This document shows positions 1-64,000 of a DNA stretch of 64,000 bases, in pieces. The stretch comes from Squalus acanthias (lineage: Eukaryota). How positions within the stretch are numbered: position 1 is the stretch's first letter; each line of letters opens with the position of its first letter. The position numbers and the translations under genes were made by a program. The stretch lies in contig CM059441.1 in NCBI GenBank assembly GCA_030390025.1, forward strand, positions 20,646,001 through 20,710,000, in the 5' to 3' direction. The notes beneath the pieces are model-generated. The model did no database searches. It saw only the letters and a program-made list of their open reading frames with translations, and was not told where the DNA came from.

Positions 1-437
1 GCCTGTCTTTCTCACTCCGATGCATTTAAGGGGAAGCTAGATAAACACATAAGGGTGAAAGGAATAGAAGATTATGCTGTTGGGGTTTAGATGAAGAGGG
101 GTGGGAGGAGGTTCCTGTGGAGCATAAACACCGGCATGGACCAGTTGGGCGGAATGGCCTGTTTCTGTGCTGTACGTTCTGTGTAATTCCATGTAGATGA
201 TGACTGGCCTGTTGCATATTGCCAGCATTTTCAGTTTTCATTTCAAATTTCTATCTCTTGTGGTTTTTCTTTTATATTCTCCACAGCCATTTTAAACTTC
301 CTTCCAGCACTGCTTCTGAAATCGTTTGCAGTAAACCACGCACCAGTAAAACAATTCCGTTTAATATCTTTGCTGTTCCTCAAAAGTGAAAGACTGTAAA
401 GAAAAAAAATAATGTTTTTAATAATCTGTTTTTATAG

Positions 438-527
<90 letters not shown>

Positions 528-1079
528 TAAGATGACTGTTTTTCAATGCTTATTGTAGCTCCGTGCTCAAACCTCTGGTATCTCGGCTAAGGGAAAGTAG
601 GGGGTTAGCGGAGTCCTTAAGGTAAAACTGAGCAGAATATATCTATCTGGTTTATAAGATATTTTATTCCCATGCATCTGATATGGTGAATACTTTGTTC
701 TGTATTAATTTCTGCACTGTTTAGCCAGCTGCATTTTTGCTATGCTTTGCTCGGTGAAATATTGTACCTAATTGCTGTTTTTCAGTTCAGTTCATATTTG
801 AGCAATGCAGGAAAACCTCAACATTGGAAGTACAATTTCATCTTTTAATTCCAAGAATATTGTGGGCCGAGAAATGTACTGTGCTCCGCTGCATTTCTTT
901 ATCTTCATTTACCACCAGACTGTAACTACAAGTAATTTTTGCAGATATCACATGAAAGAAAAGGAGGATGTATTTCAAAAACTAAATTAACTTTTTTTTA
1001 GTAATGAAAGAGTTTTTTTTTAAAAATGCATTTGCTTTGTTCCTTGCCAATTTTTGTCCTATGGTTTATATGGGTGTTT

Positions 1080-1405
1080 GTGCTCACTCAACTAATCATT
1101 TGAGCCTTGAAGGTGAGGGTCAGCAGGCAGTTTGACCAACTGGGGAATGAAAGCCAAAGGTGACCTTTTCCTCATCTAAATTCAGCACCCTCGTATTTCC
1201 CGTAGGAATCACCGGATATCAATCCAGCTGATTTTTTTTCCCCTTCTCTAGCCCAGCATAGCTAGGCCAATTCTAGTGCTCCAACAGGGACAAACCCGAG
1301 ATCAGCTAACCCCGCACAAACCCAGGAATCAAACCTAGGATCTTCTGGTCTGTATGGCTCAATATCACGCTGGGTGGAGCACCTACACACTGAGCCATCG
1401 GGAGT
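1080..1405 (-). mobile_element. Old tRNA-derived SINE; related fragments near 1560-1770, 2120-2370 and 11110-11200
   Basis: A-box-like TGGCTCAGTG and B-box-like GGTTTGATTCC on the - strand; family not firmly identified. Confidence 0.5.
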
Positions 1406-1789
1406 GCTAAGTAAATCTTTTATAAATTATGTGACCACCAATTTAACATAGAGAAGACCGTTGAAGCAAATAAGGCAGCTCCAAGATGTGCTTCAACCTC
1501 AGATAGAATACTCTGCTTCGGCTCGCTACCTAATCGAGAAGCTAGGACAATCTCCGTCTCTAATTTTAATCTTTTGGATGAGGTACGAGAGTGGGTGGGG
1601 GAGAGCGGGTGTCTACTGGCATCTGTAGAGGTCAGAAGCAAACTGAGCCCCATTTCTCCCGCCCCCCCCCCCCCCCCCATGCTGAAAAAGGACAAATTAG
1701 GCTTCCCTCATGATTCAGTGAGTAGCTGACTAGCCATGATAGTCCCAGATTCAATTCCCTGATTATGTTGTTAGCTATGAGGGGCCTAG

Positions 1790-2119
1790 ATAGTGGATAG
1801 GAAGGACCTCGTTCCCTTAGTAGAGAGATCAATAACCAGGGGGCATAGATTTAAAGTAGAAGGATTAGAGGGGAGCTGAGGAGAACTTTTTTCACCCAGA
1901 GGGTGGTGGGGGTCTGGAGCTCACTGCCTGAAAGGGTGGTAGAGGCAGAATCCCGCATCACATTTAAAAAGTACTTGGATATGCACTTGAAGTGCCGTAA
2001 CCTACAAAGCTACGGACCAAGATCAGGAAAGTAGGATTCGGCTGGATAGCTCTTTTTTTAGCCGGCACAGACACGATGGGTCAAATGGCCTCCTTCTGTG
2101 CCGTGGACTTCTATGATTC
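1790..2119 (+). mobile_element. CR1-type LINE 3' fragment; similar tails at 17-190, 13440-13612 (-) and 16478-16706 (-)
   Basis: Degenerate RT C-terminus (FFTQRVVGVWSSLP-like) and ...aatggcctccttctgtg tail. Confidence 0.8.
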
Positions 2120-2415
2120 TCAGCCACTGCAGCGTCCCGGGTCCGGGAGGAAAAACAATCATCGAGGGTTCCTGCTCTTGATCACTATCCAGTGACCACT
2201 GCTGATCACAGGATTGTGCTCCACAGGGGCCCCTCATACAGCTGATTTCATTGGTAACATGAGTAATGGTCACTTGGACTATGTGCTCGAGGCAACTGGC
2301 ACTAGCACATTGTGAAATTGTACCCCAGTAGAATTAGTGACTTCAGGAGGAAAGGAGAGATACCTGGCAAGGAGAAAATAAGTTTAAAAAAAAACCAAAA
2401 TGACTAATTTGCAGA

Positions 2416-2613
2416 AAATGCTGGAAACACTCAGCAGGCCAGGCAGCATCCGTGGAGAGAGAAACAAAGTTAACGTTTCAGGTCTGGGACCTTCCATCAG
2501 AACTGAAACGTTAACTCTGTTTCGCTCTCCACAGATGCTGCCTGGCCTGCTGAGTGTCCCCAGCATTTTCTGTTGTTGTTTCAGATTTCCAGCATCTGCA
2601 GTATTTTGCTTAT
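2416..2613. mobile_element. Short Penelope-derived fold-back insertion with a 15-bp TSD
   Basis: TGACTAATTTGCAGA at 2401-2415 and 2614-2628; internal inverted arms; mutated hammerhead core CTGATGG on -. Confidence 0.75.
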
Positions 2614-2702
2614 TGACTAATTTGCAGATATTTTTAGTGAGCTCCAAATTATGTAACAAAATGGCTTAATCCTATGGTGATATCGAACCAATGATTCAGT
2701 AG

Positions 2703-2915
2703 TGAGAAGTCGCACAACACCAGGTTATAGTCCAACAGTTTTATTTGAAATCACAAGCTTTCGGAGCGCTGCTCCTTCGTCAGGTGAAGAAGGAGCAGCA
2801 GCTCTGAAAGCTTGTGATTTCAAATAAAACTGTTGGACTATAACCTGGTGTTGTGCGACTTCTCACTTTTGTCCACCCCAGTCCAACACCGGCATCTCCG
2901 CATCATGGCCACTAT
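2703..2915. mobile_element. Short Penelope-derived fold-back insertion (second family) with a 14-bp TSD
   Basis: CAATGATTCAGTAG at 2689-2702 and 2916-2929; ~60-bp inverted arms at 2701-2762 and 2806-2867. Confidence 0.78.
2751..2787 (-). ncRNA. Minimal hammerhead ribozyme motif
   Basis: UCAC-CUGACGA-A-GGAGC-agc-GCUCC-GAAAGCUU-GUGA: stems I and II, conserved core, palindromic stem III. Confidence 0.65.
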
Positions 2916-3070
2916 CAATGATTCAGTAGATCGAGGGGAAAAAAATTACATTGAAGATCTTCCAAATTTTTGTGCAGTTAACTGATAAATAATCCGTGGT
3001 CCATTTGCGATGTCTAATCAATCAACTTAATTTGGTTGAAGAACATATAACTCCTGGTAATGCATGCGAA

Positions 3071-3760
3071 TCACAGAAAGTTAACATGCAGGTACAGCAA
3101 GCAATTAGGAAGGCAAATGGTATTTTAGCCTTTATTGCAAGGGGGGTTGGGGTATAAGAGTAAGGAAGTCTTGCTGCAGTTATATAGGGCCTTGGTGAGA
3201 TCACACCTGGAGTACTGTGTACAGTTTTGGTCTCCTTACCTAAGGAAGAATATACTTGCCATAGAGGGGGTGCAATGAGGTTCACTAGATTGATTCCTCA
3301 GATGAAAAGGCTGCCCTATGAGGAGAGATTGAGTAGAATGGGACTATATTCTCTGGAGTTTAGAAGAATGAGTGGTCTCTTTGAAACGTATAAATGTCTT
3401 AGAGGGCTTGACGGGTAGATGCTGAGAGGCTATTTCCCCTGGCTGGAGAGTCTAGAACTAGGGGTCAAAGACTCAGGATAAGGGGTCGGCCACTTAGGAC
3501 TGAGATGAGATGAGAAATTTCTTCACTCTGAGGCTTGTGAATCTTTGGAATTCTATACCCCAGAGGGCTGTGGATGCTCAGTCAACGAATATATTCAAGA
3601 CTGAGATCGATAGATTTTTGAGCACTAAGGGAATCAAAGGACATGGGGCTAGGCCGGGAAAGTGGAGTTGATGTAGAAGTTAAGCCATGATCTTATTGAA
3701 TGGCGGAGCAGGCTCGATGGGCCGTATGGCCTACTCTTGCTCCTATTTCTTGTGTTCTTA
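3071..3760 (+). mobile_element. CR1/HER1-type LINE 3' fragment
   Basis: RFTRLIP...YEERLSRMGLYSLEFRRM peptide and characteristic 3' tail. Confidence 0.9.
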
Positions 3761-3953
3761 CGCTGCCCAATAATATTCAACCCACCTGCCAGAATTGACT
3801 AGAGGCATAACTATCTGGACCTCAACCTAAATAGACTTTGGAAACCAGCAGACCATGGGTTAACACTAGCAGAAAAGGTAAGGTTTATCACTTTGTGAGT
3901 TAGTGCAATGAGAGTCTTCAATGTGCTTTGATAAAACAGATGAGCCCCGTTAA

Positions 3954-4136
<183 letters not shown>

Positions 4137-4558
4137 TAGTTACAGCGTGGATAATGTCTTAATTAGCAGCCCAGTCTACCTAATGCGATGGCAAACATTG
4201 CTCTGGAAGTGAGGTATGGGATGGGGAAAGGCGAAGTTGTGGAATGCTGAAAAAATGTCCTAAAGATATATTTAAAAAAAAAATGAAATAGTGGCAGAGG
4301 TGAGTTAAATATTATCTTAATTTACTGAACGTTCTGTTTAGATGCTGATTTGGGAGCACCCCTATATTTGACTCCAGGGGGTTTAAATAAAATTGGGTTT
4401 TTGGTGTCAGTTCAGTGAAACCCTTTCAGTGAATATTTAATTTAGTCCAAAAGCGCAGGTATCAAACGGGACATTTGAAGAACCGTGGATTTATTGCATT
4501 TTGGTTTTTGTTTCCCCTCTTAAATTAAGTTTTCTTCTGTTTTGTTACCGGAATCAAG

Positions 4559-5157
4559 GGGACAATTTTAACCTTAAAAAACAGGTGGGTTGGGAGCGTG
4601 GGGGTAGTTAAATTGTTAAAAATGAGTTTCCTGACCTGAATCCACCTCCAACTCGCCCATTTCCGGTTTTAACGGAAGCGGGGCAGCGACCAACCCGCTC
4701 CCAGGAGGCGGGACGTCAATTTAAATATAATGAAGCTGAAAGCCTTTTTTTTTAAACCTCCATTTTGTTTTTAACTGCATGTGGACAGGTTTTACACAAT
4801 TCGTAAAACCCGGCAGTTACAGCAAGCTGGGGACTGCTGGATCCAGGAGGTAAGTGCCTTTTATACCTACCTCCTGGATCCAGGGTCCCTGCCTAACCTA
4901 CTCATCTCCCCAACCCTCCCCCTGATCCTTTCAACAGCACAGCCCAATCCCTCCCTCCTCTGTCTGGCCTAGTGCCGGAGGCATGCCCGCAGCCAGCCAG
5001 TGCCTCAAGCTGGCTGGCTGCGGGCGGGAAATTGAGGCCTCGCATGCAAATCGGGCCCTGCCGTTAAAGTCGTCAAGGCCTGCGAGAAACCCGGCCTCCC
5101 GGTTTTCCCGACCGCTTCGGAGCCCCCAACCCGCTCTCCTCCTTAAAATCAAGCCCC
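4559..5157. mobile_element. Non-autonomous DNA transposon (Harbinger-like MITE); same family as 46504-47489 and the truncated 27900-28160
   Basis: Imperfect GGG..AATTTT / AAAAT..CCCC termini, AAG on both sides, shared internal sequence. Confidence 0.65.
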
Positions 5158-5333
5158 AAGTGTCCAATGATGAGGCCAAACTTACCTATTAATGATTCTG
5201 ATATAACGATCACAGAGCTGCTGAATGATGTCCCCCGTAACCTGCTGTGAATGAACAGTCTTGTATATTATTAGCAGTGATGCATTTTATAAATTGCTTT
5301 TCAGTTTGCATTTCAAGTAGTGTATGGCTGTAG

Positions 5334-5552
<219 letters not shown>

Positions 5553-5869
5553 TAAAATGGATAACACCCAGACAGGCATGATTGGCCAATGGCCCCTTCT
5601 GTGTCACGATTTCTATGATTCTGTGTAACCTTTTGTCTAGTAAAGTGCCTGATAATAGCTGTATTTACATGATAATAGTACTTCCAGAAACCTGAATGCT
5701 TCAGGTATTCTGACTGTTACTTTTTTTCACAACAAAAGTAACGCATTAACTTCACAATTTGCTACAGTATTAAAAGATTTTTACTAAAATGAGAGTAATT
5801 ATTAGTTAAACAAAATATGAATTAATTTTGAATGCAAGTAATTAGACCAGTTAAAATGGAATATGCTAG

Positions 5870-6112
<243 letters not shown>

Positions 6113-6289
6113 TAGTTCACCGCAGCCCTAAGGGTAATAACGTTGTGAGCACAAAGCTGCCGGGAATCACAAGGCAAACATTTATTTATTTTTCCCCATT
6201 CCTGAAGCCACTAACTTTTATCTGGGTACAGTTCCATTGGTGCAGGCAGCCCTCAACCGGCCTTTCTTTCAGTAAAATAAAAGGTGGGG

Positions 6290-7090
6290 GGGGAACAGCA
6301 AATACTACAAATCTGAAAGAGCAGCAGAAAATTCTGAAAACGCACAGTAAGTCAGTCAACTTCTGTGGAGAGAGCAAGATGGGTTAACACTTTGGACGGT
6401 GGCTTCCTTCTGAATATAATAGAATCAGGAAGAAAAAGGGCGAGAAAGGAAAACGCAAGCAAGCAATAGATGCTGGCGTCACAAAAGAGAAAGTTAACAA
6501 AAGCAGGTGAATTTTTTGGAGATGTAAGTGATCCTTTCAGACTGGCAATAGACAGACTTTAAAGACACAATAGAACTGCTTCTAGCCAAGATGGTGAGCG
6601 TGCCAGCTATGGTGGAAAACTGGAAAAAAGATAGAAAGTCTGCGAATTCAGTTCTGGAAAGAATACTGATATGCTGGAAAATGGAGGATTTGGCAAAGGT
6701 CTAAAGTTAGAGTTCAGAGCAGAGGACTGCAGAGTGCCCATGGGAAAGATACTATACTGTTCCTGAAGCTTGCATTGCGCTTGGCTGCACGTGCACAAGG
6801 CTAAAGGTAGAGAGGCAAGAGTGAGAATGGGAGGGGGGAGTTTAGGTTGCGAATTGTAGGGAGCTCAGTGTGACAATTATGGACGGAATGGAGGTTGTTC
6901 GGTCACCTAATTTGCGTTCAGTGTCCTCTAGAGGAGACTGCACTGTGAGCTGTAAATACCACACACTATATATATTGGAGGACCTACATGTAGGTTGCTG
7001 TCTCACATGGAAAAGTGTTTGGGGCCCCAGACAGTGGTATGGCAGGAAGTGAATGGACAAGTGTTGCACCTGCTGCAATTACACAGGAAA
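6290..7090 (-). mobile_element. Degenerate Penelope-like element (GIY-YIG endonuclease C-terminus plus terminal repeat)
   Basis: ORF remnants TCRSSNIYSV...TERKLGDR and KLQEQYSIFPMGTLQSSALN resemble PLE GIY-YIG motifs. Confidence 0.65.
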
Positions 7091-8445
7091 ATATTTGATA
7101 AATATTTGAAGCAGGAGAAGGTTCAGGGCGATGGGCAAAGAGTGGGGCAGTGGGATTAGTTTTGGATTGCTCTAGCAAAGATCTGGCACAATCCAGTGAG
7201 CCAAATGGCCTGATTCTGTGCTGTAAACATCCTGTATGGTTCTATGGATCAAGACGGCCCCAAGCAGAATTGAAACAAAGTGTTCCATGTATTCTACAAA
7301 AAGACAGCCCATGCAGGTTTCCATATTTATCTGGAGGGAGTGAGTGGCGTTGGGATAGATTGTTCGAGGTGGTCTGAACTCTAGGTTTAGACCTTAGCCA
7401 AGTCCGCCAGCATTTCAGTGTAATTTCCAGACCTGAATTTGCAGACTTTCTATCTTTTTTCCAGGCTTTCCACTCCTGGTGAGGTCTTGAGGCATAGAAT
7501 GACAATATATCCACAGTGAAAAGGAGACAGTAGGGCTAGTGGAGAACCCACAATCATCAAAATGGTAGAGGGTGTCAGAGTCTCAGATGTAGGTGGGTAG
7601 AATTTGAACAAGGGGTAAAAAAAAAAAGTACAGTTGTGATGGAGTAAAAGCCATTCTTCATATGAGCCCAGCTCAGTGAGTGTAGGCAGGCTATTCGAAT
7701 GTGGAGAACATCACAGCCGATCCCAGTGCTATCTTCTCTGAACATCCACACATTGGCCCTTTCCAGTAGGAGTCACTGGATAGAACATTTCTCAGTTGTT
7801 GCCCTAGTGTGCTAACAAAGAAATGTTGCTGGTAAACTCTGATTTGACATGGAAAAGGCAGAAGTGGTATTTAGACTGAACTAAAGCGCTATTTATTAAA
7901 GAGGGTAATGGAAATTACAAGGCAGTGATCCGCTCGCAGGAGTCAGAGGATATAAGCTACAAACATCAAGCTCAAGTGGTTTAGGTTTATCATGTGAACG
8001 CTGAGAGGGAGAGATGGAAAAATCAACAGTGGATCAAGCTTGCCTCCTAGCAACTGCTTATAGAGCAGGATTAGGTGAAGCCTGAAAGCAGGGTGTCTGG
8101 CCTGAATTCTGTGCACATACGTCGGGTTGGGAAGCAAGCAAATCTTTGAGAAGTGAAAGCAATGTAGTAATTAAACTGATGACACCATGGGACTCGTATC
8201 AGATCATTTTCGGGGATCGTCTGAAACCTGCGGTAAATTATTGCAAGGGAGGAGGTGAATTAGCACTTGTAGCTGCCCACACAGAGGCTTCGTAAGGGAG
8301 GGAATATTTGAACAGTGGTTCATCCCATAGTACACTTGTGCATCTTTTGTTTGTGTTTCTGTAGAAACCTTGTGTTGCCTGCCAGTGGCTCACTTATTGG
8401 CCAAGGAATGGTATTCGGTGAAGGGACCTAAAGGAGGGAAAATAA

Positions 8446-8589
<144 letters not shown>

Positions 8590-9110
8590 TAGATGGGAAC
8601 TCCAATAAATAATTTAACTGCAGTGTGACTTACGATACACTGTGGCAGAGCCCTCTGTAATGTAATATTGGTATTTTTTTTTTAAATGACCTTGTATTTC
8701 ACACATCCTGTATATTGTGTTACAGTCATGTGCCACATGACCGACTAGCTTCACTCGTCCCTCGGGCAGCACTTCTGGTTAGAGATGATAAAGAAATATC
8801 TTGTTCTCTAAAAAGTTACATATGAAAAACACTAACAGATACCCAGTAATAACTGCAGAGATGGGTCAAATCTGCCCTGTTAAGTGAGCTCAAAAGCAAG
8901 CATCAGTTGAAACTAGCAAATCTCTGGTCTCCTTGTCACTAGTCCCAGTACTCTACTGTTGCAGCAATCGAGCCGTTAAATTTGTTTAATGGACAATGAC
9001 GAAATATGAGCAACAAAACTTAAACAATGTTTCACAAAAGTGAAATTCCCAGGTGAGTTGGCAAATATATAGCTTTATATCAATCCTGTTTACCACATAT
9101 AAGTTAATGA

Positions 9111-9218
<108 letters not shown>

Positions 9219-9409
9219 TAGTGTGCTTTCCATTGTAGAGCTGTATCTTCAATGCAAAGAAGTGGGAGGTCTGCCATTACGCGTTGTATAGTGTTACCGT
9301 GGCACCAATAACTTGAAATTCTAGAGAACGTTTCAAAGATTGTTTGTAGTTGTCCTGGTAAATATTTCAGTCGACAGCCAGCAAGCACAACTGTCGCAGA
9401 GAGTGCTAG

Positions 9410-9610
<201 letters not shown>

Positions 9611-10245
9611 TAATGGACCTTAACATCAATGCACGTATTTAGTGGAATGGTTTAAGGTTTACCGTGTGAAGCTATCGTAAGTATTGACTTGAAGAAACTG
9701 AGCTGCCCCTGAGCACAGGATACTTGCATTGTAAAAACATTGAACATCTTGTATCTTTGAGCATATTAATCTTTTATTACTGTTGTGACTCAAAGACTTC
9801 CTAAAAAACTTCTGATATGAAGCAGTGCCTCATTGAAAGATATCCAGATATACTTGAGGGTTTATTCATTGCAATTTAGGAAAAATATATAGTACTCTGT
9901 AGGAAAGTATTTTCCAGGGGAAAAATACCTCTTCCTGTATGTAAAACAATAGAGGGGTCAAAGTGCGTCATGGATATTTGTTTTGAAAACTTAGGTTAAT
10001 TTCAGCAGCCCATCGTTTGTGAACTTTATCAATTAACGTCGCCTGCTCTTCCCCTGTCAGAAGTCGGCTAGGGAGGAGAAGAGAGCTCAATTGCTCTTTG
10101 AGAGCATGCATTATTCCCCCCCACCCCCCTACTGATTTGACCGGCAATTGACATCTACTTGTACTTTGCCAAGTGTCCATTCTTCATGTGTCAGCTGTAC
10201 ATAGAAATTACAACACGAAACAGGCCATTCGGCCCAATCAGTCCG

Positions 10246-10795
10246 TGCACTCCTGGCTGGCCTCCCACGTTCTACCCTATGAAAACTTGAGGTCATCCAA
10301 AACTCGGCTGCCTGTGTCCTAACTCGCACCAAGTCCCGTTCACCCATCACCCCTGTGCTCGCTGACCTACATTGGCTCCTGGTTAAGCAAAGCCTCGATT
10401 TCAAAATTCTCATCCTTGTTTTCAAATCCCTCCATGGCCTCGCCCCTTCCTATCTCTGTAATCTCCTTCAGCCCCACAACCCCCTGAGATATCTGCGCTC
10501 CTCTAATTCTGCCCTCTTGAGCATCCCTGATTATAATCGTTCAACCACTGGTGGCCGTGCCTTCTGTTGCCTAGGCCCCGAGCTCTGGAATTCCCAGCCT
10601 AAACCTCTCCGCCTCGCTACCTCTCTTTCCTCCTTTAAGACACTCCTTAAAACCTACCCCTTTGACAAAGCTTTTGGTCACCTGCCCTAATTTATCCTTA
10701 TGTGGCTTGGTGTCAAATTTTTTGTCTTATCCTGTGAAGCGCCTTGGGACATTTTACTACATTAAAGGCGCTAAATAAATATAAGTTGTTGTTAT
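10246..10795 (+). mobile_element. L2-type LINE 3' fragment; others at 23843-24183 (-) and 37945-38165 (+)
   Basis: ORF 10355..10690 LADLHWLLVKQ..FKILILVFKSLHGLAPSYL; (TTG)n-like tail. Confidence 0.88.
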
Positions 10796-11995
10796 GTTGA
10801 TGTTTACCCCTTCCACGTTATCAAATAGTTCTAATCACATTTACCCACCCTGTTCCCATATCTCTTCAATCCCTTTTCCTTCATCCACCTATCCAATTTA
10901 ATCTTTAATGTTGACACAGTTCCTACCTCAGTCACACTGGAAAGGAATTCTACAACCTCCTAACTCTCTGAAGAGGTTTCTTCTGCCCTCTGTTCTAAAT
11001 CTTGCACCTAATTTTGTATCTATGGCCCCTTGTTCTTGACCCCCTGCTCCTATCTACCCTGACCCATCCTTTCATAACCTCTCTGCTGCTGGTCCACATG
11101 AGAGAAACAAAGTCATCACAGGCCAGGACGTGAACCTACGACCTGCTGCTCTTTGTGGCTTGGTTACACACTGCCTTTACCGACTGAGCCATTAGAGGGC
11201 GCTCATCACACACACTTAACATGATCCTGCCCTTCCACTCGTACCGTCATCCTGAAGGAAAGAACTCTAATCACCTCACTCAGTAACTAATGCTGTGTCT
11301 ACAATGAAACCTGATGCCCAGGTTCTCATCAGAAATGAACACCTCATCATGTGGGAATTCTATTGCAGAGGGGGGGGAACTGTTAATACAAAATATTGAA
11401 TAAATAAGCTCAGAAAAACTCTGAAGCATTGAGTTAAAGCATACTGAGAGCATTTCTGCACAAAAATTAACACACATAAAATGCAGGACCATTTTATTTA
11501 ATGTATAAATTATCGTGAAAAGTCTATCCTATACCTGTAAGAAGGGTACTATATGTGAACAGAAGTAACTATTTTGGTGCTGAATAAGCAGGTAATCGGC
11601 CCTCGGGTGATTTGTTCCAAGCACCCTATTTATAGCATGTTATGCAGGGATCTGCACTACCATTTACATTGCGTGCTCAATAACCGCTAGTAGTTTGATG
11701 GTTCATTGACTAGTGAAAAATTTGTTTAGTGTGCAAGTTGATATAATAGATCAGCCATGATCTCATTGAATGGCGGAGCAGGCTCGAAAGGCCGAATGGC
11801 CTACTCCTGCTCCTATTTCTTATGTTCTTATAATTAGTGTAGTAACTCTTCATGTAAAGAGTAGGATAGTGTGTACAATTATCTCTGCTTAAATGAGGGG
11901 GGGGGGCGGTAGGACTTGCATAGACAATGCAAATCACTGATGAAATGGTCAAGAGAACCCTTCTTTACACACAACAATTTTTTTTCCCGCTGCAG

Positions 11996-12002
11996 GTATT
12001 AG
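11996..12002 (+). CDS. AHCYL1: AHCYL1 last coding segment (R)Y-stop
   Basis: ttttttcccgctgcag|G TAT TAG completes PNYYRY*. Confidence 0.88.
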
Positions 12003-13255
12003 ATGGACCAGAACCAAAATGATTGAAAAGGACCAAGTTGTCTGAAACCTCAGTAGAAGAATGTATAGTAGGAGCCAGCCTAGCTGTTTAAATGCTCACT
12101 AAATGTATTTGAAGAGCATTTCTGCACTCATAGGCATCTTATTTCTTTAACAGCCTGGTCTTTTGCTTGTATTTTCTTTTCTATACTCTTCAAATTATAA
12201 ATGAGTGTTTTGATTTCTAACTTACTGCCGAGAGGTGTAACTGTCACATTATATTGTGGCAGCACAGTCTCCATGAAATCACTTGAGCCTGTATGATAGG
12301 ATTGATGTGCAAACAAACAGTACTGTAATAATTTAAAAAATTATCTTTTTGTTTTTCCTGTTTGTTTTAGTCCAAGACCTGAGCTTTAAGCTCAGTTCAA
12401 ACTGTTCCAAAGGATTCTCTTGTTTTTACTATACGTTTTTTTTTAAAATCTGTTTCTTGGTGGCAATCGAATCCTATTTGGTGATTGCCAGTATAGTTGT
12501 ATGATACTCGTGTCTTTTCAGGAACCAGTGTTGACTGTAATAAATGATGAGCATCAACTTTTAAACAAACCCGATTCAGTACTAAAGCAGCTGTGAATAT
12601 CACTGTGTAGCCAAAAAAAAAAGTGAATGGTTTTGTTCATGCAGAATATCAGTTCACGTCTCTTTTCATGCAATGCTGGCCTTACTTATGCGCTTTAATA
12701 TATTGACACCACTAGATGTTACACTTCAGGACACGAATCATTACCAATCAGGCAAAGAAAATTCGAAGCTTGCATCTGTCGGTTTAACAGGGAAAGTGAT
12801 TTTAAGGTGTCAGTATTCTAATTCTAGTCGGTTACACTTTGACTGAATCATATTAGAGCAAGTATTGTCGTAAGATTGTGCCAAATGGAGTTTCTGGTGA
12901 CGAGCACTAATCTCTGGTTGAGTCCTCCTGATGGCTTCATATTCCAGACACTTGCTATATACAAACACACACAACATTTCAGAGATTATGTACTGTTTGT
13001 GGCGGGGCTTTTTTTTTGTCAATGCATTTTCTGGACCATGAACAAGCACTGGATGCTGCTAGTGACCTTTTATTAATACTGTGGGTTGTATGCCAATGAG
13101 CCTCTAAGGTTGTATACCCAACAGTGGGACCAGAAAATACTTTCACTCCAGTTACATGAAAAAGATATATTTTAAAAAAAAATAAAGAATTTAAAAATCA
13201 TTGTAGAAACATGAAGGATTTTTCAATCAAAAAGTTGCTTCTGTGTTGTTTTGTG
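12003..13255 (+). terminator. AHCYL1 3' UTR with probable poly(A) signal AATAAA at 13181-13186 and a downstream GU-rich element (~13234-13255)
   Basis: AU-rich, repeat-free stretch ending in AATAAA followed by gttgcttctgtgttgttttgtg. Confidence 0.6.
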
Positions 13256-14937
13256 AATTGACCTGGGTGAAATCTGTTTCCTTGTAACCTTTTGTTCATT
13301 TGATTAAAGTTAGATTATTAAATGGGAAAGAAGGGGAAAAAAATCTCCCTTGCAATATTTTCAGGACTGCTACTGTCTCAATTTGGAGCAACATTGTGCA
13401 AAACCAACTTGCCATATTTGATTTGTGATGCAGATTTCAGAGAATCTCACTGCACAGAAGGAGGTTGTTCGGCCCATCGTGTCTGTGCCGGCTCTTTGAA
13501 AGAGCTATCCAATTAGTCCCATCGCCCTTTACATTTCTCCTTTTCAAGTATTTATCCAATTCCCTTTTGAAAGTTACTATCGAATCTGCTTCCATCGCCC
13601 TTTCAGGCAATACGGTCTGGCCCAAGCTTTCCTAACCATGACTCTTCTCACCATCCTGTTTGCTGTAATGAATCTGTTACTTATGTACTGTGTTTTCCTG
13701 GATTCCCATCCATGTTGTGCACACAAATAGTTTATGTAGACACCACCACAAAAACAGATGGGTTGTTAAATGCTATTCTGAAATGGCACCAAGGCTAACT
13801 GCTGTAAGAGGAATCTTGAGTATGAAATGAATTGGTCCCTTTTAACAGTAAGATAGTGAGCTCCCCTCCTCGTCGGGGAGGGCGTTGTCAGATCTTGCTT
13901 GAGCTGCTAAGCAGAACACTTTTTGAGAGCTCCATCTCATGAGGATAGGGAAATACCAGGACCGGTCTTGCCAGCAATGCATCTTCTTACTGCCAGTGAT
14001 GGGAGATCAGTTGTTGAGAAGTCTGATGCACGCTGTCCTGGGAACTAAAATGGGAATAAAAGTGTGGCGGTCGACATTAGTGGACCAGTCGTACTATTAA
14101 ATTGGGAACTCTTGACTATAGTAATCGGTGAGCTGCGAGATGGCACTGTAGCCCCAACTTCCATTAATTTAACAGACGTAGCCATTTTTCCCCCTCCATC
14201 ATGCATGCTATGTTTGCTGGACTATATAATGAGCTCATTGCAGCCCCAGATCACTGCCAACTTCAAGTAAAATAATTCCCAAAATGTCATCTTAATAGCT
14301 GGTAATTAAACTTTTGCTCAGTGAATATTGAGGTCTAACATTTGATAAAGGCTAATACATTAAGGCCATGAGACCGTGAAAACTGCCAGCGTAAATCTAA
14401 CACTATTAATATGTAGGCGGAGATAATAAGTGGTCCTGCTTTGGCCATAAAGTCTTACTTTCCAAAAATGATAAGATATCTAATGGAGGAAAAAAAAAAG
14501 AGGAGGTGGAGGAAGAGAGAGAAAATTGCTAAGTACAACAGTCCATTTTGACTTGATGTCAAAAGGTGCCACCACTCCCAGCCCTGGAAATGGAAGTTCT
14601 AGTAGACATCTTTTAAATAGAAGCATCCCATGGCGGTTCAAAGCATTTTTTGTTCATCAAGCATTTCCCTTACATGAGTGTTACCATTAATGGGATTTAG
14701 CTGTATTTACATTTGCAATGTTGCTGATGGAAATGAGCCTGGATAGCTGCTGTTTATTGTGTAGTAATAATGTAGAATTTGTGTATTATCTCTTCTTAAT
14801 AAATGTGGAAATTCATGTTTTAATTTCACAAACTTAAAGGGACCTCAAATGATGGAATTTGTGTTTGCAAGCAGGCACGCTAAACAACACTGAATTATCT
14901 TCCTGCCTTTTTAAACTCCCCAAACATTAATCCATGA

Positions 14938-15200
14938 TAATAACAGAAAATGCTGGAAATACTCAGCAGGTCAGGCAGCATCTGTGGAGAGAGAAACAGA
15001 CTTAAAGTTTCAGGTCAATGACCTTTTGTCAGAACTGGATAATGTTAGAGACTTAACAGTTTTTAAGCAAGTGCTGAGCCGGGTGGGGGCGGGGCAGGAA
15101 AATAACAAAAAGGAGGTGTCTGTGATAGGGTAGGGGGCAGGAGTGTTTAAATGGCAAAAGTGATGAATGTTGAAAGGTAAAATGAGGTGAGCATGAGACA
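14938..15200 (-). mobile_element. Penelope-derived terminal fragment with a mutated hammerhead core (CTGACAA)
   Basis: Same terminal repeat as 2416 and 36147. Confidence 0.65.
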
Positions 15201-18200
15201 AGTATAGAATCAAAAGATGGGTCCAGAGGTGGGTGTAAGTGGTTATAGCAGAGGAGGAGGGAAGCGTGGAAAATCTGGCAAAGATTGGAAGGCCCCCGTG
15301 GCCCAGGAGTGTAGTGGAAGAAAGGGAGGCGGACCCCCCCACCACCCGGCCGTGTACCGATGGTGCTCGGAGACGGACAGTGAGGTATCCTCATTGAATG
15401 TCCACTCTGCGTCTAGCATCCAACAAACCTTGCACAAAAATCAATCCCTGCTAATAAAGGGGTACGAATTGCAGCGTGAGTCTGAACCGCATGATTGTTA
15501 GAAGAGACTGTATCCTCGTTAATCTATACAACAAAAAAACAAACACAAAAGATGTACTAATTATATCTGCCCATACACTCCAACCAGTGGACAGACGCAC
15601 AGTTATTTTTTGTAGTTTATTTTGAAGGACAGTAGAAAGGGTGCCAGCTGGCTGCTACAGCACTGTTGAAAGAATTTTTTTTTTAAAGATAATCACTACT
15701 TTTCTTGGTACATCTGTGATGGGAGATTATTTCTCTTAAAATTTCTTTATGCATTATCTCTCTAAAGAATAGGGTTTTGTTTTTGTGTATTGAAATGTTT
15801 TTCTCTGCTTCTGCTTAATTATGAGGTGTACAACTCCAAAAAGTTGTACTTGATTTGCTCATGTTGCTGATTTCTACTTGTATAGTGCTTTTGAATTCTT
15901 TAAATATACCTAGTAATTATCCCAATAGAAAACAAAGATACACTGATCCAGAGAAGGTATCTGCTCTTGTGACAAACTTTCAGGTGATGAACTATGTCAT
16001 GCGAGGAACAGGTGTTTCTTTTAGAGTTTGGCACAGCTGAGAGAGGAAGGTTAATGAAGCATGAACCAGGAAGAAGATGCATTTTTATATTTTTCAGTGC
16101 CCCCTGTACTGAATTAAAGGAAAGGTAACCACTCTACAGGTATCTACAGATCACTAGCTCGATCCTTTTCCACGGAGCCCTGTAAAGATTCATCTCTGCT
16201 GTAGCATGGAGTCAATGCATTGGAGCCATGTGACAGAATACTCCTCTACACTATGTCCAATTTGTAGCATGGAATCCAAGTTTGTGGTGTTTTAAATGAC
16301 CAATTAACCAAGGCAAACGTTTCGTGTGGGTTTTTTATTTCACTGGCAATAATTCGGCGCCCACCACCTCCCCCTTGCTAGTCTGCCTAACCAAACACTG
16401 ATGACTTCTCCAGTGGACACTCTGGGGGTATCCCTCTTTACGTGACTCCAATGGGTTTTTTCCACCCACAGACACTCAGAATAAGAAAAAAAATAAGTAA
16501 TAGGAGCAGGAGTAGGCCATACGGCCCCTCGAACCTGCTCCGCCATTCAGTAAGGTTATGGCTGATCTTCTACCTCAACTCTACTTTCCTGCCCTATCCC
16601 CACATCCCTTAATTCCCTTAGTGTCCAAAAATCTATCGATCTCAGCCTTGAATATACTCAACGACTGAGCATCCACAGCCCTCTTGGGGGTAGAGAATTC
16701 CAAAGAATGGATGTGTATAGAAATTTATGAACGCGCTCTGTGGTCAACTATATATTTTTAAAATCTCTAACTTTCAAAATTAAGAGCAGGAAGGGTTTCT
16801 ACGTGTGAGTATATATCGGCAATGGTGCGTACCAGGTCGTGGGATGCGCCAGGCGGGTGACTCTCTTTAAGTGTGATTTTTTTTTTGATGGGAAAATCAT
16901 CAATACTGACCACAAACAGCTAAAGAACAACACACTCCTCTCAGTTGGTGGTTTAGTGGAAATCCAGGTTAAATACTCATTTATTGAAGGGAGACAAAGA
17001 TATTAAGAATCTAGAGAAATTAGTGTTAGGAGTTTTATGGGCCTTCTGGAATTACCATTTCCTATTAAGCATCACTAACGTGTTATGTGTGGCAAATGTG
17101 GTCATAAGCCAGCAGAGATGGGGATATGGCTCTGAGGGAGCAGAGTTGGTTTTGGTGTATCCGTTGTTGTTCTGGCTCACATCAAATCTTAATAGATACA
17201 TATTAAATACTTTTAGGAGATACAACGTGGGGATAAAGAAATCCATTGCCTTATAAATTCTACACCATTCTGATATTAAAAAGGACTAATACTTGCTTTG
17301 TTATACATCGATTACAGCTACCTTTGTGGTCCCCATCACTTGTATTGCACATAGCAGTGACAAAAAATAATACTGGGTTTGTACAAATAAAAATGCTGCA
17401 TACTCCTACCATGTGCTTCACTGCAGCTGTTAACTAAAACATTCAGCTTTTGTTCTTTCTATAAGCTCCTGCTCAAATGTTTTGATTTTGTCACTGGCTC
17501 TAAAGCAGTGGCTTTAAAAATAGAAAAAGTACAAACAATTAAGGCAAATCCCAGAAGTAAGCCCAATAACACTCAGCACAAAATCTCTATTAGTTAAAGA
17601 ATTATCTGATACTCTTCGCAATAATAAAAACATGAGAAACTTATCCTTTGAGATTTAAATTGTGATGGATGTATAATAAGTGGACAACTAGCTCACCACC
17701 TGGCTGGTAGCAGTCTGTTTTTGGGTTGATTTTATTTGTGATGAAAGCCTTGTGATCCATTACCACATGTAAGGCGTGTGAATTACACACCCACCGTGAC
17801 TTGTGAAAGAAACCTATTCGTACCAGAACTAGTGCAATATCCTGTTAACTTCTGAAAACCTGCAGAATTGTAACTGTGAACTTGGTGACCGAAATGTCTC
17901 TGAAAGTTTTGATTATTTACGCGGTATACATTGTATTTTGGATGAAGACAAAAAGAATTTGGGGGATGGGCTGAGGTCACTGCCATGGGTGGATTTGTGC
18001 ATTATGTGGTTTTCTCTAACCACAGCAGTTTGAGACGGTAACATGCAGTCACTACAGTATGATGTGACTTCTGTCCAAATGCACAGTCAGTGTTGTCATT
18101 TGAACTGGATGTTGGATTTAAAAAGAGTTTAAAGTAGGTAGTGCAGATTCTTAACAGGTACAGCTCCTGTTTTTCAGCCTGTTAAAGGATTTTTTGGGGA

Positions 18201-18939
18201 TAAGGTAATGGCTTGAAAAATCTAAAAGGCCATTGGGTCACCCAGCAGTGTGGAGTCTTACTCAATTTCAGCAAATTAAGAAATACTTGATTTATTCAAA
18301 GTAGGGAACACTTATTGCTCTACATATTATTTGATAATTTTCTATTGCATACAACCTTTTTAATTGCTGTACTATGGAGAGTAGTGGATGAAAAATGTCA
18401 TTAACCTTAATAAAGGTCTCCTAAACAACCAACATGTTTCATACGCACTTGTCTTTTCCACCCCATCCAAAAGTTTAATTGTGTTTTTCTTTTGTTGTGT
18501 ATTTATCTGTCTATCTTGTTTCAGTGCTCCGAGACAAGTTCATCCCATTATCAAAATGGAAGTAAACTAATTCAGTTAAACCCTTGACCATAGTGCTGTT
18601 TCTAGATGACCTGCTAACCCAAATCTTTATTGGTGACAGCAGATTTTGATTGTGGCTCTATCAACCATGAAGATCGGATGAGTTTTGCATTCCAATGTAT
18701 ATTATGGCACTATTCGTTTTCCTGTTGCCCTGAGTGTAGTGTCTTGTGTTCACTGCTGACCCACTGCAGCATAAGTTTGTTGGGGGTTTTGCCCATTGCT
18801 CAAGCAGCAGCTTTATGAAAGCATTGCATCACATGATTGACACCAGGTTATAAAGAAAAGTTGATTCTGAAAGCTACAGGTCTACTTATTGATTACAACT
18901 TAATTGATGACTGATGTCATCACCAATTAGGACATAGGA

Positions 18940-19310
18940 TGTGCCCCCTTAAAGGGGCACAACCAATAAAACTGTAACTTAAACAAAATTTAAAGGAAAA
19001 TTAACAAATTAAATCAAAATTCTGTTTGGGGGTGGGGTGATGAAGCACTCCCGTCCCTCCTATGCCCACCGGCAGAAGGCCTCAAGCGAGCCACTGGACA
19101 CAGCTTGCTCTATCTCCAGGGACACCCAGGCACGAATATAGCAGAAGAGAGGCAGGCAGTCGGGCCAAATGACTCCCTCGACCACTTGTTGCCTGGACCT
19201 GTTATTGGCCACCTTGGCCAGTCCCATGAGGAGGTCCTCTGACTTGGCCGCTCCCCTCCGCACCAGGTGACCAAAAATCAGGAGCATGGGACTGAAATGC
19301 AGCCAAAAAT
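18940..19310 (-). mobile_element. Tx1-type LINE ORF2 C-terminal fragment; another at 33620-33810 (+)
   Basis: CLPLFCYIRAWVSLEIEQAVSSGSLEAFCRW and HVRARVALEMEHAVSAGTLEAFRDQW. Confidence 0.72.
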
Positions 19311-22134
19311 TGAGCTACAGGTCTAACATATATTTGTAATACTATTTACCTACAGAAGTGATAGTAATTCACTTCAGATAACTCACTGGACATAAAGTGC
19401 TTTGGGATATTTTGGGAGACCTAAGGCACTATATAAATGCAAGTTTAATGTTCTAAAAAAGTTACTAAATTTGTTTAAGAAGCAATTAACTTTGTTCTTT
19501 CCTCCCCAAATCATCTTATCATGTTTACACTTAAAATAGTTTTGCTCTCCCGCCCATGGAGAATTTGCAGTATTTATTCTTCCCTTCTCGAAACTATTGT
19601 ATCAGTTATTTTACATGGATGTAAAAGTTTTATTTTTCCCTATACGGTGGATTTGTAGTCCAATATTAAAGTTTAGAAGCATCTAGCCAGCACAAACATC
19701 CATGGTCTGAAAGCGCCTCATCCCTCATAACACTGGAGAGCTCAGATTTTATTTCTTGACCTATATGCAATGTTTAAAAAAAAATCCTATTTTAATTATT
19801 TTTTCACCCCTCAATTGCTATTTGTAAATGTTCTGTCTGGTGGGCATGTGATATGGGTCATGTTGTACCTTCGGTAGTGTAGTTCCATGAGAGCATCCTT
19901 CTCCCACCCATCTTCTCACCATGTCCCTTAAGATTTTAGAGAGAGAAGGGATTTTATCAGCTGTGTTCCATCCTTGAGCCAACAGAGTACAAAGCAAACT
20001 TATTCCCAAGCCTTTTCCAATACCAACTTTGACCCAGTCACTAGGAGTGTTGGCTACTGTCCCCTGCCCATTCTTTTCCCCTGCAGCAAAAGCTTGCTGT
20101 CTTCTCCTCAAGGCTTGGTACGTTGGGAAATCATAGGTGTGAACCAATGCCTAACTGCTCTGTGACGCCATGTCATGCAACTCTGAATATTGAGCCACTA
20201 TCAAGGCTGTTGCACCAACAGGAAGGAGTGAAATGGCCATGAGCAGCCTGCCTCCATTCTAGAGGGTGTTTTTCTAATCATAGTAAGATCATTTTAAACC
20301 AAGCACTTGCATGCTTATAGAACAAATAGCATGAAAAGTGAAGAATGTTCCTCATACTAGAAAGTAATGGTGAAAAGTGAACTAGAAACCACCACAGTAA
20401 ATAGATTCAGAGAGACTTGATATCATTTCATGGGAAGGAAGGGTAAATGATACCCCATCCATTGCTATTTCTATCCTCGCCAAGATCCAAAGACCCAACG
20501 TTCTCGAGTTTCTGAATAGCTCCAAGGAGGGCAGTATAATTCAAAGAGATCCTACTACAGGTGGAGTGTACTTGTGGATCATTTAGTGGGCGAGGTGCTT
20601 GTTCCTCTGAACTAATACAGGCTATCACCTGGCTATTTTCAGCCAGTTCCTCTGTCACAGAAGGAAGGCTTAGCTGGAATTGGAAAGGCTCCCATGGCCT
20701 TGACTGACTTGATAAACCACTTTGACAACCTTCTTCCAGAAGCTTCCCAGTCTAGGACATAGTCTAGTTCAATAAAATCCTATCATGTATAAAGTTAAGT
20801 GAGAACAAAACAGTGCAAAAAATAGTTTATTTAAAAAAATATTTACACAAAGTATAACATATCAAAATAATAGTAGACTATTCAACTCGATCATTTGCAT
20901 GACCAAAACTAAAGTTCTTTTTTTTTTGCATGGGGTTATATCTGATTAAATGAAATTGGATATCTTGAAGACATAAGAAAAGCCCATTGAATCAGATCCC
21001 ACTAGCACCCTAACCATTGCCAATTACCTAATTTATTTCTTTATATCTTGCTCAGCAGTTTGTTCCAAACACCATTTTGAGTGAAGATACTAATGATATC
21101 TGTTCCAAATGTACTTTTAATCAATTTAAATTTGTGTCTTTTGACCCTATTCTCCTGATTTACTTTAAAGTAATGGTCTGGGTTTAACTTATCTATACCG
21201 TTTAAAATACCAGGTTCTTTTTTTATACATGGATGGAGTTCCCCCAACCCCATTAAATGCTTTTCTTATCTACAGATATCTTTAAATAATTGCGTTGCTT
21301 TTAAAACATCACAAAATAAGATTGGAAAGAAGCATTCAACTAGAACACAAAAGCATTACTTTCTCTGCTATTTTGATGTGTTTCACTATATACAAGCCCA
21401 TCTTTTTCCCTATTGCGCCCCCCCCCCCCCCCCCCCCATTTTCTGAAGAAGTAGAGCCCCACAGTCCTCTGGTGAGTTGAGACACCGACTATCATCCCCC
21501 TCCAATAACACAGATACAGTCCTCTTGAGCATTCAGCCTCTCCCTCCCAACTCAAACAGCCAAAGACAGGATAATTCAACAAAATCAGATTCCAAGCACA
21601 ATCAATCCAGTTTTTATTTTTCAATATGGTCAAAGTAATGATAGGAAATTTTAAAAGTCTAAAACAGAAGATACTGGAAATACACAGAAGGCGAGGCTTC
21701 AACTGATCGTCCAACCTGGAGAGACTCAAGGTCACCCGCACCATGGAGAGCTGAAGGCAGGTTGGTTAACCTTTAGATGCAACCCTTTGATGAGGTTCAA
21801 GGGTGAAGGGATGTGATGAAAAGGAAGGTAGGTGAGGTAGATCAATGAAAAATAGGTGGCTTATTAGTCCTAATGGCCATTTCCTTTTCTTAGAAGTTCT
21901 TGTACTGTTATGCTGAGCCTGCTCAAAAAACTAGGATTAAAATCAGATGGGACGTGGGAAACTCTAAAATCCCCCCCCCCCCCCCTCAAACTGCAACTCC
22001 ATCTCTCTCCCTGTCCTTTACACTTCAGGGAGCTCTTCAGATTCCTGTGGTCATTTTGCTTTGTCTCACGGTTGTATGTTGTGATTGAATTTTCTATTGC
22101 CAATTCTTTTTTGTTCCTAATATTGTGGTTTCAG

Positions 22135-22572
22135 AGTCAGCTGTGGCTCAGTGGGTAGCACTCTTGCCTCTTGAGTCAGAAGGTTGTGGGTTCAAGTCCC
22201 ACTCCAGAGACTTGAGCACAAACATCTAGGCTGACACTCCTAGTGCAGTGCTGAGGGAACGCTGCACTGTCGGAGGTGCTGTCTTTCGGATGAGACGTTA
22301 ATCCGAGGCCCCGTCTGCTCTCTCAAGTGGACGTAAAAGATCCCATGGCCACTATTTCGAAGAAGAGCAGGGGAGTTATCCCTGGTGTCCTGACCAATAT
22401 TTATCACTCAATCAACATCACTAAAAACACATCTGCTCAATTTCACGTTACTGTTTGTGGGAGCTTGCTGTGTGCAAATTGGCTGCCGCGTTTCCTACAC
22501 AACAACGGTGACTACACTTCAAAAGTACTTCATTGGCTGTAGGATGTCCTGAGGTTGTGAAAGGCGCTATAT
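22135..22572 (+). mobile_element. tRNA-derived DeuSINE (SacSINE1-like)
   Basis: A/B boxes; Deu-domain core gtctttcggatgagacgtta...agatcccatggc; multi-copy in window. Confidence 0.88.
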
Positions 22573-24383
22573 TTTTTTCTTTTTAACTCTGATGCTTCAC
22601 ACAAAAAACAGATTAACATAGGTGCGTTTGGTTTTACTGTCATACTTTCTCATATCACTTGCCAATGAACTCCAGCAAAAATGTGGAAGTTTTATTAAAC
22701 AAGAAATGCGCACTAAATATTTGGGTTCTGCTTTCCACATTTTCTACATCCCTCCCACAGCCCAAGAATGTTGCAGCAAGGTTTTCCACATAAGGGTGAG
22801 GCTGGGGTCAGTTCCTCATGTGGTTTAAAAACTGATCATAACTATGCTGCTGTGGGAATTTAGCTGAACAGAGACCAGGCCCATCCCAGAGGGAGGGGAG
22901 TAAAAATCAGAAGGCCAATCATTCGGGACCGCTTGTGAGATCCTTCTGGTCTTTGGACCAGCCTCTCAGCTGGCAAAGGTCTGTGGCAGAACGGAGGGAG
23001 TTGAGGAAAAAAATAAATTAGGGAGGGGAGCAGAGAGATTTTTTTTTTTACTCTTCTCCCTTTATCTTTCTTTCTCCTTTTTTTACTATTTCTCTCTTCC
23101 CTACAATTGGACAGTTTATCAATGCCAGGTCACAATGAAATAGATCAATAAGCGGTCTGCGGAGCACTTTGTAAATATCCATGAATCAATTTCATGCCTA
23201 TTTGATACTCCAGAGAGAGTTTAGGAGAGAAAGGAAGTGAAAAGAAAGGCACACCCTTATTTTTGAACAACATAAAATCATATACAAAATTAAAATGTAT
23301 GCATCAGGTTTGCCTATTGCCAGTCCTGTATATAATTCTCACCATGAAGAATCTGTTGGTTCTTTTATCTATTAGACTCTAGCCAGTGTAAATTTTGTAT
23401 GCCAATCTTTTTAAGAAGTGTTACTGTAACCATCAGCACTTTTGTCCTTTTAAAAAATTGTTTTATGGCCACGTACTTTGCTATGCCTTGGGACTACATG
23501 CAATCACATGCTTCACAAGAGCACGCTATTCAGTGTGAACCAGAATTTGTAAAAAACCAACCATCTTATAATTGAGATTGAATAGCAGCTTGAGAGGTGG
23601 AACAGCTGAATCTTCAATTTGCAGCAGCACAGTCCCAGGCTTTAGGCTGTGATTCTCCACACACTAATCCCAGTTTGTTATCGAGGGCAGTCGTAGAAAC
23701 GAGGCTGCTTTGTTACAGAGAGAAGGGAAAACTGTACTGCACTTGCGTATCTGCCTCTGCAGGACATGAAACGACATTGGTAGATACCCCAAAATAGTTG
23801 TTTATTCTGACCTGCAGGAAGATGCAGAGCACACGGAGAATTCAACAACAACAACTTATATTTCTATAGCACCTTTAACATCGTAAAACGTCCCAAGGCG
23901 CTTCACGGGAGCGATTATCAGACAGAATTTGACACCGAGCCACATAAGGAGATATTAGGGCAGATGACCAAAAGCTTGGTCAAAGAGGTAGGTTTTAAGG
24001 AGCGTCTTAAAGGAGGGTAGAGAGGCGGCGAGGTTTAGGGAGGGAATTCCAGAGCTTAGGGCCTTGGCAGCTGAAGGCACGGCCACCAATGGTGTAACGA
24101 TTATAATCAGGGATGGTCAAGAGGCCAGAATTAGAGGAGCGCAGCGATCTCTGAGGGTTGTGGCGCTGGAGGAGATTACAGACTGAAAGTAAAAAAAAAA
24201 TTCAAAGTGCATTCAGGCTCAGCTGAAAACTGGGTATTAATAAGATCTCTGCCATACATCATATTTCTTGTGGTTCAATTATTAAGAATTTTAGAATGTC
24301 TGAAATACAAATATATATGGAAATATATTAACTTAATAAGAGAATACTTAGAGAACTGGTTTTGAACTCGGGATGTAGTTGCA

Positions 24384-24563
24384 CTAGGATCTGAATGACA
24401 GTGTAGAGTATTCCACTGCTTCTGAAGAATTGATCTTGACGCCTCCATTTTGCTCTTTCAAATCCTTCAAATTGGCGTAAGTTGCAGAACTTCCCTCCGT
24501 CTGAGCGGGAGGTCGAACGGTCACAGTGGAATATGTAATCATATCTTCAGCTTCACTGTCAAA
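24384..24563 (-). CDS. Gene A exon 7, signalling tail FDSEAEDMITYSTVTVRPPAQTEGSSATYANLKDLKEQNGGVKINSSEAVEYSTLSFRS*
   Basis: attttag acceptor; ITIMs ITYSTV and VEYSTL; homologous to the gene B last exon. Confidence 0.88.
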   Translation of the reverse strand, partial: FDSEAEDMITYSTVTVRPPAQTEGSSATYANLKDLKEQNGGVKINSSEAVEYSTLSFRS

Positions 24564-24776
24564 CTAAAATAAATACATCATTCAGATGCTTGAAACTGTG
24601 TAAAGAGTCTCACATAGTATGTACATTGAGTCAGTTATCTTTCAATCAGGAATGGTTGCTCATGTCTGTTTCAGGCATATATTGGTTGACTCTTGACATT
24701 TTAGCATAGCCAGCATAATTCGGTTTGCACCTCCGTTTTCTCCCTCAAGTGGATTATACTGGACCTGCACTGGAAG

Positions 24777-25232
24777 TTCAGTGGGTAGTACCCTCGCCTC
24801 TGAGTCAGAAGGTTGTGGGTTCAAGTCCCACTCCAGAGACTTGAGCACAAAAATCTAGGCTGACACTCCAGTGCAGTACTGAGGGAGTGCTGCACTGTCG
24901 GAGGTGCCGTCTTTTGGATGAGACGTTAAACTGAGGCCCCGTTTGCTCTCTCAGGTGGACTTAAAAGATCCCATGGCACTATTTCGAAGAAGAGCAGGGG
25001 AGTTATCCCCGGTGTCCTGGGGCCAATATTTATCCCTCAATCAACGTAACAAAAACAGATTATCTGGTCATCATCACGTTGCTGTTTGTGGGAGCTTGCT
25101 GTGCGCATATTGGCTGCTGCGTTTCCCACATTACAACAGTGACAACACTCCAAAAAGTACTTCATTGGCTGTAAAGCGCTTCGGGAAGTCCAGTGGTCGT
25201 GAAAGGCGCTATAGAAATGCAAGTCTTTCTTT
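24777..25232 (+). mobile_element. DeuSINE copy
   Basis: Same sequence family. Confidence 0.88.
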
Positions 25233-25298
25233 CTCCAGTTCTCGAATATATTGACCACTTGCTGATTTTAAATGATTGGAAATTATTAAAAGGCTGTT

Positions 25299-25485
25299 GG
25301 CCTAGAAATTTGTCCCGGGCGGTGGCGCAGGACGGGCGGTATCGGATCGGCCGCCCGTTATACACAGCGCCCGATAGTTCAGTTGAATCGACTGCAATGG
25401 AACTGAGTATCAGGCACTGTGTATAACGGGCGCCCAATCCAATACCGCCCATCTTGTGCCAACTCCTGAGATGAATTTCTACCCC
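25299..25485. mobile_element. Palindromic MITE (~190 bp)
   Basis: TAGAAATT...AATTTCTA termini; internal arms cgcccgttatacacag / ctgtgtataacgggcg. Confidence 0.7.
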
Positions 25486-26084
25486 TGTAAGTATGAAGGT
25501 AGTCTTGCTTGGAAGCTATACTGCTTTCAGTTTGTTTGTGTAAAACATTACCCTGTTGGTGATTAATGTCCCCCCCCCCCCGGCCCTTCTAATTTAGAGA
25601 GAACGTTGGTTGCAACGATGTCTCTTGTAGGGAAGGAGCCAGAGTTGGGTTGGCTGAGCACTGCAACAAAGTGCCACCATCCTGTTGGGTGAGTGCACGT
25701 ATTCAGCATCTACCTCTCAGCAGATGTACACCCAACACAACTGCTGAAAATTGTATGAGCTCCTTTTGAGTACCACAATCACTCTACCCACTTGCTTTAT
25801 GAATAGTGTCAATTCTTGTGCATGTACAGTTAAAACTAGGTCAAGCAAAGAAGCCTGTATTAAACAGCAAGACCACCTGTGCAGATATATTTAGCTTGCA
25901 TCTCAATCATTGCTGTAACTATGTCGGTGGTGTAGATCTGTATCTCGTAACGTGATGCATGTATCAATATCAGCTTTTGTGCACTGTGTAATGTATCAAC
26001 AGATTTCCTACAATTATTGCAAAATTGTATGTTCGATGTGGAATGGCCATGGATTGTATCCCAACTGATAAAGTTGTAAGCACA

Positions 26085-26392
26085 GAAGCCAAGCTTCTGC
26101 GACTCGTGACCTCCACCACCTCGAAGGACAAGGGCAGCAGGCGCATGGGAACACCACCACCTCCAAGTTCCCCTCCCAGTTACACAGCATCCAACTTGGA
26201 AATATATCGCCGTTCCTTCATCGTCGCTCGGTCAAAATCCTGGAACTCCCTCCCTAACAGCACTGTGGGAGTACCCTCACCACACGGACTGCAGCGGTTC
26301 AAGAAAGCGGCTCACCACCACCTTCTCAAGGGCAATTAGGGATGGGCAATAAATGCTGGCCTTGCCAGTGACGCCCACATCCCAGGAACAAT
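26085..26392 (+). mobile_element. 3' fragment of a second CR1-group LINE family; also 28938-29252 (+), 37675-37733 (-) and 63790-63975 (-)
   Basis: SWNSLPNSTVG..FKKAAHHHLL peptide; tail gcaataaatgctggccttgccag. Confidence 0.8.
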
Positions 26393-26544
26393 TTTTTTTT
26401 AAATAGCATCCGTCAGATGTGGGTCCATTCCTCCATCACATTTAGATTTGCTTGTACTCTATTTTTCTCATCCACGGCCCTAACACCTGCTTTGTATCAT
26501 CTGCGAATTTGCCATCAGATCCCCCAATACCTTTATCACGGTAA

Positions 26545-26966
26545 CACGGTGGCATAGTGGTTAGCACTGGTGCCTCACAGCGCCAGGGACCCGGGTTCGA
26601 ATCTGACCTCGGGTGACTGTCTGTGTGGAGTTTGCACATTCTCCCCGTGTCTGCGTGGGTTTCCTCCGGGTGCTCCGGTTTCCTCCCACAGTCCAAAAAT
26701 GTGTGGGTTAGGTTGATTTGGCTATGATAAATTGACCCTTAGTGTTAGGGGGGGATTAAATATGTGGGGTTATGGGGATAGGATGGGATATGTTAGGGGG
26801 AATTAAATACATGGGGTTACAGGGGTAGGGTGGGATATGTGTACTGTGGGGATTAAAGCAGGGACAAGGTACTGGATTTGGATGATCAGCCATGATCGTA
26901 TTGAATGGTGGAGCAGGCTCGACGGGCCGAATGGCCTACTCCTGCTCCTAGATTCTATGTTTCTAT
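26545..26966 (+). mobile_element. V-SINE (HE1-like)
   Basis: tRNA head, V-domain gtggagtttgcacattctccccgtgtctgcgtgggtttcctccggg, CR1-type 3' tail. Confidence 0.88.
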
Positions 26967-27331
26967 GACCGATAAAGCCTTTGCTCTTTTCCATCTCTAA
27001 CACCAAGCCCTGCAGGACTCCACTAGTAACTCGCCTGACAATGAACCACTGTCTGCCAGTAATAGCCTTCTGCCTCCAAACATGCAACTAATTCTAAACC
27101 TAACCAAGATCTACCCACTAATCCCACGGGACTGTATATTATTAAGGAGCCTATTGTGTGGCACCTTGTCAAAATTGTTTTGAAACCCAAAGTATGCAAT
27201 GTCAACATCGTTGCAGTGATTACTTTAGGGCATTTGTTGTTTATTAAAGAAATTAAATGTCGTGTTAAGACATTGCAAAAGAAGAAAAGTGGACCAATAT
27301 GCCATTATCTTGTATTACACTCCATTCTTAC

Positions 27332-27372
27332 CTTATTGATCGTGATGGGGGGTTCTCGGTTTTCATTATTAC
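27332..27372 (-). CDS. Gene A exon 6, cytoplasmic GNNENREPPITINK
   Basis: ttttttacag/gtaag; phase 1-0; parallels gene B exon 5. Confidence 0.8.
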
Positions 27373-28643
27373 CTGTAAAAAAAAACATGTGACTCATTTA
27401 GAACAAGAATGCTCTCATTCATTTTCACCAGGGGTAGGTTTGTTCTAGGCTAGTCTGAAATGCAAATCTCTCGCTCTGTTTCGCACTCACATTCACCCAC
27501 AAACATCAAACCAACCACGTTCATCCAATCTACCACAGGAAACTGCAACCATTTATTGCTGCAACCACTTGCTACTTCCTCGCCACACGACAGTACAACC
27601 ACTTCCTCCAGAGTGTTGCACATGATTCAGTTGAGTATGGTACATTGCGATCGCTCTTGTGCTGCGTTTCAACTTGACTCATGGACTGATTTCTTCCTCT
27701 CTTCCTCCAAGTAGTTTCAATCTCCTGATGGCGATGAGTAACATACAAGTAATATTTCTCAAAACACTGTGGGATTTCTGTCCGAGACTGGAGAGCTTGC
27801 CAGTGCTTTCCGCTGCAATTTTCGATCGTTAAAAAACTAGAGGCTGAAATTATATTATAAACTATGAGAGGGAGGCAAAAGTTTGATCTGAATCTTTGTG
27901 GCCGGAATTTTAAGGAGGAAGGCGGATTGGGGGCAAGGGGGGGGGGGCTCCGAGGCGGTCCCGAAACCCAGAAGAATGGGTTTCCCGCAGGCCTTGACGA
28001 CTTTAACGGCAGGGCATGCGAGGCCTCTGTTTCCCGTCCGCAGCCAGCCAGATTGAGAGGCTGGCTGGCTGCGGGCGGGTAGGCCTGTGGCACTAGGCTG
28101 CAGAGAGGAGGGAGGGAGGGTTCGCGTGGGGGCCGGACTGTTAAATGGATCCGCGGGGGGGGGTGGGGGGGTGGAGGGTGCTAAATGGCCGACCCCTATT
28201 CTGAGATGGTGATCCCAGGTTCTAGACTTCCCAGCCAGGGGAAAAATCCTCCCAGCTTCAACCTTGTCAAGCCCTGTAAGAAATTATATATTTCACTGCG
28301 ATCACTTCTTATTCTTCTAAACTCTAGAAAATATAGGCCTAGTCTATTCAATCTCTCCTCATAGAACTACAATGGAGTTTCCCTTTCACCTCGTCCCCAC
28401 TGTAGTTCTCATTATCTTTTAATTCCTCTTTATTGTTTACATATCAGATAAGTACTGATAAAATTGACCACAATTGTTTTGGCTCGAGGGGCTGAATGGT
28501 TTACTCCTGTTCCTATGTTTCTTCAATGAGAAAGCAGTTCTTTTCAATTTTATGTGAATGTTTTATCATTGTACTATACACTAAACAATTGCTGTTTCTA
28601 CTTGCATATTTATTGCAGAATTAATGTTTTGTTGGCTACTTAC

Positions 28644-28762
28644 CCTCATTTCTGGCAGTTTTCGACCATTTCTTTTTCCATATAAATAGAACTATCAGCG
28701 ATAAAACTAATAGTCCCAGCACAACTGGGAGGATAATGTACCATGTTTGTTGGGCAGTATTA
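28644..28762 (-). CDS. Gene A exon 5, transmembrane NTAQQTWYIILPVVLGLLVLSLIVLFIWKKKWSKTARNE
   Basis: Uncharged hydrophobic run followed by KKK stop-transfer; ttttttag/gtaag; phase 2-1. Confidence 0.88.
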
Positions 28763-29575
28763 CTAAAAAATTGAAGTAGAATAGATGAAATTCAGGCTTT
28801 GTGCACACAATAGAATAAGGGAAAATATCTCTAACACTTAGTAGATTAAACTTAAAAGAGGAATCGGTCTTCACTGTAATTATCTGTGAGCTGAAAGATG
28901 ACCTATGTTCTGGTGAGACTATCTCTCACTGATGAGGATGCACTACAGCAACTCGCCAAGGCTTCTTCGACAGCACCTCCCAAACCCGCGACCTCTACCA
29001 CCTAGAAGGACAAGGGCAGCAGGCGCATGGGAACACCACCACCTCCAAGTTCCCCCTCCAAGTCAAACACTATCCTGACTTGGAAAAATATCGCCGATCC
29101 TTCATCGTCGCTGGGTCAAAATCCTGGAACTCCCTCCACCACATGGACTGCAGCGGTTCAAGAAGGTGGCTCACCACCACCTTCTCAAGGGCAATTAGGG
29201 ATGGGCAATAAATGCTGGCCTTGCCAGTGAGGCCCACAAATGAATGAATAAAACATTGGGCTGAGGTGTGAGGCTTTCCTTGATGGAGGGAAATCAGAAG
29301 AAAGCAGGAATGTCTAGCTGACTAATTATTGCCAGGGCCTGGGAAAATTTTGCTCCCTGACTTTTGCACTGATTTTAATAAATGGGAAGACAATTAATAG
29401 AAGAATTAGGGGGAAAAGTATGGCCCAAAAAGGTCATTGTTTGGACTGTGCTAGTTTTAAGGACATCCGCATTGCTCAGCATGACTTGTGAGGGCAGCAG
29501 AACCATCTATTAACTTTGACTTCAATCAGAATGAGTCAAGAATTTTTAATTTGAAGACAACTATTAAAATCTTAC

Positions 29576-29612
29576 CTTGCGATATTGACGGAAACTGTTG
29601 GACCTCTTGTTG
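29576..29612 (-). CDS. Gene A exon 4, short stalk ATRGPTVSVNIA(S)
   Basis: cctag/gtaag; phase 1 in, phase 2 out, joining D2 to the TM exon in frame. Confidence 0.75.
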
Positions 29613-30252
29613 CTAGGGGATTTGTTAAAGTAAACATAAGTTAACAAATAACTGGTAACCATCCACACACAACACAACTTTCATCTTCCTCAAACCTTAC
29701 AGTACTTAAGAAGGTGAATGTGGGGGGAGGGTGACGGGTGAGAAACATGTTTTATTCACTCTTCACTCTGGCTGGTTACGTTTTAATTTTCCCCTTGCCT
29801 TAAGCCAATTGGTCAAATTCTGGATGGATGAACAAAGATGGGTTGAATGGACTTCTTTGTCCTTAATTAACGTGCGATCTTGTGAAGAGGAAGCCTGAGG
29901 AAAGGGTGGATTCAGTTAGAGATAGAAACAACACACATATATTTTGAGGGGGGGGGGGAGGGGGCTCAAGAGGGGCTAACAGTGTTAGAAGGGCAACACT
30001 CTCTGAGGGGCAGCACAACTTTCCATTTATTTTTACGACGGTATTAGTGTTAGTTTCTATCGATATTTCTGTACTTTTATACCTTTTTCTATGTACTTCT
30101 GGCCTGATGCCACTGTTAAGAGGATGGGCGGACAGCTTGCTCTGAGTCCACCGACAATGATCACTTAATCAGCCACTAGGAGGTGCCTGAAACCACCCAG
30201 ATATGACTCTAGCCTCCAATATTTCCCTTCCCCCCTGTGCAGGGAAATAAAA

Positions 30253-30707
30253 GTAAGACTTGCATTTCTCCAGCGTCTTTCACGACCACTGGACATCTCA
30301 AAGCACTTTACAGCCAATGAAGTACTGGTTGCAGTGTAGTCACTGTTGTAATGTGGGAAACGCAGCAGCCAATTTGCGCACAGCAAGCTCCCACAAACAG
30401 CAATGTGATAATGGCCAGATAATCTGTTTTTGTTATGTTGGTTGAAGGATAAATATTTGGCCAGGACACCGGGGAGAACTCCCCCGCTCTTCTTCGAAAT
30501 AGTGCCATGGGATCTTTTACGTCCTCCTGAGAGAGCAGACGGGGCCTCGGTTTAATGTCTCATCGGAAAGACGGCACCTCTGACAGTGCAGCACTCCCTC
30601 AGCACTGCACTGGGAGTCTCAGCCCAGATTTCTTTGTGCTGAAGTCCCTGGAGTGGGACTTAGGACCCACAACTTTCCGATGCTACCCACTGAGCCACAG
30701 CTGACAC
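30253..30707 (-). mobile_element. DeuSINE copy
   Basis: Reverse complement of the family sequence. Confidence 0.88.
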
Positions 30708-31290
30708 CAGTCTTCTAAATGCTACTCAATGCCTCAATGCCCAGTGTGACCATCTCAAAATGAGATAGAACTTACAACAGAGCTGCTTTAATATATTTTC
30801 CTATTCTTTGCCACTGAAGGGGCTGCTCACCATTATCCATAAGCTGAGTGAGATACAGCACTGGATCAGCGACTGAAATAAATAGGAATAATCCTGGCTT
30901 CATTCACTGCCCATCCTAACGCTATATTAATTGGAAGTAATTCCAACACATGTTTTATGTCCAGATTAAGATGTCAATAATCTAAATTTACTGAATTCTA
31001 TGTATTACTCACCGCAAACAATAATTTAACTGAATTTTATGGTACAATATGTATGTGCAACAATAAGACGTAGAGAAGGTGTTTCCACTTGTGGGGGGAG
31101 ACCAAACTCAAGGGTCATAGATATAAGATAGTCACTATAATATCCAATAAGGACTCCAGGAAAAAAACTTCTTTACCCAGAAAGTTGTTACAATGTAAAA
31201 CTCACTACCACAAGGAGTAGACGAGGCAAATAGCATAGATGCATCGAAGGGGAAGCTAGATAAACACTGAGGGAGAAAGGAATAGAAAAA

Positions 31291-31702
31291 GAAAGAAAGA
31301 CTTGCATTTATATAGCGCCATTCACAACCACCGGACGTCTCAAAGCGCTTTACAGCCAATGAAACACTTTTGAAGTGGAGTCAGTGTTGTAATGTGGGAA
31401 ACGCGGCAGCCAATTTGCGCACAGTAAGCTCCCACAAACAGCAATGTGATAATGACCAGATAATCTGTTTTTGTTATGTTGGTTGAGGGATAAATATTGG
31501 CCAGGTCACCGGGGATAACTCCCCTGCTCTTCTTCGAAATAGTGCCATGGGATCTTTTACGTCCACCTGAGAGAGCAGACGGGGCCTCGGTTTAACGTCT
31601 CATCCGAAAGACGGCGCCTCCGACAGTGCAGCACTCCCTCAGCACTGCACTGGAGTGTCAGTCTAGCTTTATGTGCTCAAGTCCCTGGAGTGGGACTTGA
31701 AC
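31291..31702 (-). mobile_element. DeuSINE copy inserted into a CR1 3' fragment (31065-31810)
   Basis: CR1 tail resumes after the SINE. Confidence 0.85.
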
Positions 31703-31849
31703 TACTAGAAGGATATGCAGGTAGGGTTAGATGAAGTAGGGAGGAGGCTCGTGTGGAGCATAAACACCGGCAGGGACTAATCGTATCTGTGCTGTAAATT
31801 CTATGTAACACTGACTGAATTATAACAATAATTTTATGTTAATTCTTAC

Positions 31850-32176
31850 CTTCAGAAATCATCAGGAATTTAACCTGTGTAATCTCTATTTCAACTATTT
31901 TTGCAGCTCCACACCAGTAATCCCCTTCATCTCCCTTACTAACATTGCTCATGGTAACAGTAAAATTATGATAATCGTTAGTAATGATTGAAGCTGTTCT
32001 ATTGTACAGATTTTCCACAAATCTATCGGAGCTGGCTATAGTGGTGCACTTATTTACAGAGGTTACTTTACAGAAGAACTTCTCATAGTCTTTATACTGT
32101 TCCGTGTACAGACACTGTACAGTGGTGGCATTTCCCATTACACCATTGACCTGTGATGTGTTTGGGGTCCATGAAC
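31850..32176 (-). CDS. Gene A exon 3, IgV domain D2 (TTVQCLY...KFFCKVTSVNKC...DEGDYWCG)
   Basis: ORF 31839..32198; ccaacag/gtaag; 327 nt, phase 1-1. Confidence 0.92.
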
Positions 32177-32800
32177 CTGTTGGTAAATGAAAAAACAAAT
32201 GACGTTAAAAGTTCAAAATGCTGAAAAACTGAACATCTTTCGTTGCACAAAATATACAATTAATGAGCCAGACGTTGAAAATGTCAAAAATCTTTTCTGT
32301 TCTTAAAGTACGAACAGAATTATAGAGTCATATAGAACCCAGTGTAATCACTGAATGTCCCTGTGTTCACTCCCTGCCCATTCTAATACTATCTTTATTG
32401 ACGGTGTATAGTTTGCACCATGTTTAAAGAGGTATGTCGGTCTAAGTTTGGTAAACCCTTTCCGTATTGTGTAACTGCAGTGCAAACGCTAACACGTTAG
32501 GGTCAATTTTCTAAGTCGATGGAAGGTACCTAACTCCAGGCCTGTTATACCGGGCAGGTCAGGATAAAGTTCAGGATAGAGAACCGAGGATTGTGTTGGT
32601 TACCCGCTAAAGATTCACAAGCAATTTAAAAGTCTAATAGAGTTTCAGGTGGTATTGCTAGAACCATTGAGTAAAATATGGGCCACGTAAGGCTCTGGTA
32701 CGCTCACCCTTGGAGTATTGCGGGTGAAGCCGATGGAAAGGAAAATCAGGAGGCATGTAAAACGGGCTGCCGCTTCCCGATCACCCATTTTGTGCTATTG

Positions 32801-33270
32801 TGTCAGCTGTGGCTCAGTAGGGTAGCACCCTCGCCTCGGAGTCAGAGGTTGTGGGTTCAAGTCCCACTCCAGGGACTTGAGCACATAAAGCTGGGCTGAC
32901 ACTCCCAGTGCAGTGCTGAGGGAGTGCTGCACTACCGGAGGTGCCGTCTTTCAGATGAGACGTTAAACCGAGGCCTCGTCTGCTCTCTCAGGTGGACGTA
33001 AAAGATCCCATGGCATCATTTCGAAGAAGAGCAGGGGAGTTATCCCCGGTGTCCTGGCCAATATTTATCTCTCAACCAACATAAAAAAAACAGATTATCT
33101 GGGTCATTATCACATTGCTGTTTGCGGGAGCTTGCTGTGCGCAAATTTGCTGCCGCGTTTCCCACATTACAACAGTGACTGCACTTCAAAAGTACTTAAT
33201 TGGCTGTAAAGCGCTTTGAGACATCCGGTGGTCGTGAAAGGCGCTATATAAATGCAAGTCTTTCTTTTTT
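32801..33270 (+). mobile_element. DeuSINE copy, full length
   Basis: Same family. Confidence 0.88.
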
Positions 33271-34199
33271 CTTTATTGCACATGTCCGATTTCACCATCA
33301 TCCCCCCCCCGCCGCCCCCCCCCCCCCCCCCCCCCCCCATTCGGGCCTAAATTCATTCCTTCCCGAAGCCGGGTGCGATCTGTGCAACAGGCAGAACGGA
33401 GAGGCCCCAGGGCCTTCCTAAATTAGGGGGAGGGGGGAAGGAGGCGATCGAGGGTGGGCGGAGGGTGAGTGCTGGGTCGACAGCGGTTTGCAGTCTTGAT
33501 GTGGCGGCAGGAGGAACACTCCAGCAGGCCTCTTCCAAGGCCTCCAGCGGCCCCGCTGGTTCGTGCCACTGCAGAGCCTGAAAAAAGTAGTCGGAGCTTG
33601 CGGTAACGCATCCACCAACCTGTGCCACGTTCGCGCCCGGGTGGCCCTGGAGATGGAGCACGCGGTGTCCGCCGGCACGCTCGAGGCCTTCCGCGACCAG
33701 TGGGCACCGCAGGGACTGGAGTGCATCGTCATCCCGGCAATCGAATTTTAATTTCATTTGTTAAGTTTCATTTGATGTATTTTTGTTAAGTTACAGTTTT
33801 TGTTTATTGATCACACCAAAAGAGTAACCGCCAACTTGTTTTAACCAATTGTGCAAACGGATGCGGAAATGGGTCGCAGGAGGCTCGTTTCAATATTGAG
33901 GCCATTGTCGCCTTATAAAAGGCCCCAAGAATTGAGCAGTGGCCTGGACACATGTGGAGATTAGGGTTATTTTACTATGGAGACACAAAGGCTTGGATGC
34001 AATATGATTTAAGGTTTGTAAAATGTTGAGGGGGAGTGATACTATCTGTTTAGATAGGTTAATGGAAATGGATAGGGATGTTAGGGCAAGAGCTCATTAC
34101 TTGATCCCCAAGCATTCCTAGTGTGTCCTGCACTGCGCACAGGGAGCCCATGAGCTCATATTATGGCCCATACAGCCCTTGAAGAGCAGCAGTCCTGGT

Positions 34200-34475
34200 G
34201 TAGGCCATTTAAGACTGAGATGAGGAGGAGTTTCTTCACTCAGAGGGTTGTGAATCTTTGGAATTCTCTGCCCCAGGGGGCTGTGAATGCTGAGTCTTTG
34301 AGTATATTCAAGGCTGAGGTAGATAGATTTTTGGACTCTAGGGGAATCAAGGGATATGGGGATCGGGTGGGAAAGTGGAGTTGAGTTCGAAGATCAGCTA
34401 TGATCTTATTGAATGGCGGAGCAGGCTTGAGGGGCCGTATGGCCTACTCCTGCTCCTATTTCTAATGTTCTTATG
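34200..34475 (+). mobile_element. CR1-type LINE 3' fragment
   Basis: RPFKTEMRRSFFTQRVVNLWNSLP. Confidence 0.9.
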
Positions 34476-34528
34476 TCACTGCGCCCAGATCACTTTATCA
34501 GCCCTATTACCTTCCAAAAAATTCTTAC

Positions 34529-34852
34529 CTGTGAAAACCTTTAGTAATATAACATCTGAAATAATGAGAGATTTTATATATTGAGTTCCACAAAAGTATG
34601 TTCCTGTATCTCTCTCCTGAAGCTGTGTTATGGTAACAGCAATTAACCCATTGTCATTAGTGATTGATGCTCTTTTATAATTTTTGAGCACATATCCGTC
34701 AGTGTTCACTATAATATCGCACGTTTGTTTGGAAGTTGCTTTACACCAGCTTATTACACGGTTTCTTTGGTTCGCTGCCTGCGGACATTCCACAGTGACT
34801 GTTTCTCCCACTGCAGCTTTCACCACCGTTGATGCAATTTGTGTCCACAAAC
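34529..34852 (-). CDS. Gene A exon 2, IgV domain D1 (VTVEC...SWCKATSKQTC...DTGTYFC)
   Basis: ORF 34476..34850; B/F-strand Cys pair plus the CD300/pIgR-type C-x7-C second disulfide; ccaacag/gtaag; 324 nt, phase 1-1. Confidence 0.92.
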
Positions 34853-34971
34853 CTGTTGGCGAAACTTAACGTCAGAAAGTTTAAAGTATCGCCACAATCA
34901 ATATTACTCAGCACTTCTGGCAGAACACAAATAACATGGGGACAAAAAACAAATCCTGGATGGGACTGGAA

Positions 34972-35820
34972 TCAAAGAATCTTACAGCACAGAAGGAGGC
35001 CATTCGGCCCATCGTGCCTGTGCCGGCTCTTTGGTAGAGCTATCCAATTAATTCCACTCCCCCTGTTCTTTCCCCGTGACCCTGCAAATGAGTTCTCTTC
35101 AAGTATATGTCCGATTGCTTTTTGAAAGTTCCTATGGAATCTGATTCCACCGTCCTTTCAGGTAGTACATTTCAGATTTTAACAACCCTCTGTGTGAAAT
35201 AATTTCTCCTCATTTCGGGTCTAGTTCTTTTGCCAATTATTTTAAATCTATGATGTCTGGTTACCGACCCACTTGCCAGAAGAAACAGTTTCTCCCTACT
35301 TGTTCTATCAAAACCTCTCATCATTTTCAATACCTCTAATAGGTCTCCCCTTAACCTTCTCTGCTGTAAGGACAATAATCCCAGCTTCTCCAATCTCACC
35401 TCATCCCTGGTATCATCCTGGTAAACCTCCTCTGTACTCTCTCTAAGGCTTTGACATCCTTCCTAAAGTGTGGTGCCCAGAATTGTACACAATACTGCAG
35501 CTGAGGTCCAACCAGTGATTAGTAAAGGTTTAGCATGACTTCCTTGTTTTTGTGTTCAATACCCCTATTTACAAACCCAAGAATCCCATACCACCTTATC
35601 ATCTTGCCCTGCCACCTTCAAGGATTTGAGGTCCCTCTGCTCTTGCACCCCCCTCAAAATAGTACCATTTAGAGTATACTGCCTCTCCATGTTGTTTCTC
35701 CCAAAGTGTATCACTTCACAATTATCTGCATTAAATTGCATCTGCCATGTGTCTGCCCATTTCGCCAGTCTGTCTATATCCTCCAGCAGTCTGCTATTAG
35801 CCTGCTCACTATTTACTATG
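34972..35820 (-). mobile_element. CR1-type LINE 3' fragment
   Basis: RLEKLGLLSLQQRRLRGDLLEV. Confidence 0.88.
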
Positions 35821-36146
35821 TTGGTCTTTTTTCCTCTAGTAATTCCTATGCTTCTATCGAACTTCTATAACACATGCGCCTGTATTCTCCTTGTGGCGTT
35901 TAAGATTTTCAGGCAGTAAGTCCTCAGATTTACCCTTAAACTACTACCCCCTGAAATGACACATTGATGGTAATTTTCCAAGTACTCATTGGCAGCGAGA
36001 GACCCGTGTCTATTAGAATGTCGCTGACAGCGTGTCCACACTTTTCCAATATGTACTGGCGGATTCTCACTATCAGGGTATACTCGAAAAACATAGGCAA
36101 TCATCTGTACATAAATCGAATGGAAGTATTGATTGTTAAAAGTAAA

Positions 36147-36640
36147 GAAAGCAAAATACTGCGGATGCCGGAACTCTGAAATAAAAACAGCAAATGCTGG
36201 AAATACTCAGCAGGTCAGGCAGCATCTGTGGAGAGAGAAACTGAGTTAACGTTTCAGGTCGATGACCTTTCATCAGATTATGCACCTTATAAACCTTCTG
36301 GATTCAACATCGAGTTCAACACTTTCAGACCATAACCACTGCTCCCATTTTTTTGGGTAATAGTTCTGCTCCCCAAGAGCCATCATTTGTTTATTTACTT
36401 GTTTCATTACCACCTGGTCATTTAATCTCTCCTGCTTTCCATCCTATCACAGACCTTCCCTTTTGTTCTTTCCTCCCCCTGCCCTCACTTTCCCTGCCTC
36501 TGCACTTGCTTAAAACCTGTTACATCTCTAACTTTTTCCAGTTCTGACGAAAGGTCACCGACCTGAAACGTTAACTCTGTTTCTCTCTCCACAGATGCTG
36601 CCTGACCTGCCGAGCGTTTCCAGCATTTTCTGTTTATATT
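36147..36640. mobile_element. Penelope-derived element with inverted terminal repeats, an ORF C-terminal remnant and two hammerhead motifs
   Basis: Inverted arms ~36185-36277 and 36540-36635; PSGFNIEFN remnant; imperfect TSD at 36132-36146 / 36641-36654. Confidence 0.75.
36540..36576 (+). ncRNA. Minimal hammerhead ribozyme motif; mirror copy at 36244-36276 on -
   Basis: AGUU-CUGACGA-A-AGGUC-acc-GACCU-GAAACGUU-AACU. Confidence 0.65.
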
Positions 36641-38190
36641 ATTGTTGAAGTAAATCTGCGCATTCTTGTGTACTTTTGGGGAGATGGATACAGGTCATAG
36701 AGCCGAGGCACTGGGCTCTGCATCAATGACAAAGAAGCACTCTTTGGTGCTCTGTCACTGTTATGGGGACATTGGGAAACCGATAATTTGTTCCACTGAG
36801 CAAAGTGACAGATATGGCTGGAGACACGACTTTGCAAACTGTTGGCTGAGGTGGATCTAGCAAAGACTCCGAAAGGCACTGGAAACATATGAGGCCAGTC
36901 AGTATGGGCTTTGTGGAATTTAGCTTGTCACTCCGACCCATCCTACTCATGCAGATGACTACCTGTAAATCACTATCAGCTTGATCTAAGGAACCATTAC
37001 CATGTCTTTAAGTGACTAAGGAAGGTTCTCTTTTCATAATATAACTGCACAGGTAGCACCATACTGTCTGGCAGTATGGGCTGAGGTGTGCTATACCATA
37101 CAAGGGGCACCCGCTAAAGGAAACAGATCAGGAAAGTGATGTGCCTTTACTCAGCAGGCCATCTGGGGAGCTCAACAGTCAAATGATGCTCGATTAAACA
37201 AACAAACGATCAGTAAACGATATGTTAAACAGCTTGAAATCTAACAACATGACGTTCATATTCACTTTGCATTCCACACGGGCTGTAAGTTTATCTTTAC
37301 TACTGTAGAAACCCGTAAAATTAAATTTCGACGCAGGACTTAAACCAGAAATGTTAACGTGTTTCGGGACGACTTCCACCCGGCCAAATCGGCATTGACG
37401 GGGTTGGTAGACGTACCGCCCCGTTCAGGCCCACACTCTGGCTGCCGCCATTTTTAAAGGGGCCTTCCCTTGGGCGGCCGGAGCGACTGCCTGTTTGGTG
37501 CAGTAGGCCTCTTGATTATGCAAATCGTACTCACCTGTTCATATCCCTGTAACGTCCTACAATATCCCTCTGTCCCCCTCCCTGAGGGAACCCTCCATTC
37601 CCCTGACTCAAGCTTCTTCTGCATTGTCTCCTCCCTCTGCCCCACCATTGATGGCTGCGTCTTCAATTTTTTTATTTATTCGTTTATGGGATGTGGGCGT
37701 CGCTGGCAAGGCCAGCATTTATTGCCCATCCCTTACATAGAAACTGTAATAGGCCGTTCAACCCCTTGAGCCTGTTCCGCCATTCAGTTAGATCATGGCT
37801 GATTTGTATCTCAATTGCATTTATCCGTCTATGATCCATATCCCTTGATACCCTTACCCAACAAAAATCTGTCGATCTCAGTCTTGAAAGTTTCAATTAA
37901 CCCTGCAGCAACAGCCTTTGGGAGAGTGAATTCCAGCTTAATTAGGACCAACTCTCTGGAATTTCGTCACGAAACCACTCCTCCTCTCCAACTCCCACTC
38001 CTCCTTTAAGACCCTCTTTCAGGCCCATCTCTTTGACCAAGCTTTTGGTCACCCCTTCCAATCTGTCTTCCTTTGGCTCAGTGTCTGTGTTTCTTCATAC
38101 CTCTGTGAAGCGCTTTGAGCCATTTTTCTATGTTAAAGGCACTGTATCTATGTGAGCTGTTGTTCCAAATATACAATTGGATAATCTTAC

Positions 38191-38230
38191 TTGATATCAA
38201 AGTGAGGAACAGCAGAGCAGCGACCTTCAT
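38191..38230 (-). CDS. CD300/pIgR-like gene A exon 1, signal peptide MKVAALLFLTLIS
   Basis: accATG context, hydrophobic leader, phase-1 GTAAG donor. Confidence 0.85.
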
Positions 38231-38292
38231 GGTTCCAGTGAAGTTTTCAGTCAAAGTATCTCCGTGCTGGTTAAAGGACCTGTACTGAATTG

Positions 38293-38338
38293 TTCACTTC
38301 CTCATAGAATTACAAATATCTTCGCAATATGACATTGG
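38293..38338 (-). promoter_or_regulatory. Putative myeloid proximal promoter of gene A: PU.1/ETS GAGGAAGTGAA, C/EBP-like ATTGCGAAG and CCAAT
   Basis: Motifs read on the - strand about 60-110 nt upstream of the ATG. Confidence 0.5.
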
Positions 38339-39079
38339 ATAAGAGGTATTGACAAATCCTCCCGTTTCACAACTTGGTGTGTGTGGACGTCAACGGTTGC
38401 AGTTTGAGAACATTATCTTTTTTGGCAGGACCATGTGCGCAAATTGGCTGCCGCGTTTTCTACATTACAGCAGTGACTACACTTCAAAAGTACGTCATTG
38501 GCTGTAAAGCGCTTTGGGACGTCCTGAGGTTGTGAAAGGTGCTATAGAAATGCTAGTCTTCCTTTTTCATTTCTTTTTCTCTTTTCGGAGCTGGTCGAAT
38601 TGCTGTAATTTGCCAGCGTCCTGTGTTTTAATTCAAACCTGATCCCCAGGTTTTCTCCCATCTTCTTAGGCCAGTGGGGTGAGGCATAGAGGCACAGGTG
38701 GGCCCCACCGGTGGAGTCCAAGCATGGCATGCGTCCTGGCTCTCTCCCCCTCCCTCAGGCGCTAGAGATGCACCCGCAGTGGCGCTTGTGCCCACCTGCC
38801 CCATCCTAATGAGGTGCCCTCCTACTGACCTGAGCAACTACAAGGCCTTCTACTTTATTATATTTATATTAATATTTTATCTAAATGTTGACCATCTGTT
38901 CTCTCCACAGATGCTGACTGTGTGTTTCCAGCTTTTTCTGTGTCTTGTTTGAAAATTCAACATTGTTCCCATCGTTGTATCGTGTGACTACCAGAATGGT
39001 AGAAGGCAAACTAGATGGACCTTGCTCTTTTTCTAATCTATCAATTCCTCTGTTACTCTTCATGCATAGCAGACTTGTT

Positions 39080-39823
39080 GGCCCAAAAATTAGTCTAGCT
39101 ACGCGAGAGTACGCACTGCGTACTCTCGCGTATTCTGTCTCCAATTGCCGGTTTTCTGCATGCACTGCGCATGCGCTGAAAACCGGCACTTGGTGAATGG
39201 AAAAGGGGGCGGGTCCTAGGTGAACCGCGTGCGCGCTACAGGCTGCGCGCACGCTGTGCACTTAGTGGTTTCAACGCGCAGGTAAGTACGGAAGATTCTA
39301 CACATAAAAAAAGGAGGAGTAAGACCCACTTTTAACAAGGTAAGTAGTGAATTAAGTATTATTTTGAATTTTTTTTAACAGGTATATCTTTTTTAGAGAC
39401 TTTAAAGACAGGTAAGTTTATTTTTATAATTTTTTAAAAGATTTTAAATTTTTTCAAAAATTTAATTTTTTATTTAAAATGGTTAATTTATTTAACTATA
39501 CTTATTTTATTAATGTGATGGTTTTTTTTTTAAATTTAATTGAGGTTTAGCTGTTCTTTTGGGGGGCTATAGTATTCATAACTTTCACAGCACTTATTTG
39601 AAAGTTATGAATGGAAGATGGTGTGCTGCCATTGGCTCTAACTGAGTCACGTGATCCCACAGCTCGCACGAATTAACTACGCCGGTGGGATACGCAAGCC
39701 CAGCACAGCAGCTGTCCAGAACATCAAGTTCGTGCGAGCTGGAACTGAAAAAGCCAACGCGGAGTGAGAGATCGCGGGGAGGCCTTACCCTCGCACGAAG
39801 GCTTCCTCACGAATTTTTGGGCC
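39080..39823. mobile_element. MITE with perfect terminal inverted repeats (TIRs)
   Basis: TTGGCCCAAAAATT (39078-39091) / AATTTTTGGGCCAA (39812-39825); AT-rich core. Confidence 0.75.
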
Positions 39824-40112
39824 AAGTTTTATCCCTGTGTGTCAATAAGCATTGAGCAATTTATAGTTAAAATGAAGTACACCCTCCAACTTTCTGCTTG
39901 AAGAAAATCAACTGTGGTGGAGTGAGCTGGTCATGTATTGGGACACAGGCTGGGAGACCAGCTCCTAATCCCAACATTTGCTGGCATCTTCAACTAGGCC
40001 TTCTGCAAGATGATAAGCTTTGATCTTGGATAACCAGTCGTAGGAAGTCCTGAGTGGAGGCAAAAGTGCTCAGCTGACTGACTGAGGTTCAATGGTCCAT
40101 ACCCACTGACCA

Positions 40113-40582
40113 GAAAGAAAGACTTGCAATTATAGAGCGCCTTTCACGACCACCGGATGCCCCAAAGCGCTTTACAGCCAATGAAGTACTTTTTGAAGTG
40201 TAGTCACTGTTGTAATGTAAGAAACGCAGCAGCCAATTAGCACACAGCAAGCTCCCACAAACAGCAATGTGATAAGGATCAGATAATCTGTTTCAGTGAT
40301 GTTGATTGAGGGATAAATATTGGCCAGGATACCAGGGGGAACTCCCCTGCTCTTCTTCAAAATAGTGGCCATGGGATCTTTTACGTCCTCCTGAGAGAGC
40401 AGACAGGGCCTCGGTTTAACGTCTCACCCGAAAGATGGCACCTCTGACAGTGCAGCACTCCCTCAGCACTGCACTGGAGTGCCAGCCTAGATATTTTGTG
40501 CTTAAGTCTCTGGAGTGGGACTTGGAACCCACAACCTTCTAACTCAGGGGCAAGGGTGCTACCCACTGAGCCATGGCTGACA
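40113..40582 (-). mobile_element. DeuSINE copy
   Basis: Same family. Confidence 0.88.
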
Positions 40583-41163
40583 CTGAGGGGGGTAATTGGT
40601 AGAAGAAGAAAGATCTTTGGCAATCCTCTCCTCGCCAGAGGTCAGGTTGAGTGGCTTGTGGGATACAAGGGAGAAATGGAGGGACCGTGAGACCTGGATT
40701 GATTGGAATAAAATATAAAAACAAATAAAAAATGCTCAGTGACCTGGTAACTCGGCGACTAAGTGTTTGAATCTTTCCTGCTCAGAAGATTGCAAGTTGC
40801 AATGCCAACGTTGCTAGCCATTCAAGATTTGCTTTGTTTGTTTCGCCAGTTCCTAGCTGCATCACTAGATGGAGTGCTGCTCCACAGCAAGATGTTCCAT
40901 ATCTGGAAGGAACATTCAACATTGGATCATGACATAATGAAAGTTTTCACGGGAAATGGTTAGGCCACAGTTAGAATACTGTGTATCGTTCTGAATACCC
41001 GATTATAGAAAGGAAATTGAAATCATGGGAATTATCATGGTATGCACTTCCCCAGCAGAAGAGAGGCAGAGTTTATCGATGAGTTTCTCCTGCACTCCTG
41101 TTATGCCCCTCTTGGCAGTTGGTTTCAGAGTGCCATTGGCGGACTCCAAGCGCACAGTTCAAT

Positions 41164-41913
41164 GGCCCGGATTTCTGAGACTGAAACTGTCAGCGTTCGC
41201 CATCAATACCCCTCTGAAACTGACCGCAACTTCAGGATTTAGCGCACACGCCTCTAAACACGGAAATCCTGAAGTTGCGGTCAGTCTATCACTGCTCCGA
41301 CACTGGCTGTGCTGTGCTCCCCCCGCAGCCCCCACAAGCCGACAATCAGTGAAATCAGTGAAACTGATGAAAACTTGGGCTTTTCCGCGGAAATATCGCT
41401 GTTAAAAACCCCATTAAAAGTTAGACCTTGTTGGAATAGGTGGGGTTTAACAGCGTACTGACTGCTAAACAACCGTTCTGGCCCTGAATAAGTAATTTTT
41501 ATATTTGTGGAGTGTCAAATTTCTCCATTGTGATAAAAATTACAATTTTTAAACAACTTATAAAATAATTTTAAAGTTTGTTCGTGTTTTTTTCAGCTTC
41601 TACCTTATCCCCATATGAAAGTCCCAAACTTTATTTTGCTCGCTGTAACTTTTTAAAACAGTCCGGATAAAAGCAACTTTTTATTTTCTGGCTCCCTGTC
41701 GGTGAGAATTCTACAATGCGATTGGCTGCTTGGACAGCTTGTTGACGTCACAGCATCTCTCCACTGGGAATCCCCATGACAGAGCGCTGCAATCAAACGC
41801 ACGTCGAGAAAGGCAAACTTCTCGCCACAGTGATCGCACGATCTCTGTGGCCAGCTTTCTTCGGGGCCAGCGGCGAGCGCCTTTGCTTCACCGCTGACCG
41901 CAAATTACGGGCC
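41164..41913. mobile_element. MITE (Harbinger-like termini)
   Basis: GGCCCGGATTT...AAATTACGGGCC; flanks AAT/ACT. Confidence 0.65.
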
Positions 41914-41949
41914 ACTATCTTCGCCCAAGGAATAATGTATGGTGTATAA

Positions 41950-42295
41950 GGAGATGTTAGAAAGATTCACCAGGTTGATACCAGGGATGGGAAAGTATAG
42001 TTATGAGGAGAGACGTGAGATACTGGGATTAGTTCCTCAGGAGCGGAGAAGGTTAAGCGATTTAATAGAGGTTTTTAAAATGACGAAGGGTTTTGATAGA
42101 GCGAATAGGGGAAAACTATTTCTTCTGGTTGGCATGTCAGTAACAAGGGATCATCGTTTCAAAATGGTCCCTGACAGAGTGACGAGAAACGGTTAGGAGT
42201 AATTTATTTACGCAAAGAAATGTTGGAGGGCAGAATGCTTTGCCACAGGAAAAGGTTGAGGCAGAGACCATTGTATCTTTGAAGGGAAAATTGCA
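41950..42295 (+). mobile_element. Degenerate CR1 fragment
   Basis: RFTRLIPGMGKYSYEERR. Confidence 0.8.
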
Positions 42296-43176
42296 TGGGC
42301 AATTATTGCATTTAACAGGATTCCTCTATCTAACTCATTCAAAAACTAGATTGATGTTTGAGTATTGGTAGAGTGATTCAGTTGAAATTGAGAGAATAAT
42401 TGTGCATTAATGGTCTGGGCAGTTTCACTGTCAAACAATAGAAAATGTACAAATGCTGATGTATATCTGTTTTGCCAAAGACCTGTTTAATGTTAAATAA
42501 ATAGATTGCTTTTGAACTTCCCTAGTTGGTATCCAAGGGCAGGAACACATCAGTCTACAACGTCCATTTCCTTTGCAAATTCTAATTAGCTTGGACAAAC
42601 ATGCTGTTATGAAGAGTAGGAATAATATACGTGATTATTTTTGCCGTTCCTAAAGGATGTAACCGTAAGTTGCAAAATATTTACACTCGTTTATGAGGTG
42701 GCGCAGTATGTTGGTGTGCGAACGAACATATTGTAGCTCTAGCTGGTAGGGTGTTAGTTTGTGTTACTGATTCCCCACTGGGCAAATTGCCAGTCTTGCT
42801 GGTGTGACCGAGAAGATGGGCTACTTGTATCTGGTGCCCTGTGAATGTCTCAGTATCAACTCTTCTACATTGCAACAGTGACTACACTTCAAAAGTACTT
42901 CATTGATTGTAAAGTGCTTTGGGACGTCCTGAGGTCGTGAAAGGCGCTATAGAAAGGCAAGTCTTTCTTTCTACATGGAGCATATTCAATGGAAATATCA
43001 AGTATAGAGAAATGCCTGATTTTTTCATCTAACATTGCAGAAGAGCCAATATTAAAGCGGACTTGTGGTGATGATGGAATAGCTCCCATATTATACACAT
43101 GAAATAAGACAAATATATATGTATCAGTGCTGTATATCTTGTATGTCTGGTTTCAAATAATACAATCAATATTTGT

Positions 43177-43278
43177 TCTGATGAAAGATCATCGACCTGA
43201 AACGTACTCTGTTTCTCTCTCTCCACAGACGCTGTCTGACCTGCTGAGTATTTCCAGCATTTTCTGTTTTTATTTCAG
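43177..43278 (+). mobile_element. ~100-bp Penelope-derived insertion starting at a hammerhead core, with an 11-bp TSD
   Basis: TCAATATTTGT at 43166-43176 and 43279-43289; CTGATGA at 43178-43184 ... GAAACGT. Confidence 0.7.
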
Positions 43279-44402
43279 TCAATATTTGTGATTTTTTTTC
43301 CATTCACAAGCTCTATATAAACCATCATACATGCACAATTGTATATAAAACAAAACTGGCATCTTCAAACCATTACCAACGATTGACAAAGTTACAATCT
43401 ATAATATAATAAAACCATATGCCTCGCGTGCATTTTCCTGTTCTTCACATTTCTCTGTTTGCTAGCTGCCACACTTCATGCATCACACATAAAAAAAAAA
43501 TAAGGAAATGAAAGGAGTCGCTTAGAATGTACAGAGAAACGCTCCAGGGACAACAGAAAGCAGAGTCAGAATATCTACAGCCTCTTAATTAACATTACCT
43601 AAGCCAAAGCCAGGGTGAATTTTTGTTCGGGAGGTAACTGAAAGTCGAAATATAAAGGGTCATTTCACATTCCCTCAGTGCTAGAGGGGAACTTCCCCTC
43701 ACAAGGGAGTGCAGTTCAGAGAACTGGGGCTACGGTTATTTTTCTGCTTAGGCTGCAGAATTAACCCATTTGTGAAATGGAAACGTTTTGTGATCCTTGT
43801 CACATCTCAATACAGGTTTGTCAGACAAGTTATGCTCCTCATGTATTTTTAGATTTTGCTACTTTGCAAAGTGAAAGTTGTTTCTCGGCATGTCCTGATA
43901 ACTCACGGTGTATAAATGAACCGCCCAGTGTGGAGACCTCCACACCAGGAATAGTCCCCGTTGAATTCCTGATCTGTGCTCAATTTTAATGGCCACCCAA
44001 ACAGAACATGGCCTCAGTCTCAACTGACGGATAGAACTGTTGACAACGTAGCGCTGAGTTGGAATGTCAGATTGCACTAAGCGTTAAGATCCTGGGGAGT
44101 GGCCCTTGAACAACAACGATTTGCATTTACATAGCGCCTTTAACGTAGTAAAATGCCCCAAGGCGCTCACAACCTTCAGACTCAGAGGTGAAAGTGCTAT
44201 CAGCACAGCCAAATTAACAAAGAGATATCAACGTTAGATTGTTTAGTGAGAGGCTGCACGGCCGCACAGCGTTCGAGAGGTCCCGCGCAGCCAGTGGGCC
44301 GGCTTTTAAATGCAGAAACCATGCATGCGCGGATTTTTGAATGGGCTGCGCAGAGGGAACATCGGAGAGGACGTGTGTGCATTTCTGCTTTATTGCATGC
44401 TT

Positions 44403-44915
44403 GATGCTTGAGGGAGTGCAGCGAAGGTTCACCAGACTGATTCCTGGGATGGCAGGACTGTCGTATGAGGAGAGATTGGGTCGACAAGGCCTGTATTCAC
44501 TAGAGTTTAGAAGAATGAGAGGGGATCTCATTGAAACGTATAAAATTCTGACAGGGCTAGACAGACTGGATGCAGGGAGGATGTTTCCCCTGGCTGGGGG
44601 GGGTCTAGAACGAGGGGTCACAGTCTCAGGATACGGGGTAGGACATTTAGGACTGAGATGAGGAGAAGTTTCTTCACTCAGAGGGTGGTGAACCTGTGGA
44701 ATTCTCTACCACAGAAGGCTGTGGAGGCCAAGTCACTGAATATATTTAAGAAGGAGATAGATAGATTTCTAGACACAAAAGGCATCAAGGGGTATGGGGA
44801 GAGAGCGGGAATATGGTATTGAGATAGAGGATCAGCCATGATCATATTGAATGGCGGAGCAGGCTCGAAGGTCCGAATGGCCGACTCCTGCTCCTATTTT
44901 TCTATGTTTCTATGT
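44403..44915 (+). mobile_element. CR1/HER1-type LINE 3' fragment
   Basis: LEGVQRRFTRLIPGMAGLSYEERL. Confidence 0.9.
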
Positions 44916-45210
44916 ACAAGATATCTGTTTGTTTCAAATGATAATGACACATACTTCAAAAATGAATATTCAAAGGGTCAAATCACTGTTGATGACCAAA
45001 GCCGTAATTTCTCAATTATAGAAAAAGTGACATGACAGTTACTCAATAGATCTGCAGAAAAAAATTGCTTTAAAACGTATCTAAGTTCACATAGACAATC
45101 TTCTTGAGAAGCACTATAACAGGAGCTTGTTCTTTTGAAGCCGTGTTCAAGGCGCATTACTGGGGTTGTATGGAAGGGGACTCACATTGTTCCTTTTTTG
45201 GTTCATTTCA

Positions 45211-45378
45211 TTATGAACTGAAAAACACTGCAGAATATTCCACAGTTTCCGCGGCATCTCGACCATTGGCTGTTCCTTGGGCTTTAAGATCCTGAACATT
45301 ACTGTAAGTATTTTCCACATCAGCTCTGGGAAGGATCTTCACAGTGGAGTACGTCACTTCCTTATCTTCCTTCGAAAA
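45211..45378 (-). CDS. Gene B exon 6, signalling tail FSKEDKEVTYSTVKILPRADVENTYSNVQDLKAQGTANGRDAAETVEYSAVFFSS*
   Basis: ORF 45211..45405; ITIMs VTYSTV and VEYSAV. Confidence 0.9.
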   Translation of the reverse strand, partial: FSKEDKEVTYSTVKILPRADVENTYSNVQDLKAQGTANGRDAAETVEYSAVFFSS

Positions 45379-45736
45379 CTGAGACAAATGGAAAACTGTC
45401 ACCACAGCGATGGCACAACGTTAACCAAACTCACAGCTTTTATCATAACCAATAAATATTAAAACTGCAAATTCTGTTCTGTGTTACTGTCTACTGTACA
45501 CATTATATATATTTACAGAAGCCCAATTTTCCCTCATTCATTTCTGTGGGAGATTATTTATTTTAAAGTTGAGAAACTTGGGTGAAGGGCCAAGGTCCAG
45601 AATAGAGGACCTCATCAAGGTTGAAAAGGATGGAAGAGAAGCTGAGATAAGTCAGAAAGTAAAGGAAGAAGGAACTTGCACAATGTGGTATCTTTCACGA
45701 CCTCAGGACGTCCCAAACCGTTTTACAGTCAATTAA

Positions 45737-45920
45737 GACCCTCATGCCCTCGACCCTCAAGTACCCCGACCTTCGCGCACCCCAATCCTTACGCCCCTGA
45801 CCCTCGCGTCCTCTATCCTTGTGCCCCGACCCTCGTGCCCCCGACACTCGTGCCCCTCCAACCCTTGCATCCATGACCCTCATGCCCCGACTCTTGTGCC
45901 CCCTGACTCTAGCACCCCTC
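45737..45920. repeat. Degenerate ~16-bp C-rich minisatellite (ccccgaccctcgtgcc-like)
   Basis: About ten imperfect tandem units. Confidence 0.65.
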
Positions 45921-46503
45921 CCCCCATCTTTCTCGCCTCCCTGGTCTCTAGCTCCTCCCCAATCAATAATTGTTTCCAGCTCTCATACGTCCCGACTCTC
46001 ATGCGCCCCCCCCCCCCCCCCATCTCTCTCGTCCCTAGGACTCTGGCTCCCCCACGATCCCCGATTGTTTCCGGCACACCAGCCGGTCCCGGCTCTGGGG
46101 CACTGCTACATGCCCCATTCCGGGAGACCCCCCGGGCAATCCAGATACATTGGCAGTCCTGTGAGAACTGCCCCAAGCACTGAGCCTACTGCCCTTAGTG
46201 CCATCTCTCGGTTTGCTTCAGGTTGGTCTGTGCCGGCCGGTTTTGATGTGCGAAGCCCTAGTACAGATCGGCTCTGACTGAGGTTCCCAATTCAGAGTTG
46301 TCACTTTCACACGGAACCAGAGTCCAGGGAGATAGGGAGAGAGATTGGGCCTGTTAAATGTGGCATCGACTGGGGAGCCTGACCCCACCTTGTGCAGTGC
46401 AGGGGGATTCTAGCTGTCGTTTCAGGGTTAGAGGATTACTACTAGTTATAGGTAGGATATTGTGGCACTACACCTATTAATACCAGTTACGTATAGACTC
46501 AGT

Positions 46504-47489
46504 GGCCGGAATTTTCTCAAGGGAGGTGGGTTGGGGCGGGGGGCCTCTGAGGCCGGGTTTCACGCAGGCCCTGCCGACTTTAATGGCAGGGCCTGATTTG
46601 AATGTGAGGCCTCAGATTCACGCCCGCAGCCAGCCAGAGTGGGAGGCTGGGTGGCTGCGGCCGGGTAGGCCTCAGATGCGAGAGGTCGGTCCGGGGGGTG
46701 GGGTCGTGGGGTCGGCATGGTCGGGGATCGGGGTGGGTGTCGGGGGTTGCCTGGGTGGGGTTCGGCCGGAAGATAGGCAGGAGGTCGGGGATCGGTAGGG
46801 TGTTGGAGGATCGGCAAGGGATCGGGGGGGGGGTGGAGGGGAGTTGGAGGACCCAGGAGGTGGGGGGTTGGCCGGGAATCGGAGGGATTGGGGAACGGCG
46901 GCGGGGGTGGTGGTTAGAGATCGGCATGAGCTAGGTCGGGAATCGGGGTGGGGTGTCGGGGATCGCAGTGGGTTGATGGGGGTGGTGGTGGGGGAAGAGA
47001 GGATCAGGGCCAGACACCGGAGAATCGTGGCCAGCCTCAGCATCATTGGTGAGGTGGTGGGGGAGGCCTCATGGTGGGAGTCGGAGGCCAGAGGAGGCAA
47101 TCGGAGGCCTCGTGGGGGGGTCTCTGATCATGGGGGGTGGGTTAGATAGGGAGTCTGGATCCAGCAGGTAGGTATAAAGTCACTTACCTCTTGGAGGCAG
47201 CAGTCCACGCCTCGATTTAACTGCCGGGTTTCACGAATTGTGTGAAACCCGTCCATGTGCAGTTAAATTCAAAATGGAGGTGAAAAAAGTGGCTTCCAGC
47301 CTCATTACAATATTTAAATTAAGGTACCGTCCCTTGGCAGCGGGTTGGCTGCCCCCACCCCCGTCCTGCCTCCATTAAAACCGGAAGTGGGCAGGTTGGA
47401 GACGGGATCAGGTCAGGAATCCCATTTTTAACAATTTAACAGCCCCCACGCTCCAAACCCATTCGTTTTTTTAGGGGTAAATTCCGGAC
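46504..47489. mobile_element. Harbinger-like MITE with a G-rich core
   Basis: GGCCGGAATTT...AAATTCCGGAC; AGT duplicated at 46501-46503 and 47490-47492. Confidence 0.72.
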
Positions 47490-47997
47490 AGTGACTTATT
47501 CTATTACTTTCACTTATGAGGGGAATCTGAGTGTTACCAGTATTGCTATCAGTTATCAGCACAATTCCAGTGAGTCACTATTAGTTACTGGTGGAATCGT
47601 AGTTCCTGCCACCTGGCTTAACCGCTGCAAATCGCTCCCCCACCTTTGATATCTACTCCTCCCTGCTCTATGTTTCCCCTCTTGGCCTGCTCACAGGAGG
47701 CCGCCTGGTCTTGGAATATCTCGCACAACAGCTGCAGGTTTGAACCCACGAGCAACAATATTCAACTACAGGGGACCCAACCGTTGTAAGGTAAGCGCAA
47801 AAACATTTGCAGATCTTGCGTGATTGGACGTCACGCGATCGGAGGTCACGTGATCGGAGGTCACGCGATCAAGTGTCGAGTGGCCAGGAGGTCACGCGAT
47901 CAAATCTCCAGGAGTGCATCCAACCAGAGTTGGCAACCCTCTCCCGGGGCGTACTGCCACCTTCCGCATTTGTGGGTCTGACGTGGCATCATCTTAC

Positions 47998-48050
47998 CTT
48001 GCAGTTTACAGCAGGATTTTCCACCCCAGTAATGTTCCGTTCATTTGTGC
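47998..48050 (-). CDS. Gene B exon 5, cytoplasmic GTNERNITGVENPAVNCK
   Basis: ttttatag/gtaag; phase 1-0. Confidence 0.8.
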
Positions 48051-48599
48051 CTATAAAATAAAATATATGCTTTATAGAAATGTTACTCATCTGAAAGATA
48101 GAAGAAGGAACTTGCAGTTATGTAGTGCCTTATCACATCCTTCGGAGGTCCCATTGGATTACAGAATCCATTGGTTGCTAAGGAACTTGATTCATAAATT
48201 AGTCTATTGGGGCACAATATTAAACCTCTTGCAAAAACTCAAATGCCCAGGAAGGGCACAAAGGAGCCAACGTTCCTATTCCTGCACCTGGGCATATTGG
48301 ATCACACAGGAGCTGCGTATAGAGGAGGTTTGGGTAGGGAGGAGTGCGCGCCCATATGTTTGCCTACCCAATCCTCTCTATGCACCGCGCATAGGTGATC
48401 CAATATACCCAGGCACAGTAACAAGGACCTCTCCCCCACAATGGTATTAACTCCTTACATTGTTTGGATTAAAATGATCAGAAACGAACATAGTTTTCTC
48501 ACTGATACAATAGCAAAATACTGCGGATGCTGGAAAACTGAAATCAAAAGAAAGCGCTGGAAAAACTCAGCAGGCCAGGCAACATCCGTGGAGAGAGAA

Positions 48600-49345
48600 G
48601 AATCTTATATGTTTCAATGAGATCACCTCTCATTCTTCTAAATTCCAGAGAGTATAGGCCCAATCTACTCAATCTCTCCTCATAGGACAAACCTCTCATC
48701 TCAGGAATCAATCTAGTGCACCTTTGTTGCATCGCCTCTGAGGCATGTATGTCCTTTCTCAGTTAAGGAGACCAAAACTGTGCACAGTACTCCGGGTATG
48801 GTCTCACCAAAGCCCTGTTCAACTGTAGTAAAGCTTCCTTACTCTTGTACTCCAACCCCTTTGGAATAAAGGCCAACATGCCATTTGTCTTCCTAATTGC
48901 TTGCTGTACCTGCATTCTAACGCTCTGTGATTCCTGTACGAGGATACCTCAATCTCTGAGCATAGTTTCTCACCATTTAAAAAAATATTCTGTTTTTCTA
49001 TTCTTCCTACCCAAGTGAATTGACTCACATTTCCCCACATTATACTTCATCTGCCAACTTATTGCCCACTCACTTAACCTGTCTATATCCCTTTGCAGGC
49101 TCTTTGTGTCCTCCTCACAGCTTACCTTCCCACCTAGCTTTGTATCGTCAGCAAACTTGGATACATTGCACTCGGTCCCTTCATCTAAGTCATTAATATA
49201 GATTGTAAATAGCTGAGGCCCCAACACTGATCCTTGCGGTACCCCACTAGTTACAGCCTGCCAACCTGAAAATGACGCGTTTATCCCATCTCTCTGTTTT
49301 CTGTCCGTTAACCAATCCTCTATCCATACTAATATATTACCCCCT
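48600..49345 (-). mobile_element. CR1-type LINE RT fragment
   Basis: LGPQLFTIYINDLDEG...KFADDTKLGG. Confidence 0.92.
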
Positions 49346-49400
49346 GTATTTTAAATACGGTTGCTCTTGATTTTTAATTTTTGTATTGGACTGAACTTAC

Positions 49401-49516
49401 CACTTTTCTTCGGCTGTTTTATTTTTACGCAAAGAATAACAGCAGCAACGAGCAGTAGGAAGATGATCACCACGACTACTGAAAGAATGACATGCCACGG
49501 AAACGCACCTTGCTTA
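49401..49516 (-). CDS. Gene B exon 4, transmembrane KQGAFPWHVILSVVVVIIFLLLVAAVILCVKIKQPKKS
   Basis: tttgcag/gtaag; phase 2-1; no Lys/Arg/Asp/Glu in the hydrophobic core. Confidence 0.88.
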
Positions 49517-50615
49517 CTGCAAAATACAAGTGAGATATATGGAGCATGAGATAGGCAGAGCTGAGGTAATTACACAACAAGAACAACTTTATTCCTCACC
49601 AGTCTTGTTCATTGTGTTTCAATCTGATCACGTATAAATGAGAAATACATTTTAAAGTTGCTATATCTGTAAAAAAAAGACTTACATTTCTATAGCGCCT
49701 TTCACGACCACCAGACGTCCCAAAGCGCTTTACAGCCAATGAAGTACTTTTTGAAGTGTAGTCACTGTTGTAATGTAGGAAACATGGCAGCCACTTTGCA
49801 CACAGCAAGCTCCCACAAACAACAAAGTGATAATGACCAGATAATCTGTTTTTTAGTGATGTTGGTTGAGGGATAAATATTGGCCAGGACACCTCTTCAA
49901 AATAGTGCCATGGGATTTTTTACGTCCATCTGAGAGAGCAGACTCGGTTTAACGTCTGATCCGAAAGATGCAATCTCCTCAGCACTGCACTGGTGTGTTA
50001 GCCTAGATTTTTGTGCTCAAGTCCCTGGGGTGAGACTTGAACCCACGGTTTTCTGACTCAGAGTTGAGAGTGCTACCCACTTTTTTAAATATATTATTTA
50101 TTGAACATTAAAAACATTTACAACATCGTGATCATTCCATTGTATCATACAAATCCATTCCGCCGCTCTGCACAGCCATTCCTCCACCACATATTAACAT
50201 CAAAACCTGAAATGTAATTTGTCTCCCATAACATATACTAATCTATTGTACTTTAAAAATTGATCAGTAATCATGGCTCCGAAGAAGGGAAGTGTGCCTG
50301 ATAATCCCCCCATCATTTAATCTCCAGCCTATCCCTCCTCTCATGCTCCTTCCCAACTTTTCGGCCAGCTGTTGCTTTCTCCTGCCGTCTCCGGCTCTTT
50401 TTCACCTCCTGTTTGAATCTTCCCTGCAGTTTCAGCCTCTTCCTTACATTAGGTTTGGGCTAAGGAGCTGCCCCTTCTCCCTCCTTCTGCCCCTCACTAA
50501 CCTTTCCCTTTCCACATGATGCCACCTCACCCCCCACTTCCCTGTCTCTGTCCCCCACTGAATCCTCGCTCTCGAGCTCTTCTGTAACCTCCTGTTCCTG
50601 CTCCCCGTCAGATAT

Positions 50616-51430
50616 GGGCTGGATTTTGTCTTGGGGTCGGGTTGGGGTCGTGTTATCCGCATTTCGTGTTCCCCCCCCGACTCCAGATTAATGTGGATGA
50701 ATGATGCAATTTTCACTTAATTGGGCAATTGAGTTCCAGCATGTGGGAACCCATGAACCAATTAGTGGTTTCAGTCTGAAAGTCGCCTCTGATGATGTCA
50801 TCATTGCTGCTGCATTGCAGGTCAGAGACTGACTGCCTGGCTGTTGGTGAGAGAGGACCTGGATGCAAAATAGAGAGATATAGNNNNNNNNNNNNNNNNN
50901 NNNNNNNNNNNNNNNNNNNNNNNNNNNNNNNNNNNNNNNNNNNNNNNNNNNNNNNNNNNNNNNNNNNNNNNNNNNNNNNNNNNNNNNNNNNNNNNNNNNN
51001 NNNNNNNNNNNNNNNNNNNNNNNNNNNNNNNNTCACAGCAAAGGCCATGCAGTCTCCATCAGAGGCGACTTTCAGATCTAATACTACTACCTGCATCACA
51101 TCTCCATTGTAATAGTGGACCTGCAGCTGATAGTCAGCTATCCACTTGTGCTCCCGCCAGGTTTCACTGGAGTGTTTCACATCAGGCGTACTTCATGTCG
51201 GAAAAGGGTTAAACTAGCTAAAACGTTTCAAAATGGCATTACAGAGCCAATTTAGGCTTGTTAAGGGCTTTAATGGCCTCTCCCGCCTCTTGGAGGTGAG
51301 TCGGGAACCCCGCGACTGATTTTGTCCAAATTGCGTGGAGTCGGGATGGGGTCGGGACCCCCGACCCCGCAAATTTAACCACCCCACACACCTCCAAACC
51401 CGACTCCATGGGTCATTCAAAATCCAGCCC
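50616..51430. mobile_element. DNA-transposon MITE nested in the ORF1 tail; encloses the assembly gap
   Basis: Perfect 13-bp TIRs GGGCTGGATTTTG / CAAAATCCAGCCC. Confidence 0.75.
50884..51032. other. Assembly gap (149 N)
   Basis: Run of N. Confidence 1.
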
Positions 51431-52002
51431 ATAATCTCCCTTAGAGAGTCTTCCTGCTATCACGGTTTCTCCAACAGTGCCACTCCCTTCGGCCTCATCT
51501 CCACCGCTGACCCTTGCTCCCCGTTTCTTCTCTCTCTGAGACAATGGCGCATCTGCACCTATTTTGCCCCCTTCTGGCGTCTCCCCGTTCCTGTCCTGCT
51601 GCCCCTTTAAGGCTCCTGCCTCTTGCACCCTCTCCTTGTCTTGCCCCCTCCTGCTCCCCGAGATGTCCAACTCCCCGTCTTTCTTTGGAATACTTACACT
51701 TGCCCCGCACCCGCTCCCACCTCCTCTCCCCCCGCGGACACCACATTCTTTAGGGAGAGCCGAGCCGTATTATGGCTCGACTTGTGCTGCCCGCTGCTGT
51801 CTTTGTCCTTTTTCACCGTACTTGGTGTGTTTTCCACCATCTGCATCCTGTTCTCTGATCTGCAATTTTCTGCCTATTCCTCCGCTCTTTTCTCCTTCCA
51901 TTCGCCAGCTGTGTCCTCTGCCTGCTCTGCCCCTCCAACCGCTCCACTCACACCTCCTGCTCCTTCTCATTCTCTCATCTCCTCCACCCATCTTCTCATC
52001 AC

Positions 52003-52707
52003 TCAAGGAGCTTTCTCTGCCTCACACTCACAGCGGGTGGGGCCTTTGTGACACGCCCCACAGCTCTCCGCCTTGCAGCTCTGAGCGATGTGTCCAGACT
52101 CGCCGCAGTTATAACAGTACAAGTCTGGACAGCTTCTTACAAGATGGTCGTGTCCAAGACAATAATAACAAACTTTCACCTGGTTATCATGCAGTACCCG
52201 GAAGTACTGCACTCCTTCCATTGTCTCGAATTTCATGCTATACAGCAATAACTTCACCCCCTCTGGGAACCGTACCTTTACATAACGGGTTCCATCTGCT
52301 ACCCGCGTTCCTGGATAGTATCTCCTCTTTATTGCCGAGCAAATTTTAATGTCCCACGACTCCAACTTTTTTATTAGCACATCATCCTCAATATAAACCG
52401 GCAGGTTTAAGAATGAGACCATCACCTCGTCAGAACATAGCAGAGATACCTCCAAGAACTTATCTCCAACCTTCAAACTGAGTAAAAGTCTTTCCACCTC
52501 CTCCCGGCCACTGGCCGTCACCTCGAACCCAACATTTGGCTTTGGTCGGCAGGCAAAGCAGCTTCCCTCGCCGCAGTCCTCATGTACCGCCTGGATAATA
52601 TCCCAAGCTCGTATCTCCTTATCCTCACACTGAACCACCACCATGTTTTTCTTTCCAAACCTCCTGGGGTCCCTTCCCCCAACATTTTCTTCCCTGATTA
52701 AATTCAT
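52003..52707 (-). CDS. Tx1-type ORF1p (ZCCHC3-like): RRM-like region plus CCHC knuckles CYYCLGHDHLVRSC and CYNCGESGHIAQSC
   Basis: ORF track 52003..52782; likely start MNLIREEN at 52707; motifs VSFLNLPVYIED and GTRVADGTRYVKVRFP. Confidence 0.85.
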   Translation of the reverse strand: MNLIREENVGGRDPRRFGKKNMVVVQCEDKEIRAWDIIQAVHEDCGEGSCFACRPKPNVGFEVTASGREEVERLLLSLKVGDKFLEVSLLCSDEVMVSFLNLPVYIEDDVLIKKLESWDIKICSAIKRRYYPGTRVADGTRYVKVRFPEGVKLLLYSMKFETMEGVQYFRVLHDNQVKVCYYCLGHDHLVRSCPDLYCYNCGESGHIAQSCKAESCGACHKGPTRCECEAEKAP

Positions 52708-54384
52708 CTTGGGAACATTGTCCTCTGAGGGGCTGCTGTTTAAGGACCAAAAAGGCCCTAAAACCTGAAAAAAAAACACCAACTTTTTACAAACTCACTC
52801 CAACTCCCTGCAGTAATCAAGCACCCAGCAGCACCTGCTCACTCCTAGCCCCTCCCATCTAGAGAGTGCTAACACTGAGCCACGGCTGACACTGTAGTAC
52901 TAAATGGGGTATGAAATCAGCAAACACTCTTTGTAGCAATATTTAAGGAAACACGATGGCCTTGGAATTACACTGCGCAAAGATTAGTGTGTGAACATTT
53001 AATGTGTCCCTACTAAATTCCTTTTTCTGCTATATTAACGGAGGCTTATTAAAAGCAAATGAACGCTTCTGTTAAAATAGGAATTTAATATAAATGGGTT
53101 AAATGTTTGTTAATCTGCTGACATCCTGGATCCAAGTAATTAGACCTTGTGATGGTCACAGTCGAAGTATGCAGCTTGGCTCAGTTGTTAGCACCTTTGC
53201 CTCTGAGTTAGAAGATTGTGAATTCAAGCCTCTCTGCAGTGCTCAGAGGTGCTTCCTTTTGGAGAAAAGGCCCTGTCTGCCTACTTATGTGGATGTCAAA
53301 GATCTCATAGCAGAACAGGGAGCAGGCAGTTCTTCTCATGTGCTGATCGACATTCATCCCTTCAGAGGATGGGAATTAATATGGATTCAGAAGGAGCAGA
53401 TCTCGCATGGCCAACCTCCTTGATGTCTTTGAGGAAACAACATCCCAGATGGACTGCGGTAAGCCCCTGAGCTGATGTTTAGACGTTTTCTGTCTTGAGG
53501 GATATGCTGGCATTGTCAAACTAGGTTTTTATTTTAGACTTTTTGAATAAAAGAGGGTTTTGCTACCTCAGGACATGTTGCAGAATGCTGTTAGTCTTGG
53601 CAGCATAGGGTGACACCTCTATTCCTGTCCAGAATGGAGATGATTGGGTAATTCTCCCATCAATGATGCTTGGAGCCCACGCTGCTGTAAGTGACTGGGA
53701 TTGATTTTACGCACATGAGTTCCGCTTGTTGTAGTTGGTAGAGACTCTTTTTTAAATAGACTGGGTAAATAGCCTCTGTTTGCTTTGCTGTGTGCTTTGT
53801 TTGCTGTAAGTCAGTGGTATTAAAGGGACAGAGGTAACTTGCGTATGAAATTGGCTAAGGGATAGGAGGCAGAGAGTAGTGGGGAGTCGGGGTAAATTGG
53901 ACAGCTCTTTCAAAGAGCCGGCACAGACACGATGGGCCGAATGGCCTCCTCCTGCCAGAATGGAGATGATATGGTGGTGTTCTCCCATCGATCACGCCCG
54001 GAGACGGCACTGCTGTAAGTGACTGGGATTGATGTTACGCCTACCAACACTTGTTTTCCCATTTCCTGAACTATTCCACACCTACTGCCAAGGCCCCAGA
54101 GGAAGATTGAATGCTGAAGATGTCAGTGTAGCAAAGCCCCACTTCTGGTGTGCTCTGCAATAATTGCTCGCGGACTGCACCAGGAGAGGAAGATCAGCCC
54201 CTGGAGATCCTACAGAAATTAGGTGTGAGACATCTCAACATGGTACCGTGCAAAAGAACGGAGAAAAATGTAATGCTACACGTCTTACTTAGTCAGTCTC
54301 CTTAAAAAGAAAAGGTGCAGGTTCTCAGTAATCCTTGAAATCTGCTCTATCCAATGCAAAGTACCAAAGCCAAAAGGATTTTTT

Positions 54385-55203
54385 TTTAATATTCGTTCAT
54401 GGGATGTGGGCGTCGTTGGCAAGGCCAGCATTTATTGCCCATACCTAATTGCCCATGAGAAGGTGGTGGTGAGCCGCCTTCTTGAACTGCTGCTGTCCGT
54501 GTGGTGAGGGTACTCCCACAGTGCTGTTAGGGAGGGAGTTCCAGGATTTTGACCCAGCGACGATGAAGGAACGGTGATATATTTCCAAGTCAGGATGGTG
54601 TGTGACTTGGAGGGGAACTTGGAGGTGATGGTGTTCCCATGCACCTGCTGCCCTTGTCCATCTATGGTGGTAGAGGTCACGGGTTTGGGAGGCGCTGTCG
54701 AAGAAGCCTTGGCGAGTTGCTGCAGTGCATCTTGTAGATGGTACACACTGCAGCCACGGTGCGCTGGTGGTGGAGGGAGTGAATGTTTAAGGTGGTGGAT
54801 GGGATGCCAATCAAGCGGGCTGCTTTGTCTTGGATGGTGTCGAGCTTCTTGAGTGTTGTTGGAGCTGCACTCATCCAGGCAAGTGGAGAGTATTCCATCA
54901 CACTCCTGACTTGTGCCTTGTAGATGGTGGAAAAGCTTTGGGGAGTCAGGAGGTGAGACACTCGCCGCAGAATACCTAGCCTCTGACATGCTCTTGTTGC
55001 CACAGTATTTATGTGGCTGGTCCAGTTAAGTTTCTGGTCAAAGGTGACCCCCAGGATGTTGATGGTGGGGGATTTGGCGATGGTAATGCCGCTGAATGTC
55101 AAAGGGAGATGGTTAGACGCTCGCTTTTTGGAGATAATCATTGTCTGGCACTTGTGTGGCGCGAATGTTACCTGCCACTTATCAGCCCAAGCCTGAATGT
55201 CGT
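54385..55203 (-). mobile_element. CR1-group LINE RT C-terminal fragment (second family)
   Basis: ORF 54677..55303 WADKWQVTFAPHKCQ...LGVTFDQKLNW...YKAQVRSVMEY. Confidence 0.88.
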
Positions 55204-55393
55204 CTATTGAATAGAATCTATGAATAGGATCTATTATAAGTTTCACCAAAGATTGCCAAGGATAGTAAAGCTCCATATTGTATTTGTCCCTCCGGTTCAG
55301 CATTTTAAAAAAGCATCTGTGAGCTATTCACAGAACACGTTCATACTTATGGTAAAGATGCACAATATTGATTTCGACCTATGAGAGACTAAC

Positions 55394-55520
55394 CTGGCTG
55401 TTCCAGTGCTGTGAAAGGAAGTGGTGAGAGCTGTCGTAACAGAAGCCTCAGTAGTTCCTGTTGTCCTGGTGGTTGGCCCCATTGTTGTCCTCGGTGCTGG
55501 AGATAAAATAGAGGAACTTG
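55394..55520 (-). CDS. Gene B exon 3, Ser/Thr-rich mucin-like stalk ASSSILSPAPRTTMGPTTRTTGTTEASVTTALTTSFHSTGTA(S)
   Basis: ORF 55324..55554; ttcag/gttag; phase 1-2. Confidence 0.85.
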
Positions 55521-56181
55521 CTGAACACTTCATCACTGAAAGCAGTTGTTGCATACAGTTTACGCCTCTTAATTGAGGTACTTAAATAATCTGATCAATC
55601 AATATTTTTAGCACTAAATTCCCACTTTGTATTGTTTGTGTTGCTTAATTCAATTGATTAGATCATTCCATTATTTTTTAAGGGCAAAAATTGACTGAAT
55701 TAGCAGGGCTAGACTGTGGCACAAAAAGATGAAATCAGAGGCAACTATAACAAAATACATGACGAGTGAATTTGACCTTTTGGTGGCTACTGGGTGCATA
55801 AAAGGTGCTGATTTTCCTCCTCTTGTGTGAGTTGGCGGAGGTTCTGATCTCAGAGCGATCGATGGAAGTTGGGGAAGTGACACACCAACAGCAGAACAGC
55901 TGGCAGCTAAAAACTTTCAGGAGGGACATTTTTTACAAGTCCGTTTCCCTCACCCACCTCCCTCTCCCTTCCTGATGGAGTGGCAAGATATTGCTCTGGA
56001 AATCCAGTGTCCCCATGGGCTGGGCACCCCAGTAAATGGGTGCTCACCCCTTTTATGCAAATGAACCTGCCCCCGGGACTTGGCACAGAGTCACTGTCAG
56101 AGCAGACGGGTGGGAATTTCTGGGCTCAAATGCTTAAATTTGGCCAGAATGAACTAAATAGAAATACAATTGTGTTCTTAC

Positions 56182-56505
56182 CTTCAGAAACTTCCAATTT
56201 GATTAAAAACTTTTCATTTTGTTGAAATAGTGACCGTTTTATCACACACCAGTACCATCCTTCATCATGTTTCATTAGGGGATCCACGGTGACTGAAAAT
56301 ATCCCTTGTGTTTTTTTATCAGTCAGTGACACTCTGACTTGTTCTGGTTGATCAGTAGAAACCACAACAGAACAGAAATGGTAAGTAAAACCTTTACACC
56401 ACTGTTTAACATTGTCCTTGTAACGCAGATTATACCGACAGTCCACAGTGACCGATCCTCCCAATTCTGCGTAAACCTTCGCGGGTCCAGATAATTGACA
56501 CGAAC
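56182..56505 (-). CDS. Gene B exon 2, IgV domain (GGSVTVDCRY...KQWCKGFTYHFC...DEGWYWC)
   Basis: ORF 56126..56515; classic CD300/pIgR motifs; ccaacag/gtaag; 324 nt. Confidence 0.93.
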
Positions 56506-56929
56506 CTGTTGGCATATTAATGATGAAAGGTTATTGATTATTGTATCAGAATCAACATAAACAGCACTTAACCAAATAAACACTGTTTGCAATTATAGAT
56601 TAAATTCCATTTTTAATATCGCATTCCTTGTGCTGATTCTCATATCACCAACATTGTTACTCAAATTACTGCATACACGCAGTTTTTGGGCCTGATTTTC
56701 CCAATATATGATTTCCTGTTGTGAGCAGGTTGCGAGGCCAGATTCCCTGCTGGTTGTGCATTCTGAGAAAATTATCCCTGTCATCATTGTAGATCGATAT
56801 TCTTTATTTACACTGATCATCGCTATTAAGTGAAACTAAAAAGCTTGCTAAAAAACCTAATTCTTTCATTCTTTCTAACAGGTTCTCTCAGTTGGCCCAT
56901 TTCTAAACCCAGTTATTTTATTTAACTTT

Positions 56930-58540
56930 CTACAGGAACAGAGAAACATTAGGAACAGGTGTAGGCCATTTACCCGCCTTAGCTCCATATCCCTCGATAC
57001 CCTTACTTAACAAAAATCTATCGATCTCGGTCTTGAAAGCTCCAATTGTACCAGCAACCACAGCCTTTTGGGGGAGAGTGTTAAAAATTTCTATTGTCTG
57101 TTGTGTGAAAAAGTGCCTCCTTATTTTGCTCCTGATAGGCCTAGCTTTAATTTTAAGATTCTGTCCCCTTGTTCTTGATTCCTCCACCAGAGGAGATAGT
57201 TTCTTCGTATCTACCCTATCAAATCCTTTTAACATTTTAAACACCTCGATCAGATAAGAACATAAGAACATAAGAAATAGGAGCAGGAGTAGGCCAATCA
57301 GCCCCTCGAGCCTGCTCCGCCATTCAATAAGATCATGGCTGATCTGATCCTAACCGCCAATCTACTATCTATCACAGAACCATCTCCTGCATCTAACAGA
57401 ATTGCACACACGAAATAGGAGCAGAATCAGGCTACACAGTCCCTGGGCCCGCTCCACTACCCACAGGGCCATGACCGATCCGAACCTAGACTCATGTCCA
57501 AATTCCTGCCCGCTCCCCGTAACCCTTAATGCCCTTTACTTCTAGGAAACCTATCAATCTCCAACGCTCTAGGGAATACAAGCCAAGTTTACGCAACCTG
57601 TCCTTGTAATTTAACCCTCTGGTATTGTAAGATAGAACGTACCTGTAGGATTTAGTAAACATTATTAAGATTTTAAACCATTATAAAATATCTATAATGT
57701 ATGACAATGTGTGTTAAAAACCTGAAGCCTGTATAAAATGGCAAACGGCTGAGAAGCATAGCATGATGGTAAGTAATGCCAACTTGATGTAATTCTGTAG
57801 AATGGTCTGTTAAGTAAACAAGGAGTTAGTGGGGAACAAGAAATTCAGCAACATTGCAAAAGAAGATAGGGGGATGGAGACAGTCACCACTCCCTGTCTT
57901 CTCAAAAATGCAGAATCGGCTAAACAATGAGCTGATTAAAAAGCAAAAAGACATCTGTGAGAATTTAGTGTGAAGGTTGTTCTCAGATAAGGATAGCTTG
58001 CTTACTAACTGCCACGTAGGCAAAAGGGAGAAAAAGGGGTATAAAAATACAGATATTGAACTCTGAAAGCAGCGCGACACCAGAGGACGAGAAGCTTCAG
58101 TCAACAGAACACAGCAAGTGTTAAAGAGACCGCGCCACAGTCACCCGGAAGGAACGCCGGGGTTTCGAGGAACAGACTGCGACTATCATCTTGTTAAGTA
58201 TTACTTCTTTGTACTGGATGTAAGATACTTGATAAACCTGTTTTACTTATACACAATATACCTGTACCCGGAGTGGTTTGTTATGGTCATGGACAAATTA
58301 ATCTAAAGAGCATTTGACAAGATAACAGTATCATTCTGGTGAATCTACGCTGCAACCCCTCCAACGCTAATATATCCTTCCTGAGGTGCGGGGCCCTAAA
58401 CTGAATGTGGTCTGACCAAAGCTCTGTAATACTGAAGTATAACTTCTTCCCCTTTGTAATACCCTTGAGATAAAGACCAACATTCAATTAGCCTTTTTGA
58501 TTGCTTTTTGTACCTGTCTTCTGGCTTTTAATGATCTGCT
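56930..58540 (-). mobile_element. Stacked CR1 3' fragments interrupted by a solo LTR
   Basis: ORFs 56930..57271 and 58287..58487 carry CR1 peptides. Confidence 0.8.
57626..58327 (+). mobile_element. Solo LTR (702 bp; ERV or Gypsy type)
   Basis: TGTAA...TAACA ends; GTAT TSD at 57622-57625 and 58328-58331; TATAAAA at 58040-58046; host CR1 continuous across it. Confidence 0.8.
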
Positions 58541-58700
58541 TGGAACTATAGGCAATATTTTGGCATCTTGTCGTTGGTAACAATATGCAGTTCGTGTGCA
58601 TATCGCAAATCGCTGACCTCAAGTAATCTTGCGAAGTTGCTTATTCAAATATTGCTCATGCATTGCCTGCATGCATTGGGCACTAATCAGGGGACATAAT

Positions 58701-59533
58701 GGGGGAAAGATTGGCTATCGCCCATTTTGGGACGCTAATATCGGCCGGGCGCAAAGTTTAGCGCCCGCGCTAATTATCGTCTCTGACTGCAATATTCACC
58801 TCTATCACCCCTGGAGGTGATTTGAGCACTAAATCAGGTGCTCCACACCTCTCTTAAGGCGCTAACGTTGAGGAGCGAGGCGCTACCTCAGAACGCTACC
58901 GAAGCTCAGGTGATGTCAGTTACCATGGAAGCCAGACAGACTGGCGCCGTCCAGTTCTTAAAGGGGAGAGACCATCTTGCTGGCCAGCCACATCCTGCTC
59001 ATTGCAGCCTTGAATCTCGGCCTGGAGAGATCTCTAAAGCAATTGTGTTGGAAGCACTAATGGATCGGCCCAGGGAAAGAGCTCGGCACTTAGGAACCTC
59101 AAAAGTGGTGCTGAGGGTCAAAACTCCTTAGGACAGCGTTAAATCTCTCCAGACGTCTCTCTCCCTCTCAATCTGCGTGTACCAAAAATTTTGCCTACAA
59201 GAAACAGCAGGAAGTGCCCGCCTTTAAATAGCACTCCCCCAGCCCCTTCCTGATTTGAAAACATTCCCCTCTACCTGTCGTTCCTAGTGGCAGGCGCTAA
59301 GGCAGGGGGCACAACTCAATTTCCGGTCCGGGGCGCTACCGGGGCGTTGCACGCTCGACTGACAGCATGATCTGCGGGCGCAGGAGATCGTGGCGGTAGT
59401 GTTTAGCGCCGCCGCAAAACGACTGGTCAATTTCGCGAGCGGCGCTAAAATCGCCACGCTAAGTTCCTAGCGCCCCATTAGCGCCCCCCGGAGGCGCTAA
59501 CGGGGAGGCGCTAACCAACCGAATTTTTCCCCC
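58701..59533. mobile_element. Harbinger-like non-autonomous element
   Basis: GGGGGAAAGATT...AATTTTTCCCCC; AAT TSD; internal MDRPRERARH resembles the start of a Harbinger Myb-like ORF. Confidence 0.75.
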
Positions 59534-60717
59534 AATGTCTGTCTGGGCAAAATATCCGACACAGCAGCAGGTTTAAAGGGACGCTGTACCAATATTTAAT
59601 TTACCCAATAACTGAGCTGCCAATCTACCCAACCCCTTCTCCGAGGACTTCACAGGAACCAGAAAGCAGGCAGAGCCAGGCTGCGAATGCCCACCTTACA
59701 GGCACACCTGAGGTAGACACGACAGGAAAATTGGTTCTCTTTTGGTGCAGGATGGCATTGAGAAATAAACGCAGTGCGAGCTCAGGAAGATTAAGGTACT
59801 TCCTTTGTGGTACTGTTGGTATGTCAACACACAAGGAGCGTTGCAAGATATCATGGATGATTAAGTTAAGGACGTGATCTGTATACATTGGTGTCGCCAC
59901 AGAGCATTCGGGAAATCTTCATAGAGGGTTTGTAAGGCTAGTCATGAAATACCACAGGAGGAGGATTATTACCTCTGAGCTGGTACTGAGAAATATGATC
60001 ATATAAATCCAAGTAAACTCACAAGTCACAATACAAGTGATTTAAAAACAATTCAATTATTTGAACTTCAGAGGCTGGGTAAAGCACAATGTGAAGAAAC
60101 ACATTCAATGTCTGTTCTGGTGCAATGTATTTTTTGGTAGCAGCCGATCTTTTAAAAGAGGTGAGATATTGATCATACTGCCTTAAATATAGTTGAACTG
60201 AAATAATGGATTGTGTTTTTTTTTTCAAAAGTACTTCTGTTTGACTGACTAATATTTCACACAGTTTGCATTTCAAGAGACAAATGTGTTCTAGGTTCAA
60301 CATTTTTCTATGCAGTCTGTGGAGGGAACTCCTGTGAGGCGCCTTGGGTCGATTTACTAAGTTAAAGGTGCTGTAAAGGGGCAATTTGTTGTTGTTGTAA
60401 ACCTAAAAGGACTGCAGTTAGTCTCTTGGCATTGATGAGGAGCTGGAGTTTCAGGTAGGACAGAGCTGCAACAGGGCAGAAAGAATCAGGTGCAGCGGGA
60501 AAGCACAGAGAGAAGCAAAGGCAGATTGAAGATGCTGGAGAAGCACATGGAGAAGCACAGGAATATCGCAACAACTTGCAAGACCGAGAGTGGTTTATCA
60601 TTAGCTCACCACAGCAAAACTGCTGGTTACTCGGTCAGTAGAAGTTTATGGCCTTCATCAGCTCTGATTACGAAAGTGCTTTTTAATAACACTGAATGAA
60701 GAAAAAAAAAGACTTAC

Positions 60718-60757
60718 TTGATACAGAAGTAAGAATCAAAAGAGCAATGAATTCCAT
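60718..60757 (-). CDS. CD300/pIgR-like gene B exon 1, signal peptide MEFIALLILTSVS
   Basis: aaaATGG context; same 40-nt length and phase as gene A exon 1; GTAAG donor. Confidence 0.85.
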
Positions 60758-61974
60758 TTTTCTGGACTCTTTCTGGTGGATGAATTCACCATGCACAGAC
60801 ATCGTATTGCAGCTGTGCTGTGCTTGAATCGGTTGGTTCCCTATATGGTATTTGTTCCTTATTCACATAGCAGTTGACTGGACCAGTTTCTCTCTTACAA
60901 TAAGGAAATATAAGAATAGGTCTGGGGCCAACAATAGGAGCTAAATCTGTGCTCCCCATCCAACTAAAGGACTGGGTTGTTATTCTCGGTGGTTTGGGCC
61001 ACTTACCCTCCATAACATTCAGAGATTTACATGGAAAATGCTGTCGTCTGTTTCATTTTCAGGCCTATTTATGGAAGACTATAATACACTGTATTCACCT
61101 ACAATACTGTTGCAAACTCTTCTCACACATTCGCAATTCTCCTGCATGCGATCTCACAAAGAAAAGAAAACATACTCTGCTGAATCAATCACCATGACAA
61201 CAGAAAAATGCCGACTGAGGACGTTTTTTTCCATCAGCAGGAAAATAACTATCCAATCAAAATTCACCCACAGTCATTCAGCCATTACTACCTTAACTCA
61301 CAGAATTAAATTACTTGTGATCTGTGAAGATGATTTTCCCCACTTTCTGACTGCAAGTGGGATTTGTGCCATTTTTTTCATCCGTGTAGGCCACAATTGA
61401 GCTAAATTGGAGAAGTTAATGGGTCCAAGGAACCTCCATGAGCATTGGCGCTCTTAAAGGCCCTCTGGCCGTCCTGTCCAACCTGAAACTCTAGTACATT
61501 TTTAGAATAGGCTTCTATGATTGATTTTTCTTGGCAATTTATGACTTTTTTTTCAAATTTCTTTGGAGAATTTAATTTTCCAAAAATATGTTTACATGGA
61601 ACCGAAGTACAGTGTCTTCTAATTGACAGGGATGCTGGTGACTGAAGCACTTAAAAGACTTTAGCAGAACTAACGAGGGAACATGAAAAAGGAGAACCTA
61701 CAATGGGAAACTTCGATGGGAGCGACATGGCATCTAAGTGAAAAGGCCCTGGTGGTTGGCATGCCAACTTACCGATGAGGGTTGGTTTTTGAAGCGCCCC
61801 AGCATATTAATGGTTAAAGTGGTACAGGGTGAAAGAAGGCACCAGGCACGAACTATCATGATGGCACCAACCGTATGCAGGACATAGCATGCAGCGGCCT
61901 GGCAGTGAATGTGAGAAATAGGCTCAGCAGCACGGGGCCGGTTGCTGTTCTATGCTGTTCTACTGGCCCCCCAT

Positions 61975-62125
61975 CATTTCCTTCCTCAACTCCTTTTGCT
62001 GCCACCTTCTGCCAGGCAGGCTGTCTTGCTGTCTCTGGGGGAAGGCGCCCTAGAGGTGGCAAACAGCAGCACCTCCATTTCGATAGCCATCGAACCAGGC
62101 TTCGAGTGCTGCGCTCTCCATCATT
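61975..62125 (-). pseudogene. Frameshifted remnant of a Harbinger Myb/SANT (trihelix) protein
   Basis: SAALEA...EVLLF / PPLGRLPPETARQPAWQKVAAK across frames. Confidence 0.45.
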
Positions 62126-63114
62126 TGACCACTGACTCCCGTTAATGCCTCCAAATTCATTCTGTCACCCACAAGGCGTTGCCCCAAGCAGCCTATGGAA
62201 TAGCTGAAATATGTACCTTTCAGATATTTCCAGCTTATTTTAAAAGGCTAACAGAATTTGTGTCCCCAATAGTGACCACTTACCTTTAAGTGCCAACTCC
62301 TTTAATTTTTGCAGAGCCCTTTAAGGATGTTGGTGAAGCTATTTCCCACCCTGTCCTTTAGGTGTACTGCCCTTGGCAGGCCCAGTATGGCCTGCGAGCT
62401 TGCTTAGCTTTCTAATTAGAACTAATCTTGGGAAACCTCACAGAAAATCTACACGGTAGTTGGAACAATGTCATGTCAGGTGTCAACAACATGTCTAAAA
62501 AAGCTTGAATGTTTATTTGATAATTTTGCATTTGCTGAATAACCGTTGTAATGAGGCTCCAGAATCTATTGTATTACACGCATTGCTTTGTTCCTGTGGC
62601 GTCGCTGGAGGGAAGTACATGAGGTGAGCAGCAGCGTAACAAGAGTAAAGACAGAGTGATAGACAAGTGTGAGGTCATTTTTATTTTCAGCGTCCTTTCA
62701 GAGGCTGATTTACTTGGATTGTAACATTCTAGGCAACGTCTAACTGAAAAACTGACTTCTTGCATCTCAGCTTCCTGTTTCAGGCCCAGGCCTTGTACTT
62801 CACAATCTCCTGACTGACTACCCATGTGTCTTTCGTTCTCCTTTTCTCTTTGTGTTCCCAGTAAGTGGGAGGGTTTTCTCTCTGACTTCGCCCCCATTTA
62901 ATGATTTGCCAGTCAATAAAACAGGCTACTGATCAATTCTCCTCTCTTGGAATATGGGTTTAAGGAAACCATTTCCTGCTCTTCTCAAATAAATAGTGGC
63001 CCTCCTCACTTAATGAGCCTGGAGGTAGTCAACTGACCCTCATTGTCTCAGTTTAAAGTCGACTATGAGTGACTACATCCCACAAACTGGCTTATCAAGC
63101 TTTAATACATATTT

Positions 63115-63637
63115 TCGATAGGAAGGATGTTCTTGCCATGGAGGGTGTGCAGCGAAGATTCACCAGACTGATACCTGGGATGGCAGGAATGATGTATGAG
63201 GAGAGGTTGGGTCGATTGGGCTTATACTCGCTGGAGTTTAGTAGAATGAGAGGAGATCTCATTGAAACTTATAAAATTCTAACAGGGCTAGACAGACTGG
63301 ATGCAGGAAGGATGTTCCCGATGGCGGGTGAGTCCAGAACAAGAGGTCACAGTCTAAAGATAAGGGGTAAGCCATTTAGGACAGAGATGAGGAGGAATTT
63401 CTTCACCCAGAGAGTGGTGAACCTGTGGAATTCTCTACCACAGAAGGCAGTTGAGGCCAAGTCAGTAAATATATTCAAGAAGGAGTTAGATATATTTCTT
63501 AAGGCTAAAGGTATCAAGGGATATGGGGAGAAAGAGGGACAGGGTACTGAGTTTGAATGATCAGCCATGATCTCATCGAATGGCGGAGCAGGCTCGAGGG
63601 GCCGAATGGCCTACTCCTGCTCCTATCTTCTATGTTT
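63115..63637 (+). mobile_element. Young CR1/HER1-type LINE 3' fragment (open frame)
   Basis: ORF 63069..63560 plus 3' tail. Confidence 0.92.
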
Positions 63638-64000
63638 CGATGCCTGGCCCATTAACAGATGAACCTTTTGTTTCAGTGGCTGAAACCTGTAGGTGTTTAA
63701 ACCTGTGCAAAATAATTTTGTTTTAAAACGCAATGCTCGAATATAATTCATCCCAAATCCGTTCCGCAAAGAAAAAAACCTGCTGGAGTGGGTAGGTATT
63801 GAGTCCAGTGATGCAGGCACTGAGGAAGCGGACTGCTCTGTCCTATCGGCATCGAGCTTCTTTATTGTTGTTGCGGCTGCATTCACCCAGGCAAGCTGTG
63901 AGTGTTCCATTACTTGAGCCTTGTAGATGGTGGGGGGATGTTGAAGGGTCAGGAAATGAACTACTTGTCACACATCCTTCAGCATCCGGTCTGCTTTTGT

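Follow-up and report, generated by a model that had tools for sequence, protein, structure and literature searches.

The closest described relatives of the genes analysed here are the MDIRs (short for modular domain immune-type receptors), which Cannon et al. reportedly described in the clearnose skate in 2006. Domains of the CD300/TREM type, as well as those of fish MDIRs, are said to bind lipids according to later work by Cannon et al. from 2012. A "double-disulfide Ig superfamily" cluster, with domains related to pIgR, CD300, TREM, and NKp44 and located on a pIgR-syntenic chromosome, was reportedly found in sharks and chimaeras by Flowers et al. in 2021, and we take it to be very likely the cluster described below. 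In mammals, CD300LF consists of a single V domain, a stalk, and an ITIM tail with a Grb2-type tyrosine. To our knowledge, pIgR and FcαμR carry no ITIM tails. Sharks have IgM, IgW, IgNAR, and J chain. MDIRs form a skate multigene family with activating and inhibitory members that resemble CD300, TREM, and pIgR (PMC3031540), and a 2014 screen did not find homologues of pIgR or Fc receptors in sharks (PMC4016189).

The window, a 64,000-nt stretch of the Squalus acanthias genome, was found to contain two intact genes on the minus strand, A (60757..45211) and B (38230..24384). In the models predicted from the window DNA, every intron is GT-AG and each gene keeps a single open frame (Table 1). With two ITIMs in each gene as well, the first-pass annotation was right to call them two complete genes in tandem. 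It also assigned them matching exon and phase plans. The 40-nt leader exons, the intron phases, and a hydrophobic transmembrane (TM) segment free of charged residues indeed match, but gene B has two V domains on separate exons and gene A has one.

Table 1. Exons of genes A and B, in window positions.
Gene	Exon	Position	Strand	Feature
A	1	60718..60757	-	40 nt, signal peptide; N-termini of P0003, P0004, P0006 agree
A	2	56182..56505	-	V-set, C-x7-C, CD300lf-like fold; no Asp at CD300lf Asp98 position
A	3	55394..55496	-	Thr-rich stalk, 103 nt; acceptor 55520 instead adds 8 aa
A	4	49401..49516	-	TM segment, uncharged
A	5	47998..48050	-	Short cytoplasmic exon
A	6	45211..45378	-	ITIM VTYSTV, YxN YSNV, ITIM VEYSAV, stop
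B	1	38191..38230	-	40 nt, signal peptide; agrees with P0011, P0013
B	2	34529..34852	-	V domain 1, C-x7-C
B	3	31850..32176	-	V domain 2, C-x7-C; C-C' loop near-invariant among orthologues
B	4	29576..29612	-	Short stalk
B	5	28644..28762	-	TM segment, uncharged
B	6	27332..27372	-	Short cytoplasmic exon
B	7	24384..24563	-	ITIM ITYSTV, YxN YANL, ITIM VEYSTL, stop

How long is the product of gene A? The 355 aa first given for gene B were confirmed, but the 275 aa given for gene A depend on acceptor 55520, which lies 24 nt upstream of acceptor 55496; the latter yields 267 aa. The shorter product is probably the main one, because the pyrimidine tract is better at 55496 than at 55520, the 8-residue insert is missing at this acceptor in all four aligned orthologues, and the lengths of contigs from sequencing run X1 are compatible with an exon 3 of 103 nt. 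The 275-aa form, although reproducible, was thus rejected as the main form; it may remain as a minor isoform. Run X1 is probable RNA by guess; none of the runs that contain the sequence is recorded as RNA, and six were guessed to be so. A contig of this run matches exon 2 of gene A with 0 mismatches and diverges from the window sequence at the donor, and the match to exon 6 stops at acceptor 45378. On the junction check proposed at the outset, the ends and lengths of these exon-restricted, probable-RNA contigs fit splicing of gene A as modelled, and its splicing is inferred from them. In the guessed-RNA runs X2-X4 the V exon is uncovered, and these runs count neither for nor against splicing.

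All three V exons, referred to as A-V, B-V1, and B-V2, exceed the Pfam V-set cut-off and encode the cysteines of the B-F disulfide. They also encode C-x7-C, in which two further cysteines span the C-C' loop and are predicted from sequence to form a bond. The first-pass annotation described this extra disulfide as a property of the family, which holds for the three exons here but less well elsewhere, as 6 of the 10 V domains of gene-A type from other sharks and rays lack the C' cysteine. The domains are, as it stated, highly diverged from each other (29-31% pairwise identity). The best sequence match of A-V is CD300lf (66 bits), and the ten best fold matches of its AlphaFold model (pLDDT 93) are all CD300lf/IREM-1, with TM scores of 0.85-0.92. 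A fold search with B-V1 returned CD300c, pIgR, TREM2, and FcμR without separating them. Membership of A and B in the CD300/pIgR/TREM-type (double-disulfide IgV) superfamily is supported by sequence and fold, in line with the family first proposed.

The tails of both genes are ordered ITIM, YxN, ITIM, and this order is kept in other sharks and rays. Two ITIMs, defined as [SIVL]xYxx[ILV], are present in 9/9 A-type and 8/9 B-type orthologue tails, as is the YxN motif (9/9 and 8/9), and the chance of at least two ITIMs in shuffled tails is 0.0044 for A and 0.0045 for B. It is established that an ITIM docks SHP and that YxN docks Grb2. We consider it probable, judging from sequence, that A and B are intact and conserved cluster members of the MDIR (CD300/pIgR) type and that they serve as inhibitory leukocyte receptors. 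Upon ligand binding, the receptors would cluster and a Src-family kinase would phosphorylate their two ITIMs. The paired SH2 domains of SHP-1/SHP-2 would then dock on the ITIMs, so that activating signals are damped; a Grb2-type adaptor would likely bind the YxN between the two. The activating signals may come in part from sister genes in the cluster, whose TM Arg is predicted to pair with an adaptor of the FcRγ/CD3ζ type. Two zeta/FcRγ-type TM exons were found in the genome; a search for the DAP10 family had no match anywhere, and its controls were likewise unmatched.

Genes A and B have relatives throughout the cartilaginous fish. In a quick tree of 88 of 122 domains (34 near-redundant rows removed), which leaves the deep forks open, A-V, B-V1, and B-V2 each form a shark/ray group with support of 99. 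V identity to orthologues is 62-73% for A and 44-74% for B. On these comparisons, A and B are old genes present in single copy, and orthologues of both occur throughout sharks and rays. Each of their V domains was found in one copy both in genome searches and in a six-frame reading of 1.02 Mb. B-type genes are expanded in catsharks and Mustelus. In other species, Arg-type TM segments also occur behind A- or B-type ectodomains (P0008, P0010, P0156, and P0225), and relatives of genes B and C are found in the little skate (P0144, P0158). Orthologues bear the automatic names CMRF35-like (P0004-P0006, P0242) or polymeric immunoglobulin receptor-like (P0011-P0013, P0015, P0019), and labels in an Atlas search are exclusively of these two kinds. 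The named orthologues match A and B over their whole length with equal domain numbers and equal tail motifs, and the names are best-hit labels only. Some database models (P0001, P0003, P0085) fuse adjacent genes.

The cluster to which A and B belong, and of which they form one end, comprises 22 related V exons over ~880 kb and reaches past the window, as the first-pass annotation suspected. The upstream part holds 14 similar V exons with common back ends, 8 of them Arg-bearing (activating-type) and 5 inhibitory. Besides A and B, the cluster has in total 8+1 Arg-bearing TM exons and 5+1 ITIM tails, and its genes carry 1-3 V domains. In other words, the cluster is paired, with activating and inhibitory back ends both present, and not inhibitory alone. 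The upstream expanded subfamily has a dN/dS of 1.8. By this measure the cluster shows diversifying selection in the upstream subfamily, and A and B are conserved single-copy genes. Of the diversified inhibitory cluster first proposed, the likely inhibitory nature of A and B survives, whereas the cluster as a whole is paired and its diversification lies upstream. The most likely ligand of A and B is a surface molecule of self that is conserved, given that the two genes are single-copy, kept across sharks and rays, and devoid of the canonical lipid-site Asp discussed below; fast-evolving recognition, probably directed at lipids or microbes, would fall to the expanded upstream subfamily. The moderate V identity of 44-74% and the B-type expansions of catsharks and Mustelus speak against a conserved ligand of this kind.

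The cluster is flanked by genes for AMP deaminase, GST, AdoHcyase (AHCYL), and a G-alpha subunit (Gαi), that is, by an AMPD/GST/AHCYL-Gαi block. Human CD300 genes are flanked by NHERF1 and TTYH2; the corresponding markers lie off the cluster contig, with EBP50_C on contigs C18 and C1505 and Tweety on C18, C24, and C2143. Identity with the TREM locus was considered but not adopted, as NFYA (23.34 Mb) and one MDFI match (31.8 Mb) are on the contig but not adjacent. The tetrapod pIgR locus is located between the IL10 family and SARG/C1orf116. IL10-family genes and SARG share a chromosome with the cluster, and the interval between them (C17, 14.23-15.02 Mb, of which 220 kb were read) contains a different V gene at 14.863 Mb. 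This gene has a pIgR-like position between ATP5PB and the IL10 family, 5.8 Mb from the cluster.

Could A and B instead be sensors of phosphatidylserine, PE, or ceramide like mammalian CD300a/CD300lf, damping responses at contact with dying cells? This possibility, raised as a candidacy in the first-pass annotation, is a real but rather unlikely one. The floor of the CD300lf pocket is formed by the C-C' cysteines together with a Trp that precedes the F-strand Cys (PMC6166816). A-V retains these cysteines and this Trp, and CD300lf is its nearest relative in both sequence and fold. However, the calcium-holding Asp98 (F-strand Cys+8) is missing from A-V, B-V1, and B-V2; by this motif, the candidacy is unsupported in all three domains. 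An activating-type V domain aligns to CD300lf Asp98 without gaps, and an Asp at +8/+9 from the F-strand Cys is present in 15 of the 19 other cluster domains. Furthermore, the pocket Tyr34 is replaced by Gln in A-V, Ser in B-V1, and Phe in B-V2, and the pocket disulfide is the one lost in most A-type domains elsewhere. An Asn near the site in A could still hold calcium, as could a conserved acidic residue of B-V2 located one position before the Asp98 site.

A less probable reading concerns gene B, which would be a shark receptor for polymeric Ig (IgM/IgW/IgNAR) descended from the branch that also produced tetrapod pIgR, FcαμR, and FcμR and mediating feedback inhibition by antibody through its ITIMs. 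In mixture-model trees drawn without mammalian CD300, TREM, or TMIGD3, B-V1 and B-V2 group with D1-D3 of bird, turtle, and frog pIgR/FcαμR, with support of 95/93 in a 40-row tree and 99/98 in a 44-row tree; A falls outside this grouping. The IgV phylogeny thus places B on the pIgR/FcαμR side, but AU tests did not reject keeping B on the CD300-like side (p=0.176 for 40 rows, p=0.082 for 44 rows). Within the pIgR/FcαμR clade, moreover, B sits with ITIM receptors of coelacanth and axolotl (96/85) and not with pIgR. A C'-C''-D signature is common to B-V1 and B-V2 of this genome and pIgR/FcαμR domains, and the other 19 cluster domains lack it. It is nevertheless found in just 3/45 B-type domains of other sharks and is a weak pIgR marker, being carried by 17/99 tetrapod first domains. 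The CDR1 motif of D1 occurs in 92/99 tetrapod first domains, 0/73 shark-protein domains, and none of the V domains of the genome. By motif, then, the Ig-receptor candidacy first proposed for both genes is unsupported, leaving a minority reading for gene B alone. The motif contacts J chain and Fc in pIgR, and the CDR1 of FcμR is four residues shorter than that of pIgR D1, IgM still being bound (PMC7614769). Its absence is therefore not fatal to an Ig-binding function. Against such a function stand also the undivided fold matches of B-V1 and the occupation of the IL10-SARG position by a gene other than B. A bird pIgR D1 query of the genome had its best matches among cluster domains, at 29-44%.

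Gene B may share an ancient branch with the antibody-transport receptors of land vertebrates. A fuller version, which we regard as a long shot, would make B the extant cartilaginous-fish member of a lineage sister to tetrapod pIgR/FcαμR. This lineage would have persisted as an ITIM receptor not only in sharks and rays but also in coelacanth and axolotl, B would bind shark polymeric Ig by a short CDR1 in the manner of FcμR, and the lone V gene between ATP5PB and the IL10 family, which shares the chromosome of B, would mark the site of the ancestral pIgR/TMIGD3 locus. If true, no Fc receptor of a shark would precede gene B, and its action would be inhibitory. Finally, that A and B are non-functional, decaying relics of a birth-and-death cluster is hardly credible: in the upstream subfamily, frameshifts do affect 2 V exons and 1 tail, and some TM exons are orphans, but the frames of A and B are open, their splice sites canonical, and their orthologues conserved in sharks and rays, and contigs of probable-RNA run X1 fit a spliced gene A.

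Returning to A and B as conserved, likely inhibitory receptors, they are mostly ordinary members of a kind of cluster already reported as skate MDIR and annotated in other shark genomes. The value of the analysis lies in a ranking of candidates rather than in a new system. Lipid or microbial ligands are best sought with the Asp-bearing expanded subfamily, Ig with gene B and the 14.863-Mb gene, and a conserved ligand of self with gene A. The cluster also shows that the CD300/pIgR domain family is present in sharks despite the negative screen of 2014. CD300lf/CLM-1/IREM-1 is the best match of A-V in sequence and fold, and both systems have paired activating relatives. The locus differs from the mammalian CD300 cluster in that A and B lack Asp98, the activating partners have a TM Arg, gene B has two V domains, and the human flanking genes are off the contig. 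With pIgR, FcαμR, and FcμR, A and B share the superfamily, and the B domains lie on the pIgR side of the tree; as differences, A and B lack the D1 CDR1 motif, bear ITIM tails, which pIgR and FcαμR are not known to have, and are 5.8 Mb from the IL10-SARG interval. The automatically named proteins of coelacanth (XP_014340091.1/XP_014340088.1) and axolotl (XP_069489127.1) have two V domains and an ITIM-YxN-ITIM tail as in B. Their first domain groups with B, and the coelacanth also has an Arg-TM partner, but the second domain of the coelacanth protein is placed apart from B-V2. A full-text literature search of limited coverage found MDIR in PMC3031540 alone and nothing under "ddIgSF", and no protein named MDIR was among the database matches to A/B relatives. 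The likeness to MDIRs is one of description: a multigene family of cartilaginous fish with CD300/TREM/pIgR-like V domains, varying V number, and both signalling forms, to which the present locus adds, for one shark, the arrangement of the genes in the genome, their flanks, and the pattern of selection.

On its minus strand, the window has three V-set exons by six-frame reading, which exon assembly placed in two genes. Gene A consists of six exons encoding 267 aa, and gene B of seven exons encoding 355 aa. Every intron in both genes is GT-AG, and intron phases match between them except for the additional V exon of B. The first-pass annotation had described a tandem pair of ITIM-bearing receptors of 355 and 275 aa; its end coordinates for both genes and its length for gene B were reproduced by the assembly. 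The 275 aa for gene A was produced by an acceptor 24 nt upstream in the stalk exon, and four aligned orthologues lack this 8-residue insert in the stalk. Indirect evidence that gene A is spliced comes from contig ends and lengths in X1, a sequencing run guessed to be RNA. Among the matches listed, a 318-nt contig follows the V exon of gene A without mismatch to its donor and continues for 30 more letters, and the match of a 765-nt contig to exon 6 starts at the acceptor. The 272 letters preceding the latter match equal exactly exons 3, 4, and 5 (103+116+53). X1 did not cover the unique intron bin adjoining the V exon of gene A. Apart from a zinc-knuckle frame, the intron sequence is rich in SINE/LINE fragments.

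The transmembrane (TM) segments of both genes are uncharged, and both tails carry an ITIM, a YxN, and an ITIM in that order. Shuffled tails yielded two ITIMs in 0.44-0.45% of cases. Of the database orthologues, all 9 A-type proteins and 8 of the 9 B-type proteins have at least two ITIMs, and the YxN gives the same counts (9/9 and 8/9). The same module appears in proteins of coelacanth, paddlefish, and axolotl. Pairwise identity is 29-31% among the three V domains and 44% between the tails. ITIM and YxN motif rules for docking of SHP-1/2 and Grb2 are established, and by these rules the tails of A and B would be predicted to dock both.

A genome search with the V domain of gene A (A-V) gave 24 matches out of 35 candidates: 22 at 20.677-21.553 Mb of C17, the contig holding the window, one at C17 14.863 Mb, and one on contig C3, labelled TIM-like from its cysteine pattern. 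Six-frame reading of 1.02 Mb recovered the same 22 cluster exons, ordered as genes B, A, C, D, and E followed by 14 V exons.

Features of the receptor cluster and its surroundings (L-numbers, stretches of the genome read)
Feature	Location	Strand	Content
AdoHcyase (AHCYL1-like) 3' exons	window 438-9610	+	tail to tail with gene B
Gene B	window 38230-24384	-	2 V, ITIM
Gene A	window 60757-45211	-	1 V, ITIM
Zinc-knuckle frame	window 52003-52794	-	263 aa, gene A intron 3; presumably a non-LTR retroelement ORF1 remnant
Gene C	C17 20.712-20.743 Mb (L001-L004)		3 V, tyrosine tail without ITIM
Gene D			1 V, ITIM tail
Gene E			1 V, Arg in TM, stop directly after
Expanded subfamily	C17 20.87-21.57 Mb (L017-L086)	both	14 V exons, 8 Arg-TM exons, 5 uncharged-TM/ITIM back ends
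SARG	C17 14.23 Mb
ATP5PB	C17 14.84 Mb
Lone CD300/pIgR-type V gene	C17 14,863,410-14,875,100		L098: V exon 410-739, TM exon 7375-7513; tail candidate in L126
IL10-family exons	C17 14.89, 14.92 (weak), 15.015 Mb
NFYA	C17 23.34 Mb
TIM/HAVCR-like V exon	C3:155,647,046-155,647,474 (L100)		outgroup
Weak V matches (28 bits) to pIgR D1 and B-V1 queries	C3311:462063-462317, 628405-628659; C24:48,886,554-48,886,829

The 14 V exons share 66-97% identity; two of them and one tail are frameshifted, and two activating TM exons have no nearby V exon. Pooled pairwise dN/dS for the 12 intact V exons was 1.77 (codon bootstrap 1.10-3.0), the pairs being non-independent and gene conversion unmodelled. It was 1.99 in loops and 1.43 (0.77-4.0) in framework, and the FG loop was the most variable part (dN 0.335 versus dS 0.033). 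The V loops of the subfamily diverge while its TM exons are near-identical. This subfamily is a recent expansion of the paired type. With both Arg-TM and ITIM back ends, the cluster as a whole is of the paired kind, and the window covers its conserved inhibitory end. Gene C is kept in other sharks and skate. Its three near-identical V exons have an FG loop like that of CD300lf and a BC loop that is longer.

A-V and the two V domains of gene B (B-V1 and B-V2) each group with other sharks and rays (support 99), at identities of 62-73%, 44-62%, and 50-74%, respectively. Skate and chimaera also have B-type proteins. An Arg TM accompanies A- or B-type ectodomains in some other species (database proteins P0008, P0010, and P0156); genome searches and the 1.02-Mb reading found no such version here. 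The C' cysteine of the extra disulfide, present in A-V (window 56182-56505), is missing from 6 of 10 A-type domains of other sharks and rays. Several shark 'pIgR-like' models (P0001, P0003, P0047, P0049-P0051, P0085) are two neighboring cluster genes fused, with 580-770 aa and two leaders and TMs. Such models may pass for multi-domain pIgR.

Exons of AMP deaminase, GST, and AdoHcyase lie below the cluster and a G-alpha gene above it, flanks that we take to correspond to the human 1p13.3 block AMPD2-GSTM-AHCYL1-GNAI3. Family searches of the genome found NHERF and Tweety, the neighbors of CD300 in human, on contigs other than that of the cluster. Since these neighbors lie elsewhere and a separate V gene occupies the SARG-IL10 position, neither A nor B is a positional orthologue of CD300 or pIgR. 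The separate gene lies between ATP5PB and IL10-family exons, and the 220 kb read around it holds no other V exon. ATP5PB marks the usual place of TMIGD3, and the IL10 family that of FCMR/PIGR/FCAMR. The V domain of the lone gene keeps the C-C' cysteine pair, lacks both the B- and F-strand cysteines, and scores +24 bits toward tetrapod pIgR/FcαμR versus fish-type domains. The gene has a Lys in its TM and a candidate tail with an ITIM-like motif. It is a candidate for the ancestral TMIGD3/pIgR-family locus.

Does gene B descend from the pIgR lineage? In mixture-model trees of only ~113 columns that left out mammalian CD300, TREM, and TMIGD3, B-V1, B-V2, and the 14.863-Mb domain joined tetrapod pIgR/FcαμR D1-D3 (95/93 with 40 rows, 99/98 with 44 rows). 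The three-domain bird and turtle proteins take the name FcαμR-like from their D1 motif and a single database label. Chimaera, skate, coelacanth, and axolotl domains shared a separate branch with B (96/85). The alternatives withstood AU tests (p=0.176 and 0.082). Profile scoring against models of the tetrapod pIgR type and the bony-fish type put the B domains in the middle (average +2.0 and -0.5 bits) and A at -43 bits; a fold search with B-V1 did not discriminate between family members. Gene B domains may share descent with tetrapod pIgR/FcαμR, a lead rather than a result.

The first-pass annotation had also proposed lipid or Ig ligands. The A-V model (pLDDT 93) retrieved CD300lf/IREM-1 at fold-search ranks 1-10 (TM 0.85-0.92), with pIgR starting at rank 11. 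CD300lf binds calcium and phosphocholine through Asp98 and a pocket whose floor consists of Cys36-Cys44, Tyr34, Trp89, and Met100 (PMC6166816). Aligned over residues 60-107 of CD300lf, an activating-type V shows no length change, and its Asp falls on 98. Of the 19 other cluster domains, 15 have Asp at Cys+8/+9, versus none of the three in A and B; near this site, Asn stands two positions later in A, and in B-V2 the position just before is acidic and conserved. Of 99 tetrapod first domains, 92 carry the D1 CDR1 motif of pIgR, which is absent from every shark domain examined. FcμR nevertheless binds IgM through a shorter CDR1 (PMC7614769). That gene B is an Ig receptor is a long shot.

Databases already list orthologues of A and B under automatically assigned names. 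Flowers et al. 2021 reportedly placed the superfamily in a single shark cluster that shares synteny with the pIgR locus. A 2014 screen of sharks had reported no homologues of pIgR (PMC4016189). Skate MDIRs are outlined as an activating and inhibitory multigene family resembling CD300, TREM, and pIgR (PMC3031540). A and B are additional members of an already known receptor type; the Ig-receptor reading of gene B would be the more valuable one.

Follow-up and report, generated by a model that had tools for sequence, protein, structure and literature searches.

The window analysed here, a 64,000-nt stretch of Squalus acanthias DNA, contains on the minus strand, from 52861 to 50081, the degenerate remains of an ORF1-only retroelement of ~2.0 kb, with a secondary MITE inside it (Table 1). 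A first-pass annotation made from the letters alone had described a non-autonomous, HAL1-like derivative of a Tx1-type LINE with a ~150-nt 5′ UTR, and 154 nt separate 52861 from the first ATG at 52707. The RRM-like plus CCHC ORF1 that it had recognized is borne out by a Pfam zf-CCHC match (E=2.2e-06) and by a predicted tandem-RRM fold, which together make it an ORF1 of type I. No other Pfam family matches ORF1, including Transposase_22, which a strict HAL1 would carry. In the window copy, ORF1 has lost 30 nt in frame near its start, and the acidic-then-basic tail, placed by the annotation as far as about 50313, is indeed broken and ends at the TGA 50315-50313.

The annotation had seen no endonuclease or reverse transcriptase sequence. 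This holds for the domains, but 38 codons of ORF2 persist, 17 N-terminal codons being followed in frame by the final 21. At the 3′ end, the AATAAA at 50102, the A6 and the two copies of the 15-mer GTGGGTAGCACTCTC (50080-50066, with a 14-nt counterpart at 52875-52862) are present as described, but the supposed target site duplication lies within the head of a SINE, which had been overlooked.

The nested MITE is bounded by perfect 16-nt inverted repeats and a 3-nt TAT duplication, of which the right copy is damaged, and it occupies an insertion hotspot of the ORF1-only/parent family. Short inverted repeats with a 3-nt TA-rich duplication are those of PIF/Harbinger elements, the superfamily to which we assign it. 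The sole N stretch of the window (149 letters) sits between the inverted arms, as had been noted, and is far too short to hide ORF2. The ORF1 frame does continue across the MITE, but uninterrupted copies read GDY-V-SDGE and not the proposed GRLSKGD/ISDGEQE, the window copy having lost a few bases at the right edge of the MITE.

Table 1. Features of the retroelement copy and of its target SINE (window coordinates)
Feature	Position	Strand	Remarks
SINE head, 5′ remnant (SINE start to first part of A-box-like motif)	52876..52892	-	
5′ copy of apparent target duplication	52862..52875	-	14 nt in window copy, usually 15
5′ UTR	52708..52861	-	154 nt in window copy; common to 5.8-kb parent; T-run near nt 89, a predicted Pol III stop
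ORF1 core, 234 codons open	52003..52707	-	two predicted RRMs, CCHC knuckles; frameshift-caused stop at 52003
ORF1 acidic low-complexity tail, part 1	51431..52002	-	frameshifts and stops
Nested Harbinger-like MITE	50616..51430 (inverted arms 50613..51433)		inverted ends, TAT duplication
ORF1 tail, part 2, acidic to basic	50313..50615	-	one premature stop; natural TGA 50315-50313
ORF2 remnant, 38 codons	50200..50316	-	ATG overlaps ORF1 stop; deletion junction 50267/50266
3′ UTR, common to parent	50081..50199	-	AATAAA 50102-50097; A6 50086-50081
3′ copy of duplicated target 15-mer	50066..50080	-	runs on into SINE body
Rest of target SINE: B-box-like motif, body, 3′ tail	49672..50065	-	

The ORF1-only family and its full-length parent

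A genome search with the 5′ part of the element returned 1100 candidate matches, far above chance, and the window copy is a dead member of a family of several hundred copies. The same genome also holds the parent, a ~5.8-kb LINE (5809 nt in an uninterrupted copy) with the 5′ UTR, ORF1, 3′ end and target of the short form. At loci L061, L063 and L064, ORF1 is followed by ORF2 and then by the same 3′ end, and the parental ORF2 matches Exo_endo_phos (1e-12), RVT_1 (1.4e-18) and zf-RVT (1.8e-06) in Pfam. The short form differs from this parent by one in-frame loss of ~3.8 kb within ORF2.

Exact 18-mers were found 287 times for the short junction and 240 times for the long one, while the reversed controls gave 0. 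These 287 matches rule out a single internally deleted copy, one of two observations that the annotation had listed as speaking against its reading; the other, copies containing ORF2, applies only insofar as the full-length parent exists. Among 158 loci examined, the ORF1/ORF2 border was readable in 134, with the short junction in 68, ORF2 in 66 and no third class, numbers that do not give a ratio of short to long forms as many loci were fetched by their junction. The 68 loci with one identical short junction agree with the multi-copy, ORF1-only, non-autonomous family that had been proposed, and the short form has the expected size (~2.0 kb) and lacks the endonuclease and reverse transcriptase domains. 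Contigs bridging the short junction also occur in sequencing runs, from three studies, that are labelled as four organisms (A to D), and one of these organisms may be the source species.

Whether each short copy arose separately, by splicing or by loss of ORF2 from a long copy already in place, can be judged from the same loci. In the ORF1 tree, short copies do not separate from long-A copies, TTA(C) occurs near both breakpoints, and one locus (L186) is an independent internally deleted copy. However, all 68 short junctions are of a single class, GT..AG is absent at the borders, which dismisses splicing as the origin of the deletion, and the private base G1852, 3′ of the junction, is found in 64 of 66 short copies against 1 of 42 long ones (1/14 long-A, 0/28 long-B). 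Recurrent deletion is thereby largely refuted and is regarded as highly improbable. Because the short copies have one junction and this private base in common, they have a single origin, which was followed by a star-like burst at about the age of parent subfamily A. Only one fixed change, synonymous, separates the ORF1 of the short form from that of long-A (0 non-synonymous), and the mean distance to the column majority is 0.036 for short, 0.034 for long-A and 0.028 for long-B tips. The short form therefore has the design of HAL1-like elements: it carries ORF1 only, both of its ends come from one LINE by internal deletion, and it was amplified afterwards.

All copies seen are dead. None of 81 copies reads the whole 538-codon ORF1 from its ATG (the longest reaches 485), and no whole ORF2 was found in the long loci scanned, where the longest piece has 484 codons. 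Between long-A and long-B, the ORF1 core shows purifying selection (10 synonymous to 4 non-synonymous changes, p=0.0002), whereas ORF2 (7 to 15) is not clearly purifying. In the short form, omega for ORF1 is ~1.0 for singletons and 0.50 for variants present in at least four copies (11 synonymous to 18 non-synonymous, p=0.058), a pattern suggestive of neutral decay with no clear selection, hence the retention of ORF1 may be a passenger effect. This bears on whether the family could be a domesticated, host-selected set of genes, comparable to the restriction factor ZCCHC3, and not a parasite. ZCCHC3 is described as restricting L1 (PMC10351740, in which the words “Tx1” and “domesticat” do not occur), and the RRM plus CCHC architecture would suit such a role; against it stand the apparently neutral decay with stops, the lack of intact copies (0/81) and the broken, MITE-interrupted state of the window copy, which make domestication extremely improbable.

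It is very probable that the window holds a dead copy of an ORF1-only family born by a single in-frame ~3.8-kb ORF2 deletion in the ~5.8-kb endonuclease- and reverse transcriptase-encoding LINE with which it coexists, and that this family likely spread by means of the parent's ORF2 protein, which would nick a fixed site in a SINE head. Mobilization in trans is inferred because the 3′ end, the target and the age are common to the short form and the parent. The Tx1 ORF2 fragments at 18940 and 33620, previously put forward as potential helpers, have no similarity to the ORF2 of this family or to eight of its database relatives, and are set aside as helpers.

Insertion into the SINE head

Short form, long-A and long-B occupy one common site in the head of a tRNA-type SINE, ~17-32 nt from the SINE start; the uninterrupted head occurs at least 18740 times. 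A- and B-box-like motifs can be recognized in it by eye, with no call by ARAGORN (12 loci) and no tRNA match in Rfam. The SINE is presumably of the SacSINE1/Deu type. SacSINE1 is described as a tRNA-type SINE with a Deu domain and an L2 tail (PMC5499810). All 29 of the 5′-anchored loci begin at the SINE head, and 28 of 29 3′-anchored loci run on into the SINE. At 88 3′ ends, the target is matched without gaps in 79, the SINE is entered with an indel in 7 and a nested MITE cuts the remaining 2, while 90 of 91 joins between head and element are full-length.

The fixed site could reflect inheritance instead of targeting if one element-bearing SINE had been amplified as a unit through its L2-type tail. 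SINE sequence does flank every copy on both sides, 68 of 110 SINE bodies extend to the SINE 3′ end, and the local sharing of variants would allow gene conversion to have diversified the SINE part later. But the SINE part is two to four times more diverged than the element it carries: the pairwise distance is 0.049 for the element 3′ end and 0.228 for the adjoining SINE, without correlation (n=41), and the non-CpG deviation is 0.026 against 0.05-0.10. The greater divergence of the targets shows the insertions to be independent. Furthermore, the targets span more than one SINE subfamily, with markers linked over as much as 380 nt, the site is used by short, long-A and long-B alike, the A-runs vary (mostly 5-10) and 5′-truncated composites are not in excess, hence amplification as a composite unit is very improbable. 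Seven candidate 5′-truncated short copies were extended, and six proved to be full-length with nested insertions, one being ambiguous. Among 20 long loci picked as likely truncations, none joins the SINE head to internal sequence; six have a normal 5′ start, one has lost a few bases at its start, and in about 13 the fetched stretch contains no 5′ end, which may be compatible with truncation accompanied by loss of the SINE head.

In the proposed course of retrotransposition, ORF1p made in cis would coat its own RNA, presumably a Pol II transcript; T-runs at nt 89, 112 and 411 argue against transcription of the whole element by Pol III. The retained ~190 nt of 3′ sequence would then recruit ORF2p in trans, and target-primed reverse transcription at the SINE site would begin on the short A-tail. 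The resulting 5′ joint is uniform and full-length, and the duplicated 15-mer at it departs from a plain copy of the target.

At positions 1-11 of this ~15-mer, 57 loci show 40 deviations in the 5′ copy and 41 in the 3′ copy, with none in common, when ~20 common ones would be expected, by our estimate, if the target variants predated insertion. The A allele at position 12 marks a SINE subfamily, but of 15 loci that have it, 13 show T in the 5′ copy. The last four nucleotides of the 5′ copy (TCTC) likely belong to the element. That the two halves share no variants suggests, by analogy with R2, a homology-guided 5′ joint; the true staggered duplication would most likely be at most 11 nt, with the 5′ end of the RNA pairing with the site through target-like sequence of its own. 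More fully, the RNA of the LINE and of its ORF1-only derivative may include part of the SINE head, either from the donor locus or from a jump onto SINE RNA, such that the end of the cDNA pairs with the target and up to 5.8 kb are inserted precisely and without truncation into a Pol III A-box, the duplication being a pseudo-duplication. This fuller model is given somewhat less than an even chance. An ordinary 11-15 nt duplication from staggered nicks at near-perfect targets, scrambled later by mutation hotspots and non-allelic gene conversion, has close to an even chance of explaining the same joint. The variable positions match those of empty SINE heads (a hand count of the first 100 of at least 18740), the position-3 variant has no linkage to body markers, and rare variants common to neighbouring copies fit such a history, gene conversion having been recorded for Alu elements (PMC8230782). 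The missing common deviations and the T at position 12 are difficult to reconcile with staggered nicks, and conversion would have just 32 nt of homology to use on the 5′ side. Rare variants are shared ten times more between neighbouring copies than between remote ones, hence gene conversion may blur both the ages and the duplication test.

Two further observations concern the 5′ end. A CTG head variant, more frequent in long-B (17/24 against 14/47, p=0.002), was considered as a sign of donor inheritance and set aside, since the target subfamily could explain it. A search for a ribozyme or special 5′ fold gave z-scores of -1.85 to +0.62 and no credible Rfam match.

Relation to known elements and implications

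The parent is assigned to the Tx1 type by its architecture. Its ORF2 has an APE endonuclease, a reverse transcriptase and a C-terminal zinc motif, which are common to the L1 clade and not diagnostic alone. It has a type I ORF1 (RRM plus CCHC, in a non-mammalian animal) and a specific target. Target-site specificity is common in the Tx1 clade, though not universal. The best 120 of 1050 ORF2 relatives have 35-48% identity and bear no clade names, and the best PDB match of the endonuclease is “LTX”, which we take to be an L1 endonuclease with a Tx1L loop. Type I ORF1 (RRM plus CCHC) is linked to Tx1 in the source that defines types I and II (PMC5203782).

Tx1L, Keno, Kibi, Koshi, Dewa, Mutsu and Tx1-Mar are described, like the parent, as having two ORFs in ~5.5-6 kb and inserting at a fixed position, either in multicopy small-RNA genes or in another transposon; Mutsu inserts ~20 nt into 5S genes, and Tx1-Mar moves non-autonomous partners to its own target. 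The passages on these elements name neither a tRNA-type SINE-head target nor an ORF1-only partner (PMC4494074, PMC5340908, PMC3706591). HAL1, HeT-A and Ag-Sponge resemble the short form in combining the 5′ part, ORF1 and 3′ end of an autonomous LINE through internal deletion, but they belong to the L1, Jockey and CR1 clades, and the passage that lists them includes no Tx1 case. The short form differs from HAL1 in its type I RRM plus CCHC ORF1 in place of Transposase_22, in its nearly identical parent and exact breakpoint, and in its fixed site, HAL1 not being described there as site-specific (PMC5786205, PMC5753468).

A close parallel in design is TRE5-A.2 of Dictyostelium, which also keeps ORF1 after a large ORF2 deletion, coexists with a full-length parent and has Pol III/tRNA-type targets. 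It is reported to lack ORF2 and to be mobilized in trans, with a cis preference of ORF1, whose presence in cis raised activity ~200-fold. However, TRE5-A inserts ~50 bp upstream of tRNA genes through contact with TFIIIB, whereas the shark family uses a fixed base inside a SINE head in a vertebrate (PMC3159450). R2 likewise has uniform 5′ junctions, attributed to upstream 28S sequence on its RNA, through which the cDNA pairs with the target, but with a restriction-like nuclease and an HDV-like ribozyme (PMC3774820); in the shark family no ribozyme was found, and a derivation of the 5′ copy from the donor is conjectural. Titles and opening lines of abstracts yielded no Tx1 ORF1-only or SINE-targeting element, although subscription papers, Repbase or supplements (e.g., the target figures of PMC4494074) may hold one.

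The family represents the HAL1/TRE5-A.2 design within a SINE-targeting lineage of Tx1 type. Few LINE groups are known to have yielded ORF1-only derivatives, and this lineage joins them. The derivative is caught at birth, with a nearly identical parent, an exact breakpoint and as many copies as the parent. It narrows the cis requirements of the LINE RNA to ~190 nt of the 3′ end and the 5′ part, and allows testing whether selection keeps ORF1, of which there is no clear sign here. By aiming at the promoter of a SINE, the LINE parasitizes another parasite, and it likely disables each SINE that it strikes. A homology-guided 5′ joint, if real, would account for truncation being nearly absent and would be relevant to site-specific insertion with APE-type elements. 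If the pseudo-duplication is true, it would represent R2-like 5′ joining in a Tx1-type element, at a dispensable site that a vertebrate genome contains tens of thousands of times.

Short copies and an ORF2-bearing parent

The minus-strand anatomy described for the window copy by the first-pass annotation (ORF1, zinc knuckle, decayed acidic-then-basic tail, AATAAA, poly(A) and end repeat) is present, and a near-repeat of ~15 nt flanks the copy at both ends. The ORF1 core has 234 open codons, with a zinc knuckle match (Pfam, E=2.2e-06). Its AlphaFold model (17-row alignment, mean pLDDT 77.9) resembles tandem-RRM proteins (Foldseek best E=3.8e-05; VIA-align Z 9.6, rmsd 2.1 over 73 residues), hence the earlier term "RRM-like" stands as a prediction. 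The element appears to lie in sense within an intron of a gene with Ig V-set exons, one of two such genes in tandem, presumably CD300/pIgR-like.

Features of the window and of the ORF1 insertion site
Feature	Position	Strand	Basis or remark
Element start	52861	-	sequence
ORF1 ATG	52707	-	sequence
ORF1 tail, broken, acidic then basic	end 50313	-	sequence
AATAAA, then A6	50102	-	sequence
MITE at ORF1 hotspot	50613-51433		different MITEs at the same site in L042, L049, L051, L052, L060, L069, L077, L088, L091, L095, L099, L117, L140
Ig V-set exons and likely transmembrane exon	56126-56530, 34476-34865 and 49351-49569	-	V-set: Pfam 9.5e-12, 1.6e-13
Remnants of the ORF2 C-terminus of a different LINE family	about 18940-19314; 33420-33760	-; +	unrelated to the element's parent
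Abundant CR1/L2-type LINE RT tail fragments	54432-55327, 56930-57349, 63069-63560, 10283-10690		recognised by eye

The 3.7-Gb genome, whose repeats resemble those of cartilaginous fish, was searched with the 5′ 871 nt of the element, giving 1100 candidates, of which 40 were scored and 29 loci taken beside the window's own. Eighteen of these end inside the fetched stretch and, as had been expected of ~2-kb copies without RT, 15 of the 18 measure 1.98-2.04 kb and lack ORF2. A 3′-anchored search yielded 29 other loci, all with the 3′ end joined directly to ORF1. Five of the 29 5′-anchored loci continue into an ORF2 with endonuclease, RT and zf-RVT matches and, where traced to the end, rejoin the same 3′ end and the same target as the short form. 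The earlier reading of an ORF1-only family is supported: the ORF1/ORF2 border, visible in 134 of 158 loci, is short in 68 and long in 66, with no other class. The LINE fragments near 18940 and 33620, formerly proposed as helpers, are unrelated to the parent's ORF2, and Pfam gave no match for them.

A long copy free of interruptions measures 5809 nt, and the short form lacks ~3.78 kb of this. The deletion keeps the reading frame, with 17+21 ORF2 codons remaining; GT..AG was not found at its borders. Exact 18-mers were counted 287 times for the short junction and 240 times for the long one (controls 0), while the long 3′ border gave 208 matches (20-mer) and the 5′ junction 290 (25-mer), all lower bounds. 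At ~3.5% divergence these counts suggest, by our own estimate, ~500 short and 400-450 long copies. In sequencing runs labelled organisms A-D (three studies), of which one may represent the source species, contigs span the short junction, and the long border appears in one. Another copy, L186 (G000:C4, 10.18 Mb; ~0.9 kb), carries an internal deletion of its own that joins nt 456 to nt 5336 and has both ends normal.

Descent, decay and the MITE hotspot

In a tree of ORF1, one subfamily of the long form (long-A) is intermixed with short copies and the other (long-B) is ladder-like. Short and long-A ORF1 differ by one fixed change, which is synonymous, and G1852, a base that lies 3′ of the deletion junction, is carried by 64 of 66 short copies, as against 1 of 14 in long-A and none of 28 in long-B. 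These sequence comparisons indicate that a single deletion in a long-A master was followed by a star-like burst of the short form, the parent lineage continuing. The mean distance to the column majority is 0.036 for short copies (window copy, 0.038) and 0.028 for parent-lineage tips.

Singleton variants of short copies give an omega of 1.02 in the core and 0.98 in the tail, and their ORF1 appears to decay neutrally; variants in at least four copies give a core omega of 0.50 (p=0.058). As a positive control, the ORF1 core of long-A versus long-B reveals purifying selection (10 synonymous, 4 nonsynonymous, p=0.0002); the same comparison fails for the ORF1 tail (5 and 17) and ORF2 (7 and 15). A whole ORF1 was absent among 81 copies read from the ATG, and a whole ORF2 was not found in the long loci scanned. 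The ORF2 endonuclease carries 5 fixed nonsynonymous and 0 synonymous changes between long-A and long-B, and one SINE subfamily is over-represented among long-B targets (20 of 26 have a base other than T at position 12); the preference for targets may have shifted.

The window's only N stretch (149 letters) lies, as had been noticed, inside a nested MITE, whose 16-nt arms are perfect. This is one of 14 independent insertions, among 110 copies, at one TAT in ORF1, which is a strong MITE target hotspot used in short, long-A and long-B copies; the MITEs differ, are Harbinger-like and span 631-5400 nt with nesting. A weaker hotspot lies near element nt 470, and a 21-nt tandem duplication at the main site marks a lineage in some long-B copies (L063, L143, L149, L158, L167).

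The SINE target and the 5′ joint

All 29 5′-anchored loci start directly after the head of a SINE, putatively of the SacSINE1 type, and 28 of the 29 3′-anchored loci run on into the SINE. The target is matched without gaps by 79 of 88 3′ ends; another 7 pass into the SINE across an indel, and a nested MITE interrupts the remaining 2. The 158 loci hold 99 heads that lack a SINE body. In 91 of these the head runs into the element, at the element's start in 90 cases and with a small deletion in one. At least 18740 empty heads were counted. Adjoining SINEs belong to several subfamilies and are more diverged than the element (pairwise 0.228 versus 0.049, n=41, uncorrelated; non-CpG deviation 0.05-0.10 versus 0.026), which argues for independent insertions into pre-existing SINEs. 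A- and B-box-like motifs were seen by eye in the head, which ARAGORN and Rfam did not call as tRNA. A shark SINE of the SacSINE1 kind has been described (PMC5499810).

The ~15 nt repeated at both element ends lie within the SINE head. Shifted or gapped ends were discarded, and 82 5′ ends and 110 3′ ends passed the filter on mismatches; among them, 57 loci are clean on both sides. In these, positions 1-11 hold 40 deviations on the 5′ side and 41 on the 3′ side, with none shared; random pairing gave 1.4 in an earlier set of 54 loci, and duplication of target variants would, by our own estimate, yield ~20. At position 12 of the 3′ copy, allele A goes together with markers of the SINE body as far as 380 nt away (Bonferroni p<0.01). 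In 13 of 15 loci with this allele, however, the 5′ copy reads T, so that its last four bases probably belong to the element. A position-6 variant common in empty heads is depleted in the 3′ copy (5/110 versus 25/100 empty heads, the latter counted by hand; p=2e-05), the pattern expected of a nuclease filter.

Two explanations of the 5′ joint stand at about even odds: a homology-guided joint, as described for R2 (PMC3774820), with the 5′ copy coming from the donor, or an ordinary duplication that was later scrambled. Donor origin is countered by a 5′ copy that is not clonal and varies at the positions variable in empty heads, and by a position-3 variant unlinked to body markers. It is also countered by rare-variant sharing, which is tenfold higher between short copies within 3 Mb than among others (1.79 versus 0.18 per kb, 28 pairs); the 8 top pairs were examined and have unrelated flanks, and the pattern points to non-allelic gene conversion or local hopping. 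Pairs with excess sharing on one chromosome are L103/L104, L029/L041, L020/L026, L028/L052, L021/L073 and L049/L070, and neighbouring empty heads likewise share rare variants. A ribozyme-like fold was not found.

Proposed mobilisation of the short form

Searches of openly accessible papers turned up no report of an ORF1-only family in Tx1 or of a SINE head as target. Bipartite LINEs that keep ORF1 include HeT-A, HAL1 and Ag-Sponge, from Jockey, L1 and CR1 respectively (Kojima, PMC5786205). Tx1-clade elements often aim at small-RNA genes or other transposons (PMC4494074, PMC5340908), and the parent's architecture fits membership of this clade. The tested precedent for mobilisation in trans is TRE5-A.2, in which ORF1-less constructs retain 0.5% activity (PMC3159450); for the element here, trans mobilisation is inferred.

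The observed family is real. Short and long forms share their ends and a single target, and the short form shows one junction and a coeval burst. Early T-runs speak against a full-length transcript made by Pol III. The element would be transcribed by Pol II. ORF1p would then act in cis, while ORF2p, supplied in trans, would recognise the retained 3′ end and carry out target-primed insertion at the SINE site.
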